Source: a virus. From it: a stretch of DNA of 64,000 nt. This document shows, one piece after another, positions 1-64,000 of this stretch. The position numbers were made by a program, and so were the translations under genes. Below the pieces are notes generated by a model. The model saw only the letters and a list, made by a program, of their open reading frames with translations, searched no databases and was not told the origin of the DNA. The first letter of the stretch is position 1, and each line of letters begins with the position of its first letter. The stretch lies in the UHGV virus genome UHGV-0084588. The stretch is one strand, 5' to 3'.

Positions 1-32
1 GCGGCTATTCTAATGATTAGGAGAATATAGAG

Positions 33-428
33 ATGACCGCAATATTAGGTATAATGTCAAGAAAAGCTGATGCCATTACGACATTTATTGACCAATATAA
101 CAACTCACCGTATACACGTCTTAGATTGCGTAAACCCCAGAATAGTACAGAATGGGTTCGCTGGTTTAATATTTGGGATAAAACAATAAGTAAAATCAAT
201 CCGTTATTCAGAATTAGGGTTGAGCCTGCTTATTGGATTGTAATGGAAATATCGCTATTACGTATTATCGAAAAACGTCCTATAGACGTAAAGACGATGT
301 TTGGGGTAGATACGTATAAAATGTTGAACAATGGTTTTGTGGGTAATGGGGAACACACGTTGTATCAAGCGATGCTGGAAATGTGTTTGTTCGATTTAGT
401 TACTTACGAATTGGGGATTTCAAAATGA
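33..428 (+). CDS. hypothetical protein
   Basis: 131-aa ORF; AGGAGA Shine-Dalgarno about 7 nt upstream of ATG; stop overlaps next start (ATGA). Confidence 0.6.
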   Translation: MTAILGIMSRKADAITTFIDQYNNSPYTRLRLRKPQNSTEWVRWFNIWDKTISKINPLFRIRVEPAYWIVMEISLLRIIEKRPIDVKTMFGVDTYKMLNNGFVGNGEHTLYQAMLEMCLFDLVTYELGISK

Positions 429-889
429 ATTGCTTCGAATCTAAAGAAATTGTTGAGTTGTTTAAGCAGCGTGAGAAAACCGCTTTCCGTGACCTGTACG
501 ATTCTGATTATCGTCCACTGTTTGCGGTATTAATGCGACTGGATAAAGAACCCGAAGTCGCGTTAGCAGAGGTACAGCACCACCACGTCAGTTTCGTATT
601 AACCGAAAACATGAGCCGGTGGGTAGATGCTATGCTGATCCGTATTGGGCTCTTGGAAACACCACACCGTTGGGAAGTGGTTATTCAGAAATCATTATTC
701 CCACGGGAAGACATTTTCAACAACTATCGTCCGAAACAGTATTACAACCACGACGGGTCGCCGAAACGTGCTTTTCTGGCACCGCAACACTTCGTAACCT
801 ACGTAACGTTGCGTTACAAAGACACCGTGGTGCCGTTTGACACCTACCTGGAAATGCGTGAGATAATTTTAGGGAAGAATCCGTCATGA
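425..889 (+). CDS. hypothetical protein
   Basis: Start moved from 383 to the in-frame ATG at 425, which overlaps the upstream stop (ATGA); translationally coupled chain of small genes. Confidence 0.55.
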   Translation: MNCFESKEIVELFKQREKTAFRDLYDSDYRPLFAVLMRLDKEPEVALAEVQHHHVSFVLTENMSRWVDAMLIRIGLLETPHRWEVVIQKSLFPREDIFNNYRPKQYYNHDGSPKRAFLAPQHFVTYVTLRYKDTVVPFDTYLEMREIILGKNPS

Positions 890-1368
890 TTCAATTTTCC
901 GTTGATGCAGAAAGATTGGCGTCATTTAAAGAGCGTGCTCAGCTTGCAATCAAAAACGGCTATATTGAAAAAGGAGTTCGTGACACCTGTAAGCTAATCA
1001 ACGACCATCCACATTTGGCGACAATGTGGAGTTGTGAAGGCCACGGTATGTATTCTAAGTCACCTGGAAATCTGCATATCGTTTTTGCAACAGACGCTAT
1101 TGGAAGTCAGATTCCAATGCAGATTATGTCTATACTTGCAAAATCGGATTTACCGAATTTCTGGAATCTTAGTTTGTGTCGTCTTTATATACCAGATGCG
1201 TACACGGATTTGGTATATCTTGAACCTGACTACGGATTAAATACCGACGACACTTCTTACTGGTCTTGGAAAATCGGATACATGTGCTTGATTAATCGCC
1301 CTGCGTTAGTTGAGACACGTCAAGCTCTTTATAAAGCATTTCACACAGTATTAGTTGAGAATAAATAA
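886..1368 (+). CDS. hypothetical protein
   Basis: 160-aa ORF; ATGA overlap with upstream gene; TAATG overlap with downstream gene. Confidence 0.6.
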   Translation: MIQFSVDAERLASFKERAQLAIKNGYIEKGVRDTCKLINDHPHLATMWSCEGHGMYSKSPGNLHIVFATDAIGSQIPMQIMSILAKSDLPNFWNLSLCRLYIPDAYTDLVYLEPDYGLNTDDTSYWSWKIGYMCLINRPALVETRQALYKAFHTVLVENK

Positions 1369-2060
1369 TGGCTACCAAACAAAAGAAACCTCGTAACAAA
1401 AAGTATAACCCGAAAGCAGCTGCTAACCGTACCGCGCACACCATCGCTGAAAATGCGTTAAACCGCATTACTTTCGTCGGTAGCTCTATTCGTCCTATCG
1501 GTCCGTACGCAGGTCGTGGTTTCCAGTTTACAACGTCACCGCGTATGCGCATGGCAGCGACTGATATGTTAATCGGTGGTCTGTTTGACGAACCGCGTAA
1601 CTGGAAACTTTGGGTTGCGCATCTCTACGAAACAGATAATGGTGTACAGGCAGAAACCATCGTTGCAACGCTTGACGACTACACGTTAAGTGATTTCTGT
1701 CAGCACGGTGACAAAATCATTAAATCGCTACGTGAGACAGAAGAAAACTACTTCGGTTACGCTTTCGTTGCTGCACCTAACGAACGTTATGATTTTGACC
1801 AGGGAGAAGAACGCTTACTGGAAAACTTCATGCATTCTGGACTGTTAGACAAATCCCTACACTTACCTGAAGAAGAACTGATGGTTACGCGTAAGGATAT
1901 GGTAACGTTGCTGTTAGCCGATCGTGGTCGTTTTGATGTTACCGAATCCCATGTACGTAAAGTACAGAAGCTCGTGGATAAGGTCGACGAAACTGACCTG
2001 GACACTAGTGAAGTCGCAACGCGTATCCAATCGGTAGTCAATCAGGAAGAGGATTACTAA
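1368..2060 (+). CDS. hypothetical protein with basic N-terminus
   Basis: 230-aa ORF; Lys/Arg-rich N-terminus (MATKQKKPRNKKYNPK); start overlaps upstream stop (TAATG). Confidence 0.6.
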   Translation: MATKQKKPRNKKYNPKAAANRTAHTIAENALNRITFVGSSIRPIGPYAGRGFQFTTSPRMRMAATDMLIGGLFDEPRNWKLWVAHLYETDNGVQAETIVATLDDYTLSDFCQHGDKIIKSLRETEENYFGYAFVAAPNERYDFDQGEERLLENFMHSGLLDKSLHLPEEELMVTRKDMVTLLLADRGRFDVTESHVRKVQKLVDKVDETDLDTSEVATRIQSVVNQEEDY

Positions 2061-2062
2061 AC

Positions 2063-2593
2063 GTGATAGCGCGACTTGCGAGTCGGTTTAAGCAACGTCG
2101 GGCAAAGGCGGTCGAATGGCCGCCTATTACGCATGACGAGAAAGTAGTTTCTTTTTTGGAATATAACAAAGACCTGAAAAGATTAGGTGAGTTAATGCAC
2201 TTAACGGAACGTCAGGTTTTTGCTAAGATTTCAAGTAGTGTTTTACGTAAACAGGTAATTCCACACCTATCCTTTTCAGGGCAGGTTTTTGCAATAGCGA
2301 CAGAGGAATTTTTATCGATAGCGGGGAATGAAACCCCACGTATACGGTACTCAGTTACAGGTTCATCAGATGCGGTTGGTACAGTTGATTTCGGACGGTT
2401 GTATCAGAGCATTAAAAGTACGGGCCATATACATGTTAAACGGGTATCAGAAACTTCTGTAGTGATTTATCACCGTACTGAGAATGATTTGTTCGGGCGT
2501 GTTATAAGGCTAACAAACTTACGCAGTTTTTACGTTGATTTGCTTACAGAGTTTTATCCAGAACCATGGTGCTTTATAGATGAAAATAAATGA
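2063..2593 (+). CDS. hypothetical protein
   Basis: 176-aa ORF with GTG start 2 nt after upstream stop; no strong RBS, so the start is uncertain. Confidence 0.45.
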   Translation: MIARLASRFKQRRAKAVEWPPITHDEKVVSFLEYNKDLKRLGELMHLTERQVFAKISSSVLRKQVIPHLSFSGQVFAIATEEFLSIAGNETPRIRYSVTGSSDAVGTVDFGRLYQSIKSTGHIHVKRVSETSVVIYHRTENDLFGRVIRLTNLRSFYVDLLTEFYPEPWCFIDENK

Positions 2594-2792
2594 CGGATAT
2601 ATCATCACGGCAATTGTTTCAACTGCGCTGATTGTAACAATGTTGATGTTCTACGTTAAGACTTCCGACGAATCACGTAAAGAATCTCTTTATCGTGAAT
2701 GTATGGCAGGTACTACGGTAGATAATCCACGCTACGCTGAATTGGTAATGGCGTGTACGGATTACGCTAAACGAATGGGAGGTGGAGGATGA
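2580..2792 (+). CDS. small membrane protein
   Basis: 70-aa ORF with one hydrophobic helix (YIITAIVSTALIVTMLMFYV); conserved Cys pair shared with the next gene. Confidence 0.5.
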   Translation: MKINDGYIITAIVSTALIVTMLMFYVKTSDESRKESLYRECMAGTTVDNPRYAELVMACTDYAKRMGGGG

Positions 2793-2986
2793 AAATTTGG
2801 TTACCGATTCTAGTTTTTATCCTTATCGCAGGAGCACTAGCAAGTGCTGAGTACGATAATCGTGTTCTAGAAACAAAGCGCGAACTGTATCAGGACTGTA
2901 TAAAGGATTACACACCGGGTACAGAGCTTCATGCACAGGCTGTAAAAAGTTGTGCACTGATGGCCGAATCGCAGACTCGTTCCTAA
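2789..2986 (+). CDS. small membrane/secreted protein
   Basis: 65-aa ORF; N-terminal hydrophobic segment (IWLPILVFILIAGALASA); similar layout to 2580..2792, likely a paralog. Confidence 0.5.
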   Translation: MKIWLPILVFILIAGALASAEYDNRVLETKRELYQDCIKDYTPGTELHAQAVKSCALMAESQTRS

Positions 2987-3360
2987 TGCGAATCTGGACG
3001 CTACAACTCGCTAAGTGGCGATTAGCTAAGCAGAAAGGATTTCGCGCAGTGGATATCACTGTGAAGTCAGGGCGAAAGGAACTCGCCCCAGACTGGGATT
3101 TCCTAATGGCGTATAAAAACTCTGCCCAAGACGCCGCCGCTGAGCGTGAATACACGATAAAGTATTTGTACAAACTCGAACGACTGTTAGATACCGATGC
3201 CGAAACGTTGGTCTCGTTGCTTAGACACGAAGATTTGGTTTTGATGTGCTATTGTCCCGCAGGTAAGTTTTGTCATCGTCACCTACTGGCGAACAAACTT
3301 CAAGAAGTGGGAATGACGTTCGGTATCGATGTTGAGTTATGTGGAGAACTAACGGTCTGA
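2986..3360 (+). CDS. hypothetical protein with Cys/His cluster
   Basis: Start set to the ATG at 2986 overlapping the upstream stop (TAATG); C-terminal CYCPAGKFCHRH motif suggests metal binding; followed by a strong terminator. Confidence 0.5.
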   Translation: MRIWTLQLAKWRLAKQKGFRAVDITVKSGRKELAPDWDFLMAYKNSAQDAAAEREYTIKYLYKLERLLDTDAETLVSLLRHEDLVLMCYCPAGKFCHRHLLANKLQEVGMTFGIDVELCGELTV

Positions 3361-3383
3361 TTTGATATTTAGCTGCAAAATGA

Positions 3384-3431
3384 CCGCCTACCGCCCGATT
3401 CTATGGGCGGTAGGTGTTTTTATTTTTTTTT
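3384..3431 (+). terminator. rho-independent terminator
   Basis: GC-rich inverted repeat CCGCCTACCGCCC...GGGCGGTAGGTG followed by a T-tract of about 14 nt. Confidence 0.75.
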
Positions 3432-3447
3432 GATCTGGGAGGTTTTA

Positions 3448-4008
3448 GTGACTGCTTACGTACCTGATTTAAGTTTGTCCTCAGCCGAACTAGTGGTCGC
3501 TTTAATCAACCACGATAACGGTTCACGGTTGTCTCTAAGCGAAATCCGTATTAGCAACACTACGGCAAACCCATCCCCGACCACTTCGCGTCGTAACACA
3601 CTGACAGAGATTACAAAAATCAGGAAACCTGATGGTGCTTCTGTAGTTGTTTATTACGACCGTTTGGATGCGGACGAAGTGTTAGCGTCTGAACCTATTT
3701 TGATTTCGTTAGATGGTACTGAAGACAACCTTCGTGACATTTTAGGTGTTGTAAATGAATTCTGCGGAACGAACTTACAACCCGAGGATTTACGTGCTTC
3801 AGATATCACCTTAGGTAAAGAACCCATTGCTGTCAACGTTGCTGACGATTCCCCTGCGTGGATGAATGCGTTTATGGTGACGTTATTTGATACAACCGAA
3901 CGGGCATTGGCAAACGAAGAAGATGCAATCTTCTGTATTGATGATGAGGCCGTTCTTACCTTTGAGGTTCCAGATGACGGTACGGCTGAAGAAAATCCGG
4001 CTATATGA
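3448..4008 (+). CDS. fibre-associated paralog-family protein (family A, copy 1)
   Basis: GTG start with GGGAGG RBS 5 nt upstream (the ATG at 3403 lies inside the terminator hairpin); paralogous to 10163..10678 (VPDLSL, LINHDNG, CG.NLQP.DL motifs) and more distantly to 18506, 19368, 22511 and 23107. Confidence 0.6.
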   Translation: MTAYVPDLSLSSAELVVALINHDNGSRLSLSEIRISNTTANPSPTTSRRNTLTEITKIRKPDGASVVVYYDRLDADEVLASEPILISLDGTEDNLRDILGVVNEFCGTNLQPEDLRASDITLGKEPIAVNVADDSPAWMNAFMVTLFDTTERALANEEDAIFCIDDEAVLTFEVPDDGTAEENPAI

Positions 4009-4078
4009 GCTTGACGCTTTTACTGGTAATGGAGGCCAAAGTAAACTTTTATCAAGACTTAGTAAACCCAGATCATGA
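3974..4078 (+). pseudogene. truncated remnant of a tail-fibre N-terminal anchor domain
   Basis: 34-codon ORF MTVRLKKIRLYELDAFTGNGGQSKLL... closely resembles the N-termini of the fibre at 4213 (MAKAVKKIRLHDLRPYTGDIGEGVLLF) and of 10678 (MAELVGKVRIHELETLSEDITGVVVLA); overlaps the end of 3448..4008 in another frame, as the intact pair does at 10678. Confidence 0.4.
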
Positions 4079-4157
4079 GAACGCGGAATTGGACATCACT
4101 TTCACGTTAGAAGTTGATGGATTAAAACCAGTATAATAATCCGCTTATAAAAATGTT

Positions 4158-4190
4158 GGGGAGGTGCTTTACCTCCCCAGATCTTTTAGC
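4158..4190 (+). promoter_or_regulatory. stem-loop upstream of the tail-fibre start
   Basis: Perfect 8-bp inverted repeat GGGGAGGT-gcttt-ACCTCCCC followed by a short T-rich stretch, after a TATAAAAA box; terminator or 5' UTR structure. Confidence 0.4.
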
Positions 4191-4212
4191 TCCAGATAGA
4201 GAATTAAATATC

Positions 4213-7200
4213 ATGGCTAAAGCGGTAAAGAAAATACGTTTACACGATTTGCGTCCATACACCGGGGATATCGGTGAAGGCGTTTTACTTTTTTCGAAAG
4301 ACGAAAAAGATTATAAGTTACCCGTCCGCGAAATCGTTGCGGATATTGACACCGTCAGAAACGCGGTTGCTGATGCACAAACAGCTGCAGCCAAATCGCA
4401 GCAGTCTGCAACAGAAGCTACGCAAGCAAAAAATTTAGCGGAAACCGCGAAGCAACAAACTGACACGTTAGCTTCCACAGTCAGTGAGCAAGCGGGAACC
4501 GTTGCCACTAAAACTGCTGAAGTTAACAAAAAACACGCTGAAGTTTTAGCAGCGAAAACTGCCGTAGATACTGTTTCACAATCAGTAAATGAGAAGGCTC
4601 AAGCTGTCGCCACATCCGAACAATCTGTGACGGCTACGGCGGCTGATGTAACTAAGAAAGCAGAAACGGTTACGCAACAGGCCGGACAAGTTCAACAGAC
4701 GGCTACCAGCGTTGAAAATACCGCAGCTTCAGTCGAGGCCAGTAAAGGTGCAGTGGAGAAAATCGCTGCACAGGTCGCGAAAGATAAAGAAAGCTCAGAA
4801 GGGGCAGCTACGCGTTCGGAGTCAGCTGCCCTACGTGCGGAGAAAATCGCTGCCCAAGGATTAGTTGACGCTACTACAACCGGTAAAGGTATTGTTAAAC
4901 TTAACGATACCCTGACAAGCGATTCCGTGACTGAGGCTGCTACACCGTCCACGGTTAAACAGCTGAACGACGATTTACAGTTAAAAGCCAATAAACATTC
5001 GCCGAATTTTACGGGTAACCCGACATCCCCAAAACCGCCGAAGGACTCGAATGACACGAGTATCTCCACAACGTCCTGGGTGCGTGACGCGATTGCGGAA
5101 TTGGTTGGTTCTTCACCCGAGACGCTAAATACCTTAGCGGAATTAGCTGAGGCGTTAGGTAATGACCCTAACTTCGCAACAACGATCACTGAGGAACTTG
5201 CGCAGAAACAACCTCTCAGCCCGTTACTCACCGCTATTGCCGCAGTCACCACAGCGGCAAACAAACTCATGTATTTCACCGGCAGTAATAAAGTCGGATT
5301 AACAGATTTTACAGAAACGGCCAGATCCTTGTTAGCGAAAGGGTCAACTGCGGATATCATTAACTTCCTGGGTTTGAAACCCACCGTTGATAAAGCAAAC
5401 GGCGCATTACAGAAAAACTCTAACGGTGCTGATATCCCAAATAAAGAAACTTTTGCTCGCAACATCGGCCTATCTCCTGATACCTATCTGCGTTTCCGTG
5501 GCGAAATGCCTGTAGATGCTGATATTAACACATTTGCTCCAGATGCTAATTACACAGGAACATGGTCCAAGTCGACATCAACCAATGCGTCGATGGCAAA
5601 ACACTTCCCAGAAGACGGTGCAGTCGGTTATCTGGAAGTGTATAAAGCGGGCAACTACAGTGGAGCGCAACGTTTTACCTGCCGTAATGGTAACGTGTAC
5701 AACCGTATGTTGTCAGGTGCGTGGAACGGAACTAATGGCCCGTGGTCACCGTGGAGAATGGTAACTACCGGTGTACGTCCGTTATCTACATCGATCGATC
5801 TGAACTCCTTAGGCGGCGCTGAGCACATGGGTAACTGGCGTAACTCGTCCAGTTCGTTAGCGGTGTTCGACAGACATTATCCTGAAGAGGGCGGTAATGC
5901 GCAAGGCGTATTAGAAGTCATGGAAGGCGGTCTTTATGGACGGTTGCAACGATACACCACACGACATGGTACGATGTATGTCCGTGGTTTGACTGCGACT
6001 TGGGATTCTTCTAATCCGCAGTGGGAAGATTGGATTCAGGTTGGGTATCAGGTAGACGGTGCCTACTATAAGGGTAGCTTTAACGACTTAACTAAACCGG
6101 GCCGCTTTAGTGTTACCGGTGAGGCTACAGACAGTCCGTTAACAGACTCTGCTGGCGCAACCTTGCTAGGTGTTTGCGAAGTTACCTTACGCTTAGACGG
6201 TTCAGGCGTTGAACAAAATTATACCACATACGGTACAGGCGCAACTTCGAAAGGTCGCAAGTTCCAACGAATTCGTACAGGAAACGCCTGGAGCGAATGG
6301 CGAGAGATTTTCACATCCTATTCACTCCCGTTGACTTTAGGGATCGGTGGGGTTGCTGCTAAGGTCGATCCGTTAGACTGGCAAACATTCGACTTCGTTC
6401 CTGGCCAGATGATAAGTACACCGTTGAATACCATGAAAAATATTCCTGCGGGAATGGATTGGGGTGTTATCGACGGTAACTTGGTCACTATTCTTGTAGG
6501 GGCGTCGGAGGACACCGGTACTGGCCGGAGTATGTTGGTCTGGCGTGGTACAGTGTCTACTGCTAACTATCGCTTCTTTGCTGTTCGCGTCGCTGGTGAA
6601 AAGGGTAAACGTACTATTACTAGCCGCCAGATGCCCGTATTGAATGCAGCGCATACGTGGGCAGAAAAACAGACCTTTGCAAAAGGGTTATCGGGCGAAT
6701 TGACAGGTAATGCGTCAACGGCAACAAAACTGAAAACAGCCCGTTTAATCGGCGGTGTAAGTTTCGACGGTAGCGGCGACATTAGCCTCCCTGGTGTGAA
6801 CCAACAGGGTAATCAAAACACCTCTGGGAACGCGGGAACCGCAACCAAATTACAAACGGCTCGAAACATCAACGGTGTGAAATTTGATGGGTCTAGAGAC
6901 ATCAATATCAACACGTTGGTAGGACGTGGACGTGTTACTGCACTGTCTGGTTCAAACAAAGGTACACCCGGTATTCAGATGTACGAAGTTTACAATAACG
7001 GTTATCCAACCGCTTATGGTAACTTACTGCATTTGGGTGGCGCTACTGCGCTAGGTGAAGGCGAGCTGTTAATCGGATGGCCGGGGACGAGCGGTGCGCA
7101 CGCGCCTGTTTATATTCGTAGTCGACGTGATACGGCTGATGCACCGTGGTCAGATTGGGCACAAGTTTACACTGCCCGTGACAGCATTCCTGGCGTAAAT

Positions 7201-8655
7201 GCCACCGGTAATCAAGATACTACCGGCAACGCCGCTACCGCGACGAAACTGAAAACCGCTCGCAGGATCGGAGGCGTTACCTTTGACGGTACAGGTGATA
7301 TCAATTTACCGGGCGTTAACCAGCAAGGCAACCAGAATACGACAGGTAATGCAGCGACCGCTACTAAGTTACAAACCGCACGTAAGATCGGCGGTGTGCT
7401 TTTCGATGGGACAAAAGACGTTAATCTTCCTGGCGTAAACCAAACCGGTAACCAATCGACTACGGGGAATGCGGCGACAGCGACTAAGCTCCAGACTGCG
7501 CGAAATATAGGTGGTGTAGCTTTTGATGGTACTAAAGACATCAGTTTACCTGGAGTAAACCAAACAGGTAATCAGGCGACTACCGGAAACGCAGCCACGG
7601 CAACAAAGTTGCAAACCGCAAGAACCATTAACGGTATCGCATTTGACGGCACTAGAAATATATCGTTAGGACCTGCCGATATAGGTTGTCCGGCATCGCC
7701 TAGTGGTTGGTTAGAAACTGGCAAAGATGGCGGCGCAATAACTACAGCACAGCTAGTGACGTTATTGAAAAATAACGGCGCATTTACCACAAGATCGTGG
7801 GTTGCTCGCTGTGCATGGGCTTATGCCGCTAGTGCGTCCATACCACACAGCGAGACGGGTTGTGGTGTTATTCCGTTAGCTGGGGCCGTTATAGAAGTGA
7901 TTAGTAACGGTAATAGCACAAACAACTACACGATCCGTATAACGACTGCCACAACGGCGAGCGTCGGTGGCGCACTCACTAATGCGGAGTTTATCTACGT
8001 ATTTAACGGCGATACATACTCACCAGGCTGGCGTCGTGCTTACAATACGAGAAACAAGCCAACTGCTGCAGAAGTGGGTGCACTACCTTCGGGGGGCGGT
8101 ACTATAGGCGGCGATTTAACCGTTAACGGTAAATTGGCCACTAAATACCCTGATTTTCGAATCGCTTACGGTACCTACGGTTTTATTTTACGTAACGACG
8201 GTGCCAATACCTATTTCTTAGTAACCGACGCCGGACAAGCCGCAACGGGTTCCTGGAACGGATTACGCCCGTTGTCTTTTAATAATTCTAACGGCCAAGT
8301 AAACTTTGGACATAACGTTACTGGCAACGGTAACGGTTCGTTTAACGACGTACAGATTCGTTCTGACCGTCGTAACAAACGTAATCTGGTGAAGCTGGAT
8401 AAAGCTTTGGATCGGTTAGAGTTACTAACCGGTTATTTGTACGAAATTCAGCATCCGGATGACGGCTGGCAGACTTCTGTAGGTCTAATTGCTCAGGACG
8501 CATTAGAAGCGTTACCTGAACTTGTGTCTGAGGATGATGATGCCATTTCAGGCGAAAAACGTTTACGTCTAAACTACAATGGCGTTATTGCGCTGTTAGT
8601 AGAGGGTATGAAAGCGTTGCGTCAAGAGGTTAACGAAATTAAAGGAAGATCCTAA
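4213..8655 (+). CDS. long tail fibre protein with C-terminal intramolecular chaperone (S74-like)
   Basis: 1480 aa from the ATG at 4213. N-terminal Ala/Gln/Thr-rich segment; four copies of a W-containing ~70-aa knob-like domain; six 40-aa repeats (GNQNTTGNAATATKLQTAR.IGGV.FDGT.D..LPGVNQ) of the phage tail-fibre repeat type; C-terminal ~97 aa (SDRRNKRNLVKLDKALDRLELLTGYLYE...) resembles the self-cleaving chaperone of T5 pb1 / K1F endosialidase. Confidence 0.85.
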   Translation: MAKAVKKIRLHDLRPYTGDIGEGVLLFSKDEKDYKLPVREIVADIDTVRNAVADAQTAAAKSQQSATEATQAKNLAETAKQQTDTLASTVSEQAGTVATKTAEVNKKHAEVLAAKTAVDTVSQSVNEKAQAVATSEQSVTATAADVTKKAETVTQQAGQVQQTATSVENTAASVEASKGAVEKIAAQVAKDKESSEGAATRSESAALRAEKIAAQGLVDATTTGKGIVKLNDTLTSDSVTEAATPSTVKQLNDDLQLKANKHSPNFTGNPTSPKPPKDSNDTSISTTSWVRDAIAELVGSSPETLNTLAELAEALGNDPNFATTITEELAQKQPLSPLLTAIAAVTTAANKLMYFTGSNKVGLTDFTETARSLLAKGSTADIINFLGLKPTVDKANGALQKNSNGADIPNKETFARNIGLSPDTYLRFRGEMPVDADINTFAPDANYTGTWSKSTSTNASMAKHFPEDGAVGYLEVYKAGNYSGAQRFTCRNGNVYNRMLSGAWNGTNGPWSPWRMVTTGVRPLSTSIDLNSLGGAEHMGNWRNSSSSLAVFDRHYPEEGGNAQGVLEVMEGGLYGRLQRYTTRHGTMYVRGLTATWDSSNPQWEDWIQVGYQVDGAYYKGSFNDLTKPGRFSVTGEATDSPLTDSAGATLLGVCEVTLRLDGSGVEQNYTTYGTGATSKGRKFQRIRTGNAWSEWREIFTSYSLPLTLGIGGVAAKVDPLDWQTFDFVPGQMISTPLNTMKNIPAGMDWGVIDGNLVTILVGASEDTGTGRSMLVWRGTVSTANYRFFAVRVAGEKGKRTITSRQMPVLNAAHTWAEKQTFAKGLSGELTGNASTATKLKTARLIGGVSFDGSGDISLPGVNQQGNQNTSGNAGTATKLQTARNINGVKFDGSRDININTLVGRGRVTALSGSNKGTPGIQMYEVYNNGYPTAYGNLLHLGGATALGEGELLIGWPGTSGAHAPVYIRSRRDTADAPWSDWAQVYTARDSIPGVNATGNQDTTGNAATATKLKTARRIGGVTFDGTGDINLPGVNQQGNQNTTGNAATATKLQTARKIGGVLFDGTKDVNLPGVNQTGNQSTTGNAATATKLQTARNIGGVAFDGTKDISLPGVNQTGNQATTGNAATATKLQTARTINGIAFDGTRNISLGPADIGCPASPSGWLETGKDGGAITTAQLVTLLKNNGAFTTRSWVARCAWAYAASASIPHSETGCGVIPLAGAVIEVISNGNSTNNYTIRITTATTASVGGALTNAEFIYVFNGDTYSPGWRRAYNTRNKPTAAEVGALPSGGGTIGGDLTVNGKLATKYPDFRIAYGTYGFILRNDGANTYFLVTDAGQAATGSWNGLRPLSFNNSNGQVNFGHNVTGNGNGSFNDVQIRSDRRNKRNLVKLDKALDRLELLTGYLYEIQHPDDGWQTSVGLIAQDALEALPELVSEDDDAISGEKRLRLNYNGVIALLVEGMKALRQEVNEIKGRS
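6689..6909 (+). repeat. tandem 120-nt coding repeats (block 1, about 2 units)
   Basis: Repeated nucleotide units encoding ...TGNASTATKLKTAR.IGGV.FDGS.DI.LPGVNQ...; the minus-strand ORF 6567..6782 is a shadow of these. Confidence 0.7.
7189..7669 (+). repeat. tandem 120-nt coding repeats (block 2, 4 units)
   Basis: Units begin at about 7189, 7309, 7429 and 7549 (CCTGGCGTAAAC / CCGGGCGTTAAC ... GGTAA.CA...AC.AC.GG.AA.GC.GC.AC.GC.AC.AA); the minus-strand ORF 7212..7541 is a shadow. Confidence 0.8.
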
Positions 8656-9437
8656 TGGCAGTTGTCGGCGTAGGTGGTTGGATTGGTTCTTCAGCAAAAG
8701 CTGAAGCTGGTAACGAATGGATGTCTGGCGCGATGCGCACACTTGGTGTGCCGGTTCCAGGCTGGATGTCGCAATTGGCGGGAAAATCAAAAGAGGTCCA
8801 TTATTCTATTGGTGCTAACCATAGCTATAATAAGGATACTCTTATTAACTATTTACGTTCTTTAGGCTCTACTGCTGTCGTTGTGACTATTACGGGGGAT
8901 TTAGTGTCCCATAGTAGCACGGTTCCTTGTTTAGAATTCCCTAGCAATCTTCCAAATTCGTATATTACCCTCATCATCAATCCTGGGGTTACAGTATACG
9001 GCAGAGGAGGCAACGGCGGTTCTAACTCACCAGGCGGTGCAGGTGGAACCGCAATACAGAACGGAATAGGAAACAGACTGCGTATAACCAACCGTGGCGC
9101 TATTGCCGGAGGCGGTGGCGGCGGTGGCGGCGGTAACAGGGGTAGACTAACATTTGGTGGTGGCGGTGGTCGCCCATTCGGTGCTGGTGGGTCTTCCTCT
9201 CATATGAGTTCCGGTGCGGCTGCTGGTACTATTTCCGCTCCTGGTAGAGGATCTGTTGGTGAGGGGTCTCTTAGTGCATATACAGGCGGTTCGGGTGGTA
9301 ATGTCGGTGCTGCTGGAGGAAGATGTAATACTCATGGTAACGGTACAGAATATAACGGCGGAGCAGCTGGTAAAGCTGTTACTGGTAATGCGCCAAGATG
9401 GGACGCAGTAGGTGCAATATATGGTTCACGTGTTTAA
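8655..9437 (+). CDS. gp38-like tail-fibre adhesin with glycine-rich motifs
   Basis: N-terminus MAVVGVGGWIGSSAKAEAGNEWMS and the YGRGGNGGSNSPGGAGG / GGGGGGGGG / GGGGGRPFGAGGS segments match, from memory, the T2/T6-type gp38 adhesin; start overlaps the fibre stop (TAATG). Confidence 0.75.
   Translation: MAVVGVGGWIGSSAKAEAGNEWMSGAMRTLGVPVPGWMSQLAGKSKEVHYSIGANHSYNKDTLINYLRSLGSTAVVVTITGDLVSHSSTVPCLEFPSNLPNSYITLIINPGVTVYGRGGNGGSNSPGGAGGTAIQNGIGNRLRITNRGAIAGGGGGGGGGNRGRLTFGGGGGRPFGAGGSSSHMSSGAAAGTISAPGRGSVGEGSLSAYTGGSGGNVGAAGGRCNTHGNGTEYNGGAAGKAVTGNAPRWDAVGAIYGSRV
9108..9170 (+). repeat. GGC/GGT codon run encoding poly-glycine
   Basis: ggaggcggtggcggcggtggcggcggt... low-complexity triplet repeat inside the gp38-like gene. 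Confidence 0.6.
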
Positions 9438-9497
9438 TTTGAAAAAGTATGGGGGTACTCACTCCCCTCCTCGCATCTTTCAAAAGGTGGGGGTAAA

Positions 9498-10010
9498 ATG
9501 GCGGTAGCATCAGGATGGGTCGGATCTTCAGCTAAGAATGAAACTGGCGAACAATGGATGAGCGCTGCGGGTAGTAAATTAGGATTGGGTAGACCATTTA
9601 TGATGAGTCAAATGGTGGGCCGATCTACGGGTTGTAAAATTGCGACCGCTTACTACAAAGGGAATCCTCCTGATAAAGTTGAAAACTGGGGGGCCGTAGG
9701 TTCAGATTGGCCATTGGCTGAAAAGAACAAAGGCACAATTACTGGTGCTTCGAGCTGTGGTTTAGGTCGTTTAGTGGGGATCGTACTTACGCAAGCTCAC
9801 TACATTTCTGGTGTTCCACCCACTGCGGCTTTATACATCGCAGGAGGAAGGGCAAGTAATATTACAGTAACAGTTGGTGGGGTCTCACAAGTTTTCACCT
9901 ATAATAGTGTTATTAACGGTTTTCACTATTACTGGCAAGGAACACCTAGTTCGGCCTTTATAGCAGCAATGAAGAGAACGGGTGTTACACAAGATTTGAA
10001 AATTAGTTAA
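9498..10010 (+). CDS. gp38-like adhesin paralog (no glycine-rich region)
   Basis: N-terminus MAVASGWVGSSAKNETGEQWMSAAG parallels 8655..9437, with a different C-terminal domain; GGGGGTAAAATG RBS. Confidence 0.6.
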   Translation: MAVASGWVGSSAKNETGEQWMSAAGSKLGLGRPFMMSQMVGRSTGCKIATAYYKGNPPDKVENWGAVGSDWPLAEKNKGTITGASSCGLGRLVGIVLTQAHYISGVPPTAALYIAGGRASNITVTVGGVSQVFTYNSVINGFHYYWQGTPSSAFIAAMKRTGVTQDLKIS

Positions 10011-10162
10011 CTAATTGGGGTAAAACGACAACTAATGCTAGTAAAATAAGAGTTAGTGAATTCGTAATTCAATAATTTTTTATAGAAAGGCTGATTTATT
10101 AGAATCGGAGGGGGTAAGATGTTGCTAGAAACATTTCACCCCCTACCATAGGGAGTAAGCTT

Positions 10163-10678
10163 ATGGGGCAATTCGTGCCGGATTTGTCGTTAACTTCACT
10201 TAACATGGTTATTTCACTGGTTAACCATGACCTCCAGCTCGACTTGCAAGAGAACGAGGTTGAAGTCAGCGACGTAAAGACCAGTAACGAAATGGATCGT
10301 GACACCACTGCTGTTGTAAAGATAAAACGTCCGGACAACAGAACGTTGCAGATATATTACAACCGTTTAACCGCAGAGCGGTGGTTAAACCAGCAACCTA
10401 TCCTAGTAAAGGTTTCCGGTAATGGCTTTACCGCACACGATCTAATCGACGGAATTAACGCGGCTTGTGGTTGTAATTTACAACCCGACGATCTTACCGA
10501 CGAATCATTTACCGTAGGGAAAGACGCTGTAACGTTACAGGTTTCACCCAACTCGTTAGGTTATAAAGGCCAATTCTCCGTTCTGGTTTTCGGTAACGAT
10601 GAAGAAGCTGCTGTAGTAAAAGACAACGATTTAATCGTTACCGCAGATAACCGTGTCTTAACATTCGGAGGCCGCTAA
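10163..10678 (+). CDS. fibre-associated paralog-family protein (family A, copy 2)
   Basis: Paralog of 3448..4008; AGGGAG RBS; stop overlaps the next start (TAATG). Confidence 0.6.
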   Translation: MGQFVPDLSLTSLNMVISLVNHDLQLDLQENEVEVSDVKTSNEMDRDTTAVVKIKRPDNRTLQIYYNRLTAERWLNQQPILVKVSGNGFTAHDLIDGINAACGCNLQPDDLTDESFTVGKDAVTLQVSPNSLGYKGQFSVLVFGNDEEAAVVKDNDLIVTADNRVLTFGGR

Positions 10679-11298
10679 TGGCTGAACTGGTAGGAAAGGT
10701 GCGCATTCATGAACTGGAGACACTTTCAGAAGACATCACGGGTGTAGTAGTCTTAGCGTCTAAGGAACAAACTGAATACCAACTCCCGATTGAGAAATTA
10801 GGGGGTACCGAGGTTACAGTGAGTCCGTCAGCGAATAACATCCTTAAGTCTAACAACGATGGGTTGTTTGTTGACGGCACTCATCCGATTATACCAAAAA
10901 TGGATGCAAAAACCTTATCGGGAAATATGGTGGTAGAAAAAACGTTGACAGGTGGTGCGGTAATCTGCAAAACAACAGTTGACGTTAATAATAGACTGGG
11001 GGTTTCGCAATTATCTGGAGTGTCAATTTATAGCCAGTGTCTGTTGGAAAATAAATTGGTTTATCTGGGAGAAGACGGCAGTATTATTGATGCGTACTTC
11101 TACATTAGTAATACAAAGACCACAGCCAGTACAATAACCCACACCATTCGTGTTGTTTTAGCGAAGATACCCTCTAAAGTTATCGATATCACCGATTTGT
11201 CTGAAACCGAAGTACAATACGAGAATAGTAATTTACCTGTTAAGATCGTTATTAAACATCTTGCAGGGACAACACTTTCCCAGAACGGAATGAAATAA
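10678..11298 (+). CDS. short fibre-like protein sharing the N-terminal anchor of the long tail fibre
   Basis: N-terminus MAELVGKVRIHELETLSEDITGVVVLASKEQTEYQLP aligns with the first ~40 aa of 4213..8655; followed by a strong terminator. Confidence 0.6.
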   Translation: MAELVGKVRIHELETLSEDITGVVVLASKEQTEYQLPIEKLGGTEVTVSPSANNILKSNNDGLFVDGTHPIIPKMDAKTLSGNMVVEKTLTGGAVICKTTVDVNNRLGVSQLSGVSIYSQCLLENKLVYLGEDGSIIDAYFYISNTKTTASTITHTIRVVLAKIPSKVIDITDLSETEVQYENSNLPVKIVIKHLAGTTLSQNGMK

Positions 11299-11303
11299 AT
11301 TTT

Positions 11304-11350
11304 AGGTAGTAGGGGCTTAAGCCCCTACTACCTTTTCTTTTTTTTATTTT
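11304..11350 (+). terminator. rho-independent terminator
   Basis: AGGTAGTAGGGGC-ttaa-GCCCCTACTACCT hairpin followed by a T-run. Confidence 0.8.
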
Positions 11351-11353
11351 TTC

Positions 11354-11379
11354 TCAGATATATATTACCTAGGGGAGAG
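11354..11379 (+). promoter_or_regulatory. conserved 26-bp promoter-like motif (copy 1) with downstream hairpin
   Basis: TCAGATATATATTACCTAGGGGAGAG, one of four near-identical copies; followed by a hairpin and about 70 nt upstream of the ATG at 11426. Confidence 0.5.
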
Positions 11380-11425
11380 TGAAATTTACATTCACTCCAT
11401 TAGTTATAGCCGAAAGGAGGATTAG

Positions 11426-12277
11426 ATGTATCACCCGTATTATCTCCCGCGTATTCTAGCAAATAGGGACCCTGGTTATTACTACGAACAAACAAAGGGG
11501 TCTTTTAATCGACTTTACATTCGTGAATTTAATACCGACGAAATGACCGATGACCAGTATCTGGAGTATCTAAAAGACCTTTACAGTTTTTCAAAATCGA
11601 ATAAAGATGGCTTTGGACGTTCCGCAGTCATTAGAGATGGTGAATATCGCCATTTGGCTAAGCCTGTTACGTACCCTATTGTTACGCGAGCTTATACGTC
11701 GGATAGGCAATATATTGCTGAACTAAAATTTCCTTTACGGATAGACGGGCCTCAAATTAGCGCTATAGAAGTAGAAATTCAACCAATTGCTGAAAACTAT
11801 ATTGAGGACTACTTCAAGAAAGCTAAAGACGTACTCGACGAGGGTTTAAGTTACTCTGAAGAAGGCACGATTTGTCTTCTCTCGTTACTCACGAAGACTT
11901 ACGTCACGGCAAATTTCCGTGTCTCTGATTCCAGTAACTACAATACACTTACTCCCTCTAAGACAAAATCGGTTTATTGGGACGATCGGTTAGTCGACAG
12001 ACAACGCTGGCTTACTATCTTAGATAGAGTAAAATTCGAACCCCCTAAACACACCGAAGACAATTTTATTTTATTGCACAACTTCGAACCAATTTATATT
12101 CCAACGCATTTTGATCAAGCCTTACGTCATCGGTTGAAGTATGTGTTGGAATTACGGTACGGAAAGATAAACGGACTAACCTGTTCCGGTGAATTGGGTG
12201 AAGAAGAACGCGAGAAGATAAAAATCGTGTTTGATAAGTTGGTTGAAGATTACATTAAGAAGGAAGGGCAATTATGA
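11426..12277 (+). CDS. hypothetical protein
   Basis: 283-aa ORF; AAAGGAGG RBS. Confidence 0.65.
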   Translation: MYHPYYLPRILANRDPGYYYEQTKGSFNRLYIREFNTDEMTDDQYLEYLKDLYSFSKSNKDGFGRSAVIRDGEYRHLAKPVTYPIVTRAYTSDRQYIAELKFPLRIDGPQISAIEVEIQPIAENYIEDYFKKAKDVLDEGLSYSEEGTICLLSLLTKTYVTANFRVSDSSNYNTLTPSKTKSVYWDDRLVDRQRWLTILDRVKFEPPKHTEDNFILLHNFEPIYIPTHFDQALRHRLKYVLELRYGKINGLTCSGELGEEEREKIKIVFDKLVEDYIKKEGQL

Positions 12278-12717
12278 AACCAAATACTACTAACGGCATT
12301 ATGCTACTTTGTGATTCTGAAACGTTAGCAAATCGCATTCGTGGTTTGATGCAAGTACGTTGGCGGCAGAAAGTTCTCGTGGATTACGATGCACCGTTTG
12401 TTCACATTACCTGGCTGCCAGAAGCTAGTGATTTCAAAGAACGTATAACCACGAGAAGAATTAAAGAATGGTTATCGGCAATCATTAATAAACAGATTAC
12501 CGTTATCAATTTCCAACTTTTCGGTACCGCTGAAGAACATGAAATCTTGAAGCAGTGTTTAAGAGACTTGGGTCTTTCCTCTTCTGTTCGTGGTAGCTGC
12601 TACACGGCTTACTTTATCGGTTCACTTGAACTGTTTAAGAATACACTAATGCTTCAACTAAAAGACGACTACAAACTTTTAGATAAAATCGATTTCGAAT
12701 TCCCAGGCATGATTTAA
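12274..12717 (+). CDS. hypothetical protein
   Basis: 147-aa ORF; ATGA overlap with the upstream gene. Confidence 0.6.
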   Translation: MKPNTTNGIMLLCDSETLANRIRGLMQVRWRQKVLVDYDAPFVHITWLPEASDFKERITTRRIKEWLSAIINKQITVINFQLFGTAEEHEILKQCLRDLGLSSSVRGSCYTAYFIGSLELFKNTLMLQLKDDYKLLDKIDFEFPGMI

Positions 12718-12763
12718 GGAATCATAGCTTAATCACCCCACCATTTACCTAAAGGAGCATTAA

Positions 12764-13279
12764 ATGTCAGTAAATATTAACATGAATCTTTATACTAAAC
12801 GTGAACGTCAGATTCTGGCGAATCAACCTGGTGTTACGACTATCGACGGTAAACCTATTGACCGTTTAAAAGTTATCGTTGCGCGAAATTGTCATGAACA
12901 CGATTGGGACATTACCTACTTCCGTTGTTGTTCGGTCGCAAATGCGCTTACTCAACTCTCTAACTACCACTCAGGACCGCTATTAAAAGACTGGGTTTGG
13001 TTAGTGCCAAGAACACCCACAGCAATTGAGTATCCCGCTGGACTAGTTTATATTCGACCTGTCGCTTATCCAGAGCGTCTGAAAGAATATCTTGAAGTTA
13101 TCTGGAACCGTCCTCGTAAAGAGCTGGTGACGATTATTAATTTACTGCAGCAGATCGAAATCCCCGGCGTTTCGAATTTGAAACTCACGTCTCGCGATAT
13201 TAACCAGGCTTACTGGGAACTGGAGTGGACAGAACCGAAATTCGAAAACACTAACCGTATTTTCTTGCACCGGGGGTAA
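12764..13279 (+). CDS. hypothetical protein
   Basis: 171-aa ORF preceded by the conserved TTTACCTAAAGGAGCATTAAATG initiation context. Confidence 0.65.
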   Translation: MSVNINMNLYTKRERQILANQPGVTTIDGKPIDRLKVIVARNCHEHDWDITYFRCCSVANALTQLSNYHSGPLLKDWVWLVPRTPTAIEYPAGLVYIRPVAYPERLKEYLEVIWNRPRKELVTIINLLQQIEIPGVSNLKLTSRDINQAYWELEWTEPKFENTNRIFLHRG

Positions 13280-13281
13280 AA

Positions 13282-13563
13282 ATGTTAGATTGGTTGTTGG
13301 GTTTAATTAACACACGTCAACAGGAGCTTTATAAAGAAAACACGCGATTACGGCAGGAGCTTAGTAACAATCGTCAGACCAAACGACAATTAATTCGGAT
13401 GGTAAAACAACAGGCGCGTTGTATACGTGATATCGATTATCAGTATCACCGTCTGAATACCTTAGACCCAACAACAAAAGCCCTCGGTGGGACAATCGGA
13501 CACGCACGTAAAGTCAGTCACGATGCGTTAGTTCGATTAGATACAATAGAAGAGAAACTGTGA
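13282..13563 (+). CDS. hypothetical coiled-coil protein
   Basis: 93-aa ORF; GGGGGTAAAA RBS; predicted helical (NTRQQELYKENTRLRQELSNNRQTKRQLIRMVKQQ). Confidence 0.55.
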   Translation: MLDWLLGLINTRQQELYKENTRLRQELSNNRQTKRQLIRMVKQQARCIRDIDYQYHRLNTLDPTTKALGGTIGHARKVSHDALVRLDTIEEKL

Positions 13564-13605
13564 TATAACCCCTCTCAGGAAATCCTGAGAGGGGGGAGTA
13601 ACGAT

Positions 13606-13980
13606 ATGTCATTACTGTTATACAAATTCAGATGTTGGCTAGACACTTCGTTTAAAACCTGGGCTTGCGGCAAGAATGTCACAACGGTAGTTAAATCGGG
13701 TGACTGGTATACGGAAATTATTACATTAGCAAATGGAGGATTGCAAAACGTACAAGTTCGTAACGTAGTTGTTAGAATAGGACGTGAAGGAGGTGCAATC
13801 TTCAACTCTGAATACTATCAAGTTTCTGCCCTGGAGTTAAAAAACGGTCCGATTTTATTTATCGGTACAGCACAACACCTTTACGATACAGTTGTTAAGT
13901 TTGCTGAAAGGGTAAAACGTTTAAATGATTCGCTTAGTAAGTTTATTAAAGAAACTGAACGAACTACGGTGGAGATTTAA
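13606..13980 (+). CDS. hypothetical protein (tandem paralog 1)
   Basis: 124 aa; shares WACGKNVTTVVKSGDWYTE...NG.L.NV.VR.V.V..GR.GG..F.SE and LF..TAQ..YD with 13984..14370. Confidence 0.6.
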   Translation: MSLLLYKFRCWLDTSFKTWACGKNVTTVVKSGDWYTEIITLANGGLQNVQVRNVVVRIGREGGAIFNSEYYQVSALELKNGPILFIGTAQHLYDTVVKFAERVKRLNDSLSKFIKETERTTVEI

Positions 13981-13983
13981 AAG

Positions 13984-14370
13984 ATGCGTTTATTTTACTT
14001 AAAAAGGCGTTTGTCATTAAAAGCCCAACTGTTTGTTAACGAGAAAGTTAAAAACTGGCTGTGCGGTAAAAGGGTACAATATGTCGTTAAAGAAGGAGAC
14101 TGGTATACGGAGGTTGTGACTTCCCCTAACGGTGAACTTATAAACGTTACTATTCGTGACGTTATGGTTAAGGTTGGTAGGGGTGGCGGTCGGTTGTTTG
14201 AATCGGAAACTATAAGAGTCGCTGCTAAACAATTGAAAGATGGTCGAGTTTTATTCAATGTTACCGCCCAGAAATACTACGACAATTTATTCGAGTGTCA
14301 ACGAGCAATGGACAGAATGACCCGTGAGATGCGAAGAATGCACATTACGGAGATCACAATAGGAGTTTAA
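13984..14370 (+). CDS. hypothetical protein (tandem paralog 2)
   Basis: 128 aa; paralog of 13606..13980. Confidence 0.6.
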   Translation: MRLFYLKRRLSLKAQLFVNEKVKNWLCGKRVQYVVKEGDWYTEVVTSPNGELINVTIRDVMVKVGRGGGRLFESETIRVAAKQLKDGRVLFNVTAQKYYDNLFECQRAMDRMTREMRRMHITEITIGV

Positions 14371-14681
14371 TGATGGAAAATAAAATCGCGAACACATCGG
14401 CACCTGAGAACATTGTCAATTATATTCTCAGAGGCGGGTTATTAGAAGACAACAAAGAAACGTGCGATAAACTCGTTTCTCAACTACTGCCTATTCGTTC
14501 AGAATACTGCGAAATCGTTATCTTAGGTTCCGAGTATTGTGTACGCTCTTACTGCCGACGTTTCGAAGCCCTACGTGTACCTCGTACGTTAGGTGGTGTG
14601 ATCTTACTGATCTCATCTTTTCAAGACGCCCATGTGCGTGTGGCGACCTGGATTGCCAGAGGAGGTAACAGTGGTTTTTAA
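14370..14681 (+). CDS. hypothetical protein
   Basis: 103-aa ORF; start overlaps the upstream stop (TAATG). Confidence 0.55.
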   Translation: MMENKIANTSAPENIVNYILRGGLLEDNKETCDKLVSQLLPIRSEYCEIVILGSEYCVRSYCRRFEALRVPRTLGGVILLISSFQDAHVRVATWIARGGNSGF

Positions 14682-14979
14682 ATTGCTAGGTTTCGGAAAA
14701 TGCAAAGAGTGCGCAAAGCACGAAGAATTTATCAAGCTATTAGAAGAAACAGTTGAAACACAACAAGAACTCATTTCTGAATACCGTGCGAAAACTGGTT
14801 CAGTAGAATATCTGACCATCCTTGTTTGTGCTATTGCTGAGTTGGGTTGTGAGGGGGAATTGCCTAAAGAGGAGATATTAAAACTATTAAAAGAAAAAAC
14901 GTCGTTTTACCGTAAAGATATTGAAGCGTGTAAACGTGAGGTTAAAAGAGCTAACTGGGAGGTTATCAATGAAGCGTGA
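14671..14979 (+). CDS. hypothetical protein
   Basis: GTG start with GGAGG RBS 5 nt upstream; the ATG at 14632 has no RBS; Lys/Glu-rich with a CKEC motif. Confidence 0.45.
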   Translation: MVFKLLGFGKCKECAKHEEFIKLLEETVETQQELISEYRAKTGSVEYLTILVCAIAELGCEGELPKEEILKLLKEKTSFYRKDIEACKREVKRANWEVINEA

Positions 14980-15250
14980 AACTATTGTATTTTGTCAAAA
15001 CGGTGATGTAAAACAATACCGGGGCAAGAAGTTAATTCGTACGTTAGATTATCGCGAAGCAAAACGTTTCGTTGAAGAGTGTGCGTGGTTAATGCATTAC
15101 GAAGGGAACTATCGCGCCATCTTAGAAGCACCGCGTTTAGAACGTGCAGTTGCGCAGATGGCAATAGGTAATCCTAAGAACTGTTACCTGGCCCGTAAGC
15201 CCAAATACCTACAGCGTGTCTCGCTAGGCAGTTTTATTGCGGGTTTTTAA
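14969..15250 (+). CDS. hypothetical protein
   Basis: Internal ATG at 14969 with GGGAGG RBS, overlapping the upstream stop, preferred over 14921. Confidence 0.5.
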   Translation: MKRETIVFCQNGDVKQYRGKKLIRTLDYREAKRFVEECAWLMHYEGNYRAILEAPRLERAVAQMAIGNPKNCYLARKPKYLQRVSLGSFIAGF

Positions 15251-15261
15251 TAAAAATATTT

Positions 15262-15287
15262 TCAGATATATATTACCTAGGTGAGAG
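15262..15287 (+). promoter_or_regulatory. conserved 26-bp promoter-like motif (copy 2) with downstream hairpin
   Basis: TCAGATATATATTACCTAGGTGAGAG followed by the perfect hairpin GTGAGAGT-tcagtt-ACTCTCAC; 70 nt upstream of the ATG at 15332. Confidence 0.5.
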
Positions 15288-15331
15288 TTCAGTTACTCTC
15301 ACTTAACGAAACCATTTTAGGAGAATATACC

Positions 15332-15826
15332 ATGAACTTCACTAGACTTGATTACACTAACGAATTAGTCGACAAAGAAAAATACAAATTCACGATTGAC
15401 TTGGGTTACGGGCTGTGGGACGTAGAAAAAGATATTCTACACAAAGAATTCCGTGAGCAATTCGGTGCATTATTCTGCGCAGGATTCCGTAGAAATTCTA
15501 TTGATATCGGTTATGGTGCAACACCGTATAGCGACGAAGAAATGTTTACGCTGATAACACAGATTATCGGAACTCGTGTGGCTAAACGTTTTAATTATTC
15601 TAACGAACTTGTTTCGAAAGAACATTACAAGTTCACTGTTAGACTACCTGTTCCTCTCTTTAAAGAAGATAAGAATAGACTCTATAAAGCCCTACAAACC
15701 GAATTCGGTAAAACGCTCAAAATAGGGTTCCGCAGTCGTAGTATCGATATCGGAATTAGCGTAGACGTGTGCAGTGACGATGACCTTTACGAATTAGTTT
15801 CGGAAGTTATCGGAAAACACCTCTAA
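15332..15826 (+). CDS. hypothetical protein with internal tandem duplication
   Basis: Start at the ATG at 15332 (TAGGAGAATATACC RBS). Two ~85-aa halves repeat (YTNELVDKEKYKFTIDLGYGLW vs YSNELVSKEHYKFTVRLPVPLF; GFRRNSIDIGYG vs GFRSRSIDIGIS). Confidence 0.6.
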   Translation: MNFTRLDYTNELVDKEKYKFTIDLGYGLWDVEKDILHKEFREQFGALFCAGFRRNSIDIGYGATPYSDEEMFTLITQIIGTRVAKRFNYSNELVSKEHYKFTVRLPVPLFKEDKNRLYKALQTEFGKTLKIGFRSRSIDIGISVDVCSDDDLYELVSEVIGKHL

Positions 15827-15870
15827 GCGTAAATTAACGCTTCAGCTTGTAAAACCAAAAGGAAAATAAA

Positions 15871-16647
15871 ATGAAAACTATCGAGTTTAAGAATAGTAGT
15901 CTTTGGGCATACACGCACATCATTACGAGTTTCCTGAGAAACGTTACTCCACATCTTGCTTATCAGATTTATGGGAATGAGCTCACTATCGGTGGTTTTA
16001 ACGAGGATGAATTAAAACGAGCAAAAGAGTTCATTGACGATGTTCTTCGTGGTGAAGCAACGTGTTTAGTTGCAAGTTACGTTGCTAAAGACAAAGGAAG
16101 ATTAAACGTCATGGCAATTTTCAGATCGTTCTCCGAAAAAGTATACGAAGTTGAGAAGATTAGTCATACCGTTTATATTGTTTACTTTAAACGTTCGGCG
16201 GAGAAAAACGCTGATAAAATTCTGGAGTATTTCGACTGTAACCCGGGGGAAGGTATGGATGTCTATACGCTCGGTTACGATGGGGTACCTCACCGGAATA
16301 ACCTTATTCGCATTGACGAACCTTTTTCAGTCAATGACGATTCCTCGCCTATAGAGATGGTTCTGGTACACAAAGATCGTTTCGCGCATTACGACTCTGA
16401 TACTATTCAACGTGTCCTGAACAACGTTAATATACAGTTTTCACAAACCGAGCACTTAGTACGTGCATGTCTTAGGTCTAATGGCACAACATCATTTTTC
16501 TTCGAACGTCAAACCGTTTGGCAAACTTATCTGGCTCTGATGGAAGAACTTGATAGGATCGAGCCAGTTCAGGTTGGTGCAAATTGCTTATATTGGATAA
16601 AAACAAAAGGGTTCATGAATGAAAACGCTCAATTCAGATTTGCGTGA
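15871..16647 (+). CDS. hypothetical protein
   Basis: 258-aa ORF; AAAAGGAAAATAAA-ATG context. Confidence 0.6.
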   Translation: MKTIEFKNSSLWAYTHIITSFLRNVTPHLAYQIYGNELTIGGFNEDELKRAKEFIDDVLRGEATCLVASYVAKDKGRLNVMAIFRSFSEKVYEVEKISHTVYIVYFKRSAEKNADKILEYFDCNPGEGMDVYTLGYDGVPHRNNLIRIDEPFSVNDDSSPIEMVLVHKDRFAHYDSDTIQRVLNNVNIQFSQTEHLVRACLRSNGTTSFFFERQTVWQTYLALMEELDRIEPVQVGANCLYWIKTKGFMNENAQFRFA

Positions 16648-17047
16648 TTACATCCGTCAGTACCCAGCCAGTATTCCTGTACTGGCTTCACTTACGCTTT
16701 CAGGTACTGACGTTAACATCTTAACGGTGGAACAGTTCCACGAGATAATAAAAACCGCCTATAACTCCATTACCGCAACGTCAGTACGTAAACGTTGCGA
16801 TTATCCCGACGGGGATTTCGGCACCGAGATGTTTACCGATTACGCAGTTGCGTTTCTGTTAGGACGACACTGCCTCGATAAACTTAACACTGCAGTAGAA
16901 GGGGAAACAGTGACGGAAATAGTCAACGCTTGGCAGCAACGTATTCTGAGCGACCCTTACTGCCGCCAGGCGTTAAAACGAATGTCCACAACGGCGATTA
17001 CAAACGACCAGCGTGCTTTAGAGTTCTTTAAGCACAACTACAGCTAA
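16619..17047 (+). CDS. hypothetical protein (paralog of 17908..18339)
   Basis: 142 aa; N-terminal LNSDLRDYIRQYP.SIPVLA parallels LNDEIRNYIRNNPIALGVLA of 17908. Confidence 0.55.
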   Translation: MKTLNSDLRDYIRQYPASIPVLASLTLSGTDVNILTVEQFHEIIKTAYNSITATSVRKRCDYPDGDFGTEMFTDYAVAFLLGRHCLDKLNTAVEGETVTEIVNAWQQRILSDPYCRQALKRMSTTAITNDQRALEFFKHNYS

Positions 17048-17069
17048 TTTACCAAAAGGAAAAAATGAC

Positions 17070-17831
17070 ATGTTTAATATCGAAATTACCCCGCTCGTTA
17101 AAACTGAAATCCGTCCGGTTCCTGAAGCACAGTTACTCGATCAACTTTATCGCATATTCCTGGATAAAGGTGTACATTTCCGTGTAGAGCAGGTCAACGA
17201 TGAAAGCATCGTATTCTACTGGACTCACTGCAACGATTATCTTTGCGACACTATTGCGAAAGAAATCGGTGAGTTACTCAACTCAGCAGAAGGTACCACG
17301 AACACTCGGGTGGAAACGACCGAGACTGAACAACCGAAAGTAGAAGAACAGCAGAAAGACGAACCACACGTCCTCTGGTACGAAGGTAAGAAGATTAAGG
17401 AAATTAAAGAAGCGTTAGAGACCCTCTATCCCGACGATTTAGGTATTTATTCGGATAACGATAAGATCGTCGTTCGATTGAAGAAAGACGATCGTAATCT
17501 CATGGAAGAAATTAGTTCCATCGCTGAGCTGATCGATAACGATGCCGTTCGACTTATTTCGATTCATGGTATCGGAAAAGATACCGCTGATGAACTCATG
17601 CGTGTGGCTGTGCACGAACACAAGGAGAAAATTCATCAATCCGTTTACAAAGGTGAAACACTCACCGTTTTGATCGACAACGATGTTGAGGTTTTCAAAT
17701 CATTAACGAACTTTTTGCGAATTGTTTCAACGGATTCTTATATCGAAAAAGCACGTGCCTTGGTTCTCGAAAAGCTTTTTAATATTTACAACAAAGATTG
17801 CGATTGTCCTAATTGTCAAAAACGTCGTTAA
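17070..17831 (+). CDS. hypothetical protein with helix-hairpin-helix-like motif and C-terminal Cys cluster
   Basis: 253 aa; LISIHGIGKDTADELM resembles an HhH DNA-binding motif; C-terminal CDCPNCQKRR. Confidence 0.5.
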   Translation: MFNIEITPLVKTEIRPVPEAQLLDQLYRIFLDKGVHFRVEQVNDESIVFYWTHCNDYLCDTIAKEIGELLNSAEGTTNTRVETTETEQPKVEEQQKDEPHVLWYEGKKIKEIKEALETLYPDDLGIYSDNDKIVVRLKKDDRNLMEEISSIAELIDNDAVRLISIHGIGKDTADELMRVAVHEHKEKIHQSVYKGETLTVLIDNDVEVFKSLTNFLRIVSTDSYIEKARALVLEKLFNIYNKDCDCPNCQKRR

Positions 17832-17854
17832 TTAACGACATTCTAAATTCAACC

Positions 17855-17885
17855 AAGGGGTGGTTTACCGCCCCTCTATTATTGT
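17855..17885 (+). terminator. rho-independent terminator
   Basis: AGGGGTGG-ttta-CCGCCCCT hairpin followed by a T-rich tract. Confidence 0.6.
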
Positions 17886-17907
17886 ATTTACCTAAAGGAG
17901 TATTAAA

Positions 17908-18339
17908 ATGTTTTTCGTATTAAATGATGAAATCCGTAACTACATTCGTAACAATCCGATTGCTCTGGGCGTTTTAGCAGGTTTCTGTCGCCCAAATACT
18001 GACTTCGATTTAGTTAAGTTAGAAGAATATCAGGAAATTGTGAATACTAACTACATGCACATCTGTAGCTGGGGTAAACGTCCTCGTGAAGAGTACCCTG
18101 TAGGTGAGTTAGGTGACACTATGCATCGTGACCAGAATCTGATGCACGAATTCGTTGAATACACACTGGAAAATCTTAACTATCCGCTTCTGGTCGACAC
18201 TGTACCAGAAATGGTTGACGAATGGTTAAGTCGTGTTTACAATGACCCTACTACCAACAAGTTACTGAGTCAGATGTCGCAAACTTCTCGTGATATCGAC
18301 ACTCGCACCCTAATGTACTTAGCACACAACGTTCGCTAA
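17908..18339 (+). CDS. hypothetical protein (paralog of 16619..17047)
   Basis: 143 aa; preceded by the conserved TTTACCTAAAGGAGTATTAAAATG context. Confidence 0.6.
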   Translation: MFFVLNDEIRNYIRNNPIALGVLAGFCRPNTDFDLVKLEEYQEIVNTNYMHICSWGKRPREEYPVGELGDTMHRDQNLMHEFVEYTLENLNYPLLVDTVPEMVDEWLSRVYNDPTTNKLLSQMSQTSRDIDTRTLMYLAHNVR

Positions 18340-18346
18340 CCTCACT

Positions 18347-18400
18347 CCGCTATAGACCGAAGTCTATAGCGGAATTAATTTTCTTTCCCTTTTCTTTTTT
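18347..18400 (+). terminator. rho-independent terminator
   Basis: CCGCTATAGAC-cgaa-GTCTATAGCGG hairpin followed by a long T-rich tract. Confidence 0.75.
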
Positions 18401-18505
18401 GTTATTTTGACGCTACGTTACTTACCTTCTACTCGGCTATTCCTATGCTGGCTGAGGGATGTAAAACGACCTCTTAAACCTTTTTACTTATTGTGAGTTA
18501 ACGCG

Positions 18506-19354
18506 ATGTCTCTTACGTCAAAACAGAAACTGCTAAAACTCATCAACACTGAAAACAATATTGTTCCGCCATTGACCTTCAGTGATGTTGATATCGGCGA
18601 ACCTACTGGTACTGGGGTTGATACCCAGGTGGTTCTGACTTCTAAACTCAAAGGCGATGAGTCTACTACTTTAACGGTGACTTACCATCGTCGTAATTTG
18701 CCAGAATACCTAACAGGCGAGTTGGTATTCGGTAACGACGGTGTTGTAACTGCTGCAGATTTGCTTAATGCAATCAACGCAAAATACGATTTAAATATTC
18801 TGCCGTCAGATATCGTTGATGCGAAAGTTGAAGGTAAAACCCACCAACTTGCCGCTAACGAGAAATCCTACGAGTGGTGTGGCGAAGTGACACTTACGCT
18901 ACGCGATCCTATTGATCTGGCTAAACTGCTACCTGTTACTCAATTAGAAAACCTGGTAGAGTATCCGTCCACCAAGAAAGGTAACGCTGCGGTTTATTCT
19001 TATCCGATTGACTTCACCGCAGAAAAAGATTACCTTGATCCGATTACCATTAACGACACCGTAGACTTAGTAGAGTTAGCTACTAAACTGACTAACGTTG
19101 TTGACGAGAAATGGGTAAGCGTACCTAAGAACGCTGCTAATAACTTGTTCGGTGCTAAGGTTATCTACGATGGCCCTACCGCAGGTTTCGAAGGCGCAAA
19201 TGCGAAGTACACGCGTGTGCTGGTACTCGCCCTAAGCGGTATGTGTTCTAACCTGACCGGTAAACTGTTAATTCACTTTAACGGAACCGATCGTCCGAAG
19301 TCGAAGATTGAATTAGCCAAGACTAATTCGGTCTTACCGGGATTCTTAGATTAA
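18506..19354 (+). CDS. paralog-family protein (family A-related)
   Basis: 282 aa; N-terminus LINTENN...FSDVDIGEPTG...TLTVTYHRRNL...DLLNAINAKYDLNILPSDI aligns with 3448, 10163, 19368, 22511 and 23107. Confidence 0.6.
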   Translation: MSLTSKQKLLKLINTENNIVPPLTFSDVDIGEPTGTGVDTQVVLTSKLKGDESTTLTVTYHRRNLPEYLTGELVFGNDGVVTAADLLNAINAKYDLNILPSDIVDAKVEGKTHQLAANEKSYEWCGEVTLTLRDPIDLAKLLPVTQLENLVEYPSTKKGNAAVYSYPIDFTAEKDYLDPITINDTVDLVELATKLTNVVDEKWVSVPKNAANNLFGAKVIYDGPTAGFEGANAKYTRVLVLALSGMCSNLTGKLLIHFNGTDRPKSKIELAKTNSVLPGFLD

Positions 19355-19367
19355 GAGGATTACAGTA

Positions 19368-19844
19368 ATGACCAGTCAAGAAACTATCTTCGACCTTATT
19401 AAAAAGGCTAACCCAGACGCCGAGCTCGACACCGCCAAAGTCACATTGGGTGAGCCCGTCGTAAGTACCGGTACGTACAACACCGAAATTACGGTTGCGC
19501 CGGTGAAGAATCTCGGTTATGTTAATAAGCAAACGTTCCAGTATAACCGCATTGATGCAGGTTTGTATTTCCTCAACGTATTGCCGAAACTGTTAGTTGA
19601 AACAGCCACCACGACTGCGGACTTGCTGCCTGTAATTAACGAGCAGTATGGCTTAACCCTTACCGAAGACGATGTGTGGGTAGAGCAGGTTGGTGCGTTA
19701 CCGCTAGACGGCAGTGCAATCGAGCACGGTATTTTCTTCCGCCCAGAGTGTCTAACCTGGGTCGGTGGTTTTACAGTGCGTGTTGCGCGTAAACCGTCTG
19801 TCGAGACACCGCCAGCTAAGCCATCGCGCGCTAAGAAGAAATAA
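19368..19844 (+). CDS. paralog-family protein (family A-related)
   Basis: 158 aa; same motif series (DLIKKANPD...VTLGEP...QYNRID...ADLLPVINEQYGLTLTEDDV). Confidence 0.6.
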   Translation: MTSQETIFDLIKKANPDAELDTAKVTLGEPVVSTGTYNTEITVAPVKNLGYVNKQTFQYNRIDAGLYFLNVLPKLLVETATTTADLLPVINEQYGLTLTEDDVWVEQVGALPLDGSAIEHGIFFRPECLTWVGGFTVRVARKPSVETPPAKPSRAKKK

Positions 19845-19848
19845 CTAC

Positions 19849-19882
19849 AGGGTGGGGTAATCCCACCCTCTTTTCTTTTTTT
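19849..19882 (+). terminator. rho-independent terminator
   Basis: AGGGTGGGG-taat-CCCACCCT hairpin followed by a T-run. Confidence 0.8.
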
Positions 19883-19906
19883 GTGTAAAAAGAGGAGTTA
19901 AACAAA

Positions 19907-20497
19907 ATGGCCGAACGTTGGACTAAAGAAGGTATTATTGAATCAAAAACAGATTTAGAGGGTGGGTACGTGAACGACCCTGACGATAAAGGTGGGGAAA
20001 CCTGTCACGGGGTAACACTGACAACTGCACGCGAATACGGGTACAAAGGAAGAATGAAAGATCTGACCCGTGCGCAAGCGTTTGATATTTACGATCGTGG
20101 TTGGTGGAAGAAACTTAAACTCGATGAGATTTTCGCTATCTCGCCGATACTCGCAGACCGGATGTTTGATTTTGGTATTAACTCTGGCCGTGTTAACTGT
20201 GTGAAATCATTACAACGTATTCTCAACGTTTTAAATAACGAAGGGAAACTTTACGCAGATATTGACACCGACGGTGGCATGGGCCCTAAAACGCTAGGTG
20301 CCCTGAATGCTTATCTGAATTACCGTAAAGGCGAGGGATTAGGCATCTTAATCTTTGCGTTAATCTCACACCAGGTAACCTACTACACGGAAATCTCCGA
20401 AAAGCGTAAGAAGAATGAAAAATTCGCTTACGGCTGGTACGGACGCGTGTACAGGGAAATGCCGGATTATGTAGTGAAGGCGGGGTTAGTAAAATGA
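19907..20497 (+). CDS. GH108-type lysozyme with peptidoglycan-binding domain (putative endolysin)
   Basis: N-terminal EGGYVNDPDDKGGETCHGVT matches the GH108 signature; C-terminal part resembles PG_binding_3; AGAGGAG RBS. Confidence 0.7.
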   Translation: MAERWTKEGIIESKTDLEGGYVNDPDDKGGETCHGVTLTTAREYGYKGRMKDLTRAQAFDIYDRGWWKKLKLDEIFAISPILADRMFDFGINSGRVNCVKSLQRILNVLNNEGKLYADIDTDGGMGPKTLGALNAYLNYRKGEGLGILIFALISHQVTYYTEISEKRKKNEKFAYGWYGRVYREMPDYVVKAGLVK

Positions 20498-20598
20498 ATT
20501 GGTTTGCTAAACTCTTAGCACTATTGTGGAAAGCGTTAACGTCTGGACGGAAACGTAAAGACGAAAAGCGTGGGTACGAATTTTTCTGGTTTCTATAA
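20494..20598 (+). CDS. small amphipathic peptide (34 aa), possible lysis accessory
   Basis: ATG overlaps the lysozyme stop (ATGA); MNWFAKLLALLWKALTSGRKRKDEKRGYEFFWFL; absent from the ORF track because it is under 60 aa. Confidence 0.3.
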   Translation: MNWFAKLLALLWKALTSGRKRKDEKRGYEFFWFL

Positions 20599-20613
20599 GG
20601 GAAGGTGTGGGTA

Positions 20614-21279
20614 ATGGAGAAGCTTCAATATAAACGTTTAGACAATAAGTGGTTTGTATTAACGGAGGATTACCATTATCCGTTTACGTTACGCGAGATT
20701 TATCACGACCACGTACACTTAGACCGTGCGGTTTATTTAACGGGTGTATTGCCTGACACGCAACTGTGGTTAACAGCACCGAAAGGGTTCGTTACCGATT
20801 TAGCGTCAATTCCTGATCACCTCCAGGGAATTTTCCATCCTGACGGACCGTGGGCACCTGCGGCCTGTATTCACGACTTACTCTATCAAAAATGCAACAC
20901 AGAGCGTAGCTATCCCATGACACCGGGTGGTAACGTTTCGCGTTTTATCGATAAAGAGTTCTCTGACTTAACTTTCCTGCGTATTATGCAGTCGTTGGAA
21001 ATCTCGCCTTATATCTGCCAAACATTTTATAAGGCTGTTGTTGAATTCGGCTGGGATGCCTACGTAGATCCTAATGCAAAGCCATCCTACAACACTAACG
21101 CGTTTCGTACGTTAGATTACAATCGAAACTATTTATTCGTTCGCGAGTTTAAGGAACCTGCAATCCCTGACCACGAACGTATTGATATCACCACAGATTG
21201 TCCCGTTAATGTCAAATACCTGAACATCAAACGGGCATTTCTGTCTGGGAGGGAAGATGTTTCATCCAAATCCGAGTAA
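20614..21279 (+). CDS. DUF1353-like protein
   Basis: Start at the ATG at 20614 (AGGGAAGG RBS); GFVTDLASIPDHLQGIF...AACIHDLLYQ resembles the DUF1353 motif as recalled. Confidence 0.45.
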   Translation: MEKLQYKRLDNKWFVLTEDYHYPFTLREIYHDHVHLDRAVYLTGVLPDTQLWLTAPKGFVTDLASIPDHLQGIFHPDGPWAPAACIHDLLYQKCNTERSYPMTPGGNVSRFIDKEFSDLTFLRIMQSLEISPYICQTFYKAVVEFGWDAYVDPNAKPSYNTNAFRTLDYNRNYLFVREFKEPAIPDHERIDITTDCPVNVKYLNIKRAFLSGREDVSSKSE

Positions 21280-21772
21280 CTTTAAACTCAGAGAGTTAGT
21301 ACCACAGTCCTATATTGCCAAATACGGTGATTCCGCAATTCGGTTTATGAATCCGTTGTTAATGATTTCCCTACAACAGATTCGTAACCGTTTCGGTAGA
21401 ATGGTGATTAACTCAACTGCCGCACAACAGCGCGGACTAAGAACCTTAGATTTCTTTATTAATCAAGAAAAGCCTAAGGGTGGTAGTTATAAACAACGTG
21501 CGTTGCAGCTTTACGCCGATTCAGGAAGTCAACACAAATTCGGTAACGCTATTGATGCAACGTTGTTGGATAGCACCGTAAAACAGGTTCACGACTATAT
21601 CGCTGCTAACCCTGACGAGTTTCCGTTCATTCACTTTATTGAATGTGATATCAGTTGGTTACACATCGACGTTCGTAACCAACCTAACATTACTTTCTGG
21701 TCACCAAACCGTGGCACTGTGAAGGTTGTTAAGCAAAAGCCAATCGATTGGAGCGCCTTAGTCGAGATTTAA
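21257..21772 (+). CDS. peptidase M15 family (LAS superfamily) peptidoglycan hydrolase
   Basis: GSQHKFGNAIDA fits the S-x-H-x-x-G-x-A-x-D zinc-binding signature, with a downstream WLHIDVR histidine. Confidence 0.6.
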   Translation: MFHPNPSNFKLRELVPQSYIAKYGDSAIRFMNPLLMISLQQIRNRFGRMVINSTAAQQRGLRTLDFFINQEKPKGGSYKQRALQLYADSGSQHKFGNAIDATLLDSTVKQVHDYIAANPDEFPFIHFIECDISWLHIDVRNQPNITFWSPNRGTVKVVKQKPIDWSALVEI

Positions 21773-21855
21773 CTATTTCTAAGGTGTTTATACCTTATTT
21801 TGTATAAAGACGCTTAGAATGCGTTTTACGCACGATTTGGCGGTTAAAATGAATA

Positions 21856-21890
21856 TACCCTACTCCCGTTAAGGAGTAGGGTACTTTTTA
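21856..21890. terminator. bidirectional terminator between convergent genes
   Basis: TACCCTACTCC-cgttaa-GGAGTAGGGTA hairpin flanked by A/T-rich runs, between the plus gene ending at 21772 and the minus gene ending at 21888. Confidence 0.7.
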
Positions 21891-22370
21891 TTGTTCCGCA
21901 GGATGGAGCATTGTTCCAGTGTCAGGCGCTACACCTTCTATACAGCGGAAGAAAGTAATGCCTTTACCATCGCCCGTTTTATATTCTAAAGTAGAATACG
22001 CAAATGTTGGTGTTTTTGAAAGCAAACCATTTACACGGTAGTAACGTTGTCCCGTGATAGGATCAATATTCCCATTAACTTTACCTAATAAATCTTTATA
22101 AAGTTGGGGCGACTCAATCTTACCATTTGGCCAAGTGGCTACCCAATTAGCACCAGTATCGACTACGGTTACTGAGCCTAACATTAGATTAGTCGAGCTG
22201 ACGACAGGTTTGTAATTTGCAAAATCTTGCTCTACACCCATGCAGGTGTAAATAACCATGTCGTGTGGCTCCACCGGCACAGTCGAGAATTGGCCGTTAC
22301 CATTTGGTTGTAAGGCACATCCTGCTAATGAAAAAACACCAAGCATAACGATAAGAAAACGCTTTATCAT
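21888..22370 (-). CDS. lipoprotein
   Basis: Start taken at the ATG at 22370 (AAGGTG RBS); MIKRFLIVMLGVFSLAGC carries a lipobox before the Cys; convergent with the lysis-like block. Confidence 0.6.
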   Translation of the reverse strand: MIKRFLIVMLGVFSLAGCALQPNGNGQFSTVPVEPHDMVIYTCMGVEQDFANYKPVVSSTNLMLGSVTVVDTGANWVATWPNGKIESPQLYKDLLGKVNGNIDPITGQRYYRVNGLLSKTPTFAYSTLEYKTGDGKGITFFRCIEGVAPDTGTMLHPAEQ

Positions 22371-22433
22371 ACTTTTCACCTTTTTTATAAAAAGTTAAAA
22401 AAAATATTTTTACAGACAACCCTTACTGCCGAC

Positions 22434-22463
22434 TGTCATAACAATTAACACCACTTCTATAAT
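22434..22463 (+). promoter_or_regulatory. possible sigma70-type promoter (perfect -10)
   Basis: TATAAT at 22458..22463 about 47 nt upstream of the ATG at 22511; the -35 region matches poorly. Confidence 0.3.
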
Positions 22464-22510
22464 CCGAACAATACTATGCAATCCACCCTGCCAACCACGA
22501 GGTAAATACG

Positions 22511-23041
22511 ATGGCTAAAACCTTCCAACAGCAACTTATTGACGCTGTTAATACCAAAAACAGTACCCTGGACCCCGCACTCACCGTAGCTGATGTTGAC
22601 TTTGGTGCTGTTGCTGAGTTCACCGGAGAAGCTGGCCGCAACACTAAAATTACCCTGACCGCCAAGGAAGAAAGCCAGCACTTCAAGGGCGAGAAAGAAT
22701 TCCACTATACTCGTCTTTCATGCGACATCGTTGGTGAAGTTGAAGTAACTGCACCTGCTACCGATTTCGATTCAGCAGCGAAAATCCTGGCGAAAGTTAA
22801 CGCAGCCATGGCTGAGAAAGGGTACACCGATGACGAGTTCGGTGAAAACGACCTGCAAAGTATTTCTCGTGAAGAAGAAGGCAAAACCATTTACGTAGTA
22901 ACTGTTGTGGCCGGACACCTGAAGTTCCTGCCAGGCACTGTTGCAACGTATAAAGTTACTCCTCCGGCTCCTGAGAAAGTAGCACTGGACGGTCTGGAAG
23001 GTGAACTGGATAGCTTCACTGCACCGCTTCCTAAAGAGTAA
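22511..23041 (+). CDS. paralog-family protein (family A-related)
   Basis: 176 aa; paralog of 23107..23637 and of the 18506/19368/3448/10163 family. Confidence 0.6.
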   Translation: MAKTFQQQLIDAVNTKNSTLDPALTVADVDFGAVAEFTGEAGRNTKITLTAKEESQHFKGEKEFHYTRLSCDIVGEVEVTAPATDFDSAAKILAKVNAAMAEKGYTDDEFGENDLQSISREEEGKTIYVVTVVAGHLKFLPGTVATYKVTPPAPEKVALDGLEGELDSFTAPLPKE

Positions 23042-23046
23042 TTGAA

Positions 23047-23080
23047 CCGGGGGGGGGGTAACCTCCCCCGATATTTCTTT
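23047..23080 (+). terminator. hairpin terminator containing a G10 homopolymer
   Basis: CCGGGGGGGGGG-taa-CCTCCCCCG followed by a T-rich stretch. Confidence 0.5.
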
Positions 23081-23106
23081 AACCCGCATTTTAAGGATTT
23101 AAGATA

Positions 23107-23637
23107 ATGGCCGCTACTAACCAGATGATGTTGGTCGCGCTTTATAATGCTGCTAACACTGAGCTACCACATCAGATTACTGATAAAGAAGTGTCCTTTG
23201 GTCTCCCTACTGCGCTGGAAGGCAAAAGTAAGAATACCAAAGTTACCATGACTGCACTACCGGGTTCTGAGAATTTCAAAGGCGCAATCGAGCTGCATTA
23301 CGATCGTCTGGAGCCGGGTGTTGTAGGACGTATTGAACTAACTGACGATTTGTCTCGTTGGGAAGATCAAAACGAATTGCGCGCATGGTTACAATATTAC
23401 ATCAACAAAGTAAAACCTGACGACGCTATCGCACCTGGTGACGTTGTGTACAGCACCGAAGACCAGAAAGACGAACATGATAACGTCACACTGCGTACGG
23501 TAACGTGCACCGTTACTGAAAAGAACCTCCGTTATAAACCGGGTGTAATGGCAACTTTCGTAATTACGCCGAAAGTTGTTGACAATCGTATTGACCTGGC
23601 CACTACCAACGGCGAGCTGGACGGCTTTACGTCCTAA
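23107..23637 (+). CDS. paralog-family protein (family A-related)
   Basis: 176 aa; TAAGGATTTAAGATAATG context. Confidence 0.6.
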   Translation: MAATNQMMLVALYNAANTELPHQITDKEVSFGLPTALEGKSKNTKVTMTALPGSENFKGAIELHYDRLEPGVVGRIELTDDLSRWEDQNELRAWLQYYINKVKPDDAIAPGDVVYSTEDQKDEHDNVTLRTVTCTVTEKNLRYKPGVMATFVITPKVVDNRIDLATTNGELDGFTS

Positions 23638-23639
23638 GA

Positions 23640-23692
23640 AAAATAAAAAAATACCTACCTCCCGTAATAGGAGGTAGGTATATCTTTTTTTC
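23640..23692. terminator. bidirectional terminator
   Basis: A-run, then ATACCTACCTCC-cgtaata-GGAGGTAGGTAT, then T-run, between convergent genes. Confidence 0.8.
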
Positions 23693-23700
23693 ACTGTCGA

Positions 23701-24372
23701 TTACAGCCCTTGCTCTAACGCAAACGCTTTTATCGAATCGTAATCACGCGCCTCAGCCCAAGCCCTGACTTCTTTTTTCTGCTCAGACATTGCGTGGTGT
23801 AGTCTTTGATCACGCGCAACGATTGCTGCCATCAGCGCTTTGCACTGCTCTAACGAAAAAGGTTCGATGCGGGTGTTAGCCGTGTCCAACCAATAACTCG
23901 GTGCTGTTTCAGACTGGATATACTGGCCCAACATTTGACGAGACGTTTCGTCCGCTTGGAAGTAGCGACCATCGACTTCAATATATCCGTGGCGCTGATC
24001 TTCATAACGGTGTTCCATCTCCAACATGATTTTCTGGATATCGAGATAGATGTAACGCGCCGTCGAACGCATATTCGTTCGAATCTCTTCCAGGTTAATC
24101 TCCAGAACGTCAGTAATGAATTCTTTTGCTTTGTTCAGTGTAAACTTCGACTCGATAGGAGACATTTCGTAAGTTTTCATCTGGGCTAAAGCTTCTTCAT
24201 CACTCATCCCTTCAATCAACTTGTAGTGCAGTAATGCACAGAACCCCGTACGTCCACGGTCTTCGTTACCTACACGTTCCATGTAGTTACCATGGCGGTC
24301 AATTGGTAGATCGTGCGCGAAATAACGTGCGCGAATCTCTTCTTTCGTTAAGCTTTTGTTAGAAGCAGACAT
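23701..24372 (-). CDS. hypothetical protein (last gene of the radical SAM block)
   Basis: 223-aa ORF overlapping the upstream gene by about 25 nt. Confidence 0.55.
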   Translation of the reverse strand: MSASNKSLTKEEIRARYFAHDLPIDRHGNYMERVGNEDRGRTGFCALLHYKLIEGMSDEEALAQMKTYEMSPIESKFTLNKAKEFITDVLEINLEEIRTNMRSTARYIYLDIQKIMLEMEHRYEDQRHGYIEVDGRYFQADETSRQMLGQYIQSETAPSYWLDTANTRIEPFSLEQCKALMAAIVARDQRLHHAMSEQKKEVRAWAEARDYDSIKAFALEQGL

Positions 24373-24914
24373 TCTTCTTCTCCAACCATACCTAATTCTT
24401 GCAGCAAGCCAAAATCAATCAACTGGAAGGTTTCAGAGAGATCGTTTGACCACACCACGTTTGCAATGTCGCGTTCTTCATCGGATAATTGCGGTAACAC
24501 ATTTTCGTTGAACGTCTGATGCTCTACGTAATAAGCATCGTAGATAGACGTAGAACGCAAGCAACGGATTGGCAGTCTTGGGAAAGACACCGCTAATGCA
24601 GCAATAGATGCGCTGCTCGGATTCTCCGCAGAATAGCGAAGCAATTCGATTTTGTGGCGCGGATAGTCCAGTACGCGTTGCTCGAAACCCGGATTACGTT
24701 TTTCGATTTCAACAACGGACTCATGACCTGTTTCTGTACAGTAAACGGGAATCATCACGTTTAGCCCGTACTTAATTAACAGAGGTTTAATCTCATCTGT
24801 AAAGTCTTCGCCAGGGATAATGGCGTGAACGTTATAGAGTTTATGTTTGCGCAGAAAACGCTCAACCAGATGGAGTTTACGCTTCGTAAAATTGTGGATC
24901 AGAATTGATTTCAT
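24348..24914 (-). CDS. hypothetical protein
   Basis: Start taken at the internal ATG at 24914 (GAGG about 9 nt upstream); overlaps the 3' end of the radical SAM gene. Confidence 0.45.
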   Translation of the reverse strand: MKSILIHNFTKRKLHLVERFLRKHKLYNVHAIIPGEDFTDEIKPLLIKYGLNVMIPVYCTETGHESVVEIEKRNPGFEQRVLDYPRHKIELLRYSAENPSSASIAALAVSFPRLPIRCLRSTSIYDAYYVEHQTFNENVLPQLSDEERDIANVVWSNDLSETFQLIDFGLLQELGMVGEEECLLLTKA

Positions 24915-26211
24915 TATTTGCCTCAGTAGGTTGTGCATTTAAAGCACGTTTAGCTTGCTCACGCTCACGCGTACATTTCGGACAGTAACAAACAGACGAA
25001 TCGTGCAGTGACGATGCGTGGACGGTACCCGTACGTTGACGCCAGTATTCTGCTGCCATCAGTTTTGCGGTCGTCCAGCCACATTGACGACGTTCAGCGT
25101 GGTACGCCTTACGGTCTTCCAGTGTCCCTTCACCGTTTTCGTAGGAAGCAGCTGCACAGCTGCCACAACCGTGTTTCATCGGACAGCCTAAGCACGTTTC
25201 AGGGTAGTTAGTATATTGCGTCTGAATCTCTTCCAGCAGCTTCCCGTCATCTAAACTAACGAACTCGCGACCAACTAATTCAAACACCGCAGAACGTGAC
25301 GTTACCGTTGACATAAAACGGTTACAACCGTATACCTTGCGGTCAAAACCTAAACAGGTCATGAACGTTAACGTACCACAGAACGGACGTAGGCGATCTG
25401 GGTTATAACGATGCGTGTCGTCATACAGCAGCTTATCGCGCCAATCTGGGTCCCAAATCTGACGGAAATCCAGACCTTCGGGAATGATATGTGACAACAC
25501 GTTACGTGGATTGGTGTGCAACCCTTTCTCAATCCAATAATCCATCACGTCGATCATCTGCAACGCAATATCCGTTGCCATGCTCCGTGGAAGAATATCT
25601 TCGTACGTAACGTTACCTGAAATCGTACCGCCACCGGCAACATCGATTAGCGATTTCATACTCGCTGCATAATGCGGTAACGTTTCGGTCGTAAAGGTTG
25701 CCTTGATACCCAGTTCAGCAATACCGACTTCTTTTAAGTAGTTATAGCCACGAACAGCGGCTTCGTAAGAACCTTGACGCGTCGTGGTAAAGATACGATA
25801 GCGGTCATGGACTTCTGGTAAACCGTCGATAGAAACACCGATGGAGAGTTTGTCTTTCCAACGCTCAACAATCTCACGGTTTAACGGGCGATCTAACAAC
25901 GTACCGTTAGTTGAGATACTGAACATATACGGGCGATTGTGCTCCTTACACAACTGTTCTGCGGTTTCGAACGCCGCTAACAGCAGTTTCGGTTGCATAA
26001 AAGGCTCACCGCCGATGATATCAATAATGACGTCGATGTTCGGAATATCTTTATCGCGCTCAAAACACGCGTGTAAGAAATCCACGATATCCGCCGCTTT
26101 GTTATTACGCGGATACTTACGTTCGTAACAATACTCACAGTCTAAGTTACAAGACAGATTCGTTACCACCTGGTAAGTACGTTGAGAACGTGGTGCTTCA
26201 TTATTGCTCAT
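24877..26211 (-). CDS. radical SAM enzyme with C-terminal SPASM-like Cys cluster
   Basis: CNLDCEYC (CxxxCxxC) at residues 21-28, GGEPF SAM-binding motif, and C-terminal CLGCPMKHGCGSC plus additional Cys, as in SPASM maturases. Confidence 0.75.
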   Translation of the reverse strand: MSNNEAPRSQRTYQVVTNLSCNLDCEYCYERKYPRNNKAADIVDFLHACFERDKDIPNIDVIIDIIGGEPFMQPKLLLAAFETAEQLCKEHNRPYMFSISTNGTLLDRPLNREIVERWKDKLSIGVSIDGLPEVHDRYRIFTTTRQGSYEAAVRGYNYLKEVGIAELGIKATFTTETLPHYAASMKSLIDVAGGGTISGNVTYEDILPRSMATDIALQMIDVMDYWIEKGLHTNPRNVLSHIIPEGLDFRQIWDPDWRDKLLYDDTHRYNPDRLRPFCGTLTFMTCLGFDRKVYGCNRFMSTVTSRSAVFELVGREFVSLDDGKLLEEIQTQYTNYPETCLGCPMKHGCGSCAAASYENGEGTLEDRKAYHAERRQCGWTTAKLMAAEYWRQRTGTVHASSLHDSSVCYCPKCTREREQAKRALNAQPTEANNEINSDPQFYEA

Positions 26212-27118
26212 CTTTGCTTATCCTTTTACGCTCTGCATAAATCACGCGTTTAATGTACTCGTAAGCACCTACTCCAATAGAGCAAGCGAGCTGATTGCAG
26301 CCACCGTTTAAGATAGCTGGGGCATTCTGAAGCTGATGTTCTGTTCCATCTGCGTTCAAATACAACTCTTCGCTACAAACATTACACTCGTTTTCGAAAA
26401 TCTTGCTGACAGACACGCCGCACGATTCTCCAGTTTGGACGTTCAACCGTTCCATATTCTCCTGAATTTTTAAATAGCCATAAACGAAGTTCATGACGTG
26501 ATCAGGAGACAATGGTTTTGGCATCTGCGCATCAAACATTAGAGAAAACGCACGGGGACGATAGTGGTACATCGCACGATGCAAATCCACAATATCTTCA
26601 TACCAGCGCTTATCCGCTAACTGGTCACGCGTAATCACAGCCCAGGTTTGGAAATTATCGAGTTCGTATAACGCTTCCAATGCTTCGTGGCTATCCTCTT
26701 CAATAAAGCGCATAAAAGGGCGCTCAGAACGCTTGTAGCCATCAATTGATACAAACACATGCTCAAAGTCTTTTAGCAGCGTAAGATGCGATTTACGCAG
26801 TTTTAAGCCGTTGGTATACAAGTGATGCTCAAGGTGCGGATGAGACACTTTCAATTCGTTAACGAAATCCTCAATCTTACGTTGGACGAGTAGCGGCTCG
26901 CCACCGGTCCAATGTATTTCCTTAATAGCCGGATTCTCTTGTAGTAATTCCAGGATACGTTCGCGTTGAAAAGCACGAGACGAATCTTCACGATTCATGT
27001 AGTAGGCTCCACCGCAGAAACTACAATCTAGGTTACACTTAGACGTCGTAACTACGGACAATATAGTGGGTTTATCGTACAACTTCGTCGAGATCCTGGA
27101 TTCCACATTGTCTATCAT
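26201..27118 (-). CDS. radical SAM enzyme (second, shorter)
   Basis: CNLDCSFC (CxxxCxxC) near the N-terminus, GGEPLL motif, and a C-terminal Cys cluster (CNVCSEE...GGCNQLACS); overlaps the downstream gene by 11 nt. Confidence 0.7.
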   Translation of the reverse strand: MIDNVESRISTKLYDKPTILSVVTTSKCNLDCSFCGGAYYMNREDSSRAFQRERILELLQENPAIKEIHWTGGEPLLVQRKIEDFVNELKVSHPHLEHHLYTNGLKLRKSHLTLLKDFEHVFVSIDGYKRSERPFMRFIEEDSHEALEALYELDNFQTWAVITRDQLADKRWYEDIVDLHRAMYHYRPRAFSLMFDAQMPKPLSPDHVMNFVYGYLKIQENMERLNVQTGESCGVSVSKIFENECNVCSEELYLNADGTEHQLQNAPAILNGGCNQLACSIGVGAYEYIKRVIYAERKRISKDEQ

Positions 27119-27138
27119 TGCAGGTTGCTCCAGTATTT

Positions 27139-28026
27139 TTAAATATAATCGATGGCGAATAAAGGATCTTCGTCGAAGTTAACACCTGGTTTTAAAATCA
27201 GTGGTGAATTATACGCTTCCAGTAAACGGTTAAGTTCGTTGTAGCGGCTATTCATCCGTTTGAGGTCTTCTAAGGTTACAACACGGTCCAGCATCGGTTT
27301 AACCGCTGCGGCTTCCTCGTCAGTCAATTTAACTTTCGACAACAGGAAACTGACGAGTTTAGAAATGTCCGCTTCGGTGGCTGGACTCTGACCGAAACGT
27401 ACCTGAACCATGTGCTGCATCCACGGTTTACGAATGCGTTTCGTAATCACGTGTTCGTCAGTAATGGCTTTCCAAACCGAACGCTCACGAATCCATTCAA
27501 ACTTATAGCTGTACGCCATTAAGTCAGCCAGATGCGTAATTCCGAGTTCTTGATAACCTTCAATATCGATATACGGTTCCGTATCAAAATACTCTTTGGT
27601 ATCCTTTTCAACCAAAGCGTAGTAGTTAGGGAACGCACCCAGGTAGTCTGGGCTCCACCAACGACGGGCCATCGGTTTAGCATCGAGTTCTTCAAACGGC
27701 GTGAACATAAGTTCTAAGTCAACTGTATTATTTAACACACCGTCGCTAAAGAAATATTTGCCGTCGATAAGTTTACCGCGTTGTGAGTTATCACCGGTAA
27801 AGACAACAATGCTTTCGCCAACCATATCACGAATTTTAAACGTGTTCTCAACCGTAAAGTTGTCACGATTAGCGATATGACGGCCGCGCACTTTCGGCCA
27901 TTCCCCAGGAATCATGGCAATTAAACGTACGTCGTCGGCAAGATGGTGACGTACCGAATCAGGGGAAGAGATGTGAAGTGGATGATTGAACGTTGTCGTA
28001 TATGCAAGATGTAGATCGTTCTTCAT
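27139..28026 (-). CDS. hypothetical protein
   Basis: 295-aa ORF between the Cys-rich genes and the radical SAM genes. Confidence 0.55.
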   Translation of the reverse strand: MKNDLHLAYTTTFNHPLHISSPDSVRHHLADDVRLIAMIPGEWPKVRGRHIANRDNFTVENTFKIRDMVGESIVVFTGDNSQRGKLIDGKYFFSDGVLNNTVDLELMFTPFEELDAKPMARRWWSPDYLGAFPNYYALVEKDTKEYFDTEPYIDIEGYQELGITHLADLMAYSYKFEWIRERSVWKAITDEHVITKRIRKPWMQHMVQVRFGQSPATEADISKLVSFLLSKVKLTDEEAAAVKPMLDRVVTLEDLKRMNSRYNELNRLLEAYNSPLILKPGVNFDEDPLFAIDYI

Positions 28027-28094
28027 TGATTACTCCAATTATTTCACGGTCAAACGGTCATTCAGGCTATAGAGTCTACCACTGGAGGGTTTAC

Positions 28095-28301
28095 TTACCT
28101 TCCCCCCGCACCTTTACTACAGCTACCACTGCACGCCCAGCTACAACTGCCGTTACAGTTATAGTGGGTTAATGGTAATCCTGCCAAGTTATTCGTCGTG
28201 GACACCGTACCTTGGTTAGCGATGTAGTTATTCGCGTCTGAGGTTTTGATGTAGCCTTCAACCTGACCGATTCTGTCTCGAATATTTTTGAGGGAAATCA
28301 C
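28095..28301 (-). CDS. Cys-rich leader/core small protein 3 (short core)
   Basis: GTG start with AGGAGGTGA RBS; leader MISLKNIRDRIGQVEGYIK..., then HYNCNGSCSWACSGSCSKGAGGR. Confidence 0.6.
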   Translation of the reverse strand: MISLKNIRDRIGQVEGYIKTSDANNYIANQGTVSTTNNLAGLPLTHYNCNGSCSWACSGSCSKGAGGR

Positions 28302-28311
28302 TTCTCACCTC

Positions 28312-28707
28312 CTATCGTCCTGTACACGCTGAGCAACCGCCAGTACAGCTACTGGAACACGATGCTGTGCACCCGCCAGAACAAGTGCCTGAGCACAGGT
28401 TAGCACACCCACCTGAACAACTCCCCGAGCACCCTGAACACGAAGTGGAACACCCTGACGTACAGTTTGCAGAACATGAGGAACCACAACCGCCGGACGC
28501 GTTCCCAGTACACCCACCAGAACAACTCGAACAGGTAAACGAACACGTACCCGCACAGTCGTAATGCGCACGATTCTGACCGCCGAACAGGTCTGCGTTA
28601 TTCGTACCTTTATTGCGGATATAGTTCTGTACACCCGTGGTATTTTTCAGTGCGATACTATCGACGTTATTAAGACGTCTTACTAATTCAGATAAACCGA
28701 CTGCCAT
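28312..28707 (-). CDS. Cys-rich leader/core small protein 2
   Basis: Leader MAVGLSELVRRLNNVDS... then an ~80-aa core of C-[ST]-x-x-C repeats (HYDCAGTCSFTCSSCSGGCTGN...); GGGGGAAG RBS. Confidence 0.65.
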   Translation of the reverse strand: MAVGLSELVRRLNNVDSIALKNTTGVQNYIRNKGTNNADLFGGQNRAHYDCAGTCSFTCSSCSGGCTGNASGGCGSSCSANCTSGCSTSCSGCSGSCSGGCANLCSGTCSGGCTASCSSSCTGGCSACTGR

Positions 28708-28716
28708 TTCTTCCCC

Positions 28717-29109
28717 CTATCGTCCAGAGCATCCGCCGGAGCAAGCACCCGAACAGTTATGCGAACAACGTCCAGTACAACTTCCGGTACAGGTACTTGT
28801 ACAACTGCTAGAACAACCGCCAGAACAGCCAGAGCATCCTGAACAGTTACCCCCACAGGACGAAGAACAGCTACCCACACAAGCGGCTGAACAGTTACCT
28901 GAACAGCTAGAGCAACCGTGACTACATCCGTTAGAACATGTCCACGAACACGTTCCTCCGCAGTCTAAACGTGAAGGTGTCCAACCAGAAAACGAATCTG
29001 CCGCGTTATGCGCTTTCGATGCGACCTGCGCATCGACACGAGGGCCGGTAGCGACTGTATTTTCTACTACGGTTAACCGATCGCGCATTTGTTTAACACT
29101 AATCGCCAT
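28717..29109 (-). CDS. Cys-rich leader/core small protein 1
   Basis: Leader MAISVKQMRDRLTVVEN... then SRLDCGGTCSWTCSNGCSHGCSSCSGNCS... ending GCSGR; AAGGAAG RBS. Confidence 0.65.
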   Translation of the reverse strand: MAISVKQMRDRLTVVENTVATGPRVDAQVASKAHNAADSFSGWTPSRLDCGGTCSWTCSNGCSHGCSSCSGNCSAACVGSCSSSCGGNCSGCSGCSGGCSSSCTSTCTGSCTGRCSHNCSGACSGGCSGR

Positions 29110-29113
29110 TACG

Positions 29114-29164
29114 CTTCCTTAAAATTAAAATAGAGGAGGAACCAGCCATAAGCATAGTTCCTCC
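29114..29164 (-). terminator. hairpin/terminator between the fibre genes and the Cys-rich cluster
   Basis: 8-bp stem GGAGGAAC/GTTCCTCC with a 14-nt loop; on the minus strand it is followed by TCTATTTTAATTTT. Confidence 0.5.
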
Positions 29165-29174
29165 TGTAATAAAA

Positions 29175-30374
29175 TTATCTCGTACCTGCTTCTGCCTGAA
29201 CGTCATCACGGGACGTCAAGTTAGCGTTAACGTGCACTGAAGCCTGAACCACACCGCCGTATTTCTTGTGCAGGTAACCTGTGTGTGGGTTATCCGCCGC
29301 AATATGGTTTTGTAGGTTCTGATTCGCCTGACTGATTGCGTTCGTGTTATTCGCAACCTGTTGTTTAAGCGCATCCAAGTTTTGTTGCAGATTATCAATT
29401 TTCTGATCGGTCTCATTACCCCGCTGTTCTAACGCAGCAATGCGCTGAATCGCTTGGTTGAGCTTGGTGTTCAGATCGTTGATATTTTTCTGTAACTGTA
29501 ACACTAACGAGTTTAGGTTCGCCAGTGCCAGTGCCATTTTCTGGTAGTTTTGTGCAACGACGTTAAGTTGGTCGTTCCACGCTTCCAGAGATTTGACAAC
29601 AGCATCAATACGTTTTCCTAACGCTTCGTCCGCTTTCTTCAATGCGTTGATTTCAGTAATCGTTGCATCAATGGCAGACTGCACGTCGCGGATAAGCGCA
29701 CGGATTTCCGTTTCCGTTAACCCGTTAACCTGATGAATATCCAGATGGTGGACATTACCAGTGGAGTTAATGTGCGCGTTCAGCGCGTCCAGGAAATCGT
29801 TTTTCAGGCTATCGAGAATCGCTTTGATGTTCTCAAGCTGTACAGCATCGCCCGCAGTTATCGCATCTTTAATACCGGCGAGCACTGTAATGATGTATTC
29901 GAAGCCGTAGATATCGCCGACGTCTTTATACGTTGGTGCCGAAGGAAACGTGTCCGGCACATTTCGCAAGTCTTTAAAGCCAACAGTTCGATTATCGAGA
30001 TTCAACTCGGCAATCGCTTGCTCAATCGCGGTCACAACTGCAGACTGTGGACCACCAACTACTTGCGCCGATACCGTGATATCGGTCGGAATCGCGGTGT
30101 TCGTTACAACAACCGCCATTACTACTTCCCGGTTCTTCGTCAATTTCTCGTAAGCCGGGTGTGCAAAAATCAGCTCATAGTCCGTTCCACGCTCATACGT
30201 CGCTCCAGGTCGATTGGCAACCCGCAAGCGGAACGTATCGGCATAAAACGGGCCATCAGGGAAAGCAAACGCACGGTTAACTTTACCTGTACCTAACGTA
30301 ATCTGACGCTCCACGGCGTTAGAGGTTAGGGTTCCCGTTAAATCTAAAGGGTATTGGTATACAATGGAGGCCAT
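29175..30374 (-). CDS. fibre-like protein with N-terminal anchor motif and coiled-coil shaft
   Basis: Start at the ATG at 30374 (AAGGAGAG RBS); N-terminal FAFPDGPFYADTFRLRV...GTDYELIF shared with the three giant tailspikes; long heptad-like region. Confidence 0.6.
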   Translation of the reverse strand: MASIVYQYPLDLTGTLTSNAVERQITLGTGKVNRAFAFPDGPFYADTFRLRVANRPGATYERGTDYELIFAHPAYEKLTKNREVVMAVVVTNTAIPTDITVSAQVVGGPQSAVVTAIEQAIAELNLDNRTVGFKDLRNVPDTFPSAPTYKDVGDIYGFEYIITVLAGIKDAITAGDAVQLENIKAILDSLKNDFLDALNAHINSTGNVHHLDIHQVNGLTETEIRALIRDVQSAIDATITEINALKKADEALGKRIDAVVKSLEAWNDQLNVVAQNYQKMALALANLNSLVLQLQKNINDLNTKLNQAIQRIAALEQRGNETDQKIDNLQQNLDALKQQVANNTNAISQANQNLQNHIAADNPHTGYLHKKYGGVVQASVHVNANLTSRDDVQAEAGTR

Positions 30375-30414
30375 GGCCACTCTCCTTAATCCGAGACGTC
30401 CTTGTCTCGTGGCG

Positions 30415-33400
30415 TTAAGATGTAAACATAAGATTGAACTGGAGCTTATCGATATCGCGAGTTTGTGCTGGGTTAACCGCATCGTACGTGGTTGCCACGT
30501 AGACCGTTAACGTGCCGTCAGAAAACGCGGTTTTCACCGGTGGTGTAGTCCCTGTCTGTCCATCAGTTACAATGACGACAGGTTGAGCCGGGAGTTGACG
30601 AAACTGACTCTTAACCGCTTTATACACCAAACCAGATTGTGCCGCTTGCTCTGTGGCGGTGTACACGATAAACGGTGTGTCGATATCTGTCTGTTTAATG
30701 ACAGTGTTCGTCTCAACGTCAATCAGCTGAACAGCACCAAATTTGGTCCGGTAACTATCGTATTCATTTTTTGGAATGACAAACGTAGCATGAAGGCGGA
30801 CTTCGGCGGCTGGCTTAAATCCCGCGTGTTCTTTTTCCAGGTAACTGTTAGCAGTTAGCGTTACTGTCTGTTCAGTCATCGTACCGCCAGACTGATTTAG
30901 CCCGTAACGAACTTGAGTTATACCTGTCGGGGCCGCAAGCCTGATTTTCAGTCGACGATTAGTAGTACCAGGATCGCCAGGTACTTTAACACGCAGACTC
31001 AATGCCAGATATGCATACTCGCCGGTAGTCGGTTTCGTATACGCACCCAACCACTTCATGTTCGCGGTTGCTGCTTGTTTGTTCTCAGAAGCAGTAGCCG
31101 CTGCAACGTTCGCAGCAACCGCTTTCTGCCAGAACTGGTCAGCGCAGTTCTCATACGCCACCCTGCTGATACTTTTATAACCTGAATAGGTTTCCTGTAC
31201 CGGCAACCTGGGCCGCGTTGCAATCCCGGACAACGTATTCCATTTCTGGCCATCGACATACCCAGCACCCTTGCTCGCAGATGCTGTAATGGCTTTAACG
31301 GGTTTATTAACCACTGTTAATAGTGGACCAGTTTTCCTGTCGAACGCCTGCGCCACATCGTGCTGATCAACAACCGAGGCATGATTTTCCAGCTCTTTTA
31401 CACGACCTAACCGTTTTACTTTATCGATACTGATATCCGTAATACGGTTCGAATCAGTGGTTACTGTCCCAACAAACAGTCTCGACGAGGTATCAGCTAA
31501 CTGCTCTAAACCGATGCGGTATTGGGCAGTAGAACCGACCACTTCAGCATAAACGTAGAATGTCTGGTTAGCGTGATTAGTCGGGAATTCATCGCTTAAA
31601 TCAACGGACCATCTTGGAACGGTATATCTTTTATTTCCAAAACTTAACTCGGTTTCCTCCGTCAGATAGAAATTCCAACCGCTCTGTGTTTGTACGCCGC
31701 CAATAATAATCTTATCGATAACAGTATATTTTTTGTTAAACAAATCAGAGATTCTATACTGTTCGCCACCGAGATACAACTCGTTTAAATCTTCCGAGTT
31801 ACAAGTCAATAGCGCGATGCCCGAGAGATCGGGTATATAGACTTCAGATGTATTATTCAGCGTATACGTATAGCCCCACGCCCGATGAATTTCGCCGGTA
31901 AACCATTCTCCTTTTTTAGTCAAGTTTATCCCAAAAGCAAAAGAAATCTCTGATCCTACAAGATTCCCGCCAACCAGGTTATGTATTGAGAATCTGAACT
32001 TTTGTCCGTCTTGCGAATAAAGGAAAACTTGACCGGAGCGTTGTTTAAGTTCACCATTAAAAGCTGTGGGTGAGAGATTAATGGCGTTACTGGCCACTTT
32101 TTCCCTGAACGTCATCATTCTCGCTTCCGAACTAACGAACCTTATGACCCCGTTGGTTATAGTCGGTTTTACCTGAAAGAAGTAAAAAGCAAACTTATTT
32201 ACCCCGTCAGTGTCTTTATAGATAAGACTCACTATCGCGATACAAAGCGGACCACCAGACATCGTTTGACCAAGCACCCAAAAGGACAAACTGTAGTTGT
32301 TCTTTTTGGTCTTAGCTACGCTAATCCGCTCATAGGCGTTGCCGTTAGAAGCCCCAGAGAACTGGCTGGACTGAACAATATTAGTCAACTTCGCCCATTC
32401 TGCCGCATCGATAGACAACCGATCACTAGCCACCGTAGTGGTACCGTAAACAACTTTACATGGTTTACTTTCAGCACCGATAAAGTAAGCCCCATCTAGT
32501 AGACCTTTCGGTATGTCTGGCGTAACAACCAGCGGTATATTTGTCAATACGCCGTATTCGTTCGCTTTTTTTTCAACACGGCGGGATGTTGGTCCAAACC
32601 CGCCGTATCCAGGATAACCATAAGTCGTATCTTTATCATATTCGGCTTCAATGAAATAAGCCGTTTTTTGATGTTTAAGCCATACTTTGTTTGTTCCTGG
32701 GAAGAACAATGGGAAGGTCATAGACGGTTTCCACACCGAACCCACCACAGGGTTTATCCGATTTTCAAACGTAGATTGCCCCTCATACCCCGCACTCAAC
32801 TTAACATAGTCCAGATAACTAACTCCTTCTGGGAGTTTCTGGTAATGGAGAGATGGTGCAAGTTGTTTTTCTGTCGAACAGCAGCAAGAATAAACCATAT
32901 CACCGACACAGATTCTATTGTCGGCCATATAGCCAGAACTTCGAGTAGCCCATTTCCATTTCAGCTCTATTTTTGTTCCGTCTTTTAAGTAGCAACCTGT
33001 AGTATCGATTTTGATTGGGAAGATGTTAGTTGTCTCTAACCCAACCTCCCCGGTTAATAGGTCGAGACGATAAGCACCATTCCATGGCCCGAATGTGGTA
33101 CCTTTCGTTGAAGAAAAACCAAGACAAACGCCAGACACGCCGACGGTTAACAAGTGACCGTCCTTAACAACGGGCGTTATCCATCTTGACACCCCTCTAG
33201 TTAATTGTAAATTCACTGTCCACAACGCTTTGCCTTCCGCAGTGAAGTAGGCAAGACGCTTCGTATTCGGATTATCTACATCGAACGCGCCAGGTTCAAC
33301 CAAATCGGCACACTTACCGATTTTTCGTGTAGAGCTTAAATCAACCTGTTCAAACCGATCGGTTTTATTAAGCCGCAATAACCCAACACGGAACATAGGT

Positions 33401-35601
33401 TGCGGAGTATCCTTAATGTAGTCCACCAGACTATTGTTTTTCAGATCGGCCATTAGCATCGTACGCAAAACATAAACGCCATTATCGGCTATGACCACAC
33501 GATCCATGAACATATTCGGCACAAATTCCCATGTTGTTTCTGAAACAAATTCTGAGAAAGTTACCAACCTGACATCGGTATGTTTGGTGTAATCCATTGA
33601 ACCGTTCAGTTTAACTAAATAATAATTATCGTCGCTGCCCTTCGCTATAAATGCTTCGGTACCAGTAACGGTAATTTCTTTTAGTTCCACCCCCGGATAA
33701 TTCGTCTCTAACCCTTTCGGCTTATAACGGAAAGTTGTTTTGTAAATTTCACCGAGACTTTTGTCGTTTTTTAACCCAGCAACAGCGTAATAAATACCCT
33801 CAGTTCCCGGAAGGGCAGATTTAGAACTAATTAAAGCATAAAGCTTACCTTGTTGTACCCCTATAACCATCTGGAGCGCATCCATGTTTTTACCATAACC
33901 TTCGTAATTACCCATCGACAAGATCGGCAATATCGAATTGTTGGTATATTTGCTCCCGGCCGTTGTCCATGCGGGCAAGAGGGTATTCAGTTTATCAGAG
34001 ACCTTCTTAATCTCTTTTGCGAACAACCACCCTTGGCGTGATGTGACGGCTTTATCATTCGTGGTATCAATCGCATCCCACAGCTGTAAGATACCGTCCA
34101 CTGTTGCGCTACCGATCGGGACATTATCCAAATCAGCGGTAGTGTGCGTGTGTACCTTCAAACTTTTATTTTTCAGCACGTTCGCTAATGCTTTTGTTAC
34201 CGGTTTAGCGATGGGTGTGGTGTTATTCATCTTATCGATACCGAAATCGGCCTTCGTTAAGGTTAACACCATGTTGTCGCCTGTCTTAACAAACCCTTTA
34301 CCGTTAACCGTGTAGTCGTCGTCAACGTACAAGTCCAACCGGTCTTTTAATTCGGTCACAGCCTTTTGGGAAATAGCAGTGCCTAGCGCTACAGAGGTTG
34401 CGATATTCGTAATCGAAAACACCCCATAAACCGACTCGGTTGCTGTGGGAATATTCGCATTCAACGTTAGTGGGTTAGACTGCTTCGCTGTACCGTACGG
34501 TTTTACGGTGTCAGACGATTTGAAATAGGCGTTCGCTTCAAGTAACGTTACAGACGTCAGGTACATGTTCACCATTTCTGGTGTAACCAAATACACAGAG
34601 TTATAGACCGGTGCTAATACATCCTGTTCTGACCCAGAATGTACCCAAAGCGTATTCAGCCCCGCACTAAACTCAACCGCCAAACCGGATTCGTTGTTGT
34701 CTTGGTCTGCTTTAATCACTAACGGTTGTGGTGAAGTAATTAACCACTTATCACCACGGATGCTGATGATGTGTCCACCCGGTGTTTTAAACGTTAGTTC
34801 ATTACCGTTCGTGGTACCCCAACGACCGTAAACGGTACCGAGGGCTTCGCCCATTAACTGTTCAACGTCTGATTGCTCAATGCCCGCCGAACCCATCAGC
34901 GTAGCCAGTTGGTCAATTGTCAACCCAAACGCTTTTGTAGCGTCAACAGCACGTCCTAAAACCGGAAGGGCCCCAACGTCATTGGTCGTATACTGGTGAG
35001 CGTTAGGATTAAGGTGGTGTTGGTATAGTTCTTCATCGAAAATCTTTTTACCGTTCTCGTAAATCAGGTTAGTGACTTCGGTGAAGGCCGCATCTAACTC
35101 TGTTGAACGCTGAATGATTTTCTTGCGGATATCGTTCAACGCTTTAACGACCTCGTCCCTCAGAATCGCTTCTTCTAAGTTAGCAGGGGGGTCGATTGGT
35201 TGAATAACCGGCGCGTACGCCATTAACTCCGACCAGTCCACGTTACGTGGGTCTTTCAGGTCAGTACGAACTAAGAACTTCCCGATTTCAGATTGCGGTA
35301 CACGGTATTGACGTGCTACCCCTAAAATCTCATATTCGATTTCTGTTGCAGTAAGCAACATAAACCCGCCATAAATCTGATCTTGTTCAGCTTCTGCGAG
35401 TTCTTTAAAGTAATAGCCTAAATAGTAGTCCAACCCCTCAATCAGAGTACGACGTCCGTTAGGCGCGGTATCGTCGGCTACTGTGAGTTTTAATCCGATA
35501 CGATAAAAAGGTCCTTCAGGCGGAATGACCACGTTAAATCGGTTAGGGTACGTCGTTGTGCTTAGCGTACCGTTAAACTGCGCCGCGTCTTCTCTCGGCA
35601 T
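30415..35601 (-). CDS. giant tailspike/tail-fibre protein (1728 aa)
   Basis: N-terminal VIPPEGPFYRIGLKLTV...LIEGLDYYL anchor motif (T7 gp17 / T4 gp10-like as recalled); a tail-fibre-type segment with KVHTHTTADL; AGGAG RBS. Confidence 0.75.
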   Translation of the reverse strand: MPREDAAQFNGTLSTTTYPNRFNVVIPPEGPFYRIGLKLTVADDTAPNGRRTLIEGLDYYLGYYFKELAEAEQDQIYGGFMLLTATEIEYEILGVARQYRVPQSEIGKFLVRTDLKDPRNVDWSELMAYAPVIQPIDPPANLEEAILRDEVVKALNDIRKKIIQRSTELDAAFTEVTNLIYENGKKIFDEELYQHHLNPNAHQYTTNDVGALPVLGRAVDATKAFGLTIDQLATLMGSAGIEQSDVEQLMGEALGTVYGRWGTTNGNELTFKTPGGHIISIRGDKWLITSPQPLVIKADQDNNESGLAVEFSAGLNTLWVHSGSEQDVLAPVYNSVYLVTPEMVNMYLTSVTLLEANAYFKSSDTVKPYGTAKQSNPLTLNANIPTATESVYGVFSITNIATSVALGTAISQKAVTELKDRLDLYVDDDYTVNGKGFVKTGDNMVLTLTKADFGIDKMNNTTPIAKPVTKALANVLKNKSLKVHTHTTADLDNVPIGSATVDGILQLWDAIDTTNDKAVTSRQGWLFAKEIKKVSDKLNTLLPAWTTAGSKYTNNSILPILSMGNYEGYGKNMDALQMVIGVQQGKLYALISSKSALPGTEGIYYAVAGLKNDKSLGEIYKTTFRYKPKGLETNYPGVELKEITVTGTEAFIAKGSDDNYYLVKLNGSMDYTKHTDVRLVTFSEFVSETTWEFVPNMFMDRVVIADNGVYVLRTMLMADLKNNSLVDYIKDTPQPMFRVGLLRLNKTDRFEQVDLSSTRKIGKCADLVEPGAFDVDNPNTKRLAYFTAEGKALWTVNLQLTRGVSRWITPVVKDGHLLTVGVSGVCLGFSSTKGTTFGPWNGAYRLDLLTGEVGLETTNIFPIKIDTTGCYLKDGTKIELKWKWATRSSGYMADNRICVGDMVYSCCCSTEKQLAPSLHYQKLPEGVSYLDYVKLSAGYEGQSTFENRINPVVGSVWKPSMTFPLFFPGTNKVWLKHQKTAYFIEAEYDKDTTYGYPGYGGFGPTSRRVEKKANEYGVLTNIPLVVTPDIPKGLLDGAYFIGAESKPCKVVYGTTTVASDRLSIDAAEWAKLTNIVQSSQFSGASNGNAYERISVAKTKKNNYSLSFWVLGQTMSGGPLCIAIVSLIYKDTDGVNKFAFYFFQVKPTITNGVIRFVSSEARMMTFREKVASNAINLSPTAFNGELKQRSGQVFLYSQDGQKFRFSIHNLVGGNLVGSEISFAFGINLTKKGEWFTGEIHRAWGYTYTLNNTSEVYIPDLSGIALLTCNSEDLNELYLGGEQYRISDLFNKKYTVIDKIIIGGVQTQSGWNFYLTEETELSFGNKRYTVPRWSVDLSDEFPTNHANQTFYVYAEVVGSTAQYRIGLEQLADTSSRLFVGTVTTDSNRITDISIDKVKRLGRVKELENHASVVDQHDVAQAFDRKTGPLLTVVNKPVKAITASASKGAGYVDGQKWNTLSGIATRPRLPVQETYSGYKSISRVAYENCADQFWQKAVAANVAAATASENKQAATANMKWLGAYTKPTTGEYAYLALSLRVKVPGDPGTTNRRLKIRLAAPTGITQVRYGLNQSGGTMTEQTVTLTANSYLEKEHAGFKPAAEVRLHATFVIPKNEYDSYRTKFGAVQLIDVETNTVIKQTDIDTPFIVYTATEQAAQSGLVYKAVKSQFRQLPAQPVVIVTDGQTGTTPPVKTAFSDGTLTVYVATTYDAVNPAQTRDIDKLQFNLMFTS

Positions 35602-35619
35602 CGTAAAGACTCCTACTTT

Positions 35620-35658
35620 TAAATAAAATGGATACCCCTCCCCATTACAGGGAGGGGT
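35620..35658 (-). terminator. hairpin between tailspike genes
   Basis: ACCCCTCC-ccattacag-GGAGGGGT, followed on the minus strand by a U-rich stretch and the RBS of the next gene. Confidence 0.5.
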
Positions 35659-35695
35659 TACCTACGGACACACAACTGCCCGCAGGCAGTCTGTC

Positions 35696-38600
35696 CTAAG
35701 TACGATCCCCTAACTGCTTCCCGTTAAGTTCTCGTTTCAGTACAGCCAGAATCCACTTCCACGCTTTACTCGTGATGTGGTACGGGTTGCGTTTCTCCAT
35801 TAAGAACTGACTTTCGCCGCTACGGAGTTCGAAACTCTGTGCATTGAGTTGATCTTGACGGACGCTTTTCTCGTCAGTGACATCTAACGAACAAGCGAAG
35901 TTAAGTTCATAACCTTCTGGATTATTGCCGGGTGGTTCTAAGACAATATAAATGTCCTGACCTACACGTAAGTCCTTTGGCGTAAGAGTAATCGCTTTAC
36001 CTGTATCAGAGGCGGTCGAAAGCGCAAAAGATACGCTATCAATAGCCGATACATACGGGTCCTTCCCGGCATCACCGATAATCACTTTACCCGGCCAGTT
36101 AGACTTCACCGTCCCGGCCACTTTTGCAACGCGATACTGCTGTTTATCAGCACCTTGTGCAAAGCGTAAAATGAGTTTATGGCGATAACGACTCGCAGCA
36201 GCTTTAGTCGTGCTCCACTCATTATTCCAGGAAGCGTTGAGTTCACCTTTCTTGGCCATCAAGGCACCACGAGACAGCTTACGGTCAAAGAACTGCGCAG
36301 GCAACTGACCGTCATGGGAAACAGCAACACTTCCCTGTCCGGTTGGCAGCGCGATGCTTTCTGTAACGCGGTATTTTTGACTAACCTCATAAGTCGCAGG
36401 GTCAATCACAGACTGACTAAAATCAACGTCTTTGGTATCAGCCAAATACCCAACGGACGAATCCAGATACGATTCGAACAACGAACGTAAGTAATGGTAC
36501 TTATCAATGTCGACGTTACTCGTAGCCGGATCAATCAGCGCGTGACTAATCGTTACACGGCATTTCGCAGACAGTTCTTTAAACGACAATCCCACACCGT
36601 CGCCAGTGAAATAATCCACTAAATCGAACGGGAATTGAATCTCCAGCTGTCGATGTTTAACTGTTGTCGTTCCGAACTGTGAGAACGTCAGTGCTAAACG
36701 TAATACCCGACTGTTTACGTTGTAACGATAGCGAATCATGCCACGAGGTGCATGGTTTGCAGAAATTTTATCTCGACCGGCACCCCAACCTATCAAGTCG
36801 AGCGTCGCCGCGTTGGTTTCCTCACCGTTGAACAACACATCCTTAAACGTTGCGGCCACTGCCGTTTCCCCAGACTCCTCCATCACTAACGGAATATCCG
36901 TAACAGCAGAATCTGAACGGGAACCAATCCCCAACTTACAGGTTTTGGTAGTTAGGTCAATGCGCAGATAGCGACGTTTAACGCTGCTACCTTGCGTTGA
37001 CGTGCATAGAACCAAATCCGGCGCAGCAGCAAGGGCTTGCGTTCCACCAACATCGTCAACATCGAACGCAAACGAGCCTTCGAATGTCGGTGCGTTGTTT
37101 TCTTTCGGGTTAAATGGTGTAAACCAACAATACGGCGTAGCACCTTCAGGTATCACAACGTATTGAAGACTCGACTTCACGTTTTGGTTGTGTGCGTAGG
37201 TATAAAGGCCGCGACTGACAAGATGGAAAACATCCCCTGTAGCGGTTGCTAACGGTTTCCTAAAGATACACGCTCTTGGTTCAGCAATAGCACGGTTTAA
37301 TAACGGCAGCCGTGGGTTATCCGTTAACGCCCAGTCAACAGCGCTGAGTCCGTGTGCCTTACGAGTGCTGATGTGCTCGCTAACTTCCGCACTTTTCCCG
37401 AAATCAAACGTGGTTTCAAACCCCACAGTTTTATTCGCGTAAGACTGACCAGGAACGATATCAACATATCCGATATAACCGCGCTCTGGGTCAACGGCAA
37501 TACTCTGAATCGGTTCAGCACGCGAATACAGAGAGCCTGTGAGCATGTTAACGTATAAATAGTGACGAACCCCTACGTGCGTTGTAACAAACTCCTGGAG
37601 AAGCTCTACGCGCGTTTCAGGACCACTGAAATAAACGGGGTAATCACCATCGTAAACTTCGAACTGTACCGCTGCGGATTTAGTCGTGTCGCTACACTCG
37701 GCTTTAACCGCCACTGTGTAATTTTCAACGTCTGCTGACGTTTCATACACCGCGACGAGTGGAGACTCGCCTGAAGCGGCCTGGATACCGTTAATGTAAA
37801 CCGTAACCTGACCACCCCCAGCAGCATAAACCCAGAGCTTCGGTTGGTATGCTTTTACACGCGTTTTTGCCAATACAGTAATAACTGACTGGTCACCCAT
37901 CTGTGTAGCAGTCTTACCTACCGGGACAGACTGGAACCCCATCAATGGCGGTTCTTCAATACCCGTCCAGTTGATCCCCGTACCGTTACTCACCTTACCC
38001 GTAGCCCAAGTCAGCTCAAGTTGGTTATTCGGTGAGAACCAGTTAAACATCGGGGTGGTTTGCAGGTCAATCGCACCGGTAACGGTACTGTCACCTTTCG
38101 TGCCGTCCAGCAAATAGAAATATTTCAAATCCTGAACGGAGATTGCCGTACCCTGGCTATTAAATCGCCAGTCTGCGCCTTTTACAGCAGCGAAATCCGT
38201 GACTGTTCCTTCTTTCGCATTTGCAATTGCCGCAGCGACCACACTTAAACGTGCCGAAAGCTCTTTTAAGATGTTCGGTACCACTGCACGGTTTTCAACC
38301 AAACCGTTCTGGTTAGTTGCATAACGACCAATACCGTAAACAGATTGAGAAGCTTTATAAATGCCTAACTCCGACCAATCGTGATGATGGCCTACATCTG
38401 CTAGACCGCTAACCGCCTTAGTTAACTCGGTTGACAACGGTTTGTCAAGGTCTGCGGTGTTATCCGCTTGCCCTAACCCCAGGTCAGCTTTCGTGATTGT
38501 CCTGGAGCCGTCATTCATTGGCTTACCGTTAATCATGGTCGTTTTAGCCACATACCCTGATAGGTCGGTCGAATAAGGTGTTAATGACGCTGGCGTTGCT

Positions 38601-39880
38601 GCAACCCCAACCGTTTCTGTACCTTTACCAGTTTTAAGCTTAACAACACCTTTTTCAGCGGTTGTCGCTTTCGTCGGGTCGATAGTACCCACGATAGGAT
38701 CGGTCCGAGAGCCTTTACCGGTGAAGCTAATCCCATTACGGCCTTCGATGTACACCTTCGAGTCATCAGGGTCACCGCCGCCGCTCCCGCCAGCATCAGG
38801 ATCTTGTTGGTATTCCATCAACGCCGTGGTAGTCAGTAACGGGTTACCATTCAGGGTGAGTTTGTTCATCCCTAAAGCATCGCCGGTTGACTCGATACGT
38901 AAGGTGTTTTTACCAGCACGCCAGTTAATGTAACGTCCTGCACCCGTTCCCTCCAGATGCCCTACCGCCAACACCACAGAACCGTTGGATTTTAACGTAA
39001 AGCCATCATTCGCAAAAATGATTTCTGACTCACCGTTTTTTGAGCGGAATTGTGCACGGTTTCCTGACACCGTACAGTTAAACACACCCCGTACTTCTGA
39101 AGAAATCCAGTGGGAGATATACGTGTCAATAACTGACTGTGGTAAACGAAACGCTTTCAGTTCATCCGTCAGTGCTTTCAACTTTAACCCGTACGCCATA
39201 AAGGTGTCGGGTGTTTTCAAGTTAACAGGATGTGCGCTAATCTGTGCAGAAGTAGTTTGGTGCGGGTTGGTTTCCGCGATGTGTGCCGGGTAGTTAAATG
39301 CTTCGATTTCTTTACCCAGAGCGGTGACTAACGCTTTAACTTCGGCTAATTTATCTTTAATTAGTTGGTTAGCGTCGTCGGTTTTCAATTCAACATCGTG
39401 GACCGCTGACGCTAAATATTTTTTGTTCAGCAAATCCGCCCAGGACGTTGCCGCAGGCGTAGCCGGGTATAACGACGGTCTGCCTTCTAATAACAGCCAA
39501 TCAGCGCTGACTGGGTTATTCAAATATTTCACCAGCTCATCGAGAATGTCAACAAACGGGTCGTAGAACGTACCACCGAGCATTTGTCCTTCAAAGGTTA
39601 CGATGCCCTTGATGGATGGGTTGATAAGGTGTACCCCACAATACACGTTGGCTGCTACCGAGTCATCCAGTTCTGTCAGTTGGTATTGCAGTTCGTAGTC
39701 CACCCCACGACTCAGTGGGGTGGTTGAACCTGGTTGTCTGACGACTAAATCTTCAAAGAACGGGCGATGGTCTAAAATCACCACCCGATCGTTGTTGTTT
39801 TCTGACCCGATGATACGCTCCTCTAAGAAGTGATTCTCGGTTTTCGTCCCCCGAGGATCGTAAGGATACGCTTTCATCAA
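35696..39880 (-). CDS. giant tailspike/tail-fibre protein (1394 aa)
   Basis: N-terminal RVVILDHRPFFEDLVVRQPG...GVDYELQY anchor motif; internal tail-fibre-repeat-like segment (ATTAEKGVVKLKT...TKADLGLGQADNTADLDKPLS) with VGHHHDW. Confidence 0.75.
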   Translation of the reverse strand: MMKAYPYDPRGTKTENHFLEERIIGSENNNDRVVILDHRPFFEDLVVRQPGSTTPLSRGVDYELQYQLTELDDSVAANVYCGVHLINPSIKGIVTFEGQMLGGTFYDPFVDILDELVKYLNNPVSADWLLLEGRPSLYPATPAATSWADLLNKKYLASAVHDVELKTDDANQLIKDKLAEVKALVTALGKEIEAFNYPAHIAETNPHQTTSAQISAHPVNLKTPDTFMAYGLKLKALTDELKAFRLPQSVIDTYISHWISSEVRGVFNCTVSGNRAQFRSKNGESEIIFANDGFTLKSNGSVVLAVGHLEGTGAGRYINWRAGKNTLRIESTGDALGMNKLTLNGNPLLTTTALMEYQQDPDAGGSGGGDPDDSKVYIEGRNGISFTGKGSRTDPIVGTIDPTKATTAEKGVVKLKTGKGTETVGVAATPASLTPYSTDLSGYVAKTTMINGKPMNDGSRTITKADLGLGQADNTADLDKPLSTELTKAVSGLADVGHHHDWSELGIYKASQSVYGIGRYATNQNGLVENRAVVPNILKELSARLSVVAAAIANAKEGTVTDFAAVKGADWRFNSQGTAISVQDLKYFYLLDGTKGDSTVTGAIDLQTTPMFNWFSPNNQLELTWATGKVSNGTGINWTGIEEPPLMGFQSVPVGKTATQMGDQSVITVLAKTRVKAYQPKLWVYAAGGGQVTVYINGIQAASGESPLVAVYETSADVENYTVAVKAECSDTTKSAAVQFEVYDGDYPVYFSGPETRVELLQEFVTTHVGVRHYLYVNMLTGSLYSRAEPIQSIAVDPERGYIGYVDIVPGQSYANKTVGFETTFDFGKSAEVSEHISTRKAHGLSAVDWALTDNPRLPLLNRAIAEPRACIFRKPLATATGDVFHLVSRGLYTYAHNQNVKSSLQYVVIPEGATPYCWFTPFNPKENNAPTFEGSFAFDVDDVGGTQALAAAPDLVLCTSTQGSSVKRRYLRIDLTTKTCKLGIGSRSDSAVTDIPLVMEESGETAVAATFKDVLFNGEETNAATLDLIGWGAGRDKISANHAPRGMIRYRYNVNSRVLRLALTFSQFGTTTVKHRQLEIQFPFDLVDYFTGDGVGLSFKELSAKCRVTISHALIDPATSNVDIDKYHYLRSLFESYLDSSVGYLADTKDVDFSQSVIDPATYEVSQKYRVTESIALPTGQGSVAVSHDGQLPAQFFDRKLSRGALMAKKGELNASWNNEWSTTKAAASRYRHKLILRFAQGADKQQYRVAKVAGTVKSNWPGKVIIGDAGKDPYVSAIDSVSFALSTASDTGKAITLTPKDLRVGQDIYIVLEPPGNNPEGYELNFACSLDVTDEKSVRQDQLNAQSFELRSGESQFLMEKRNPYHITSKAWKWILAVLKRELNGKQLGDRT

Positions 39881-39890
39881 AAAATTCTCC

Positions 39891-42800
39891 TTAATCGCGA
39901 ATGATTACCGCCTGCACTTTATTGTTGGTGTCGATAAACGACATTACGCGCTCCTTGTTAAGATAAGGAGGTATCGGTAACGCAGCGTAATCCGCCAGGC
40001 TGTTATTAAATTCAGTTGCCACTAACGCATTAAGCGTTTCGGGGTCTGAGCTGACACCGGCCAATTCCATGACGCGTACTCGATTTAATGAGGAATAGTT
40101 GCTAATATAGTCCAACAACGTACCGTAGACTTTATTCGCAGTTGCGCTGTCTGCTGTAGAGCGGATGTTGGCACGAACCTCATCCTCATAAAGTCCCCCT
40201 AAACCGTAGTAAATAGGGGTATACGGATCATTAACAATAGGTTCGATATTGAACCCGGTTAAACGGTCGACTAATGGGATTTTCTGCGTAGTTCCCCCTG
40301 CTGCCGTACAGCTTACGTATTTATCTGTCGTGGATAAAAACACCACGATAGTATACACAGTGCCAGCTAAAGTCAGCGATGCATTAAACGTTATTGCGTT
40401 GTTTGCACCACGGGTGTGGGTAAACGTTACGTCAGGTTGTAATGAACTCCACGGTGCAGCTGTAACACGCTTCGTTGGTGTGAAACCTACCACTACCGAT
40501 TTCCCGCTACCGAAGTTCAAACCGAACCCTGCGTAACAATATTCACCGTTACTGTCAGTTAAACGATAACCGCGAGTGATGAGTAATGACAACCGCATAA
40601 ACTCGCCGTCGGTGTTCTTCCAACAACCTAAAACAGTTTCTAACACTGTTCCGGTTTTTGCGTTGCTTTCTGTTTCCCAACTTACCCGCATTCCTGCGTT
40701 TTTGAAAGTCGGGAATAAGTTGTGAATAAAACCATGAAGGTTATCACTTACCCCTTTCGCATCGAAAACCCACTTTGATGCGAGCTGGTCGTATTTCACC
40801 CCGTCTAAGGCTCTATACTGTCCACCGACGACATAACGCCAATCTGCTTCACCACGTACTACTGCCTGGAGTCCCGAAGCCCAGCAGGGCGCACCTACCG
40901 TTAAGTTAGCTAACCCAAGCACTGCACGTGTCGTGGAGCGGTGAATATGCGCGTTATCGTCAGCAGCGTGATCTTTCAGTTCACGGAAATCGTCCAGCCG
41001 TGTGACGTTACGCATCTCTGTAACGAACACTTCAGAAAGGTCATTGACGCCGATTAATCCCACACGCGTCATGGTATCCGTTTCAGCCTGACTGTAGCTG
41101 TCGTGAATAATGTACTTCGCTTTGTTGTCAACAATATCAACAAAAATCCCCGCGTAGATTTCTGTATTCAACTTCGGAAAACGTTCACTGACGTTAATCG
41201 TCGTCAACGGCACGGTGTATGTTTCGCCACCGATAAAATACGTTGATGCTGGAAGTGTAACCAGTATTTTGTCTTTGACCGTAACATCAATTAAGTCGTT
41301 ACCAGACTTACCAAAACGTATAATGTCGAGACGTGCCTCCGAGTCAACACCCCCGACAGCACTTTCCAATTTTTCAATCTGGGTAGTCTGCGCCATTACC
41401 ACACTGCCATCGAGTGCTAAAGTCGCGTCGTCCACATCCAGACCAAATTTAATCAAGCCACGTTTCGCGGTGGTTGCGTTCCCGGTACCAAATGCGGTAA
41501 ATGGGTGGTGGTGTACTTTAGGCGAATATTTATCTAACTCCGCCTGCTGTGCTGTGGAGATCGGCAAATCGACATCGGGTGTATTCGCAACGTTACCCAA
41601 ACCAAAGGTAATTTTGTCGATAGTAACTGAGCTGGTAAGTTGCATGTCGTTAATGTACGATTTAGCTGCAACTAGTTTACCGGTAAACTCAGCGTCCAGT
41701 TTTTCAATCAATGCGGGGGTTGCTGCGAGATTTTCAGCCGTACCGAATTCGTCCGTTAACTGCCAACACGCTAACGTAGTAACGTCTTCGGCAACCGGAA
41801 GAATAAACGTTGCTACGAATGGCGATGCTTTAATCCCACTACCGGTAAGTTCCACCGTAGCTGTAGATGCACCGTAGAATAATCCCGTACCACCTGCAGT
41901 ATTGCCCGGCAAATACGGCGCTACCGTGGTGGGGTCTAAGAGCTTCTTACCACGCCACAGTAATCCTCGGTCATCGGGATATAGCACAAGCTGGTTGTCG
42001 CCCGCTTGCAACGTTACCGGGTTGTTACCCACGTTAACATCAGTAGAACCTTGGCCGATGAACTTAATGGATTTCGGGTCAACGACAAACTGGGCACCTA
42101 AACGGGTCCCGTCAACGACATCGGGCGCTTTCTTAATGGTAACCGTGTTACCTTTATTCCCCGAGCTAATAGTGACGTTGTCAGCAACATTACCGATCAA
42201 TGATTTAAAGTGGTGGCTATTCTCCAATGCTTCTAGTGCAGCGTCCATGTTAGTGAAGTTAACACGTGCACTATATGTCTTGCCGTTTATGGTAATAACG
42301 ACATCAAACACGTTCCCTGTGCGTTTCAGTTGAAAACGCAGCGTAAAATCCCCATCCGGTATTGCTGGATTAGGAGCTTGGGAAAGATACTGAACTTCCG
42401 GTGTGGGATTCGAAAAACCGTTCAGTTCCAACTTAACGCCGACTTTACCCGCAGAAATTTCACCTGTAAGCTGGATAAATTTTCCAGAGTTAGTACCAGG
42501 TTTCTGATAGAAACGTAGGCTAACCGTACCGACGGCTTCATTACCAGACGCTGTTTTACGTCCGGTAACAATAAAGTCAATATCTTGCAGGTTAGCAGGT
42601 ACCGCATTAAAAGAAGTGGTGAATCCACTCTTCGTTCCTGTGTAACGAAGCGCACCGTGATACCTGTGACCATTACTAACGTAGCTTTCGCTAAAACGAG
42701 GACTCACGTATTTCGACATTGACACCGGGTCAACTTCCGTCGTGAACGAAGTAAAACCGGGCAGCGTTCCAATAGTTCCGTTAGCCGTTTTCGTAGCTGA

Positions 42801-44213
42801 CGTGCGTAATAGTTTCTTTTGTGCTGTCAACGTCGCTTGTGTTGGATACTTAGCATTAACATAGTCCGTTAACTGCGGCTTCGTTTTTCCGTAAGCTAAT
42901 GCTGCATCCGACGCAATGCCGTTCAACTCTAACGCACGGATCGGACCCCACGTATCTGTGTGTGGGTTGTCCTTACGTGTAACGTGTTCGTGCGCAGGCG
43001 CATTACGATACAGCTGCTCAACTAACTGATGATACTTAACTATTAACTGGTAAACATCGTTATCGACGTCGGGCTCCGGCGCACCGGGTAAAGAACGAAT
43101 TTGAACATAATCGTTTTCAGCCGCATACCAGTTCAGGTTAATGTTCGTTTTAGACTTCAACCATTTGGCTACATTCGTTTTCGAATACCCTGCCGAGAAC
43201 TCATCAGGCGGCGTATCGACGTTGAATGTATAATCCATGGTCTGTTTATTTGTTTTTACTACGATTACGTAAACGCCGTTTCCGGGCTGACGGGTTACAC
43301 TAAAATCGATATCGTTTTTTAACTCATCGTCAGTTAAACCGTTGATTAAAGTATAATCGTAGTTTGTTGAACCACTGCCAATAGCGACAGTTAAGACCAG
43401 TGAGATTTTGCGCTGTTTTAGCTGTAACCGTAGAATGCTTGCACCGCCGTTGGCATAACAGAGCATCCAATCGATCTGCTCGTTCGGATTCAACTTTGTC
43501 ATGTCTGGCAGAATAGCAGGAATTCTGTGTTTCACCGACAGGGAATAGTCGTTAAAGGTTGTCGCGTTATAACTCAGGCTATAACGGTGGCGAGCTGTGT
43601 TGTAGGTGAAACCGCCTTTATTATCGTACGCGGCATACTGCTCGGAAGTGATAACCTTGCTATTAGCACGATATTCCAAATCCAGTGTGTTGCGTGCGAT
43701 TGGGTTAAGCCGACTCACGACTTCCCCTAACGAATCGCCTACCCCAGCAATGGCCTGCATTAGCTCCAGTTCACCTTTCCAATTCTCCCAATCGAACTGG
43801 ATATCGACCGGTGGAAAGTAAACGTCTCCGATAACGGTGTCCCACTGACACGCGGAAGGGTATTTACCTTTATTAAGCTCGCGCTCTGCGGTAATCTGCT
43901 CTTGGGTTGCTTCACCGCAACCAACGGCATGGTAATCTACAGTAAAGTTCGATTTGTATTTGTCATTAACAATCCAAATCATCCCGTGAATGAGATAGGC
44001 TGTGCGCAACATACCAGTCTCGTACGGGTGTGTAATAACGTAATCGTCGCCTAAGGTCAGTATTTTGCCGCCGCTCTTGACCACCAGGGATGTGGTGAAA
44101 AAAGGGGCGTGGGCAGGTACCAACATTCGGTATTTCGTACCAATGACGGCGACCGCTTCACCGGTTATTTTATTCCCCGGTTTTTTGAAGTGTGGGTCTA
44201 AGACGACAGCCAT
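39891..44213 (-). CDS. giant tailspike/tail-fibre protein (1440 aa)
   Basis: N-terminal YRMLVPAHAPFFTTSLVVKSGGKILTLGDDYVITHPY anchor motif; FGLGNVANTPDVDLPIS and KVHHHPF segments. Confidence 0.75.
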   Translation of the reverse strand: MAVVLDPHFKKPGNKITGEAVAVIGTKYRMLVPAHAPFFTTSLVVKSGGKILTLGDDYVITHPYETGMLRTAYLIHGMIWIVNDKYKSNFTVDYHAVGCGEATQEQITAERELNKGKYPSACQWDTVIGDVYFPPVDIQFDWENWKGELELMQAIAGVGDSLGEVVSRLNPIARNTLDLEYRANSKVITSEQYAAYDNKGGFTYNTARHRYSLSYNATTFNDYSLSVKHRIPAILPDMTKLNPNEQIDWMLCYANGGASILRLQLKQRKISLVLTVAIGSGSTNYDYTLINGLTDDELKNDIDFSVTRQPGNGVYVIVVKTNKQTMDYTFNVDTPPDEFSAGYSKTNVAKWLKSKTNINLNWYAAENDYVQIRSLPGAPEPDVDNDVYQLIVKYHQLVEQLYRNAPAHEHVTRKDNPHTDTWGPIRALELNGIASDAALAYGKTKPQLTDYVNAKYPTQATLTAQKKLLRTSATKTANGTIGTLPGFTSFTTEVDPVSMSKYVSPRFSESYVSNGHRYHGALRYTGTKSGFTTSFNAVPANLQDIDFIVTGRKTASGNEAVGTVSLRFYQKPGTNSGKFIQLTGEISAGKVGVKLELNGFSNPTPEVQYLSQAPNPAIPDGDFTLRFQLKRTGNVFDVVITINGKTYSARVNFTNMDAALEALENSHHFKSLIGNVADNVTISSGNKGNTVTIKKAPDVVDGTRLGAQFVVDPKSIKFIGQGSTDVNVGNNPVTLQAGDNQLVLYPDDRGLLWRGKKLLDPTTVAPYLPGNTAGGTGLFYGASTATVELTGSGIKASPFVATFILPVAEDVTTLACWQLTDEFGTAENLAATPALIEKLDAEFTGKLVAAKSYINDMQLTSSVTIDKITFGLGNVANTPDVDLPISTAQQAELDKYSPKVHHHPFTAFGTGNATTAKRGLIKFGLDVDDATLALDGSVVMAQTTQIEKLESAVGGVDSEARLDIIRFGKSGNDLIDVTVKDKILVTLPASTYFIGGETYTVPLTTINVSERFPKLNTEIYAGIFVDIVDNKAKYIIHDSYSQAETDTMTRVGLIGVNDLSEVFVTEMRNVTRLDDFRELKDHAADDNAHIHRSTTRAVLGLANLTVGAPCWASGLQAVVRGEADWRYVVGGQYRALDGVKYDQLASKWVFDAKGVSDNLHGFIHNLFPTFKNAGMRVSWETESNAKTGTVLETVLGCWKNTDGEFMRLSLLITRGYRLTDSNGEYCYAGFGLNFGSGKSVVVGFTPTKRVTAAPWSSLQPDVTFTHTRGANNAITFNASLTLAGTVYTIVVFLSTTDKYVSCTAAGGTTQKIPLVDRLTGFNIEPIVNDPYTPIYYGLGGLYEDEVRANIRSTADSATANKVYGTLLDYISNYSSLNRVRVMELAGVSSDPETLNALVATEFNNSLADYAALPIPPYLNKERVMSFIDTNNKVQAVIIRD

Positions 44214-44282
44214 TATCTACTCCTATAGTCCGTGGGCGTCGAAGTTCATACTATGACTTGAATCTATAGAGGAAAAAGAGCT

Positions 44283-45545
44283 GTGACTACTGCTTATCAA
44301 GTGCGGCCCGACAGCGCTTTTGGCTTCTCTCGAGAGTCCCGTACCTGGGGAGCCATCGATGTCACGCAACCCTTAACTACGTTGTGTTCAGACTACCACA
44401 CCTTTGAGATCGGTTTAAGTGCACTTGGTAAAGACTATACGTTAATCAGTCAATACCATCTTGCTGAACTACAAAACCGAACAGACACTTTACAAGATTG
44501 GTTAAATGAAAAGGCCGGAAACGTCATTCCCACTCTAAAAGCCGGATTGCCGAAACTGGAATTCAGTTGGGCACATTACCAATCAATTAATGCCGATGTA
44601 CCTGTCGAAACATATCTGTGTCCACCAGGGTACCACCACAGTCAAGATTTCAGCCTAGACGATGCTGATGACGTTGTCGTCGTTTGTGAGGACAAGTGGA
44701 AAGACAAATACCGTAATAGTGTGCTGTACAACATTAACGGTCAATGGGTACCGCACCAGACGGATACCGTAGGTGTGCGATTGCCTGGGGCCGGTAAAAT
44801 CGTACGGAGAGCATGTACGCCAGATATTGGCTGTATGGTTTTTGGTCAGCTAGGGAATGTTAAAACCTATCCAATCGCCAACCTTACGCTAAACAAGCTC
44901 GACACTACACGCGACTATTACTCCACGTTAATGATATCGCTGCCTGAGTCTATTACGGGGAAAACCGTGGGTTTCGTCATAGGCGGATTGTTACGTTGGT
45001 TGCCCCCGGACGGTTATTTCTCTGACCGTGCGATCATGATTTCTTTACCGAATTTTGATCTTGCACGGACCGTTCTGGAAACCCGCCGTTATTACGACTG
45101 GGATAGCATCGGTGTAGGGGATTTATCATCGCCTACCAACGTTCAACGTATTCGTAACCCTGAAACACTGAAGGCGCTTTTACTCCACGAATCCTCTTTT
45201 ATCTTTACGGTAGATAATCCGTATTTAGAAGAAGAAGTTGTGGGTGTTTCGCATAACGCCGTTTGGGGACGCTGTTACCTCAAGGACCCCAACGATCCTG
45301 ATTCTGAAAAACCATTAGGGTACTTAAATAATCGATTTGGTAAGACGGTAGGTTATTGGCCTACGTGGGAGGAAGGTGAGTGGGTATTTAACACTACCGA
45401 ATTCGACAGTCAAAACTACGTCTTTCGTGAAGCCCGGTGGTATAATCAGAAGAAGATTAACGATGCTCAAGCAATCGTTGGTCCATTCGGTCCCTGGGAA
45501 AAAGTGTATTTAGAAATGCATCGCTTTAAAGCACGAAAAAAATAA
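44283..45545 (+). CDS. hypothetical protein
   Basis: 420-aa ORF with GTG start (GAGGAAAAAGAG upstream); divergent from the tailspike block; followed by a strong terminator. Confidence 0.5.
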   Translation: MTTAYQVRPDSAFGFSRESRTWGAIDVTQPLTTLCSDYHTFEIGLSALGKDYTLISQYHLAELQNRTDTLQDWLNEKAGNVIPTLKAGLPKLEFSWAHYQSINADVPVETYLCPPGYHHSQDFSLDDADDVVVVCEDKWKDKYRNSVLYNINGQWVPHQTDTVGVRLPGAGKIVRRACTPDIGCMVFGQLGNVKTYPIANLTLNKLDTTRDYYSTLMISLPESITGKTVGFVIGGLLRWLPPDGYFSDRAIMISLPNFDLARTVLETRRYYDWDSIGVGDLSSPTNVQRIRNPETLKALLLHESSFIFTVDNPYLEEEVVGVSHNAVWGRCYLKDPNDPDSEKPLGYLNNRFGKTVGYWPTWEEGEWVFNTTEFDSQNYVFREARWYNQKKINDAQAIVGPFGPWEKVYLEMHRFKARKK

Positions 45546-45550
45546 AGTAA

Positions 45551-45593
45551 CCTCCTACCCTCTAAGAGGGTAGGAGTAGCACGTTTTTTTTTT
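45551..45593 (+). terminator. rho-independent terminator
   Basis: CTCCTACCCTC-taag-AGGGTAGGAG hairpin followed by a T-run of about 11 nt. Confidence 0.8.
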
Positions 45594-45597
45594 TCGC

Positions 45598-45807
45598 TTA
45601 GTCTTTTTTGTAGACAATCGCGTTACCGTGCAGTTTGTTGTTGCCGGAAATACCGATAACTTTGAATGCGTCGCCGCCAATTTTTTCGGCTTCAGCAGCC
45701 AGTTTACCAGTTACATGATCAACGGTATCGCCGAAAGCGCTGACGTTACCGATTTTCTTAAACTCTTCTGGAATATGCTCAGCAGAAGAGAACTCTTTAA
45801 TAGACAT
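45598..45807 (-). CDS. DUF1471 (BhsA/McbA/YdgH-like) domain protein lacking a signal peptide
   Basis: Start at the ATG at 45807 (GGAGAG RBS); C-terminal ...GDAFKVIGISGNNKLHGNAIVYKKD parallels the BhsA C-terminus (...SFRITSVTGPNTLHGTAVIYK) as recalled. Confidence 0.55.
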   Translation of the reverse strand: MSIKEFSSAEHIPEEFKKIGNVSAFGDTVDHVTGKLAAEAEKIGGDAFKVIGISGNNKLHGNAIVYKKD

Positions 45808-46013
45808 AACAGCTCTCCATTTCAAAAGGTTAGTGGTCTAAGACCGACGTGTGTTACAACCGAAGCATAAGATAGCTCCTCCCCGTAGGGAGGAGTAGAG
45901 TGCGCGAAAAAAGTGGCCTGCTTAACTAAACGATGGGTTTAAGAAAAGTGTTGATAAAAAGTTTTACCAACGTCAGGTCACAATATATAAAAACAACGTA
46001 AGAAAAAGGGGAA

Positions 46014-46979
46014 TTATTGCGGAGGTGATGTCGGGCCATGTTTACCTTGGTGAATGTGAACGCTAAAGGTAATACCAGAAATAACGGCATCTTTAACCGT
46101 AAAGACACCGACGCCTTTGCCAGTACCGCCGTATTTGAAGTTCTTAGCGATTTCCAGATTACCGGTGAACATCGCTTCATTCCCTTCTTGTTTAAAGTTC
46201 GGCGTTTTAAATGTTGTCGAACTCCCTGCTTCCGTTAACCAGGTTTGTGTTTTAAACGTAACGGATTTCGCTGCTTCCGTATTGCGAACTTCGCATTTTT
46301 CATTAATTGTTTTCGTTTCCAGGTTAATAGAACGCTTTGAATAAATGAACGCATCTTCTTTGTTGATGTTCACTTTTGAAAGCATCGCATTCTCAAAACC
46401 TAAATCGTCTTCCACCGAGTTAATGTAATACTTATTCCCTTTGTGGTCAACACACTGCCACGTGCCATTTGCATTATCAAACTGAAATAACCACGCCGCT
46501 TTCTCGCCGTTCACCATACTTGTTCTTAGCGTGATATGTTTGTCAATCGTCGAGATATTCAACACATACGCATTGGACAGGTCATCCGCCATCTGGTTTT
46601 CAGGGTCAGCAGACCACGCGTAAACCGCATCCTCTAATCGCTTAACGTTAGCGAAGTTCAGATCAATCCAAAAATAAATATCGGTTTTCCCCAAACGTAA
46701 CAAGATAACGTAATCTTCTCGTTTAACGTCAGGGGAATTAATTCGGTTGGAGTTAAACTTCCACCACTTTGCTGTTATCGTGTTACCCGTCTTAATGGTT
46801 AGGTTATCTGTTGCACCAGACGTTTCATGCGTCTTTTCAGTTGCTGAAGAAACAGATTGCACCACGGTAGGGTTAGCAAAGTTGGTTTCAATTGGTATCA
46901 CTTTTACCCGATCTGTACCACGGGGTTTGTCTTCCGCGACGATACCAATTGAGAAAAAATCAACACTGGATTTCTCCAT
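46014..46979 (-). CDS. possible baseplate central spike protein (gpV/gp138-like)
   Basis: 321 aa; N-terminal GIVAEDKPRGTDRVKVIPIE resembles the OB-fold start of spike proteins; C-terminal SVHIHQGKHG His cluster as at spike tips. Confidence 0.4.
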   Translation of the reverse strand: MEKSSVDFFSIGIVAEDKPRGTDRVKVIPIETNFANPTVVQSVSSATEKTHETSGATDNLTIKTGNTITAKWWKFNSNRINSPDVKREDYVILLRLGKTDIYFWIDLNFANVKRLEDAVYAWSADPENQMADDLSNAYVLNISTIDKHITLRTSMVNGEKAAWLFQFDNANGTWQCVDHKGNKYYINSVEDDLGFENAMLSKVNINKEDAFIYSKRSINLETKTINEKCEVRNTEAAKSVTFKTQTWLTEAGSSTTFKTPNFKQEGNEAMFTGNLEIAKNFKYGGTGKGVGVFTVKDAVISGITFSVHIHQGKHGPTSPPQ

Positions 46980-47007
46980 CGGGACGTTCCTTAGATCGGA
47001 ATTGAAT

Positions 47008-47033
47008 TCAGATATATATTACTTAAGTGAATA
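47008..47033 (+). promoter_or_regulatory. conserved 26-bp promoter-like motif (copy 3) with downstream hairpin
   Basis: TCAGATATATATTACTTAAGTGAATA followed by an 11-bp stem (TAGGGACTGAA/TTCAGTCCCTA); unlike the other copies it lies about 390 nt upstream of the next ATG. Confidence 0.45.
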
Positions 47034-47398
47034 GGGACTGAAGTACCAGTTCAGTCCCTACGGACACGTTTCATTCGAAACGGATTGATTAAACCATTTG
47101 GGGAGACAGATCATGTCTACTAAAAAAAGAAAGTCTCAATGAGCTGCTCAAACGTCTTAAAGACTACACTCCATTTAGTACCTTCCGATAACAGGTACTA
47201 AAATTTTACAGTCTGCCCCTTTATTCTGCTACTCGGGATACCGGTAGGGGGTAGGGGGCATTATGTATACGGATATAAATAGCGGAGGTATACGTAGTAT
47301 ACCGACATACTCTTCCCAGAGGAACGTAGTGACTTCCTTATTCCTCTTCTGCAATCCATAATAATAGACTCCCCTTTATTGAGATTAGCGAGTAAATC

Positions 47399-48136
47399 AT
47401 GAGAGAATTATTAGACGATATCTTTACTAACACCAGTTTAGAACTTTCTTCTACCGTTGTTAACGAACTATTAAAACAATCGCAACCTGCTAAGTTAATC
47501 GATGCTGGAACAATTAAACCTGAAGATTATCCAGACAGTGACGTTATCGACTGTATGATTGACGAATACGTGATAGGCAGTTACGCCAACCGCGTCTTCT
47601 TCGTTATTAATACCGAAACCAGTGTCATGTTAATCTATAAGTTGATCAGTGATGCCGAACTTGAAGTTGTGGCTGACCACATTCGTCTTCTTGCGAACAC
47701 GCCTACTAGTATCGATGATGTGCTTATTGGGAACGGTTGGGCTTTACCACCACTATTCTCTTACTTCCCTCTGTTTAGAAATGGGATAGGGTTACTCCGA
47801 AATGCAGAAAAGCTTCCCGATAACGTCGAGTTATCACTGCTTGGACCCGGCATCGATCTTTGTCCATTAGAAGACGAGGGCACGCTATATGGTTTGCGCA
47901 TCTATGTTTCTGTGTTAAAGGGTTACCGCGTTATTGAACTGATTGCATCCGACTTAGCAAAACAGATCCCAGATGTGGAAACGATTTCTAAAGCCACCCA
48001 CCTGGTTGAGATTAACTCAGACGATCCCTTATTGAAATATCACGAGAAAATTGATCTTCGTAAAATCGCCACGATGAGAGGGTGGAGTTGTGCTGAGATT
48101 ACGAAGGACTATCTGCTGTTAATTAAAACCGCGTAA
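47399..48136 (+). CDS. hypothetical protein (paralog array member 1)
   Basis: 245 aa; C-terminal ...RGWSCAEITKDYLLLIKTA is related to the GW...QLLF.AD ends of the next three genes. Confidence 0.55.
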   Translation: MRELLDDIFTNTSLELSSTVVNELLKQSQPAKLIDAGTIKPEDYPDSDVIDCMIDEYVIGSYANRVFFVINTETSVMLIYKLISDAELEVVADHIRLLANTPTSIDDVLIGNGWALPPLFSYFPLFRNGIGLLRNAEKLPDNVELSLLGPGIDLCPLEDEGTLYGLRIYVSVLKGYRVIELIASDLAKQIPDVETISKATHLVEINSDDPLLKYHEKIDLRKIATMRGWSCAEITKDYLLLIKTA

Positions 48137-48166
48137 TTAAGAAAACCGAAAAAAGGAGAATATACC

Positions 48167-48721
48167 ATGTTTCAAACTGAACTGAAAAATGAAATTATCC
48201 AAACCCTTGAAAAAGGCGTAGGCGAACATTTCTTTGTCCGTCCTTATACCGTACTGACCAATACCATTATCCAGCCAGGTGCGATGATAGTAGGGGTAAG
48301 TGTACAAGCTGTAGAGGAAGCCCCGCTGCGTCGTAACATCACACGTAAAAACCATATTCCATTTAGAACGGGTTTTACAAATTACTTTCAGAGCTTACTG
48401 AAAGATAGCGTTTGGAAAACAGGCAGCTTCTTCCACGAAGGGAAGACTTCCACGCTGGTTTATAAAGAGAACACCAAGTATCTGGTTGATTTTCTCTTAG
48501 CGCGTCAATACGATTTCTTTCCTTCACCCACCGGTCTCACCCCAGACAATCCGAGTAAGCTGTTAAACCAAGACGAAGCTGAAGCACTGCGTGCACAACT
48601 GAGAAAAGAAGGTTGTGATGTCGATGACCATGAAACCTTAATCGGGGTTGCTAAAGCACACGGTTGGTATACCGTGCGTGTATTTGGGCGTCAGATGTTG
48701 TTCTTAGCTTATAACGTTTAA
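48167..48721 (+). CDS. hypothetical protein (paralog array member 2)
   Basis: 184 aa; AAAAGGAGAATATACC-ATG; C-terminal AHGWYTVRVFGRQMLFLAYNV. Confidence 0.6.
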   Translation: MFQTELKNEIIQTLEKGVGEHFFVRPYTVLTNTIIQPGAMIVGVSVQAVEEAPLRRNITRKNHIPFRTGFTNYFQSLLKDSVWKTGSFFHEGKTSTLVYKENTKYLVDFLLARQYDFFPSPTGLTPDNPSKLLNQDEAEALRAQLRKEGCDVDDHETLIGVAKAHGWYTVRVFGRQMLFLAYNV

Positions 48722-48732
48722 AGGATGGTATC

Positions 48733-49860
48733 ATGCATATCTGTCATAACGCACCGTCGCACAAACTTTATCTTGAATTGCTTTTCGAGGACTACAAGAA
48801 AGGGGTGCCGAAAATATTACTTAGCATCCCGCCTGATACGCAAACTGAATTGTTCGGTCGCGTTTTTGGTTGTACCGTTAACGCTTTGCCAGAACCAATC
48901 TGTGCGCCTGTGGATAATTGTGTTTTCGACGAACGAATTGAGGATTTTCAATTCACCTTTTACGTAAACGATTCTTTACTGTACGATAAACTCTATGTTC
49001 GTGAGTTGAAATCAAATCAGCGGTTAATGTACCGCGTCTATCCGCCCCACAGAGGGTCGATACTAGAGTATAAAATCAGACGGCTACCTTACGAGGGTGT
49101 GAATTTACTCGACCAGCAGGATATGGCTTTTCTGGAAGAACTCTGTGGATTTGAAATTGAGAAGATTCACGTAACCCAGGAAATATCCCGAAACGTACCT
49201 AGTCGTCATACCCCTTACGGTGGGTTTCCGTACGAGTTCACCGACACAGGACTAAGGCTCGTAACCGAATTTAACGACGTAATGTATTACGCAGTGTGTA
49301 TTGAACGTAAAGTAGTGGAGAAAGAAATGACAAGTACATTGAAAGAAGAATTAGCCCAATTCATTCGTGATGTTGAAGAGAAAAGCAAGAGCGATCACAT
49401 TTTCTCACAACGTTATCCTGAACTTATTGACGAAACCACCGATAGTGTCGTCGATGGTATACGCATTTTCCCAAGTGGTCTTGCAATTTACCGACTGCCT
49501 AGTGTTAATCAGCTTAAAGTCATGGAAATGCTAAAAGACGTTTTAGCAGAAGCAGGTTGGGAATATCGTTTCGATTGCAATTTCGAAGGGATGGCGTTAT
49601 TCGTTACAAAGAAAAATTATACGTTGTCAATCGATCTGCCCAAAAGTCAATATTACAGTTTCTTCCCGAAAGCGGATGACCGCACTGAAAAAGAACCTGC
49701 GATGTTACTTGATGCGGCAGAGTCCAATACGCTAATGATACATCTGCGGACGATTGATAAAGAGTTAACTACCAGTCATTTAACGACGATCGGTAAAGAT
49801 TACGGTTGGAAATCTGTCGAACCGTATGGCAGTCAGCTACTGTTTGTTGCTGACCTCTAA
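48733..49860 (+). CDS. hypothetical protein (paralog array member 3)
   Basis: 375 aa; C-terminal DYGWKSVEPYGSQLLFVADL. Confidence 0.6.
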   Translation: MHICHNAPSHKLYLELLFEDYKKGVPKILLSIPPDTQTELFGRVFGCTVNALPEPICAPVDNCVFDERIEDFQFTFYVNDSLLYDKLYVRELKSNQRLMYRVYPPHRGSILEYKIRRLPYEGVNLLDQQDMAFLEELCGFEIEKIHVTQEISRNVPSRHTPYGGFPYEFTDTGLRLVTEFNDVMYYAVCIERKVVEKEMTSTLKEELAQFIRDVEEKSKSDHIFSQRYPELIDETTDSVVDGIRIFPSGLAIYRLPSVNQLKVMEMLKDVLAEAGWEYRFDCNFEGMALFVTKKNYTLSIDLPKSQYYSFFPKADDRTEKEPAMLLDAAESNTLMIHLRTIDKELTTSHLTTIGKDYGWKSVEPYGSQLLFVADL

Positions 49861-49886
49861 TAAGTGAAACTACACTTTCTCTAACT

Positions 49887-49910
49887 GCCGCGCTTTAGTC
49901 GCGGCTTTTG
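49887..49910 (+). terminator. weak hairpin terminator
   Basis: GCCGCG-cttta-gtCGCGGC followed by TTTTGTT. Confidence 0.4.
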
Positions 49911-49928
49911 TTAAGAAGGAAAAAAGAA

Positions 49929-50708
49929 ATGAAAATCCATTTAGACGACCTCTTTAAAACTGAACCGTACATGGTTAAAGGTTCGCTGGCTTCATTGTTG
50001 CTAGACGATAGATACCATCGAACGCTACAATTACAATCGGTAGAAACCGCGCCAACGGGAATTGAAGACGTGGGTCTTTACCAACGTATCACTCACACAC
50101 GTGGAGAATATCGTCGATATAAACCCGATACACTGACCGTTAAGCTTTGGCAAGTGGGCACAGGCAAGGTATTAAGTTATCGCGCCGTTGGTCTGTACCA
50201 CGTTGAACGTGCTTACACATGGTTAGAAGAAGTTAAAGAAATGGATTACGACCAGCTAAGCAAAAGACTTCGTGACCATAACGCCAGTTTACCGTTACGT
50301 AATTATTTCTCCACAGTTGAAAATAGTCGTTGTTTCGTTTCTCGCGAATCCATGATATTACCTGGAACTGACGTTCAGACGACGCTAAAAGACGTGGTTG
50401 TAAAGAAAGTCTTTCATGAGTCTGAACACGTTGGGTTTCGTATCTATTTAACCCACAAGAGACCATTTACCGTGATTCATGTTGTTACCGTACCCGAAGG
50501 ATCAGCAGTCTCTCGGGAACTTCCTGATGCTCGCGACCGTTGCCCTAATGAGCCGCTCTACTTAATGTCAGGAACAAAATCAACCGCGTTGATGTCTCGT
50601 TACAGCATGATAGATGTTGTTGACGCTGCTATGAAGCTAGGTTGGAAAGAAGTGCAGCAACACGGTAAACAGTTGCTGTTTATTGCCGATGTAAAACTTA
50701 ATTATTAG
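49929..50708 (+). CDS. hypothetical protein (paralog array member 4)
   Basis: Start at the ATG at 49929 (AAGGA RBS); C-terminal KLGWKEVQQHGKQLLFIADV. Confidence 0.55.
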   Translation: MKIHLDDLFKTEPYMVKGSLASLLLDDRYHRTLQLQSVETAPTGIEDVGLYQRITHTRGEYRRYKPDTLTVKLWQVGTGKVLSYRAVGLYHVERAYTWLEEVKEMDYDQLSKRLRDHNASLPLRNYFSTVENSRCFVSRESMILPGTDVQTTLKDVVVKKVFHESEHVGFRIYLTHKRPFTVIHVVTVPEGSAVSRELPDARDRCPNEPLYLMSGTKSTALMSRYSMIDVVDAAMKLGWKEVQQHGKQLLFIADVKLNY

Positions 50709-50720
50709 TGAGGTGGAACC

Positions 50721-51299
50721 GTGTACCGATTAATAGAAATGCGAAAAGACGTTTGGTTGGAAAATCTCGTCGATGGGGAGCTTGAGGGAGTTGGGCTTTC
50801 CTTACCAGAAAGGGCGGACACGGTATTAGCCTTTCTGATAAAGCGGGCAGCGAATGAACCTGTGGGGATTTTCGACGTGGATTACAAAGAACCGCGCGGA
50901 ATTCGTTTACGTAACATCTGTTGTGGTTTAGAGAACTTGACGGCAAGTCCTTTCGTAAACTACGCAAAACGTAAACTCCAGCCAGGGCAACATCTCTGGG
51001 TAGTTCTAGCGCCAGATATTCGCATTATGCGAGACGACCTGACTGCGTTTGTGCAAGCAACGAAAGTCAGTTTGTACAATCCTAATGCGGAACGTACCGA
51101 TATGCCGTTTACAATCACCTTAGAAGACGATGGAACGCAAGAGGGCATTGAGGCGATTACGGAATTAGTAAACTCTTATCCGGTTGCATCTATCGAGTTA
51201 GAAAACCCAAACCGATTACCGTTGGGGGATTTACTCGAATGGATTGAGCTGAATACTGAGTTCCTCATTAACTCCCGACAATATCGGTTCGATGTATAA
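50721..51299 (+). CDS. hypothetical protein
   Basis: 192-aa ORF with GTG start (GAGGTGG RBS). Confidence 0.5.
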   Translation: MYRLIEMRKDVWLENLVDGELEGVGLSLPERADTVLAFLIKRAANEPVGIFDVDYKEPRGIRLRNICCGLENLTASPFVNYAKRKLQPGQHLWVVLAPDIRIMRDDLTAFVQATKVSLYNPNAERTDMPFTITLEDDGTQEGIEAITELVNSYPVASIELENPNRLPLGDLLEWIELNTEFLINSRQYRFDV

Positions 51300-51303
51300 C
51301 GTC

Positions 51304-51336
51304 GGTGGGGGTAAACCCCCACCTTTTATTTTTTGT
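51304..51336 (+). terminator. rho-independent terminator
   Basis: GGTGGGGG-taaa-CCCCCACC followed by TTTTATTTTTTG. Confidence 0.8.
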
Positions 51337-51357
51337 TCGTCAACATTAAAAATAATT

Positions 51358-51383
51358 TCAGATATATATTACTTAGGTGAGAG
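51358..51383 (+). promoter_or_regulatory. conserved 26-bp promoter-like motif (copy 4) with downstream hairpin
   Basis: TCAGATATATATTACTTAGGTGAGAG followed by GAGTTA-tgat-TAACTC; 72 nt upstream of the ATG at 51430. Confidence 0.5.
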
Positions 51384-51429
51384 TTATGATTAACTCATTT
51401 ATACATTAACGCCTTAAAGGAGCAAAACA

Positions 51430-51891
51430 ATGAAATTTTTTACTTCCTTTTTAACCATCCTCTTAACGCTGGGTCTCAATACTGCACACGCAGCAATCAA
51501 TAGCTGGGAACAAATCCAGTCTCCAGACCAAGCCATCTACGAAATCGAAGACACTGAAGGCAACAGCCTCTCTATCAATTGCAGTACAGAAACCGCCAAT
51601 CGTAAATTTTACGGGCACAATGTTTGGTATTACGGAGAACCTGCAGGGGCAACAAACGCTGAGGATAACGCGCTCGATATTGTCGTAAATGGTAAAAAAT
51701 ACCGTATCCCTACCATCGACGGTAGCGACCGTTCAGAACAAGCCTGGGCGGATTTCATTAAAGCGGTCGGTGGGGCAAACCATTTTAGCTTGCTTATTAA
51801 CGATAACGTGGCAGCAGGGTTTACCGTAGAAGGCGAACGCCTTAACGAAACGTTTTTCCAGAACTGTGGACACAGCCGTCCTAACAAATAA
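51430..51891 (+). CDS. secreted protein (signal peptide)
   Basis: MKFFTSFLTILLTLGLNTAHA-AINSW is a typical Sec signal peptide with an AHA cleavage site; AAAGGAG RBS. Confidence 0.65.
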   Translation: MKFFTSFLTILLTLGLNTAHAAINSWEQIQSPDQAIYEIEDTEGNSLSINCSTETANRKFYGHNVWYYGEPAGATNAEDNALDIVVNGKKYRIPTIDGSDRSEQAWADFIKAVGGANHFSLLINDNVAAGFTVEGERLNETFFQNCGHSRPNK

Positions 51892-51919
51892 ATATTAATC
51901 TTTTTTAGAGTGCGTGAAA

Positions 51920-52306
51920 ATGAATATCAGAACTATACTTTATACTATCATTATTTTCTGTGCGGTCGGAATTACTGGCACTTATGCTTTCGGTGATTCG
52001 GATGTCCGCTATTACGAACCGGCTCCTGACTCACCCATTATCAACCCGGATGAGTCCCCTACGTTAATGCGCAGTTTCGGTAAACTGCAAGTTTATCGTT
52101 TAGTGCGTGGTGAAACGTGTACGGGATTACTCATTGCTGACACCCGTGCACAAGTCTACCAACGTCTAACCGATATTGCTTGCGAACAACCGAAAGTAAT
52201 GTCAGTTAGTATCCATCCGCTATCAGTTGGTAACTATACCGCTGTGGACTTCTTTCATAACGCCGAATTAATTGGCCGTGTTACTTTAAATCGTCCTGCT
52301 GAATAA
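51920..52306 (+). CDS. secreted/membrane-anchored small protein
   Basis: MNIRTILYTIIIFCAVGITGTYAFG N-terminal hydrophobic segment; an alternative GTG start exists at 51914. Confidence 0.5.
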   Translation: MNIRTILYTIIIFCAVGITGTYAFGDSDVRYYEPAPDSPIINPDESPTLMRSFGKLQVYRLVRGETCTGLLIADTRAQVYQRLTDIACEQPKVMSVSIHPLSVGNYTAVDFFHNAELIGRVTLNRPAE

Positions 52307-52324
52307 TCTAAAGGAGTAGTTGCA

Positions 52325-52810
52325 ATGAAACGTTTACATACGCTGATGTTCTTTCTGGTTTTCTTGTTTATCGGTGCCACACCAACTGTAGATGCGGCCT
52401 CCGTAGACGAATTACTTACCTGTGATGGAAACGCTTGGGAAGGTCAGCCAAATGCGTGCCCGAACATCAACGACTTGTACGATACCGATAAGTCATTTAA
52501 AGCTGTTGTTGATAAAACACTAGACCCGGTGGGACTGGATGGTATGTTCGGCTCTAAAGGTTACATGGATGGTCCTGGCGGTAACATGTATCCGGTAAAC
52601 ATCAACAACAAAATCTGGATTGAAAGTGGTGGTTGTAAAGCTAATGCTTGTGGCTGGGAATACATCGTAACGCTATACAACCCACACACCAAGAAACTCG
52701 TCGGTTATTACTACAACATCGACCCCGGTTATCTGATTTGGTTCGGTGATATCGGTGTTGCTGAATTCGCTTACCTGGTTAAGAAATACGCGGAACAATC
52801 TAAATACTAA
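52325..52810 (+). CDS. secreted protein (signal peptide)
   Basis: MKRLHTLMFFLVFLFIGATPTVDA-ASV; AAGGAG RBS; several Cys in the mature part. Confidence 0.65.
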   Translation: MKRLHTLMFFLVFLFIGATPTVDAASVDELLTCDGNAWEGQPNACPNINDLYDTDKSFKAVVDKTLDPVGLDGMFGSKGYMDGPGGNMYPVNINNKIWIESGGCKANACGWEYIVTLYNPHTKKLVGYYYNIDPGYLIWFGDIGVAEFAYLVKKYAEQSKY

Positions 52811-52821
52811 GGACTTTTATC

Positions 52822-53232
52822 ATGAAAACTATCATCAACACTCTTCTCATTGCAATTGCTATTCTGTTCTCTGTTAACGTATCAGCAAAAACAATACAGT
52901 TGCCAGACGGTATTAAGTACGTCAATAGCACCGACGATTTCTACTGTACGGAAATTGACGGTCTGTACTGCCAGGCGAAGAACCTGTTTAAATACAAAGG
53001 TAGCAGATACGTGTTCATCGTTGAGCAAGGTGGTGCCTGGTGCTACGACAGCCCAATGTCTGTACTCAACCTCGAAACGTGGAAGGCACAACGTCTTGAA
53101 TACAACGACAAACATTTGTGCTCAGGCAACAACAAACCATTCTTCAAAGTCGTAGATGGTGTACCGATGGTAGGGATATTAGACACTTCGGAAAAACCTA
53201 TCGTTGTAGCTATGGATAAACTTAAAATTTAA
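52822..53232 (+). CDS. secreted protein (signal peptide)
   Basis: MKTIINTLLIAIAILFSVNVSA-KTIQ; Cys-containing mature part. Confidence 0.65.
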   Translation: MKTIINTLLIAIAILFSVNVSAKTIQLPDGIKYVNSTDDFYCTEIDGLYCQAKNLFKYKGSRYVFIVEQGGAWCYDSPMSVLNLETWKAQRLEYNDKHLCSGNNKPFFKVVDGVPMVGILDTSEKPIVVAMDKLKI

Positions 53233-53242
53233 GGAGTAACTC

Positions 53243-53632
53243 ATGCGTCTCATCTGCGCTTTAGCATTCTTCTTCTCCCTGGGTGTAGCGGCATCTACTC
53301 AAGTTAACGATTTACTGCTAACCCCAAACAACAATACCGATTACCAGTACAATCCTCCGGGGTTTGAAGTTTGTGAAGTCGGTGAAACAATCTGCCAAGA
53401 AGTCGGCGCAGACGGGCGCTATATTCTGGTAAAAGCTGATGGTGGCACAATGTGTCCCGCAGGTTATTACTTTCTTCTCGATTCCGTTGCAAGAGAGGTT
53501 CTTCCTATCACCACGAAAACGTGCGACCCTACTGTTGTCTTAACTCTCGCTAAAAGCAAATCTCGCGACCGTTATCTGATCGTTATCGAAGAACGGGGCA
53601 AGATGGCTGGCGCTATCGAATTAGATCATTGA
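53243..53632 (+). CDS. secreted protein (signal peptide)
   Basis: MRLICALAFFFSLGVAAS-TQV; AAGGAG RBS; followed by a terminator. Confidence 0.65.
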   Translation: MRLICALAFFFSLGVAASTQVNDLLLTPNNNTDYQYNPPGFEVCEVGETICQEVGADGRYILVKADGGTMCPAGYYFLLDSVAREVLPITTKTCDPTVVLTLAKSKSRDRYLIVIEERGKMAGAIELDH

Positions 53633-53642
53633 GTGTAGTCTT

Positions 53643-53670
53643 GGCCCCGGAATGTCCGGGGTCCTTTTTT
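53643..53670 (+). terminator. rho-independent terminator
   Basis: GCCCCGG-aatgt-CCGGGGT followed by CCTTTTTT. Confidence 0.75.
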
Positions 53671-53700
53671 ACGACATGTTTTACCTAAAGGAGTATTAAA

Positions 53701-54177
53701 ATGCAATTATCTAACGTCTATCAAGCTGCGCAATTTCATCATGACCTGTCGGCTAAACCTGAACAAATTCGCCACAACTTAACGGTGGCCTGGAAACTGC
53801 TGCGCATCGCAGAAGCCGCACGCCTTAACGATCAGTCAACGATTATCGACACTGTGCGCACATTACATCCAGTTGACCTGGAAACAATCTGGACATTTGA
53901 TTTAACCCGAATTTATCATCGCCGTTTTAATGCGGCGGTTGACGCAATCCGGCCTTACTTTCACCACCTGCGGACAACACGCGAAAATGACACCGCGCTC
54001 GAATGGGTATTGGTACAAAGCGTATGGAGCGACTACATTTATCTCCTTTCTTTAGAGACGGGTGAATGTATCGTTGCTAACGAAGTTTTTTCAAGTAACG
54101 CAGAAATGTATCGTTCCTTCGCGACGATTAAAGGTGAAACACAGCCTATTTTATCACTCACGCACTTAGGGCTATAA
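53701..54177 (+). CDS. hypothetical protein
   Basis: 158-aa ORF preceded by the conserved TTTTACCTAAAGGAGTATTAAAATG context. Confidence 0.6.
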   Translation: MQLSNVYQAAQFHHDLSAKPEQIRHNLTVAWKLLRIAEAARLNDQSTIIDTVRTLHPVDLETIWTFDLTRIYHRRFNAAVDAIRPYFHHLRTTRENDTALEWVLVQSVWSDYIYLLSLETGECIVANEVFSSNAEMYRSFATIKGETQPILSLTHLGL

Positions 54178-54180
54178 TTA

Positions 54181-54213
54181 GCCCGGCCCCGTTTATTCGG
54201 GGCTTCTTTTTTT
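54181..54213 (+). terminator. rho-independent terminator
   Basis: GCCCCG-tttattc-GGGGC followed by a T-run. Confidence 0.75.
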
Positions 54214-54233
54214 GATCTAAAAGGAAAGACCAG

Positions 54234-54842
54234 ATGAACGAAATTACCTTAGTTCGTTTTCTTGAAGCGATGCAAAATGCAGAGCGTTTTTCGCATACGC
54301 CTTTATTCATCGACTTAATGGAAGAGGAAGTAGAGGGCTTCCTGGCGTATCCACGCTTACGGGAGTATTTTAAACGTAAAACGCCGAATGCTTACGAAAA
54401 ATTGGTTTACGCACTTGAGAACAGTTCAACATTGTTAACGACGCCTTTCAAGGCGTTGGAGGCTTTAGACCCGGCTGGTACCACAAGTATCCCACAACGT
54501 GTTGTGTTCTACTATATCGACCACGATCGAATTAAAGCCGATGTTGTTAACTGGATCTCTGAAAACGCAGTTCCAGAAACACGCACTTTTAATCTCTGTC
54601 CTGTAGAAGAAGGGTGGAAGGTCGGCAATCACTATTCTTATCCATACCAATCCATTAAATCACCGTTTTTATACCCGGTTTATCTGGACGACGTTACGCC
54701 AGGAAATTGCATTCCGGTAACAAACCTGATCTGTGCACTGACAATGGAAGTCTTAGCCACAAAGGCGGGACAGGTTTGGGTAGAAAACGCGAAGAACATC
54801 GATTATTGGACTTCAATGGGTTATCACCCATATACCAAATAA
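54234..54842 (+). CDS. hypothetical protein
   Basis: 202-aa ORF; AAAGGAAAGACCAG-ATG. Confidence 0.6.
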   Translation: MNEITLVRFLEAMQNAERFSHTPLFIDLMEEEVEGFLAYPRLREYFKRKTPNAYEKLVYALENSSTLLTTPFKALEALDPAGTTSIPQRVVFYYIDHDRIKADVVNWISENAVPETRTFNLCPVEEGWKVGNHYSYPYQSIKSPFLYPVYLDDVTPGNCIPVTNLICALTMEVLATKAGQVWVENAKNIDYWTSMGYHPYTK

Positions 54843-54847
54843 CGTTT

Positions 54848-54890
54848 GGGAGAACCTTCGGGTTCTCCCTTCTCTGTTTTTTTTTCTTTT
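54848..54890 (+). terminator. rho-independent terminator
   Basis: GGGAGAACC-ttcg-GGTTCTCCC followed by a long T-tract. Confidence 0.8.
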
Positions 54891-54921
54891 TACACCACAC
54901 TCCGTCTTTATGGAGGTGGGT

Positions 54922-57426
54922 ATGCTAAAAGTTGAACGCATTATACTCAAAGGTTTTACGGGGATGGGATTACATGAAATTGAAACTTTCGATTTCACTA
55001 TCCAGTCTCCAACAACAATTATCCTGGGTGGGAACGGTTGCGGGAAAACCAGTCTACTGTCTGTATTCTTACCCTTAGCACCGGCTAAAACTGAATTCAG
55101 AGACGGCGGTTCTTACACGAACTACTGTTTAGTTGGTGATCAACGGTATCGATTCAAAGTTGCCCGTAAAGGTAACTCTTTGGTTTGCGATATTGAAAAT
55201 CTGACCACGGGAGCAAAGATCGTCGAGCAAGGTAATGCGAAGGTCTACAACTCCCGTGTTGAAGAAATCACGGGTATTACGAAAGAAATTAAAGAACTAT
55301 TAAATGGTGATGTTTTGTTAACCGATGCGGGAACCGAATTACGCCGTAAATGGTTTTACCGTTTAAGTACCTCTGATCTCACATACGCGTTAGGGTTTTA
55401 TCAACGTTTGCGTAAAAACCTTACCGCCTTAAATGGGGGTATTGAAATCACCAGTCGCAAGATTGCCGAATTACGGACGCGTGTTATTGAGAACGAGGAA
55501 GAACGACAACAATTAGCAACGAGATTAAAAGGTCTGGAATCGGATTTACGTGAACTGAACCGAGAAATCGAACAGTTGCCAGGATTAAATCGTGCTGTCA
55601 CGATCGAAACAATCCAAGCGTTATTAAACGGTTTGGGTCCAACCATCGACGCAATATTACAACATCGTGGTGGGTTGCCTACTGATGAACAGATACTGGT
55701 CGCCCGACAAAATGAAGCGACAGCCCGCGAAGCCGTCGTTTCTACCGAAACAGAGGTATCGATGTTGAATAAAGATTTATCGCTATTGATGGATGAGTCA
55801 ACACGACAAGACTACCTGATGCGGAATCACGAAGGTCTCAAGAATACACTGGCACGTTTACGTGAGTTACTTACCAAGTGGGACACCGAACATCTCTTTC
55901 CAGGTTTATTTAACGATAACGTTAATTTAGACCAACTTCGTGCGGCTACCGATGCGCGTGTTTGGGGACAACGGTTGGGGACAACACTGGACGCTATTCA
56001 TTCAACCGAGAAACTCAATGTTTTGGAAGAACGTCTTCTGGTGATGGATCAAAAAACCGCAGGATTACGGGATAGACTCCAGCGAGTGGAGAACGTTTTA
56101 CAGAATTTAAATCACGAGCGTAACCACTACTTAGAAACGGCAGAAGTGGATTGTCCGCAGTGTCGGTTTAAGTTTCGGCCAGGTGTTACGCGTTCTTTAC
56201 CTGAACTCGAGTCATCGATTCGTGGACAACAACAGCAGCGGACGGAACTGCAAACGCAGTTAGAGACTTTATTACGCGATCGTGTTGAATTAGAATCTGA
56301 TGTAACTTATATGCGGCAGGTTCGTGAGATTGTACTGACGTATTCAAAAGACCCTGTATTGAGCATGTTCTTTAAGCGTTTGCAAGAACGTAACGTTTTC
56401 ACAGAGTCTCGCGAGCAGTTCGGGAGTCTATGCGCAGCGTTTGACGGTGAGTTGTACTCTGCTATTGAGTACCATGAAACCCGACAACGGTTAGTGAAAG
56501 CGGAAAAAGAATGGCAGGATGCCGTGGCGGCCGTTGGTAACGTCGATGGTGCTTTACAACAAAAGATCGCCTTCCAACAGTCACGGTTAGGTAAAGCCAC
56601 AGAGATGCTCTCAATGCGTCGTAGAGAGCACGAACTGGCTAACACGACACTTACCTATCTAGTGAATGTTAAACGTGCTGTAGATGATTTCAGTGCGTTA
56701 TTCGAACGGTTAGAGAGTGATGTTAAGGTTACTTTGACAAATACGGTCGTCGAGGAGCTCTTACGAGTGCGGGAAGGGAAGCTGGATGCTTTTACAACTG
56801 CACGCGAACGTTATCGTCAGATGGAAAACGAATTGAATCAGCTCAACAGTTTGGAGCGCGAACTTACAGACTTACAAGCCCAACAGTTCAATAACAAACT
56901 GATGATTCAAGCCTTCTCGCCAGAAAAGGGTGTACTTAGAAAGTATTTTTACAACGCTATCGTTAGAATCACAGAGTTAATGACGCGTTATATCGAACAG
57001 GTCTGGACGTACCCCATGCGCGTTATGCCCTGTGATCTCACTGACGGTGATTTGGATTATACTTTTCCTGTCCAGCTAAAAACGCACCCTGAGCCTGTTC
57101 CTGACGTGCGTAAAGGGTCTAAGGCACAGCGTGCTATATTTAATCTGATGTTCAGACTGACTGCGTACAAAGCGTTGAAGTTGCATCAGTTTCCGTTGCT
57201 TTTGGATGAGCCTTCGGAAGGCATGGACGAGGAGCACCGTAATAACCTGGTCGGCTTTATTAAAACGTTAGCAAACTCGGGAGAATTTTCACAGCTGTTG
57301 GTAGTCTCCCACGAAGCCGAGGTTCATTCTAAACTTAATGAAGCATCGTACTGTGTCATCGAACCGGAAGGAGTGACATTGCCTGCGGTGTATAACGAAG
57401 GAGTAAAAATTGTTTATGCAAACTGA
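54922..57426 (+). CDS. SMC/Rad50/RecN-like ABC-type ATPase with long coiled-coil
   Basis: Start at the ATG at 54922 (GGAGGTGGG RBS). N-terminal Walker A ILGGNGCGKTSLLSVF; about 550 aa of Glu/Leu/Arg/Gln-rich coiled-coil with a central CPQC hook-like motif; C-terminal Walker B LLLDEPSEGMD and VVSHEAEV. Confidence 0.65.
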   Translation: MLKVERIILKGFTGMGLHEIETFDFTIQSPTTIILGGNGCGKTSLLSVFLPLAPAKTEFRDGGSYTNYCLVGDQRYRFKVARKGNSLVCDIENLTTGAKIVEQGNAKVYNSRVEEITGITKEIKELLNGDVLLTDAGTELRRKWFYRLSTSDLTYALGFYQRLRKNLTALNGGIEITSRKIAELRTRVIENEEERQQLATRLKGLESDLRELNREIEQLPGLNRAVTIETIQALLNGLGPTIDAILQHRGGLPTDEQILVARQNEATAREAVVSTETEVSMLNKDLSLLMDESTRQDYLMRNHEGLKNTLARLRELLTKWDTEHLFPGLFNDNVNLDQLRAATDARVWGQRLGTTLDAIHSTEKLNVLEERLLVMDQKTAGLRDRLQRVENVLQNLNHERNHYLETAEVDCPQCRFKFRPGVTRSLPELESSIRGQQQQRTELQTQLETLLRDRVELESDVTYMRQVREIVLTYSKDPVLSMFFKRLQERNVFTESREQFGSLCAAFDGELYSAIEYHETRQRLVKAEKEWQDAVAAVGNVDGALQQKIAFQQSRLGKATEMLSMRRREHELANTTLTYLVNVKRAVDDFSALFERLESDVKVTLTNTVVEELLRVREGKLDAFTTARERYRQMENELNQLNSLERELTDLQAQQFNNKLMIQAFSPEKGVLRKYFYNAIVRITELMTRYIEQVWTYPMRVMPCDLTDGDLDYTFPVQLKTHPEPVPDVRKGSKAQRAIFNLMFRLTAYKALKLHQFPLLLDEPSEGMDEEHRNNLVGFIKTLANSGEFSQLLVVSHEAEVHSKLNEASYCVIEPEGVTLPAVYNEGVKIVYAN

Positions 57427-57595
57427 TTGGTTCCGTCGTTTTATGGACGCGGCGGGGTTTGGTTTCATGTCCATTCTAGCGGTTCTTTATGTCATGTTTT
57501 GCGTGGTGATGATTTTATGGGTAGTTTCATCTTATCTGATTAAACTATCGTGGGGTTCAATTTGGCGTCAACGTGAATGCGAATGGCGGAATTAG
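57410..57595 (+). CDS. small membrane protein
   Basis: 61 aa with a hydrophobic core (FGFMSILAVLYVMFCVVMILWVVSSYLI); TTG at 57410 or ATG at 57416 as start; overlaps the end of the ATPase gene. Confidence 0.45.
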   Translation: MFMQTDWFRRFMDAAGFGFMSILAVLYVMFCVVMILWVVSSYLIKLSWGSIWRQRECEWRN

Positions 57596-57606
57596 GAGAA
57601 GGGAAT

Positions 57607-57705
57607 ATGGTTGAAGGGGTTCTGTTAACACTTGGTGCGATGTGGTTAATCGGTAAAGGTTTAAACTTGCTGGTTAAACAACACAGATGGGCGTTTGAAG
57701 ATTAA
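57607..57705 (+). CDS. small membrane peptide (32 aa)
   Basis: AGGAGAAGGG RBS then ATG; MVEGVLLTLGAMWLIGKGLNLLVKQHRWAFED; under 60 aa, so not in the ORF track. Confidence 0.35.
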   Translation: MVEGVLLTLGAMWLIGKGLNLLVKQHRWAFED

Positions 57706-57762
57706 ACGCCCAAATAATCCGGAAAATACCCTCCGGCGTGAGGGTATTACTAGGAGCAGAAA

Positions 57763-57891
57763 ATGACCTCGATAAACACTACGAATGTAGCGATATCCGC
57801 ATTATACGATGCGGAACTTTCATGGGGTGGATTAATAATCACCACGGCCATATTAGCCGCAGCGGCATTCGTCATCGCGCGTTGGTTTTAA
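57763..57891 (+). CDS. small membrane peptide (42 aa)
   Basis: TAGGAGCAG RBS then ATG; MTSINTTNVAISALYDAELSWGGLIITTAILAAAAFVIARWF; preferred over the overlapping 57738..57941 track ORF, which has no RBS. Confidence 0.35.
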   Translation: MTSINTTNVAISALYDAELSWGGLIITTAILAAAAFVIARWF

Positions 57892-57922
57892 TTTTACTTT
57901 TTTGCGTCTCTAAGGTTTGCAA

Positions 57923-58366
57923 ATGGAAATTTATTTGTTGAACGCATCTTCTAAAGTCGGCGAACGACAAGCTGCCGATTTACTCAAACTACACTACCGT
58001 TACTTGGACCACCAGGCTACATTACTAAAAATCAAAACGTCGGTACCGAAATTAAAAGCTCGACAACTGATCGAAGGTAACTGCATAGTTCTGGTGTATC
58101 AGGATGATGTCGCGGTAGGATACTGTAGTTATCGGAATCGTAACGGTTCACTTAAGATACGTTCGGTATACGTGCTCCCAGACTATCGTCAGCGGGGTGT
58201 AATGAAAGAGATTTTCAAAGCAATTGCCGCCGATGAAGTTTTCGGTGAAATTGTTACTGGCATGTATGCGAAATGTAAAGAAGCAAAAGAGTATTTCATC
58301 CGACGCGGTTATCAGGCGGTTTACTCACACGATCGTGAGTGGGTCGATTTTAGCAAAACATTCTAA
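57923..58366 (+). CDS. GNAT-family acetyltransferase-like protein
   Basis: SVYVLPDYRQRGVMKEIFKAI resembles GNAT motif A (acetyl-CoA binding, Q/R-x-x-G-x-G/A); 148 aa from the ATG at 57923. Confidence 0.45.
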   Translation: MEIYLLNASSKVGERQAADLLKLHYRYLDHQATLLKIKTSVPKLKARQLIEGNCIVLVYQDDVAVGYCSYRNRNGSLKIRSVYVLPDYRQRGVMKEIFKAIAADEVFGEIVTGMYAKCKEAKEYFIRRGYQAVYSHDREWVDFSKTF

Positions 58367-58432
58367 AACAATAAAAGCTCTCTTGGCGTACCTCACTATG
58401 AGTGTGAGAAATTTACGTCAGGAGAGCTAATT

Positions 58433-58678
58433 ATGTTAAAATCGTACGGAGTGGGTGGTTTGGATACGAGTATTTGTTGGAAAGAATACGAACGTGCAAA
58501 AGCGTTCTTACAACATCCCAATGTAGGGACAATAGGTAAGGTCTGTTTCGGCAAACCTACGTTGACAGCTTGTATCCAAGGGGCTTTAGGAACGTTGCCA
58601 CCCGAAACACATTTCGAGCCTGAGGAGAATACGAATGTTCACAGAGAACCCATCAATTTACGGCATACCGTTGAATGA
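58433..58678 (+). CDS. hypothetical protein
   Basis: 81-aa ORF; GGAGAG RBS. Confidence 0.5.
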   Translation: MLKSYGVGGLDTSICWKEYERAKAFLQHPNVGTIGKVCFGKPTLTACIQGALGTLPPETHFEPEENTNVHREPINLRHTVE

Positions 58679-59003
58679 AATTGACATTCTACAAATTTGT
58701 TATCAGTGCGACGACTTTGGTAACACGCAGGTAACAGAGCTAGTTAAGCTTTTAGGTTACTTACCTGAAATCGAGCTACCTTTTGTTAAACCCAGCTTGG
58801 TTCGTCGTGCATCGTGTCGCGAAGCTTATTTGTTGTGGAAACACAATATTTCAGTAGAGAAGGTCTGGGACCGCATGAACGATCATCAGTTCCGTGAACA
58901 GGTTGTGCACACGCTCAATTTGGCACTGACTATGCAACGGCTGGGCTTACAACACGAAGGTTTAGAAGCGGCGGTCAAACAATGGATTACAAAAAATCGC
59001 TAA
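58635..59003 (+). CDS. hypothetical protein
   Basis: 122-aa ORF; GAGGAG RBS; overlaps the upstream gene. Confidence 0.55.
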   Translation: MFTENPSIYGIPLNEIDILQICYQCDDFGNTQVTELVKLLGYLPEIELPFVKPSLVRRASCREAYLLWKHNISVEKVWDRMNDHQFREQVVHTLNLALTMQRLGLQHEGLEAAVKQWITKNR

Positions 59004-59090
59004 TGGGTAAAACATATATCGCTATACTTGTCGAGCTATCAATCGGCGGTACACGTTTTAATACTACACATCAACTACGGCCGATTCGTT

Positions 59091-59588
59091 ATGTTAACGG
59101 TACGTAAAGAATCTGAAATTGGTAACGATCTTTTTAATGCGCCCGAAGACTATAAAGTCGTTACCATTAACTGTGTAGGAGCAATGGGTCGCGGTATTGC
59201 GCTGGCGTGCCGTGAACGCTACCCCAACCTTTATCAAGATTACCGTAAGCGGTGTCGCGAAGACGAAATTAAGATTGGAAGTGTTTACGTTTACCCTGAT
59301 GAAAAGTGCATCTTGCTCCCCACGAAAACACATTGGCGTTTAAAGTCCCAGGTTTCTTATGTTACTGCGGGCATTACCGCATTAGCAGATTGTATTGAAG
59401 AACTGGATACCAGCGTTGCTATCCCTCCACTGGGAATGGCAAATGGGTGGTTAGATTCCTGGGAAAGACAAGAAATCTTCTTGTGGCTTTACAAAAAACT
59501 TGAACCGAGGAGGCAACGCTACACGTTATACTTACCCGATAAGCTGTACCGAGAAGCAGAGTCATTAATTCCAAACTCTTTTAAATAG
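59091..59588 (+). CDS. macrodomain protein (TARG1/OARD1-like ADP-ribose hydrolase)
   Basis: From the ATG at 59091: GNDLFNAPEDYKVVTINCVGAMGRGIALACRERY...AIPPLGMANGWLDSWERQ parallels human TARG1 ([34 protein letters not shown]...SMPRIGCGLDRLQWENV) as recalled; no clear RBS, so the start is uncertain. Confidence 0.55.
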   Translation: MLTVRKESEIGNDLFNAPEDYKVVTINCVGAMGRGIALACRERYPNLYQDYRKRCREDEIKIGSVYVYPDEKCILLPTKTHWRLKSQVSYVTAGITALADCIEELDTSVAIPPLGMANGWLDSWERQEIFLWLYKKLEPRRQRYTLYLPDKLYREAESLIPNSFK

Positions 59589-59688
59589 ATATTATCATTA
59601 GGGCACACAACAAAGGAGTATTAGCTGTCCGCGCCGTCATTTCGTCTTACGGAATACGGAAATGTATAAATCCAACTGGAGAAACAAA

Positions 59689-60387
59689 ATGTTTCGTATC
59701 TTCTTTCTTTTACTGGTAACACTTTTCGCGTTTAACGCACAGGCGTCAACGTCAACGCCGCAAACTAAACATCAGCGTGAATTTACACAAATCCAACATC
59801 GGTTCGAAAAGGTCAGTCCGTTAATTGTGGAAATCTCACGAAAGCAAGGCGTTGATCCTAAGCTGATGATTACGCTGATTTATCGCGAATCGCGTTTTGA
59901 TCCCAAGGCTTACAACAAAAGCACACGAGCGCACAGCCTAGTACAGATGCTTCCAAGTACCAAGCGCAATCTGCTAAAGCTTTATGGAAAAGAATTAGGT
60001 CTTAGTCAGAACGCTGATTTGTATAATCCGCGTAACGCTGTTTTGCTGGCTACCGCGTATGTTAAACATCTTGAGAAGGGGTTAACCAAACGACTCAAAC
60101 GCAAGCCCACCATGGCTGAAGTTGCGTTAGCTTACCACTGGGGTGAAAGTGGCGCTCACACGCGAATCAAAAGCAAATCTCGAGCAGCACAACGAGAAAT
60201 GGCAGGCTTTATGAAAGACGCCGCGTTCTATAGCGCGAAAATCGATGTGCCTGTTGTTGTGGGCTCGGCCCCACGTCAGCTTGCGTTTGCGAAGAAAACA
60301 CCACGTCAGATTCAATTGGCGGAAGTTAGTAAAATTTGGGATACGATAAACACGAGTTTTCCAATCAATAGAGGAGTTACCCTTTGA
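59689..60387 (+). CDS. secreted lytic transglycosylase (SLT domain)
   Basis: Start at the ATG at 59689: signal peptide MFRIFFLLLVTLFAFNAQA, then ESRFDPKAYNKSTRAHSLVQMLPST matching the SLT catalytic motif (E-S...GLMQ-x-MP-x-T). Confidence 0.65.
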   Translation: MFRIFFLLLVTLFAFNAQASTSTPQTKHQREFTQIQHRFEKVSPLIVEISRKQGVDPKLMITLIYRESRFDPKAYNKSTRAHSLVQMLPSTKRNLLKLYGKELGLSQNADLYNPRNAVLLATAYVKHLEKGLTKRLKRKPTMAEVALAYHWGESGAHTRIKSKSRAAQREMAGFMKDAAFYSAKIDVPVVVGSAPRQLAFAKKTPRQIQLAEVSKIWDTINTSFPINRGVTL

Positions 60388-60893
60388 GCATCGTTGTAAC
60401 CGATTGGTATAAAGGCATTACAAAAGCCGCACAACTAACCGCGAAAGATATTTACGGTATCGTCCGAAGCAGCATCGAAGACGAGATTAAATCGGATGAA
60501 GAATTCGCAGAGAAACACGAATTTTACGATGCTTTACCTACAGCATTCGGTGATGACGAAGAAGAAGGTTTAGAGTTTGACTGGAATGTCAACCTTGCCT
60601 TGCTGTGGATTTGTGGTTTACGTCCAACGGTAAAAGAAACCGAAGAAGGGAAAGTCTTGCTTTGGAATTTTACCGGACAGTATAACCGTAGCCTAGTCTT
60701 TAAACAGGCGTATATGGACGCTACTGTAGAACTTCAGAAACTGCTACTTGGCGAAAACACATACTGCCAGCGTAGTTTTCTAACGATTCTGGAAAAACTT
60801 GTGTTAACACACAAAGTCTGGCGTAAAGAAGACGCCCCAGAGCACATGTTCATTTTAGAGTACGCTGTCATTCCAAATCAGCCGTTCTTCTAA
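60384..60893 (+). CDS. hypothetical acidic protein
   Basis: 169-aa ORF with TTG start (AGAGGAG upstream); overlaps the upstream stop. Confidence 0.45.
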   Translation: MSIVVTDWYKGITKAAQLTAKDIYGIVRSSIEDEIKSDEEFAEKHEFYDALPTAFGDDEEEGLEFDWNVNLALLWICGLRPTVKETEEGKVLLWNFTGQYNRSLVFKQAYMDATVELQKLLLGENTYCQRSFLTILEKLVLTHKVWRKEDAPEHMFILEYAVIPNQPFF

Positions 60894-60898
60894 TCTCT

Positions 60899-60937
60899 AC
60901 CCCTTACCCTTTACGGAGTAAGGGGTAATTTTATTTT
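60899..60937 (+). terminator. rho-independent terminator
   Basis: CCCCTTAC-cctttacgga-GTAAGGGG followed by TAATTTTATTTT. Confidence 0.7.
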
Positions 60938-60959
60938 CATTCCCTAAAGGAACAGAGAT

Positions 60960-61439
60960 ATGATAAAATTCATTTGGCGTTACCCAACACGTTTTTGGTT
61001 TGTGGTGCTTGAACTGTGTATGGTTCTTGTAGCGGTTACTTTTATCGATGCACCTGCCTCACAGTTGACCATTTTCTGTCTTTTCGTGGCAGTTCCTGTA
61101 TGGGTTATTGCGAAGGCTATTAAGTTCGCCATGGTGAGTTGGGCGAATTATACGTGTCCGTATAAACCTAGACAAATCATGAACTGGTTAATGTTTATTG
61201 AAGAACGTTTACCGGCGCAACGTAAATTACTGGGCTGGTCGTCAATGTTAGATATTGCGCTAGAAACCAATGCAAAGTTCCCCGGCGCGAAAAACCCGTA
61301 TTTGCTGTTGGCGGTAATTGTTGCGCAACAAAAACTGGTAGGCGATCGTTGGTTGCCAGAAGAAGCGAAAGCGTATATCCGTAAACATCCAAAAGCTTTT
61401 TACTCGGTAGGTCAATGGCGTAACTTACCACTATTTTAA
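60960..61439 (+). CDS. membrane protein
   Basis: 159 aa; two N-terminal hydrophobic helices (FWFVVLELCMVLVAVTFI; IFCLFVAVPVWVIAKAI). Confidence 0.6.
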   Translation: MIKFIWRYPTRFWFVVLELCMVLVAVTFIDAPASQLTIFCLFVAVPVWVIAKAIKFAMVSWANYTCPYKPRQIMNWLMFIEERLPAQRKLLGWSSMLDIALETNAKFPGAKNPYLLLAVIVAQQKLVGDRWLPEEAKAYIRKHPKAFYSVGQWRNLPLF

Positions 61440-61492
61440 CTTTTTACATAACCCTTAGTTGATTTGAACAAACCTAAAAGAGGACTATTAAA

Positions 61493-62425
61493 ATGACTTT
61501 TCCATCTGAAGTAATTTACGAACTGGCTAACACTCTACGTCGTCGTTATAGCTACCATATGCTGCAAACCAGCGTAGGTCCAACCGCTGCTTTTCTGCGT
61601 AACCATTTCCTAGGCAGCAATCAGTCTTCAATTACGCAGGAAACGATTTTCTCTATCGATCGTACCACCGATATTCTTCCGATTGACTGTGCAATTGCGG
61701 TTCAAAATGGGGATACGTTCAACTTCGCCATGGGAATGCGCCATACAACCGTTACTGTTGACCCAAGCGTGGGGATCGAACATTCTTTCATGCGTAATCC
61801 GTATCCACTGTCGGATAACTGGTTCGTTGTTGTAGAACAAGGCGTGAATAAGTACGAAGTTGTTGCGGCGCACGACGAATCTTTCTTTGGTTTGGGGGAG
61901 ATTTCACGTCCCCTGGAAATTGCTCTCGAACTTCGACAGGGTAATATCGGATTAAATGGGGGTGTTGTCTACTTCATCCTGAGCAACTGGGCGCATGTGA
62001 GCCACGTCCTGAGAAAAGCTGACGCAACGTTCCATGCAACAAAAGTAAGTTACTTCTCCGCTGAGAATAAAGTTCAAGACGAAGAAGAAACAGTACCTGG
62101 CACAGAAGTCGCCGTTTGTGAAAACTACGACGATCTGAAATCTGTACTCGTTAAGCGTGATGTTTTCGAATCGTTAAACCTGGATTTCCCTGGTGACGAA
62201 AATGAAATATCCGTAGCTGATCTGGTAGAAGCATTGTGTCAGAAAGACCAAGCTAACGAAATTAGCGACGAAGAAGCGGAACTCTTCCAAGTTCAACAAC
62301 TCGTCAGCAAGGTTATCGGTGGCCAGGAAATCGTTGACACCCTTATGGCTTTACCGCCGAAGAAACGTACTCAAAAGTACATTCGTGAACTGGTTCTTGA
62401 CAAGCTGGGCCAAACCAAAAAATAA
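61493..62425 (+). CDS. hypothetical protein (paralog of 62487..63035)
   Basis: 310 aa; N-terminal FPSEVIYELANTLRRR...FLRNHFLG parallels the next gene; acidic C-terminal tail. Confidence 0.6.
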   Translation: MTFPSEVIYELANTLRRRYSYHMLQTSVGPTAAFLRNHFLGSNQSSITQETIFSIDRTTDILPIDCAIAVQNGDTFNFAMGMRHTTVTVDPSVGIEHSFMRNPYPLSDNWFVVVEQGVNKYEVVAAHDESFFGLGEISRPLEIALELRQGNIGLNGGVVYFILSNWAHVSHVLRKADATFHATKVSYFSAENKVQDEEETVPGTEVAVCENYDDLKSVLVKRDVFESLNLDFPGDENEISVADLVEALCQKDQANEISDEEAELFQVQQLVSKVIGGQEIVDTLMALPPKKRTQKYIRELVLDKLGQTKK

Positions 62426-62431
62426 TCTAAG

Positions 62432-62468
62432 ACCCCTACTCCTCCGGGAGTAGGGTTAATTCTTTTTC
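62432..62468 (+). terminator. rho-independent terminator
   Basis: CCCTACTC-ctccgg-GAGTAGGG followed by TTAATTCTTTTT. Confidence 0.8.
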
Positions 62469-62486
62469 CATCTTAGGAGTATTAAA

Positions 62487-63035
62487 ATGTTTCCATCGTC
62501 TGAATATTTAACTCATCTGGCTTACGGTATTCGCCGTGGTTCTGTTTTCCGCACACGTTTAAAGGATATAAATTTCCTGGCTAATTTCTTATATAACCAT
62601 TTTGGTGATGGAACTAACGTTTACAAAAAGATCACCTCAACACAACTTTATTCCCTTATAGCGGCGTCTGAAATCGTACCTACAGATATTTGGCGATTCA
62701 AACGTTATAACGGAGATATTACAATCAGTTTTCTTGATCATTCCCCTATTACCGTTGAAATCGCCGATCGTATTGACATTAATAGTGAAATGTCTGGTTG
62801 GAAGATTCTGTTTGATTGTGGCAATCGTTATGCGGTACTTGGCTCCTCTGATGAACGTGACTTCCCATTCGACAGGCCCTACTATTACCTTAGCGAAGAT
62901 GATTTCCCGGATAAAGAATCCAATATCTATTTAAACGGGGATACCGTTTACTTCATTTTTCGTACTTGGAACGACGTTGCTGCTATGATTGCTCAAGGCG
63001 TCATCGATTACCGTAAGCTAGAAGTCGACATTTAA
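62487..63035 (+). CDS. hypothetical protein (paralog of 61493..62425)
   Basis: 182 aa; TAGGAGTATTAAAATG context. Confidence 0.6.
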   Translation: MFPSSEYLTHLAYGIRRGSVFRTRLKDINFLANFLYNHFGDGTNVYKKITSTQLYSLIAASEIVPTDIWRFKRYNGDITISFLDHSPITVEIADRIDINSEMSGWKILFDCGNRYAVLGSSDERDFPFDRPYYYLSEDDFPDKESNIYLNGDTVYFIFRTWNDVAAMIAQGVIDYRKLEVDI

Positions 63036-63078
63036 AATAAAAGCTACCCTACTCCTTCTGGAGTAGGGTAATCTTTTT
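63036..63078. terminator. bidirectional terminator between convergent genes
   Basis: A-run, then TACCCTACTCC-ttct-GGAGTAGGGTA, then T-run; same stem sequence as the hairpin at 21856. Confidence 0.8.
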
Positions 63079-63700
63079 AGTTAACTAACCCGTTAGCTTT
63101 AAGAATCTCTAACATTTGGTTGTTTAACTCTTTTAATTTTTTGTTTTCTTCTGTCAACGCAGCAACTTTCTCGCCTAACGGAATAGACTCACGAATTTTA
63201 TTTTTTCGTGCCGCTTCCATCTGCAAGTGTTGTTCCTCCGTTACCTTCCCCTCATACTCGAGAGTTGTAATTTCAACTTTCGGTTCAATCCCCAGAGTAT
63301 GCGTGAGAATATCTGAAACGTCTTTTGTTATAGACGACACTTTCACGTAATCCGGTACTAGTGCCAAATCTACCACTAACACATTTCGTTGATACGTGAT
63401 CCCGGATAAACCTGGGTACGATTCCAGGTAGGTGTCAGGTATGTATACAACTTGACCATCACGAGATTTAAATGTCAAAATCGACGCACTAACATTCGCA
63501 TCTGCTAAATATTCTTCACGCCCTAGCCCTGCTGGCTGGTAATACGAATTATAAACGTCGATATTCTGACGTACTAAATCTGGGAAGGTACGCGATGCCT
63601 CTACCGTATAAATGACTGTCTCGGCTAAAGTAAATGGTGTTTTTACTTTAAACAGACCCGTGGTGTTGACTGGTACCTGTAGTGGTAAACGCGTAGCCAT
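63077..63700 (-). CDS. hypothetical protein
   Basis: 207-aa ORF with a C-terminal coiled-coil-like tail (EKVAALTEENKKLKELNNQMLEILK). Confidence 0.6.
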   Translation of the reverse strand: MATRLPLQVPVNTTGLFKVKTPFTLAETVIYTVEASRTFPDLVRQNIDVYNSYYQPAGLGREEYLADANVSASILTFKSRDGQVVYIPDTYLESYPGLSGITYQRNVLVVDLALVPDYVKVSSITKDVSDILTHTLGIEPKVEITTLEYEGKVTEEQHLQMEAARKNKIRESIPLGEKVAALTEENKKLKELNNQMLEILKANGLVN

Positions 63701-63703
63701 TCA

Positions 63704-63916
63704 TTACTCCTCGTCTAACTCGCTGTACCATTTCGCTTTCCGAGACAGGATTCGATATTCCACATTATCGTACTCAAATACCCAGAAATAGTTATCGGGG
63801 TCTGCCTCATCGACCAGTTTTACAATGTCTAAGCTGGTTTGATACGGGTGGTATTCTTCCGCAGCAATAAGTGCCTGGAAGAATAACGCCAACCATTCGG
63901 TCGTTGTTTTCGACAT
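63704..63916 (-). CDS. hypothetical small acidic protein
   Basis: 70-aa ORF immediately upstream of 63077..63700 on the minus strand. Confidence 0.5.
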   Translation of the reverse strand: MSKTTTEWLALFFQALIAAEEYHPYQTSLDIVKLVDEADPDNYFWVFEYDNVEYRILSRKAKWYSELDEE

Positions 63917-64000
63917 ACGTGCAATATCAGGGTTAGTCGTCGCAATTAACGCATAATCCGGGATAGTTTCGTGTAAGGTCGCTTTCCGCGTATCATTTTC

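What the first reader, a model, noticed from the sequence alone, without database searches (positions are those of the whole stretch)
11354..51383. Recurring 26-bp promoter-like motif TCAGATATATATTAC(C/T)TAGGTGAGAG, each followed by a different but structurally equivalent hairpin
Four near-identical copies occur at 11354, 15262, 47008 and 51358, each after an A/T-rich stretch and a terminator. Three sit 70-72 nt upstream of a start codon. Each is followed by a hairpin of different sequence, so the structure rather than the sequence is conserved. There is no conserved -35 element. The core TTAGGTGA resembles single-subunit RNA polymerase promoters such as SP6, so it may be a phage-specific promoter with an RNA stability or processing stem.
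Basis: seen in the sequence. Interest (0 to 1): 0.6.

Follow-up and report, generated by a model that had tools for sequence, protein, structure and literature searches.

The report
Jumbo-phage early promoters with 5' hairpins
The repeated motif is the early-gene promoter of a giant (phiKZ/SPN3US-type) bacteriophage, most likely read by the multi-subunit RNA polymerase the virus carries in its particle. Each copy is followed by a short hairpin that would sit at the very start of the messenger RNA. The promoter type is already known, so this is an ordinary example with one small undescribed detail.

Summary
A weight-matrix scan finds four sites in 64 kb (11354, 15262, 47008, 51358). All are on the + strand, intergenic, and point towards the next gene; none are expected by chance. 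The 47008 copy is degenerate.

The window comes from an undescribed SPN3US-like jumbo phage. Its proteins are 41-50% identical to Erwinia and Salmonella jumbo phages. Its close metagenomic relatives encode the virion RNA polymerase subunit.

The motif (A/T-rich upstream element, TTTCAGATATATATTAC, YTAGGTGA) matches published early-promoter consensuses of phiKZ, 201phi2-1, OBP and N1M2. In phiKZ and 201phi2-1, mapped transcription starts follow this motif. The enzyme is therefore the multi-subunit virion polymerase, not an SP6/T7-type enzyme. The shared TTAGGTGA octamer is coincidental.

The hairpin claim also holds. Across 53 promoter copies from related phages, 75% have a hairpin starting at +1 to +4 of the predicted transcript, against 20% of shuffles. 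Stem arms match their own partners better than those of other sites (p<=5e-4).

The hairpin has no U-tract, so it is not a terminator. It is most likely a 5'-terminal stabilising stem-loop. It is inconsistent in phiKZ, and I found no paper describing it.

Verdict: new member of a known kind, with low to moderate interest.

The parts
11304..11333 (+). Intrinsic-terminator-like hairpin (13-bp stem, then T-run) that closes the upstream operon just before promoter copy 1
11354..11379 (+). Early-promoter core, copy 1 (TCAGATATATATTACCTAGGGGAGAG). The upstream element is replaced by the terminator's T-run. Predicted transcription start is G at 11375.
   Evidence: 41 bits. The start is placed by analogy with the 201phi2-1 and phiKZ motifs (PMC11512511, PMC7058600).
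11375..11398 (+). 5'-terminal hairpin of the predicted transcript (core stem GAGTGAA/TTCACTC, 7-nt loop)
   Evidence: -7.6 kcal/mol, z -3.3. A compensatory U-A to C-G change is seen in relative L054.
11426..12277 (+). First gene downstream of copy 1 (283 aa, no PHROG family)
15245..15287 (+). Early promoter, copy 2: A/T-rich upstream element (TAATAAAAATATTT) plus the core TCAGATATATATTACCTAGGTGAGAG. Predicted start is G at 15283.
   Evidence: (73 bits). This is the only part of window 10000-20000 with DNA similarity to known phages.
15283..15300 (+). 5'-terminal hairpin (stem GAGAGU/ACUCUC, 6-nt loop), paired from +1
   Evidence: -8.4 kcal/mol, z -2.9
15332..15826 (+). First gene downstream of copy 2 (164 aa, no PHROG family)
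47008..47033 (+). Degenerate promoter copy 3 (TCAGATATATATTACTTAAGTGAATA), with no upstream A/T element, in a divergent intergenic region. Predicted start is G at 47029.
   Evidence: 15 bits; 2 mismatches to the N1M2 consensus. Relative L045 has the same site with a stronger upstream element (40 bits).
47032..47060 (+). Strong hairpin (11-bp stem, 7-nt loop) starting at +4 of the predicted transcript
   Evidence: -17.3 kcal/mol, z -5.4
47061..47398 (+). Long leader with no ORF over 41 aa, unusually well folded, between copy 3 and the next long ORF (47399-48136)
   Evidence: z -4.4 for 47029-47400; no Rfam family
51304..51323 (+). Intrinsic-terminator-like hairpin (8-bp stem, 7 G-C pairs, then T-run) before promoter copy 4
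51341..51383 (+). Early promoter, copy 4: upstream element CATTAAAAATAATT plus the core TCAGATATATATTACTTAGGTGAGAG. Predicted start is G at 51379.
   Evidence: (70 bits)
51381..51396 (+). 5'-proximal hairpin (stem GAGUUA/UAACUC, 4-nt loop) starting at +3
   Evidence: -6.0 kcal/mol, z -3.1
51430..51891 (+). First gene downstream of copy 4 (153 aa, hydrophobic N-terminus, no PHROG family)

Best explanation
The four sites are early promoters of an SPN3US-like (phiKZ-related, Chimalliviridae-type) jumbo phage.

Proposed mechanism. On infection, the multi-subunit virion RNA polymerase (vRNAP) is injected with the DNA. It recognises an A/T-rich upstream element near -30/-20 and the core ATATATATTAC centred near -10. 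It starts transcription about 7 nt downstream of the core, at the last G of GGTG (window 11375, 15283, 47029, 51379). It then transcribes operons of small, uncharacterised early genes. Terminators of the preceding operons insulate two of the sites.

The first 16-30 nt of each transcript fold into a stem-loop that begins at +1 to +4. Its sequence differs from site to site. Its most likely role is a 5'-terminal stabilising stem-loop that hides the 5' end from 5'-end-dependent decay (RNase E / RppH type).

What is shown: the motif, its genomic placement, its conservation across the phage clade, its match to published consensuses, and the statistical reality and covariation of the hairpin.

What is inferred: the identity of the polymerase, the early timing, the exact transcription start, and the stabilising function.
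For: 1. Phage identity.
- The large ORFs match jumbo-phage virion protein families, a tail fibre, a radical-SAM protein and an SbcC-like protein.
- The 1394-aa protein is 41-50% identical to proteins of Erwinia and Salmonella jumbo phages, including SPN3US.
- The window is 83-95% identical in DNA to roughly 225-kb IMG/VR contigs. These contigs encode a 76-77% identical homologue of SPN3US gp241. That protein is the virion-packaged RNAP beta-N subunit, shown by mass spectrometry and genetics (PMC5105663).
- SPN3US carries eight RNAP-subunit CDS.

2. Motif identity.
- Three window sites match the published N1M2 early-promoter consensus TTTCARRYAKATATTATYWAAGTGWA with 3 or fewer mismatches of 26, against 0 expected.
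- They also match the 201phi2-1 motif TATATTACDWHDGTG.
- Both consensuses, and phiKZ TATATTAC, are tabulated in PMC7058600.
- phiKZ itself shows ...TTTAAACAG-TATATTAC-TAAnTTGA.
- Transcription starts about 10 nt downstream of this A/T-rich element were mapped in phiKZ and 201phi2-1, and the element is assigned to vRNAP (PMC8244752, PMC11512511, PMC7598289).

3. Placement.
- The window has only 4 hits, all intergenic and co-oriented with the downstream gene.
- In the whole SPN3US genome, 11 hits score at least 10 bits. All are on the + strand, intergenic, and upstream of co-oriented genes.
- The exact 22-mer occurs in IMG/VR almost only in jumbo-phage contigs of 107-246 kb; one hit is a 7.4-kb fragment.
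- The promoter is the only DNA in window 10000-20000 that is conserved with known phages.

4. Hairpin.
- All four window hairpins have z-scores of -2.9 to -5.4.
- For 68 non-identical sites, the +1..+28 folding energy averages -5.1 kcal/mol against -2.0 for shuffles (p=7e-11). The sense strand folds better than the antisense (p=2e-4).
- 40 of 53 sites have a hairpin starting at +1..+4, against 20% of shuffles. In 33 of 53 the +1 base itself is paired.
- Each 5' arm pairs better with its own 3' region than with those of other sites: mean stem 6.0 versus 4.05 bp, permutation p<=5e-4.
Against: - No transcript 5' ends, timing data or polymerase-dependence data exist for this phage. I also found none for any SPN3US-like phage in the held literature. 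The assignment rests on homology to phiKZ and 201phi2-1.
- No RNAP gene lies in the window itself.
- The 47008 copy is weak (15 bits) and lacks the upstream element, so it may be a poor or non-functional promoter.
- The operon downstream of 15262 runs towards a virion-protein paralogue (18506-19354), which is not a typical early gene.
- The stabilising role of the hairpin is inference only.
- The window's own hairpins are perfect palindromes that fold equally well on either strand.
- phiKZ early promoters lack a consistent hairpin, so it is not required for vRNAP promoters in general.
Confidence: 0.85

Rival explanations
1. One reading: promoters for a T7/SP6-type single-subunit phage RNA polymerase, with TTAGGTGA playing the role of the SP6 -15..-8 specificity region.
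For: The octamer TTAGGTGA is shared with the SP6 promoter ATTTAGGTGACACTATAG (recalled from general knowledge, not tested with a tool). T7-type transcripts also often begin with a 5' stem-loop.
Against: - In T7/SP6-type promoters the -7..-1 region and +1 are conserved. Here, the positions after GGTGA are variable and form the hairpin.
- Conservation here extends more than 20 nt upstream of the octamer into an A/T-rich element, as in phiKZ-type promoters.
- All long window ORFs are tail-fibre, virion-protein or SbcC-like families.
- The SPN3US annotation has multi-subunit RNAP subunits only.
Confidence: 0.03
2. Host sigma-70 promoters with an extended -10-like element (TATATT) and an UP-like A/T tract, read by host RNA polymerase early in infection.
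For: TATATT is a fair -10 hexamer and the upstream region is A/T-rich. The consensus scan reports one 9/12 match at 15247-15274.
Against: - Sigma-70-like matches in these regions are at chance level: 10 found versus 10.3 expected, and 8 versus 9.2.
- No -35 element is conserved.
- The invariant positions (TCAGATA..., ACYTAGGTGA) are not sigma-70 determinants.
- The motif is conserved across phages of Salmonella, Erwinia, Klebsiella and Pseudomonas, and it tracks the phage lineage that encodes its own polymerases.
- phiKZ development is independent of host RNAP (PMC7598289, PMC13282480).
Confidence: 0.05
3. The hairpin is a promoter-proximal attenuator or premature terminator that yields short 5' RNAs, or it regulates early-operon read-through.
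For: Many copies read stem-CTTTTA. Premature termination in 5' UTRs and short 5' RNAs are reported in phiKZ and 201phi2-1 (PMC10914365, PMC11512511).
Against: - Once the T residues that pair with +1 G and +2 A are counted as part of the stem, the following 8 nt hold 2.6 T on average, against 2.5 expected. Only 2.5% of sites have 5 or more T.
- Stems are short and A/U-rich, with a median of -6.9 kcal/mol.
- The hairpin ends at about +21, when the polymerase has barely cleared the promoter.
Confidence: 0.07
4. The palindrome acts at the DNA level. It could be an operator for a dimeric phage protein that shuts off early promoters, or a cruciform or hairpin element used in promoter recognition, as in phage N4.
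For: The inverted repeats lie within the polymerase footprint (+1..+25). The window's own copies fold equally well on both strands. Early promoters must be shut off later in infection.
Against: - Arm sequences differ widely between sites (GAGTGAA, GAGAGT, TAGGGACTGAA, GAGTTA, GATTGC, GCATTGA and others). This argues against a sequence-specific operator.
- Across 68 sites the sense strand folds better than the antisense (p=2e-4). G.U pairs make up 45 of 318 stem pairs, which only makes sense in the RNA or the sense strand.
- By my recollection, N4 promoter hairpins lie upstream of +1 and carry the conserved bases, which is the reverse of the arrangement here.
Confidence: 0.07

Closest known systems
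Early promoters of phiKZ-related jumbo phages (phiKZ, 201phi2-1, OBP, N1M2, EL), assigned to the virion multi-subunit RNA polymerase
   Same: - Core TATATTAC(/T) preceded by TTT(C/A)A.. and followed by ..(A/G)GTG(A).
- A/T-rich upstream element near -20/-30.
- Multiple intergenic copies per genome, co-oriented with operons of small unknown genes and often just after a terminator.
- 23-24 of 26 positions agree with the N1M2 consensus (PMC7058600, PMC8244752, PMC11512511, PMC7598289).
   Different: - The SPN3US-like version is longer and almost invariant (TCAGATATATATTACYTAGGTGA).
- There are fewer copies: 11 in SPN3US, against about 28-32 reported for phiKZ.
- It is followed by a +1-anchored hairpin that the phiKZ sites examined do not consistently have.
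- No experimental start-site mapping was found for this clade.
SP6/T7-type single-subunit RNA polymerase promoters
   Same: A shared octamer TTAGGTGA with the SP6 promoter (from memory), phage-specific use, and a G-rich start followed by a 5' stem-loop in some T7 transcripts.
   Different: - No conserved -7..-1/+1 segment.
- Conservation lies upstream instead.
- No cognate single-subunit polymerase.
- The phage lineage uses multi-subunit polymerases.
5'-terminal stabilising stem-loops of bacterial and phage mRNAs (for example the ompA 5' UTR hairpin and the T7 phi10 leader); compared from general knowledge
   Same: A stem-loop with 0-3 unpaired nucleotides at the predicted 5' end, a variable sequence and a conserved position.
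   Different: The transcription start is only predicted here and stabilisation is untested. The stems are short and A/U-rich.
Phage N4 virion-polymerase hairpin promoters; compared from general knowledge
   Same: An injected virion polymerase transcribes the early genes, and a hairpin is associated with the promoter.
   Different: In N4 the hairpin lies upstream of +1, is recognised as DNA, and the enzyme is a giant single-subunit polymerase. Here the hairpin lies downstream of the predicted start and the conserved bases lie outside it.

Membership tests
phiKZ-type jumbo-phage early (vRNAP) promoters | The genome belongs to a phage lineage that encodes a virion-packaged multi-subunit RNA polymerase | tested here: met
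   Window proteins are 41-50% identical to SPN3US-like phages. Contigs 83-95% identical to the window in DNA encode a 76-77% identical homologue of SPN3US gp241, the vRNAP beta-N subunit (PMC5105663). This evidence is indirect, because no RNAP gene lies in the 64-kb window itself.
phiKZ-type jumbo-phage early (vRNAP) promoters | An A/T-rich core of about 10 nt (TATATTAC-like), with a T/A-rich element further upstream | tested here: met
   Searches show matches to the published N1M2 and 201phi2-1 consensuses, with 0 to 0.3 expected by chance. phiKZ sites show the same layout. The upstream element is missing in the 47008 copy and replaced by a T-run at 11354.
phiKZ-type jumbo-phage early (vRNAP) promoters | Multiple intergenic copies per genome, co-oriented with the downstream operons and absent from coding sequence | tested here: met
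   4 of 4 copies in the window. 11 of 11 in the SPN3US genome, checked against its annotation.
phiKZ-type jumbo-phage early (vRNAP) promoters | Primary transcript 5' ends about 7-10 nt downstream of the core; transcription early, rifampicin-resistant and independent of new protein synthesis | not testable with these tools
   This needs RNA from infected cells. It is known for phiKZ and 201phi2-1 only (PMC8244752, PMC11512511, PMC7598289).
SP6/T7-type single-subunit RNAP promoters | A conserved block of about 23 bp that includes the -7..-1 region and +1 | tested here: not met
   Positions after GGTGA are variable and form site-specific hairpins.
SP6/T7-type single-subunit RNAP promoters | A cognate single-subunit RNA polymerase gene in the phage | tested here: not met
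   None is found among the window ORFs and none is annotated in SPN3US. The complete genome of this phage was not available.
Sigma-70 host promoters | -35 and -10 hexamers with 16-18 nt spacing, found more often than chance | tested here: not met
   Consensus matches are at the level of shuffled controls.
5'-terminal stabilising stem-loops | A stem-loop within about 0-4 nt of the transcript 5' end | tested here: inconclusive
   The feature is met if the start is the predicted G: 40 of 53 sites begin at +1..+4, against 20% of shuffles. The transcription start is inferred, not mapped.
5'-terminal stabilising stem-loops | The hairpin prolongs mRNA half-life | not testable with these tools
   This requires decay measurements with stem mutants.
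Intrinsic terminators / attenuators | A G+C-rich stem followed by a U-tract | tested here: not met
   T is not enriched after the stem (2.6 versus 2.5 expected in 8 nt), and stems are A/U-rich with a median of -6.9 kcal/mol.
N4-type hairpin promoters | A DNA hairpin upstream of +1 that carries the conserved bases, and a giant single-subunit vRNAP | tested here: not met
   The hairpin lies downstream of the conserved block. The largest ORFs are paralogous virion proteins, not an N4-like vRNAP.

The most novel reading that the evidence does not exclude
In SPN3US-like jumbo phages, the hairpin that starts at the first transcribed base may be an obligatory, clade-specific part of the early-expression cassette rather than a generic stabiliser. 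It might help the sigma-less virion polymerase clear the promoter. Alternatively it might mark, protect or route early mRNAs made in the early-infection vesicle, for instance against host RNA-targeting defences. phiKZ lacks a consistent equivalent, and I found no description of it in the held literature.
Probability: 0.15. Interest if true: 0.55.

Novelty: new member of a known kind. Interest (0 to 1): 0.28.

Why it matters
Practical value for annotation. The motif marks the early operons of an undescribed group of jumbo phages of about 225 kb. It gives a ready weight matrix for finding early genes in SPN3US-like genomes. These genes are candidates for host takeover and anti-defence functions. 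SPN3US itself has 11 such sites.

Value for experiments. The near-invariant 40-bp cassette is a natural template for in vitro work on the virion polymerase. I found no purification of that enzyme or test of it on promoters in the papers I read.

The hairpin. The 5' hairpin with covarying arms is a small, testable addition to what is known. If it controls stability or promoter escape, it would matter for engineering these phages and for expressing transgenes early in infection.

No long-standing question is opened by this finding.

Tried and rejected
- MAFFT alignment of 36 promoter-proximal sequences came out ungapped. The 3' arms were therefore out of register, so it could not be used for RNAalifold or the count of structure pairs. 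I replaced it with an anchored-stem permutation test and shuffle tests.
- Pfam found no domain in the relative's gp241 homologue, which is too divergent. Its identity as an RNAP subunit rests on 76% identity to SPN3US gp241 and on PMC5105663.
- The primary phiKZ promoter paper (Ceyssens 2014) is not held. The supplementary start-site tables of three transcriptome papers are also not held. The exact distance from motif to start is therefore taken from text descriptions only.
- A literature search for literal sequence strings returned only unrelated papers.
- Searches for an SPN3US or Goslar transcriptome with mapped early promoters found none.
- Rfam and tRNA scans of the window were empty.
- The sigma-70, SP6/T7, N4-hairpin and attenuator readings were each considered and rejected. 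The reasons are given under the rival explanations and the membership tests.

Full report
**Observation**

The 26-mer TCAGATATATATTACYTAGGTGAGAG occurs at 11354 (1 mismatch), 15262 and 51358 (0 mismatches), all on the + strand. No match appears in 100 dinucleotide-preserving shuffles. The fourth copy, at 47008, shares the first 18 bases and then diverges (TTAAGTGAATA).

A weight matrix built from related sites scores the four copies at 73, 70, 41 and 15 bits. It finds nothing else above 5 bits on either strand.

Distances from motif start to the next ATG are 72, 70 and 72 nt. The fourth copy lies 391 nt upstream of the next long ORF.

Terminator-like hairpins with T-runs precede only two copies, at 11304-11333 and 51304-51323. 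The 15262 copy follows a stop codon directly. The 47008 copy is in a divergent intergenic region beside the start of a minus-strand baseplate gene.

**What the window is**

- The large ORFs match a tail fibre, three paralogous giant virion proteins (1728, 1394 and 1440 aa), a radical-SAM protein, a baseplate protein and an SbcC-like protein.
- The 1394-aa protein is 41-50% identical to proteins of Erwinia and Salmonella jumbo phages of about 240 kb (pEa_SNUABM_29, SPAsTU, phiEaH2, SPN3US).
- Gene order parallels SPN3US from about 100 to 178 kb.
- At the DNA level, megablast of window 10000-20000 against 50,697 phage genomes matches only about 40-60 bp around the 15262 promoter.
- The window is 83-95% identical to IMG/VR metagenomic contigs of about 225 kb. 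It therefore represents an undescribed group of SPN3US-like jumbo phages.

**Which polymerase**

SPN3US carries eight CDS annotated as RNA polymerase beta subunits. Its gp241, gp218, gp240, gp42 and gp244 form a virion-packaged multi-subunit polymerase, shown by mass spectrometry of amber mutants (PMC5105663).

The window's close relatives encode a 76-77% identical gp241 homologue. No RNAP gene lies in the window itself, and no single-subunit polymerase is present.

**What the motif is**

Published early-promoter consensuses are tabulated in PMC7058600:

| Phage | Consensus |
|---|---|
| N1M2 | TBYAWWWWWTTTCARRYAKATATTATYWAAGTGWA |
| OBP | ...TTTYARRYAKATATTATYWWADTG |
| 201phi2-1 | ...TTTRARR_BTATATTACDWHDGTG |
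| phiKZ | TATATTAC |

Three window sites match the N1M2 26-mer with 3 or fewer mismatches, against 0 expected. They also match the 201phi2-1 15-mer. In phiKZ itself I see TTTAAACAG-TATATTAC-TAAnTTGA upstream of early genes.

In phiKZ and 201phi2-1, mapped transcription starts lie about 10 nt downstream of this A/T-rich element. The element is attributed to the virion polymerase, and a comparable motif can be found in every RNAP-encoding jumbo phage (PMC8244752, PMC11512511, PMC7598289, PMC13282480).

The exact 22-mer occurs in IMG/VR almost only in jumbo-phage contigs of 107-246 kb; the one other hit is a 7.4-kb fragment. In the complete SPN3US genome the matrix finds 11 sites scoring at least 10 bits. 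All are on the + strand and intergenic, upstream of co-oriented genes (checked).

The conserved block also includes an upstream element ATTAAAAAtaATT. This corresponds to the -20/-30 conservation described for phiKZ and 201phi2-1.

By alignment with the 201phi2-1 motif, which was derived from -50..+1 windows, the start is predicted at the last G of GGTG, give or take about 2 nt. That gives window positions 11375, 15283, 47029 and 51379, and 5' UTRs of 49-51 nt for three sites. This placement is an inference.

**The hairpin**

- Each window copy is followed by a hairpin. Energies are -7.6, -8.4, -17.3 and -6.0 kcal/mol, with z-scores of -3.3, -2.9, -5.4 and -3.1.
- Across 68 non-identical promoter copies from related phages, the +1..+28 folding energy averages -5.1 kcal/mol. 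Dinucleotide shuffles average -2.0 (Wilcoxon p=7e-11) and the antisense strand averages -4.2 (p=2e-4).
- Of 53 strong sites, 40 have a hairpin starting at +1..+4 with dG of -3 or lower, against 20% of shuffles. In 33 of them the +1 base itself is paired.
- A test that avoids circularity joins each site's 5' arm to the 3' region of every other site. Own partners give a mean anchored stem of 6.0 bp and chimeras give 4.05 bp (permutation p<=5e-4).
- Direct examples of compensation exist. The window has GAGAGTGAA...TTCACTC where relative L054 has GAGAGCGAA...TTCGCTC.
- The CTTTT that often follows the stem mostly pairs with +1 G and +2 A. Beyond the full stem, T is not enriched (2.6 versus 2.5 expected in 8 nt). 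The hairpin is therefore not terminator-like.
- The phiKZ sites I examined lack a consistent equivalent.
- None of the papers I searched on jumbo-phage transcription or genomics (phiKZ, 201phi2-1, AR9, the ChmC study, two reviews, a comparative-genomics survey and an Erwinia jumbo-phage paper) describes a promoter-associated hairpin. Absence from the held library is not proof that it is unreported.

**Mechanism**

The best-supported reading has the injected virion polymerase recognising the upstream A/T element and the ATATATATTAC core. It starts at GGTG and transcribes operons of small unknown early genes. The first genes after each promoter have no PHROG family.

The nascent RNA folds at once into a stem-loop that leaves 0-3 unpaired 5' nucleotides. 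From general knowledge of 5'-end-dependent decay in enterobacteria, such a structure would protect the transcript. That step is inference. Promoter escape, attenuation and a DNA operator are alternatives with less support.

**Comparison and novelty**

This is a new set of members of a known promoter class, in an undescribed phage. The SP6-like reading fails its membership tests:

- The -7..-1 equivalent is variable.
- Conservation lies upstream.
- No single-subunit polymerase is present.

The sigma-70 reading is at chance level. The +1-anchored hairpin with covarying arms appears specific to the SPN3US-like clade and undescribed. It is a modest addition rather than a new kind of system.

**Verdict**

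- Confidence in the vRNAP early-promoter assignment is about 0.85.
- Confidence in the stabiliser role is about 0.5.
- Interest is 0.28.

Noticed in passing
window 47029-47398: The 370-nt stretch downstream of the weak fourth promoter has no ORF over 41 aa and folds unusually well (-108 kcal/mol, z -4.4). It contains GGTAGGGGGTAGGGGGC and a 9-codon ORF with a Shine-Dalgarno sequence at 47114. There is no Rfam match. It may be a structured leader or a non-coding RNA.
   Followed up: partly
window 51358-51416 versus L045 about 9500-9580: In a 92%-identical relative, the promoter at the position equivalent to window 51358 carries a hairpin and 5' UTR like those of window 15283 (GAGAGTACAAAAGCACTCACTTAACGAAAACCATTTTAGGAG). 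The DNA alignment breaks exactly at 51385-51416. Promoter-hairpin-UTR cassettes therefore seem to be exchanged between sites.
   Followed up: partly
window 11384-11391; L054, L055, L056, L010, L011; SPN3US 109912: In one group of hairpins the loop GAAATTTAC(G/A) is conserved while the stems differ (GAGTGAA, GAGCGAA, TGTGTG, TGCGCG, CTCTGA). This hints at a function for the loop sequence. I did not verify that these sites are orthologous.
   Followed up: no
loci L005, L008, L013, L014, L026, L028, L034; SPN3US 65432, 94258, 223296: Many early 5' UTRs in related phages share (C/T)GAC(T/C)ATCAAGGAG or AATCGACTATTAATCTAAAGGAG immediately before the start codon. The whole promoter-to-ribosome-site cassette of about 100 nt is therefore repeated within genomes. 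The window's own UTRs lack this element.
   Followed up: no
window 29175-44213 (minus strand): Four adjacent ORFs (435, 1728, 1394 and 1440 aa) cross-match the same PHROG virion-protein families. They form a tandem paralogue array of giant virion proteins, as in SPN3US.
   Followed up: partly
SPN3US (L067) 72505 and 72703: Two weak promoter-like sites (10 and 15 bits) lie 200 nt apart between the major head protein gene and the next gene. The first is followed by an unannotated short ORF with a good ribosome-binding site.
   Followed up: no
L071 (phiKZ) 31194: One phiKZ TATATTAT site is followed directly by a strong G+C-rich hairpin (GGGGGACCC...GGGTCCC, -15.9 kcal/mol). This resembles the conserved phiKZ terminator motif rather than a 5' hairpin.
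   Followed up: no

Follow-up and report, generated by a model that had tools for sequence, protein, structure and literature searches.

The window analysed here, a stretch of 64,000 nucleotides, belongs to an SPN3US-like jumbo phage (giant Salmonella-type) and carries at 19907-21772 an operon of four genes with a terminator at either end. These genes code for a GH108 muramidase, a 34-aa peptide, a DUF1353 protein and an M15-like peptidase, and they are followed by a convergent lipoprotein gene (Table 1). The ribosome-binding site of the muramidase gene (AAGAGGAG) lies 3' of the upstream hairpin, and overlaps couple the muramidase gene to the peptide gene and the DUF1353 gene to the peptidase gene. 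The neighbours of the operon are genes for head-protein paralogs (DUF7941, 'paralog family B'). An earlier note on this DNA had listed for 19907-22370 a GH108 lysozyme, a 34-aa amphipathic peptide, a DUF1353-like protein, an M15 peptidase and a convergent lipoprotein; all of these elements are present, with coordinates exact or a few bases off, and its cluster of envelope hydrolases is borne out by the GH108, LAS-fold peptidase and DUF1353 assignments.

Table 1. Features of the operon, its flanks and the SLT gene region
Feature	Coordinates	Strand	Remarks
Intrinsic-terminator-like hairpin with T-run	19849..19885	+	closes upstream DUF7941 head-protein genes
GH108 N-acetylmuramidase with PG_binding_3, TtsA/Sen1395 type	19907..20497	+	Pfam, PHROG, PDB; SPN3US gp156 homolog
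34-aa peptide, MNWFAKLLALLWKALTSGRKRKDEKRGYEFFWFL	20494..20598	+	start overlaps muramidase stop (ATGA)
DUF1353 protein, TtaP-type phospholipase A2 candidate	20614..21279	+	Pfam PF07087; SPN3US gp157 homolog
LAS-fold zinc peptidase (M15-like)	21257..21772	+	23-nt overlap with DUF1353 gene; own ribosome-binding site GGGAGGGAAG; SPN3US gp158 homolog
Bidirectional terminator-like hairpin	21856..21883		separates operon from convergent lipoprotein gene
Convergent lipoprotein	21888..22379	-	signal peptide, lipobox LAGC, Ala at +2; SPN3US gp159 homolog
SLT lytic transglycosylase, Sec signal	59662/59689..60387	+	Pfam PF01464; SPN3US gp198 homolog
Soluble 169-aa protein	60384..60893	+	start overlaps SLT stop; phrog_8114
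159-aa protein, two N-terminal TMDs, soluble tail of about 100 aa	60960..61439	+	two genes after SLT

The same gene order was found in SPN3US, SPLA3, SPAsTU, phiEaH2, Asesino and jumbo-phage contigs from IMG/VR, with amino-acid identities of 52-96%, and the GH108, peptide and DUF1353 genes are syntenic in several jumbo-phage genera, including Seoulvirus, Erskinevirus and Machinavirus. These relatives are recognised at the protein level only; with megablast, the 19-23 kb region matched no GenBank phage. Judging from gene order, the recurring arrangement across phages is not due to chance. The four genes are not an indivisible unit, since the M15-like gene is missing from the cluster in Erskinevirus and the DUF1353 and M15-like pair occurs without GH108 in distant relatives (Phobos-like and metagenomic), where its neighbours are head-paralog, DUF4376 and radical-SAM genes. 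Adjacency of GH108 and DUF1353 as a general rule was ruled out: by tblastn, with loci sampled by the pattern GFVTDLAS and thus in a biased way, GH108 was within 4-5 kb of DUF1353 in none of 66 non-jumbo viral and none of 80 bacterial loci. With 0/146 such loci, the pairing is claimed for the jumbo clade and the typhoid-toxin islet. The bacterial DUF1353 loci showed heterogeneous-looking contexts, as seen with crude ORF calling in high-GC genomes.

Products of the operon

The muramidase carries two Pfam domains, both above the curated cut-offs, Glyco_hydro_108 (PF05838; E 3.7e-23, 82.3 bits, cut-off 21.2) and PG_binding_3 (PF09374; E 5.2e-16, 59 bits, cut-off 24.6), and matches the PHROG family phrog_315 'endolysin'. 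Its nearest solved structures are PDB 6V40 and 6V3Z (E about 1e-43), which we take to be TtsA and Sen1395, its homolog in S. Enteritidis; the search itself gave molecule names only. An EGGY motif in LEGGYVNDPDDKGG (residues 17-30) lines up with the same motif in 6V3Z and 6V40, and presumably holds the catalytic Glu, as in N4 gp61 and TtsA. Neither signal peptide nor TMD was found in this protein; a SAR or signal-anchored endolysin was ruled out by the N-terminus, which is not hydrophobic. The GH108 protein is presumed to be a soluble endolysin.

The 34-aa peptide has an amphipathic N-terminal helix and a basic cluster with a net charge of +5 (+5 to +7 including the orthologs), both kept in the SPN3US, SPAsTU, phiEaH2 and Asesino orthologs. 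In its own frame, 8-10 of the 11-13 nucleotide differences from five close relatives are synonymous, compared with only 2-4 in the other two frames. Since the synonymous excess is confined to its own frame, the ORF is a real gene under purifying selection, and a chance ORF was ruled out. A gene for a tiny amphipathic or single-TMD peptide occupies the same slot in every sister lineage, with a sequence that differs between lineages. The hydrophobic moment is 0.39 for the window peptide and 0.43-0.50 for the orthologs, and the amphipathicity of the window peptide against shuffles is marginal (0.097). No PHROG or Pfam family was matched. As a classical holin the peptide was ruled out, having no TMD and an amphipathic helix with two Lys. 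A loose disruptin screen (<80 aa, charge at least +4; 10.1101/515445) retains it, and the predicted amphipathic helix and the coupling to the endolysin gene also fit the phiKT gp28 class; the peptide is a candidate for a disruptin-like, membrane-active product.

Of all the cluster products, the DUF1353 protein is the most informative. It matches PF07087 (E 1.8e-14, 53.6 bits, cut-off 22.5), and its start is likely ATG 20614 (221 aa, as in the relative L009), not GTG 20605. The family includes S. Typhi TtaP, a phospholipase A2 (PLA2), which is the one member with demonstrated sn-2 phospholipase activity; in its authors' assays, a ttaP mutant was normal with respect to secretion and envelope (PMC11525133). 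Conserved residues of the phage protein are D62, H87, D88 and D118; H87 does not vary among 39 DUF1353 homologs, at least 90% of which keep D88 and D118. These three residues would correspond to the catalytic His/Asp dyad of TtaP and the Asp next to its His (H70, D71, D85), but the His-to-Asp spacing is 31 residues versus 15. No export signal was found. Single-sequence and profile HMM searches of PDB with this protein gave no matches, and those with the peptidase gave spurious matches only, so that fold comparison was needed for both. By this comparison the DUF1353 protein resembles the group XIII/XIV secreted PLA2 (1LWB, 4AUP), and it is likely to be a phospholipase A2. Since its family is that of a phospholipase A2, the cluster would target lipid as well as peptidoglycan (PG). 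The widely propagated database label of DUF1353, 'tail assembly chaperone', would then be corrected to a likely membrane-lipid cutter.

The peptidase has the LAS (hedgehog/DD-peptidase) fold and the zinc-ligand pattern H-x6-D...H. The ligands H93, D100 and H136 do not vary, and neither do R62, E129 and D138. It is in this form, as a LAS-fold, M15-like zinc peptidase, that the M15 peptidase proposed earlier is present. The window protein gave no match to the Pfam M15 models (Peptidase_M15_3 and M15_4) even at E=10, and its relatives reached about 20 bits, under the cut-off of 23.2, one of them having a faint precomputed match. No export signal was found in the peptidase. The convergent lipoprotein belongs to a fast-diverging family limited to the SPN3US-like phage clade, with no domain clue from the homolog search, and probably stands outside the function of the operon.

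Holin and spanin candidates and the SLT gene region

When TMDs were defined by a Kyte-Doolittle mean of at least 1.6 in a 19-residue window, the lipoprotein signal was the only one among the ORFs of 19.8-22.4 kb, in agreement with the earlier view that the cluster contains no classic holin. Neither a two-component nor a unimolecular spanin was found at 19907-22379. The lipoprotein was ruled out as o-spanin or u-spanin, being convergent, with no adjacent type-II membrane partner and no C-terminal TMD. No holin or spanin is annotated in a complete PHROG-annotated Seoulvirus genome, and a PHROG scan of all small TMD proteins of the window and SPLA3 gave families of 'unknown function' only.

The third hydrolase, an SLT enzyme with a signal peptide located 38 kb off, was confirmed by Pfam (E 4.3e-15, 55.7 bits, cut-off 21.3). 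Its catalytic E-S motif is in RESRFDP, its catalytic domain is homologous to the phiKZ endolysin gp144 (E 8e-10), and its N-terminus is MFRIFFLLLVTLFAFNAQA followed by S, the signal peptide ending in AQA before this S as called by eye and hydropathy only. Export through Sec instead of release by a holin, suggested earlier for the hydrolases in general, can hold for the SLT protein only, the GH108, DUF1353 and M15-like proteins having no export signal. By analogy of position, the protein of 60384-60893 is a candidate counterpart of a lysis regulator, and that of 60960-61439 is the best holin-like candidate of the window. The two-TMD proteins of SPN3US (88 aa) and the window (159 aa) show no evident homology.

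A spanin-like pair, homologs of SPN3US gp204 and gp205, is located about 1-2 kb past the window end. Its first member in SPN3US has a TMD at the N-terminus, a short coiled coil and a tail rich in Pro, and the second member is a lipoprotein. The gp205-type partner has a lipobox in SPN3US and ChrisDB and a plain signal peptide in the window lineage, where it fails the definition of an o-spanin because the lipobox Cys is missing. No homologs of the phiKZ holin, regulator and spanins were detected at E<0.05 in the window, L181 and the SPLA3 genome. The canonical holin-endolysin-spanin cassette elsewhere in the genome, which the earlier note had named as a refutation, is partly represented by unlinked holin-like and spanin-like candidates near the SLT gene, none of them with detectable similarity to the holin or spanins of phiKZ.

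Possible roles of the cluster

We consider 19907-21772 to be a lysis-enzyme cluster, with a probability of about 0.5, in which each product would be directed at its own target in the Gram-negative envelope. The gene structure and its conservation, the family and fold assignments, the conserved catalytic residues and the lack of export signals were observed; the lysis role itself, its late timing, the substrates and the order of events are what we infer. The cytoplasmic GH108 muramidase would cut glycan strands, the 34-aa peptide would be translated in coupling with it, the DUF1353 PLA2 would cut membrane glycerophospholipids, and the LAS/M15-like peptidase, translationally coupled to the PLA2, would cut peptide stems or cross-links. 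Having no signals, the enzymes would build up late in infection until a lesion of the inner membrane frees them, the work of a holin-like protein encoded elsewhere (possibly that of 60960-61439), of the peptide and the PLA2, or of both. The muramidase and peptidase would then take the sacculus apart, and the PLA2, acting on inner-leaflet phospholipids of the outer membrane, would together with the cationic peptide breach this membrane, usually the spanin step. The membrane steps may need neither PLA2 nor peptide, because holin-like and spanin-like candidates exist elsewhere.

The main rival is delivery of the PLA2 at entry. It is possible, though not probable, that the cluster is mixed, the GH108 enzyme and its coupled peptide serving lysis and the DUF1353 PLA2, perhaps with the peptidase, being packaged at low copy for opening or remodelling of the host membrane during ejection of DNA and protein; a PLA2 domain is likewise carried by parvovirus VP1. 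In CsCl-purified SPN3US virions, gp157 (the DUF1353 homolog, 58% identical) was detected as a low-copy protein with 4 unique peptides, 9 spectra and 25% coverage and flagged 'Head', which suggests a role at entry, and the homologs of muramidase (gp156), lipoprotein (gp159) and SLT enzyme (gp198) were absent from the wild-type virion list. The gp157 counts are, however, very low, the protein is missing from the 2016 SPN3US data set, and a lipase that binds membranes could be purified along with debris of these. The peptidase homolog gp158, not in the wild-type list, gave 2-3 spectra in some virion preparations, including those of mutants, but trace gp158 was deemed non-specific by the same group, as were gp100 and gp122. 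An ejection-associated virion enzyme had been proposed earlier; none of the three hydrolase homologs is in the wild-type list.

In favour of packaging, the operon is embedded among head-protein paralog genes, the DUF1353 and M15-like pair stands without GH108 in the distant relatives, the M15-like gene is placed among structural genes in VP2-like podophages, and tail-fibre and DUF4376 genes often adjoin DUF1353. Against packaging and in favour of lysis, the commonest family adjoining DUF1353 in small phages was Phage_holin_4_1 (8 of 87 neighbouring proteins), M15_4, SLT, lysozyme and amidase matches being found in addition. An amidase adjoins DUF1353 in Fusobacterium phages; the order in phage FNU1 is DUF1353, a 139-aa hypothetical protein and amidase, and in FNU1-related contigs 139-aa two-TMD proteins are located 3' of DUF1353. 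Neither prohead-protease processing nor a targeting signal is evident. Moreover, the giant gp239 protein of the clade, encoded outside the window, already ends in an SLT domain (tblastn with phiKZ gp144, E 2e-17), which is more likely the PG-cutting virion enzyme. Distinct roles for distinct hydrolases, as the earlier note had supposed, are reasonable.

It is rather unlikely that the region of the SLT gene houses the true lysis system, with the SLT enzyme as endolysin, the regulator-like and holin-like products downstream and the spanin-like pair, and that 19.9-21.8 kb is accessory, giving faster lysis or a wider PG range. Such a system would parallel the proven gp141-144 cassette of phiKZ (PMC12894885), to which the homology of the SLT domain, the gene order, the TMD features and the gp204/gp205 pair of SPN3US all conform. 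Nothing similar to the phiKZ holin, regulator and spanins was found, however, nor any PHROG holin or spanin match; the spanin partner lacks its lipobox Cys in the window lineage, the 88-aa and 159-aa proteins are not evidently homologous, and a constitutively Sec-exported SLT enzyme would be odd as a timer-controlled endolysin. The joint conservation of three signal-less envelope enzymes would also be left unexplained. Independent, moron-like accessory genes in an insertion-tolerant region, with no functional unit, are highly improbable: gene content varies (Erskinevirus, Phobos-like relatives) and the sequence in the small-peptide slot changes, but start and stop codons are overlapping or coupled, the terminators are shared, synteny is kept at 52-62% protein identity, all four products are plausibly envelope-acting, and relatives of the same two families occur in the five-gene typhoid-toxin islet.

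If the cluster serves lysis, the phage would open the membranes in another way, by means of a lipid-cutting enzyme and a cationic peptide whose genes accompany that of the endolysin. [quoted passage not shown] The wider proposal, that phage DUF1353 is a new class of lysis (or ejection) protein, a PLA2 breaching the host membrane instead of or beside spanins and holins, and that ttsA-ttaP is a domesticated fragment of a phage cassette, is doubtful at present; if true, it would account in a concrete, testable way for the passage of toxin across the membranes in TtsA-dependent release. The lysis role is within reach of lambda complementation assays and SPN3US amber genetics, and the muramidase, peptidase, PLA2 and peptide are a possible enzybiotic combination against Gram-negative bacteria.

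Comparison with known systems

The peptidase shares its fold and the H-x6-D...H pattern with the T5 L-Ala-D-Glu peptidase, Ply500 (Listeria), LysB4 (Bacillus) and the Streptomyces Zn DD-carboxypeptidase 1LBU, at an identity of 15-20% only. For the lipolytic enzyme, one parallel is LysB of mycobacteriophages, which has a cutinase-like fold and differs in its substrate, the mycolyl-arabinogalactan ester of another envelope. In the LysA/LysB system, this lipid esterase is a third lysis enzyme that opens the outer lipid barrier (PMC5707550); the concept of a lipolytic enzyme whose gene adjoins that of the endolysin and which acts after the wall is cut would be shared. In a putative cassette of Wolbachia phage WO, a PLA2-type enzyme adjoining a small holin-like gene was proposed as lysis effector, and homologous cassettes of related prophages carry GH108 instead; the WO enzyme has, however, a patatin fold, not DUF1353, and its host is reported to be without detectable peptidoglycan (PMC9203015).

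The 34-aa peptide can be likened by size, charge and predicted helix to the disruptin gp28 (56 aa) of phage phiKT, which is also small and highly cationic with a predicted amphipathic helix and is encoded with lysis genes, its phage having no recognised spanin (Holt et al., 10.1101/515445). In the nucleus-forming jumbo myovirus phiKZ, gp141/141.1/142/143/144 form a proven clustered cassette of SLT-type endolysin, holin with a large cytoplasmic domain, cytoplasmic regulator and spanins (Manohar et al. 2026, PMC12894885). The window resembles it in the homologous SLT domain and, by positional analogy, in the soluble regulator and membrane protein adjoining it. Unlike the window, phiKZ has a single cluster without GH108, DUF1353 and M15-like genes, and its endolysin has a PG-binding domain and no signal peptide.

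A likeness in gene families is seen with the typhoid-toxin islet of S. Typhi, in which two of five genes, ttsA and ttaP, represent the families of the window muramidase and DUF1353 protein, so that the phage gene pair is tied to ttaP. Export signals are missing in both pairs, and the DUF1353 protein of the window shares PF07087 with TtaP and keeps an H-D...D pattern. In contrast to the islet, where ttaP is co-transcribed with cdtB, the window genes belong to a lytic jumbo phage and have the 34-aa peptide gene between them, and the phage DUF1353 protein, with N- and C-terminal extensions, is 221 aa long against 125 aa for TtaP.

Organization of the enzyme cluster

The genes at window positions 19907-21772 (+) may constitute a late operon of envelope-attacking enzymes that lyses the host by the mechanism proposed below, a reading to which we assign a probability of about one half. 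The muramidase stop codon contains the start of a 34-aa ORF (AAATGA), an overlap found identically in SPN3US, and the gene for an M15-like (LAS) peptidase starts 23 nt upstream of the DUF1353 stop, with its own GGGAGGGAAG. Pfam, lipobox and signal-peptide checks located every element of the lysis-like module described in an earlier note on this DNA, including the convergent lipoprotein and the secreted SLT-domain protein. The note had seen no classic holin in the cluster, and indeed, besides the lipoprotein, the ORFs of the 19.8-22.4 kb region lack a transmembrane-grade hydrophobic stretch.

Features in and near the enzyme cluster and at candidate lysis loci (window coordinates unless stated)
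Feature	Position	Strand	Remarks
DUF7941 genes	18506-19844; 22511-23637		four genes, on both sides of the cluster; paralog family B has 20 members in SPN3US
Hairpin with T-run	19849-19885		end of upstream structural genes; then AAGAGGAG, then muramidase ATG
GH108 + PG_binding_3 muramidase	19907-20497	+	well above Pfam cut-offs
DUF1353 protein	start better at ATG 20614	+	above Pfam cut-off; start as called in a 98% identical relative (L009)
Bidirectional hairpin	21856-21883		between operon and lipoprotein gene
Convergent lipoprotein	21888-22379	-	lipobox LAGC
Terminator-like strong hairpins	23048-23070; 23651-23681		3' of downstream DUF7941 genes; one with a ten-G run
DUF4376 gene, ~190-aa gene, two radical-SAM genes	23701-27118	-	adjoining the cluster
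Four tandem small proteins	51914-53632		130, 161, 136, 129 aa; N-terminal signal peptides; partly paralogous (phrog_9424, 8968, 5248)
SbcC/SMC-like gene	54910-57426
Three tiny one-TMD ORFs	57410-57891		61, 42, 42 aa; directly 3' of SbcC/SMC-like gene
SLT protein	59662-60387		SLT domain; E-S catalytic motif; signal peptide ending AQA, next residue S
169-aa protein, then 159-aa protein	60384-61439		first soluble, overlapping SLT stop codon; second with two N-terminal TMDs and soluble tail of ~100 aa
gp204/205-type pair	~65.1-66.1 kb		just beyond window end; 6636-7598 in relative L181; 190375-191373 in SPLA3

Terminator-like sites are abundant around the operon (14 in 18.4-23.8 kb against 5.1 expected from shuffles). 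GenBank phages gave no nucleotide-level match to the window; at the protein level it shares 50-78% identity with Salmonella phage SPN3US (Seoulvirus) and with Erwinia jumbo phages such as phiEaH2, Asesino and ChrisDB, and near-identical contigs of 151-225 kb occur in IMG/VR. Since homologs deposited as Salmonella sit on phage-sized contigs (227-242 kb), the host is probably an enterobacterium.

Composition and distribution of the cluster

Judged by its substitutions relative to five close relatives, the 34-aa ORF is a gene: 8-10 of 11-13 are synonymous in its own frame but only 2-4 in either of the other frames. The N-terminal helix NWFxxLxxxxxxAL and the subsequent RRKR/GRKRK cluster recur in peptides of SPAsTU, phiEaH2, Asesino and SPN3US, where the gene is unannotated. 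Net charge of the peptides is +5 to +7 and the hydrophobic moment 0.39-0.50, exceeded by 0.4-1.1% of shuffles for the orthologs and by 9.7% for the window copy. In Machinavirus-like phages the same slot holds a different peptide of ~50 aa with a single TMD, and in two further contigs a different tiny gene for a single-TMD peptide of 33-37 aa. Because other lineages thus carry a different tiny gene there, the slot between endolysin and DUF1353 is always filled by a very small membrane-type peptide, which matches the behaviour of a lysis accessory gene.

The gp156-gp157 gap of SPN3US (L001 7052-7342) contains three small ORFs, the unannotated NWF peptide, an overlapping 'GFFKLLRAIF' ORF and a 30-aa TMD ORF. 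The Machinavirus-like ~50-aa ORF resembles the N-terminus of the 'GFFKLLRAIF' ORF joined to the TMD of the 30-aa ORF, suggesting a split, frameshift or sequencing error in the Seoulvirus small ORFs.

The closest PDB entries to the window muramidase are 6V40 and 6V3Z (E about 1e-43), which we take to be the muramidase encoded in the typhoid-toxin islet of S. Typhi, TtsA, and the TtsA homolog Sen1395. The DUF1353 protein is labelled 'tail assembly chaperone' in PHROGs and RefSeq. A 2024 study identified TtaP, the DUF1353 protein of the same islet, as a phospholipase A2 (PLA2) akin to the group XIV secreted PLA2s (1LWB, 4AUP), with a catalytic His/Asp dyad and an inactive D85A variant; it regarded prophage muramidases and prophage DUF1353 proteins as look-alikes of TtsA and TtaP (PMC11525133). 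By this homology, the DUF1353 protein of the cluster is a candidate PLA2 instead of a tail assembly chaperone.

GH108, small peptide and DUF1353 genes are syntenic in Seoulvirus, Erskinevirus and Machinavirus-like phages. The M15-like gene follows DUF1353 in the window lineage and Seoulvirus and is absent from Erskinevirus; in Phobos-like phages and three metagenomic relatives, DUF1353 and M15-like genes form a tight pair without GH108, adjoining DUF4376 and radical-SAM genes. The DUF4376/~190-aa/radical-SAM set likewise accompanies this pair in distant relatives (L010-L012, Phobos). None of the 146 loci searched beyond the jumbo clade showed a GH108 gene within 4-5 kb of DUF1353. Among 87 neighbour proteins of small-phage DUF1353 genes, not independent counts because many loci are mutually related, holins are frequent (Phage_holin_4_1, the commonest family, 8/87), as are endolysins (M15_4, SLT, lysozyme, amidases and several PHROG endolysin families) and tail-fibre or DUF4376 proteins (DUF4376, 7/87). 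Fusobacterium phage FNU1 has DUF1353 followed by a hypothetical protein of 139 aa and then an amidase; in related contigs a two-TMD protein, also of 139 aa, lies 3' of DUF1353.

Proteins 29-34% identical to the M15-like protein are also encoded by 39-kb vibriophages, where the gene lies between head and tail-tubular genes (L013 4986-5459, Vibrio phage J2/VP2-type podophages), and by T4-like phages of the KVP40 type (KVP40 157233-157718). By homology, this family extends far beyond the jumbo clade.

The convergent lipoprotein belongs to a family limited to this phage clade. In three close relatives (L016, L018, L020) its identity is 71-73% versus 90-96% for the three enzymes. Divergence so much faster than that of its neighbours among near-identical phages suggests diversifying selection, perhaps connected with superinfection exclusion or receptor masking.

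Virion proteins and candidate holins and spanins

The main rival, to which we give clearly less weight than to lysis, is that the PLA2, perhaps together with the peptidase, is packaged at low copy and acts at entry. DUF7941 genes surround the cluster and their counterparts form the SPN3US head 'paralog family B', a head-gene neighbourhood in agreement with packaging. Mass spectrometry also speaks for it: gp157, the DUF1353 protein, was detected in CsCl-purified wild-type SPN3US with 4 unique peptides, 9 spectra and 25% coverage, and flagged 'Head'. The 2016 SPN3US table lacks gp157, and the wild-type virion list lacks gp156 (GH108), gp158 (M15-like), gp159 (lipoprotein) and gp198 (SLT). The 2-3 gp158 spectra in some 2016 preparations, absent from tailless particles, were later judged probably non-specific. 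A tblastn search with phiKZ gp144 revealed an SLT domain near the end of a 2373-aa gp239-type protein encoded outside the window (E 2e-17), likely the virion peptidoglycan enzyme of the clade as far as homology indicates.

Somewhat less probable again, and compatible with the other readings, is that timer-controlled lysis is run from the SLT locus, with the cluster in an accessory role. The lysis genes of phiKZ form one cluster of proven function, which comprises an i-spanin, an o-spanin, a holin whose cytoplasmic domain is large, a cytoplasmic regulator and an SLT-type endolysin (PMC12894885). Its endolysin is homologous to the window SLT domain (E 8e-10), and a candidate holin-like 2-TMD protein lies two genes 3' of the SLT gene (88 aa in SPLA3, 159 aa in the window). 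The likeness of the two genes after SLT to the phiKZ regulator and holin is one of position, without sequence similarity; the phiKZ holin, regulator and spanins detected no relative in the window, L181 or SPLA3.

These candidates came from a hydropathy and lipobox scan; none matched PHROG lysis families, and no CDS of a complete Seoulvirus genome annotated with PHROGs carries a holin or spanin label. About 4 kb beyond the 2-TMD gene, an adjacent pair (SPN3US gp204/205) combines a protein with an N-terminal TMD, short coiled coil and Pro-rich tail with a second protein whose SPN3US (LLTGC) and ChrisDB (LVAC) versions are lipoproteins. In the window lineage this second protein begins with a plain signal peptide that lacks a lipobox Cys, leaving the spanin-like pair without a lipoprotein.

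The four-gene signal-peptide array is also present in SPLA3, with a lipobox in one member. The three tiny TMD ORFs are kept in SPN3US (gp187-189), with PHROG matches only to 'unknown'.

Proposed mechanism and known systems

The gene identities and architecture are established in the window; when the operon acts in lysis, on which substrates and in what sequence is inferred. Three signal-less enzymes (muramidase, PLA2 and LAS peptidase) and the coupled cationic peptide would build up in the cytoplasm and be released through an inner-membrane lesion made by an unlinked holin-like protein and/or the peptide with PLA2. Cleavage of the sacculus at its glycan and peptide bonds would follow, and PLA2 and peptide would breach the outer membrane as the spanin step. 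Of moderate significance as it stands, the cluster would be highly significant if its PLA2 turned out to breach a membrane during lysis or entry.

As a lysis-gene cluster the group is of a known kind, and it is not new as sequence because SPN3US-type genomes already carry its genes in annotated form. The literature searched yielded no report of a DUF1353 gene as PLA2 within a phage endolysin cluster, of its association, as in the typhoid-toxin islet, with a TtsA-type muramidase, of the conserved unannotated cationic peptide gene, or of the lack of a recognisable holin or spanin beside the cluster genes. Mycobacteriophage LysB and the phiKT disruptin offer analogues of the proposed outer-membrane step. 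As in the typhoid-toxin islet, relatives of the TtsA and TtaP families stand side by side, here in a phage.

What the first reader, a model, noticed from the sequence alone, without database searches (positions are those of the whole stretch)
21856..63078. Family of terminator hairpins sharing the stem TACCCTACTCC / GGAGTAGGGTA
The same stem sequence appears at 21856 and 63045 (both bidirectional, between convergent genes) and at 62434, with a related variant at 45551 (CTCCTACCCTC/AGGGTAGGAG). Repeated identical stems suggest a dispersed intergenic repeat family rather than independently evolved terminators.
Basis: seen in the sequence. Interest (0 to 1): 0.35.

Follow-up and report, generated by a model that had tools for sequence, protein, structure and literature searches.

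The report
Shared-stem bidirectional terminators of a jumbo phage
The repeated hairpins are real transcription terminators of a giant (SPN3US/phiEaH2-like) phage, built on a stem sequence that recurs across this phage group and sits at every point where genes converge; this matches what is already published for phiKZ-type phages, so it is a solid but modest finding.

Summary
Perfect hairpins TACCCTACTCC-loop-GGAGTAGGGTA lie at 21856-21883 and 63045-63070. A 9-bp version lies at 62434-62455 and a variant at 45552-45576.

The window is a jumbo phage syntenic with Erwinia phage phiEaH2. All four convergent gene junctions in the window carry such a hairpin, with the pyrimidine arm first and an A-tract and a T-tract on either side. 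They are bidirectional intrinsic terminators.

Stem sharing far exceeds a null that permutes the bases within each arm. The 9+9 stem occurs 82 times in IMG/VR, mostly in 220-250 kb phage contigs, but only at chance level in 596 Gb of bacterial genomes. In phiEaH2, 11 of 17 convergent junctions carry the near-identical stem (C)TACC[C/T]ACTCC.

Orthologous sites keep the stem while synonymous sites are close to saturation. Their loops change and are often exactly inverted. Similarity between different sites in one genome stops at the stem arms and the A/T-rich tracts beside them, with no target-site duplication, so I found no sign of a mobile element.

The closest precedent is the conserved terminator motif of phiKZ and 201phi2-1, which also has a pyrimidine arm, a purine arm and a TTAT tail. 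I read this as a new member of that known kind. Why this particular sequence is kept remains unresolved.

The parts
21856..21883 (.). Bidirectional terminator hairpin TACCCTACTCC-cgttaa-GGAGTAGGGTA. It lies between the endolysin-like gene 21257..21772 (+) and gene 21888..22379 (-). The T-tract CTTTTTATTG follows it and overlaps the stop codon of the - strand gene. An A-rich tract lies upstream.
   Evidence: Predicted RNA fold -21.2 kcal/mol (+ strand) and -22.0 (- strand), z-scores -4.7 and -6.2. Gene context. Orthologous to phiEaH2 59500, ATTACCCACTCC.
63045..63070 (.). Bidirectional terminator hairpin TACCCTACTCC-ttct-GGAGTAGGGTA. It fills the 41-nt gap between gene 62487..63035 (+) and gene 63077..63700 (-). 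Tails are ATCTTTTTAG on the + strand and GCTTTTATTTTA on the - strand.
   Evidence: Listed on both strands by the terminator scan. Fold -21.8 and -24.0 kcal/mol, z -5.0 and -6.2. Orthologous to phiEaH2 101485, CTACCTACTCC.
62434..62455 (+). Unidirectional terminator CCCTACTCC-tccg-GGAGTAGGG followed by TTAATTCTTTTT. It lies between gene 61493..62425 and gene 62487..63035, both on the + strand.
   Evidence: Fold -18.3 kcal/mol, z -3.3. The stem is unchanged in relatives, while the loop is TCCG in some and CGGA in others.
45552..45576 (.). Variant hairpin CTCCTACCCTC-taa-GAGGGTAGGAG at the convergent junction between gene 44283..45545 (+) and ORF 45598..45825 (-). The tail is canonical on the - strand (GTTACTTTATTTTTTT). 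On the + strand the T-run starts only 7 nt after the stem.
   Evidence: The terminator scan lists the - strand only. Fold -20.1 and -21.8 kcal/mol. Orthologous stems: phiEaH2 CTCCTACTCCC, SPN3US ACCCTACTCC.
23651..23681 (.). It lies between gene 23107..23637 (+) and gene 23701..24372 (-), with an A-tract upstream and a T-tract downstream.
   Evidence: Fold -20.1 and -24.7 kcal/mol, z -6.3 and -6.7. Orthologous to phiEaH2 61308, GACCTACTACC.
11304..11333 (+). Related terminator that uses the same words but with the purine arm first: AGGTAGTAGGGGC-ttaa-GCCCCTACTACCT followed by TTTCTTTTTTTT. The conserved AT-rich block TCAGATATATATTAC follows it.
3387..3414 (+). Terminator CCTACCGCCC-gattctat-GGGCGGTAGG followed by TGTTTTTATTTT. 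It shares the CCTAC/GTAGG word.
60904..60928 (+). Degenerate member TTACCCTTTAC-gga-GTAAGGGGTAA (with G-T pairs) followed by TTTTATTTTC. In a relative the same site holds a perfect hairpin CCCCTAATCC-aatc-GGATTAGGGG.

Best explanation
These are intrinsic (hairpin plus U-tract) transcription terminators of a jumbo phage that, like its relative phiEaH2, carries its own multisubunit RNA polymerases. The shared-stem hairpins are the phage's standard design for a bidirectional terminator.

The design is a perfect palindrome whose 5' arm lacks G and is pyrimidine-rich ((C)TACC[C/T]ACTCC), and whose 3' arm is purine-rich (GGAGT[A/G]GGTA). An A-tract lies on one side and a T-tract on the other. Both strands therefore produce the same hairpin, with the pyrimidine arm first, followed by a run of U. 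One such hairpin sits at every convergent gene junction in the window. The copy at 62434 is the same design used in one direction only.

My inference for why the sequence is kept so exactly:
(i) A two-way terminator cannot pass through a G-U intermediate, because that pair is an A-C mismatch on the other strand. Its stem is therefore nearly frozen.
(ii) Frequent strand switching or recombination between the two arms keeps them perfectly complementary. Inverted loops show that this happens.
(iii) There is a preference across the phage group for stems with the pyrimidine arm first, as in phiKZ. This may be tuned to the phage polymerases or to fast, unambiguous folding.

Shown here: the anatomy, the genomic positions, the non-random sharing, the distribution across the phage group, the conservation at orthologous sites and the loop inversions. 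Inferred: that termination actually occurs at these sites, and the reason for this particular sequence.
For: Anatomy and stability. Stems are perfect, 9-12 bp, with predicted folds of -18 to -25 kcal/mol and z-scores of -3.3 to -6.7 on both strands. T-rich tails follow them. They rank near the top of an independent terminator scan.

Position. They lie 4-83 nt from stop codons, and all 4 convergent junctions in the window carry one. In phiEaH2, 15 of 17 convergent junctions have a perfect hairpin and 11 of those carry an ACTCC/GGAGT-type stem. This count combines the hairpin census with the annotation.

Non-random sharing. In the window, 3 hairpin pairs share a 9-mer against 0.035 expected. In phiEaH2, 26 pairs share an 8-mer against 0.9 expected. 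No permutation out of 2000 reached either value.

Specific to this phage group. There are 82 copies of the 9+9 stem in 76 IMG/VR loci, and 54 of those loci encode phiEaH2 homologues. In 596 Gb of bacterial and archaeal genomes there are 70 single hits against about 52 expected by chance, none in a genome named as enterobacterial.

Conservation. The stems at the gp093-like and gp123-like sites are identical (22 of 22 nt) in relatives whose third codon positions are only 52-58% identical. Loops differ between the same genomes.

Loop inversion. In 9 of 16 orthologous pairs the loop is inverted, 6 of them exactly.

Precedent. 61 phiKZ terminators share 5'-BCCYCCCCHWWDGGGRRGGBYTTATKYYGT-3' (PMC10914365). 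The commonest of the five terminator motifs found in 201phi2-1 (59 sites) resembles it, and eight 201phi2-1 terminators (chosen to represent several of those motifs) stopped transcription strongly in vivo (PMC11512511). phiEaH2 encodes split RNA polymerase beta-type subunits.
Against: There are no 3'-end data for this phage or for any SPN3US-like phage in the searched literature.

At 45552 the + strand T-run starts 7 nt after the stem.

Freezing of the stem plus correction between the arms explains conservation at one site. It does not explain identity between different sites, nor the recurrence of the exact 9-mer in phages with only 20-30% amino-acid identity.

In those distant phages, longer hairpins built from the same words often lack a T-tract, so plain intrinsic termination may not be the whole story.

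Whole intergenic regions are conserved far better than synonymous sites, so an unchanged stem is less exceptional than it first looks.
Confidence: 0.7

Rival explanations
1. Concerted evolution. Terminators within one genome are repeatedly homogenised by gene conversion or template switching between sites, so the identical stems reflect copying rather than selection for a sequence.
For: Each lineage has its own favourite variant. The window's group uses TACCCTACTCC 5-6 times per genome. phiEaH2 uses CTACCCACTCC and TACCCACTCC, ACCCTACTCC and TACCTACTCC, each 2-4 times. Window sites 21856 and 63045 are identical to each other, while their phiEaH2 orthologues differ from each other. Loop inversions show that strand switching at these hairpins is frequent.
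Against: Different sites in one genome share the arms but not the loops, so no recent conversion tract covers a whole hairpin. Their T-rich tails sometimes recur too, but these are low-complexity and cannot show copying. An 11-bp arm is very short for recombination between distant sites. The exact 9-mer recurs in very distant phages.
Confidence: 0.15
2. A sequence-specific signal. The stem, as an RNA hairpin or as one strand before it folds, is recognised by a phage-encoded factor. Candidates are the phage's own RNA polymerases or an RNA-binding protein acting in termination, 3'-end protection or mRNA handling.
For: Conservation is at the sequence level, not only at the level of pairing. The motif is restricted to phages related to those that carry their own polymerases. 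[quoted passage not shown] Distant relatives have the same stems without T-tracts.
Against: Loop length (3-8 nt) and loop sequence vary freely and even invert. That argues against recognition of the loop and against a dimer binding a double-stranded DNA palindrome at fixed spacing. Many variant stems occupy orthologous sites. In 201phi2-1, eight terminators (chosen to represent several motifs) worked in the host alone.
Confidence: 0.15
3. A mobile or dispersed repeat: a miniature element (REP/RAYT-like or MITE-like), or a PeSL-like regulatory cassette, that has spread through the genome.
For: There are several identical copies per genome in intergenic DNA. In this window, terminator-plus-promoter composites do exist at 11304 and 51304.
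Against: Homology ends at the arms and the A/T-rich tracts beside them. There are no target-site duplications and no shared unique flanks. The sites are orthologous across genera. The focal hairpins have no adjacent promoter block. Host genomes lack the sequence. Arm 8-mers occur almost only inside hairpins.
Confidence: 0.06
4. Chance convergence. Terminator stems drawn from a narrow base composition (C-rich, no G) happen to coincide.
For: Most stems in the window and in phiEaH2 have one arm without G, which shrinks the space of possible sequences.
Against: Permuting the bases within each arm keeps the composition but gives 0.035 shared 9-mer pairs against 3 observed in the window, and 0.9 shared 8-mer pairs against 26 observed in phiEaH2. 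Bacterial genomes are at chance while these phages are enormously enriched.
Confidence: 0.02

Closest known systems
Conserved terminator motif of the phiKZ-type jumbo phages phiKZ and 201phi2-1 (Putzeys et al. 2024, PMC10914365; 201phi2-1 study, PMC11512511)
   Same: Dozens of terminators per genome share one stem motif. The 5' arm is pyrimidine-rich, the loop is short, the 3' arm is purine-rich, and the tail is T-rich and often TTAT. Both are giant phages with their own multisubunit RNA polymerases. Both include bidirectional cases between convergent genes.
   Different: The consensus sequence differs: CCYCCCC/GGGRRGG in phiKZ against (C)TACC[C/T]ACTCC/GGAGT[A/G]GGTA here. The focal hairpins do not match the phiKZ pattern even with 3 mismatches. 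Here the motif is tied mainly to convergent junctions. A second stem class, RGGAGACC-ttcg-GGTCTCCY, serves many one-way terminators. No transcript 3' ends have been mapped for this phage group.
PeSL cassettes (promoter-early stem-loop) of T4-like phages (PMC2839356, PMC4122927)
   Same: Conserved intergenic stem-loops repeated around a large lytic phage genome.
   Different: PeSLs are composite terminator-promoter modules that flank variable genes and are proposed to mediate gene shuffling. The focal hairpins have no adjacent promoter block, sit at conserved orthologous junctions, and share only the stem.
DNA uptake sequences placed as inverted pairs in terminators of Neisseria and Haemophilus (Kingsford et al. 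2007, PMC1852404)
   Same: Many terminators in one genome share the same stem sequence.
   Different: Uptake sequences are also strongly enriched as single copies throughout the genome. Here the arm 8-mers occur almost only inside hairpins.
REP elements and their RAYT transposases in enterobacteria (from my own knowledge)
   Same: Short intergenic palindromes containing a GTAG/CTAC word, often downstream of genes.
   Different: REPs are imperfect, present in hundreds of copies, often clustered, have GTAG outside the stem, and belong to the host chromosome. This hairpin is at chance level in bacterial genomes, is perfect, and occurs singly.
Minute hairpin-loop inversions in chloroplast non-coding DNA (from my own knowledge)
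   Same: The loop between short inverted repeats flips between close relatives while the arms stay intact. I see this in 9 of 16 orthologous pairs.
   Different: A different kind of genome. Here the hairpins are functional terminators, and a flip exchanges the loop sequences seen by the two transcription directions.

Membership tests
Intrinsic (Rho-independent) terminator | A stable G+C-containing hairpin with a short loop | tested here: met
   Perfect 9-12 bp stems, loops of 3-7 nt, -18.3 to -24.7 kcal/mol, z -3.3 to -6.7.
Intrinsic (Rho-independent) terminator | A T-rich tract within about 0-2 nt of the 3' side of the stem | tested here: met
   Met for 62434 (+), 63045 (both strands) and 45552 (-) in the independent terminator scan, and for 21856 and 23651 (both strands) in my own census. 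Not met for 45552 on the + strand, where there is a 7-nt spacer.
Intrinsic (Rho-independent) terminator | Located just downstream of a stop codon, in intergenic DNA | tested here: met
   4-83 nt from the flanking stop codons.
Intrinsic (Rho-independent) terminator | Transcript 3' ends map to the U-tract, or read-through is reduced | not testable with these tools
   No RNA data are available. No paper on SPN3US-like terminators was found.
Bidirectional terminator | A palindromic stem with an A-tract upstream and a T-tract downstream, between convergent genes | tested here: met
   Sites 21856, 23651, 45552 and 63045 occupy all four convergent junctions in the window. In phiEaH2, 15 of 17 convergent junctions have such a hairpin.
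phiKZ-type conserved terminator motif | Many terminators in one genome share a stem motif | tested here: met
   About 16-19 of the 51 perfect terminator hairpins in phiEaH2, and 5-8 in this window.
phiKZ-type conserved terminator motif | A pyrimidine-rich 5' arm and a purine-rich 3' arm | tested here: met
   The 5' arm lacks G in 6 of 8 bidirectional terminator readings in the window and in 16 of 26 in phiEaH2; each hairpin counts once per transcription direction (consensus).
phiKZ-type conserved terminator motif | A match to the published consensus BCCYCCCCHWWDGGGRRGG | tested here: not met
   With up to 3 mismatches only 35637 and 45878 match the stem and loop properly. Weak hits fall at 16343 and inside 23651. 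The hairpins at 21856, 45552, 62434 and 63045 do not match.
phiKZ-type conserved terminator motif | A TTAT element in the tail | tested here: inconclusive
   TTAT is present in 9 of 19 tails in the window and 28 of 64 in phiEaH2. By my rough estimate that is not clearly above what T-rich tails would give anyway.
PeSL (T4-like promoter-terminator cassette) | A stem-loop joined to a conserved promoter, with homology extending beyond the stem | tested here: not met
   No shared unique flanks, only A/T-rich tracts. The conserved AT-rich block TCAGATATATATTAC lies beside other terminators (11304, 51304), not the focal ones.
REP / RAYT or MITE-like mobile repeat | Copies with shared ends or target-site duplications, presence/absence polymorphism, and a linked transposase or copies in the host | tested here: not met
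   Homology is limited to the arms and the tracts beside them. The sites are orthologous across genera. Bacterial genomes are at chance level. The window was not scanned for a transposase gene.
Uptake- or Chi-like DNA word embedded in terminators | The single word is enriched genome-wide outside hairpins | tested here: not met
   In phiEaH2, 12 of 14 copies of CCTACTCC and 8 of 8 copies of CCCTACTC lie in hairpins. In the window it is 6 of 7 and 6 of 6.
Known structured RNA family (Rfam), tRNA or tmRNA | A match at the family's gathering threshold | tested here: not met
   No Rfam match in the whole window. No tRNA or tmRNA.

The most novel reading that the evidence does not exclude
The conserved pyrimidine-then-purine stem may be more than a generic hairpin. 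It could be a sequence-specific 3'-end signal read by machinery shared among these giant phages: the phage's own multisubunit RNA polymerases, or an RNA-binding protein that ends, protects or routes phage mRNAs. That would explain three things: the exact 9-mer recurs in phages with only 20-30% protein identity, it sometimes occurs without a T-tract, and it is absent from bacteria.
Probability: 0.15. Interest if true: 0.7.

Novelty: new member of a known kind. Interest (0 to 1): 0.35.

Why it matters
It gives the enterobacterial jumbo phages (SPN3US, phiEaH2 and relatives) a defined terminator vocabulary. That helps delimit their transcription units and supplies compact two-way terminators for engineering.

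It also extends the published phiKZ and 201phi2-1 observation to a distant branch of giant phages. This suggests that terminators with the pyrimidine arm first are a shared trait of phages that carry their own multisubunit RNA polymerases.

The frequent exact inversion of loops shows that these hairpins are hotspots of strand switching between their own arms. That mechanism keeps the stems perfect and can swap which transcription direction sees which loop.

If the stem proves to be read in a sequence-specific way, it would point to an unknown termination or mRNA-handling factor.

Tried and rejected
- Origin from the host or a generic terminator stem. Scanning 596 Gb of bacterial and archaeal genomes gave 70 scattered single hits against about 52 expected. 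Rejected.
- Known RNA families, tRNA and tmRNA. None found.
- A literal search for the motif in the literature returned only primers and unrelated sequences. Searches for SPN3US terminators found nothing specific.
- Membership of the phiKZ consensus. The focal stems do not match it.
- A longer repeat unit around the hairpins. The direct-repeat search found none that included them.
- Enrichment of the single arm, as for uptake or Chi-like words. None.
- My first home-made terminator predictor was far too permissive. I replaced it with counts of perfect stems.
- Fetching orthologous sites from many relatives with the search for related loci returned only 3-7 loci per query. A large covariation analysis per site was therefore not possible.
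- TTAT enrichment in the tails is not convincing.
- I considered whether TAG/TAA triplets in the purine arm, or its resemblance to a Shine-Dalgarno sequence, explain the motif. Neither could be tested, so I make no claim.

Full report
**1. Observation**

The 11-mer TACCCTACTCC and its reverse complement form perfect hairpins at 21856-21883 (loop CGTTAA) and 63045-63070 (loop TTCT). With up to 1 mismatch there are 5 matches in the window against 0.66 expected, and no shuffle out of 100 reached 5.

At 62434-62455 the inner 9 bp are shared (CCCTACTCC-tccg-GGAGTAGGG). The variant lies at 45552-45576 (CTCCTACCCTC-taa-GAGGGTAGGAG).

A census of perfect hairpins found further relatives:
- 23651-23681, ATACCTACCTCC
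- 11304-11333, with the purine arm first, GCCCCTACTACCT
- 3387-3414, CCTACCGCCC

An imperfect member lies at 60904-60928.

Predicted RNA folds on either strand are -18.3 to -24.7 kcal/mol, with z-scores of -3.3 to -6.7.

Sharing is not explained by composition. Permuting the bases within each arm gives 0.035 hairpin pairs that share a 9-mer, against 3 observed, and 0 of 2000 permutations reached 3.

**2. What the window is**

The window matches SPN3US-like and Erwinia jumbo phages at 72-75% nucleotide identity over limited stretches. It has no close relative among deposited phage genomes.

Its ORFs are collinear with Erwinia phage phiEaH2 from about 58 to 102 kb (annotation). In phiEaH2 this stretch runs from the endolysin and tail assembly chaperone, through two radical SAM proteins, three very large virion proteins, a baseplate protein and an SbcC-like protein, to gp123. 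phiEaH2 carries several split RNA polymerase beta-type genes, as phiKZ-like phages do.

The closest sequence is IMG/VR contig 3300029126_000001 (225 kb), with 98-99% amino-acid identity for two flanking proteins.

PHROG hits for the flanking genes are a tail assembly chaperone, an endolysin-like protein, a baseplate assembly protein and several families of unknown function.

**3. Position and anatomy**

The strand layout gives exactly four convergent junctions: 21772/21888, 23637/23701, 45545/45598 and 63035/63077. Each holds one of these hairpins. Each hairpin is a perfect palindrome whose 5' arm lacks G, with an A-rich tract upstream and a T-rich tract downstream. At 63045 the hairpin and its tracts fill the entire 41-nt gap between the two genes.

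Because the stem is a perfect palindrome, both transcripts read pyrimidine arm, loop, purine arm, then U-tract.

An independent consensus scan ranks 63045 (both strands), 45552 (- strand) and 62434 (+ strand) near the top of its terminator-like sites. Site 62434 is the same stem used in one direction between two + strand genes. One weakness: on the + strand at 45552 the T-run begins 7 nt after the stem.

**4. Beyond the window**

The exact 11+11 stem occurs 18 times in 9 IMG/VR contigs, up to 5 times in one 225-kb contig.

The 9+9 core occurs 82 times in 76 loci. Most are in contigs of 218-253 kb, among them contigs with exactly the lengths of SPN3US (240,413 bp) and phiEaH2 (243,050 bp). Of the 76 loci, 54 encode homologues of phiEaH2 ORFs. 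Identity ranges from over 80% down to 20-30%.

The same scan of 596 Gb of bacterial and archaeal genomes gave 70 hits. Each was in a different genome, the taxa were scattered, and none was in a genome named as enterobacterial. The chance expectation is 596e9 x 6 / 4^18, about 52. The stem is therefore specific to these phages and not borrowed from hosts.

**5. Whole-genome census of phiEaH2**

phiEaH2 has 51 perfect hairpins with a stem of at least 7 bp and a T or A tract. They fall into two stem vocabularies.

Class A is (C)TACC[C/T]ACTCC-loop-GGAGT[G/A]GGTA(G) and close variants, at about 16-19 sites. Class B is RGGAGACC-ttcg-GGTCTCCY, used for one-way terminators. The window has a class B example at 54848.

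Combining the census with the annotation, 15 of 17 convergent junctions have a perfect hairpin, and 11 of those carry an ACTCC/GGAGT-type stem. Sharing of 8-mers among stems is 26 pairs against 0.9 expected.

The arm 8-mers occur almost only inside hairpins: 12 of 14 copies of CCTACTCC and 8 of 8 copies of CCCTACTC. This is not a DNA word scattered through the genome.

**6. Orthology and evolution**

Flanking-gene orthology pairs the sites as follows:

| Window site | Window stem | phiEaH2 site | phiEaH2 stem |
|---|---|---|---|
| 21856 | TACCCTACTCC | 59500 | ATTACCCACTCC |
| 23651 | ATACCTACCTCC | 61308 | GACCTACTACC |
| 45552 | CTCCTACCCTC | 82410 | CTCCTACTCCC |
| 62434 | CCCTACTCC | 100134 | CCCCTACC |
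| 63045 | TACCCTACTCC | 101485 | CTACCTACTCC |

At the 45552 site SPN3US has ACCCTACTCC.

The sites are therefore old. Their changes are compensated on both arms and stay within the pyrimidine/purine pattern.

In relatives whose third codon positions are only 52-58% identical to the window, the 22 stem bases at the gp093-like and gp123-like sites are unchanged, while the loops differ.

Two cautions apply. First, whole intergenic segments are also 90-95% conserved at this distance. Second, one one-way terminator (60904) did change its stem over the same distance, but that is a single comparison.

**7. Loop inversion**

Among 16 orthologous pairs with nearly identical flanks, 9 have the loop inverted, 6 of them as exact reverse complements. 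Examples are TTTTCG/CGAAAA, CGCAAA/TTTGCG, CGCAAG/CTTGCG and TCCG/CGGA. Only 4 pairs have the same loop.

The focal hairpin at 21856 differs from its closest relative in this way plus two substitutions. This shows frequent recombination or template switching between the two arms of one hairpin. Such a process would also keep the arms perfectly complementary.

**8. Comparison with what is known**

Putzeys et al. (PMC10914365) mapped 133 phiKZ terminators and found a conserved motif, 5'-BCCYCCCCHWWDGGGRRGGBYTTATKYYGT-3', in 61 of them. [quoted passage not shown]

The 201phi2-1 study (PMC11512511) found five terminator motifs, the commonest of which (59 sites) resembles the phiKZ motif. It identified 15 bidirectional termination sites. 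Eight terminators, chosen to represent several of the motifs, stopped transcription strongly in vivo in the host.

The present family has the same architecture: pyrimidine arm, short loop, purine arm, T-rich tail that is often TTTAT. Its consensus is different, and the focal stems fail the phiKZ pattern even with 3 mismatches. It is also tied mainly to convergent junctions.

Other candidates fail their defining features, as detailed in the membership table:
- PeSL cassettes of T4-like phages (PMC2839356, PMC4122927)
- REP/RAYT elements
- Uptake sequences in terminators (PMC1852404)
- MITE-like elements

No Rfam family, tRNA or tmRNA matches. I found no paper describing this motif.

**9. Interpretation**

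Best supported, at about 0.7: these are intrinsic terminators, most of them bidirectional, that follow a stem design common to this phage group.

I can explain the exactness at a given site by two inferred effects. A two-way terminator cannot pass through a G-U intermediate, because that pair is an A-C mismatch on the other strand. Correction between the two arms, for which the inverted loops are evidence, then keeps the stem perfect.

Identity between different sites, and across very distant phages, is not explained by these effects. That includes hairpins of 13-17 bp such as CTACCCCTACTCC, which often lack a T-tract. Three possibilities remain open: concerted evolution between terminators, selection for a preferred stem with the pyrimidine arm first, or recognition by a phage factor.

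The mobile-repeat reading is unlikely. Chance is excluded.

**10. Verdict**

It is a new member of a kind already described in phiKZ-type phages. Interest is moderate to low.

Noticed in passing
window 11354-11368, 15262-15276, 47008-47022, 51358-51372 (+ strand): There are four exact copies of TCAGATATATATTAC inside a longer conserved block, TTCAGATATATATTACYTAGGTGAGAG. Each lies upstream of a + strand gene, and two lie directly after terminator hairpins (11304, 51304). This is probably an AT-rich promoter for a phage polymerase and forms terminator-plus-promoter composites. With up to 3 mismatches there are 6 matches against 1.9 expected.
   Followed up: partly
Orthologous hairpins in L005/L011, L022/L027, L041/L053, L163/L164, L162/L164 and L164/window 62434; also window 21856 against L003: The loops of orthologous hairpins are exact reverse complements of each other while the stems and flanks are identical. 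This holds for 9 of 16 pairs, 6 of them exactly. Loop flipping by strand switching within the hairpin is frequent.
   Followed up: yes
window 54848-54869; phiEaH2 3689, 21271, 60733, 86801, 88883, 92249: There is a second terminator stem vocabulary, RGGAGACC-ttcg-GGTCTCCY with a UUCG loop. It is used for one-way terminators in gene arrays that run in one direction. Whether the two classes correspond to different polymerases or expression times was not tested.
   Followed up: no
L025, L027, L034, L041, L046, L051, L068 (IMG/VR contigs of 143-236 kb): More distant jumbo-phage contigs, with 20-30% amino-acid identity to phiEaH2, have perfect hairpins of 13-17 bp built from the same words. Examples are CCTACCCCTACTCCGG and CTCCTACTCCTACCCC. 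They lie right after stop codons and often lack a T-tract.
   Followed up: partly
window 6703-7619: There are six copies of a 38-nt unit, mostly spaced 120 nt apart, inside the 1500-aa ORF 4153..8655. This indicates a tandem 40-residue repeat in the protein.
   Followed up: no
window 22511-23041 and 23107-23637: Two adjacent 176-aa ORFs both match phiEaH2 gp079, at 48% and 35% identity. This looks like a tandem gene duplication next to the hairpin at 23651.
   Followed up: no
window 21257-21772: An endolysin-like ORF (phrog_894) overlaps the tail chaperone gene by 23 nt and has no counterpart at this position in phiEaH2. The terminator at 21856 is therefore 83 nt from its stop codon.
   Followed up: no
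window 13569-13594: A perfect 11-bp hairpin, CCCCTCTCAGG-aaat-CCTGAGAGGGG, has no T-tract. It ends directly at a GGAG 8 nt before the ATG of gene 13606..13980. It might control translation or be an RNA processing site.
   Followed up: no
window 17887-17913, 53680-53706, 62475-62492: Several genes share a near-identical translation start region, TTTACCTAAAGGAGTATTAAAATG.
   Followed up: no
window 62397-62426: The best sigma-70-like match in the 44-64 kb stretch (TTGACA, 18-nt spacer, AATAAT; 11 of 12 positions) lies in the last codons of gene 61493..62425, directly upstream of the hairpin at 62434. It is probably chance, since 25 promoter-like sites were found against 35 expected.
   Followed up: no
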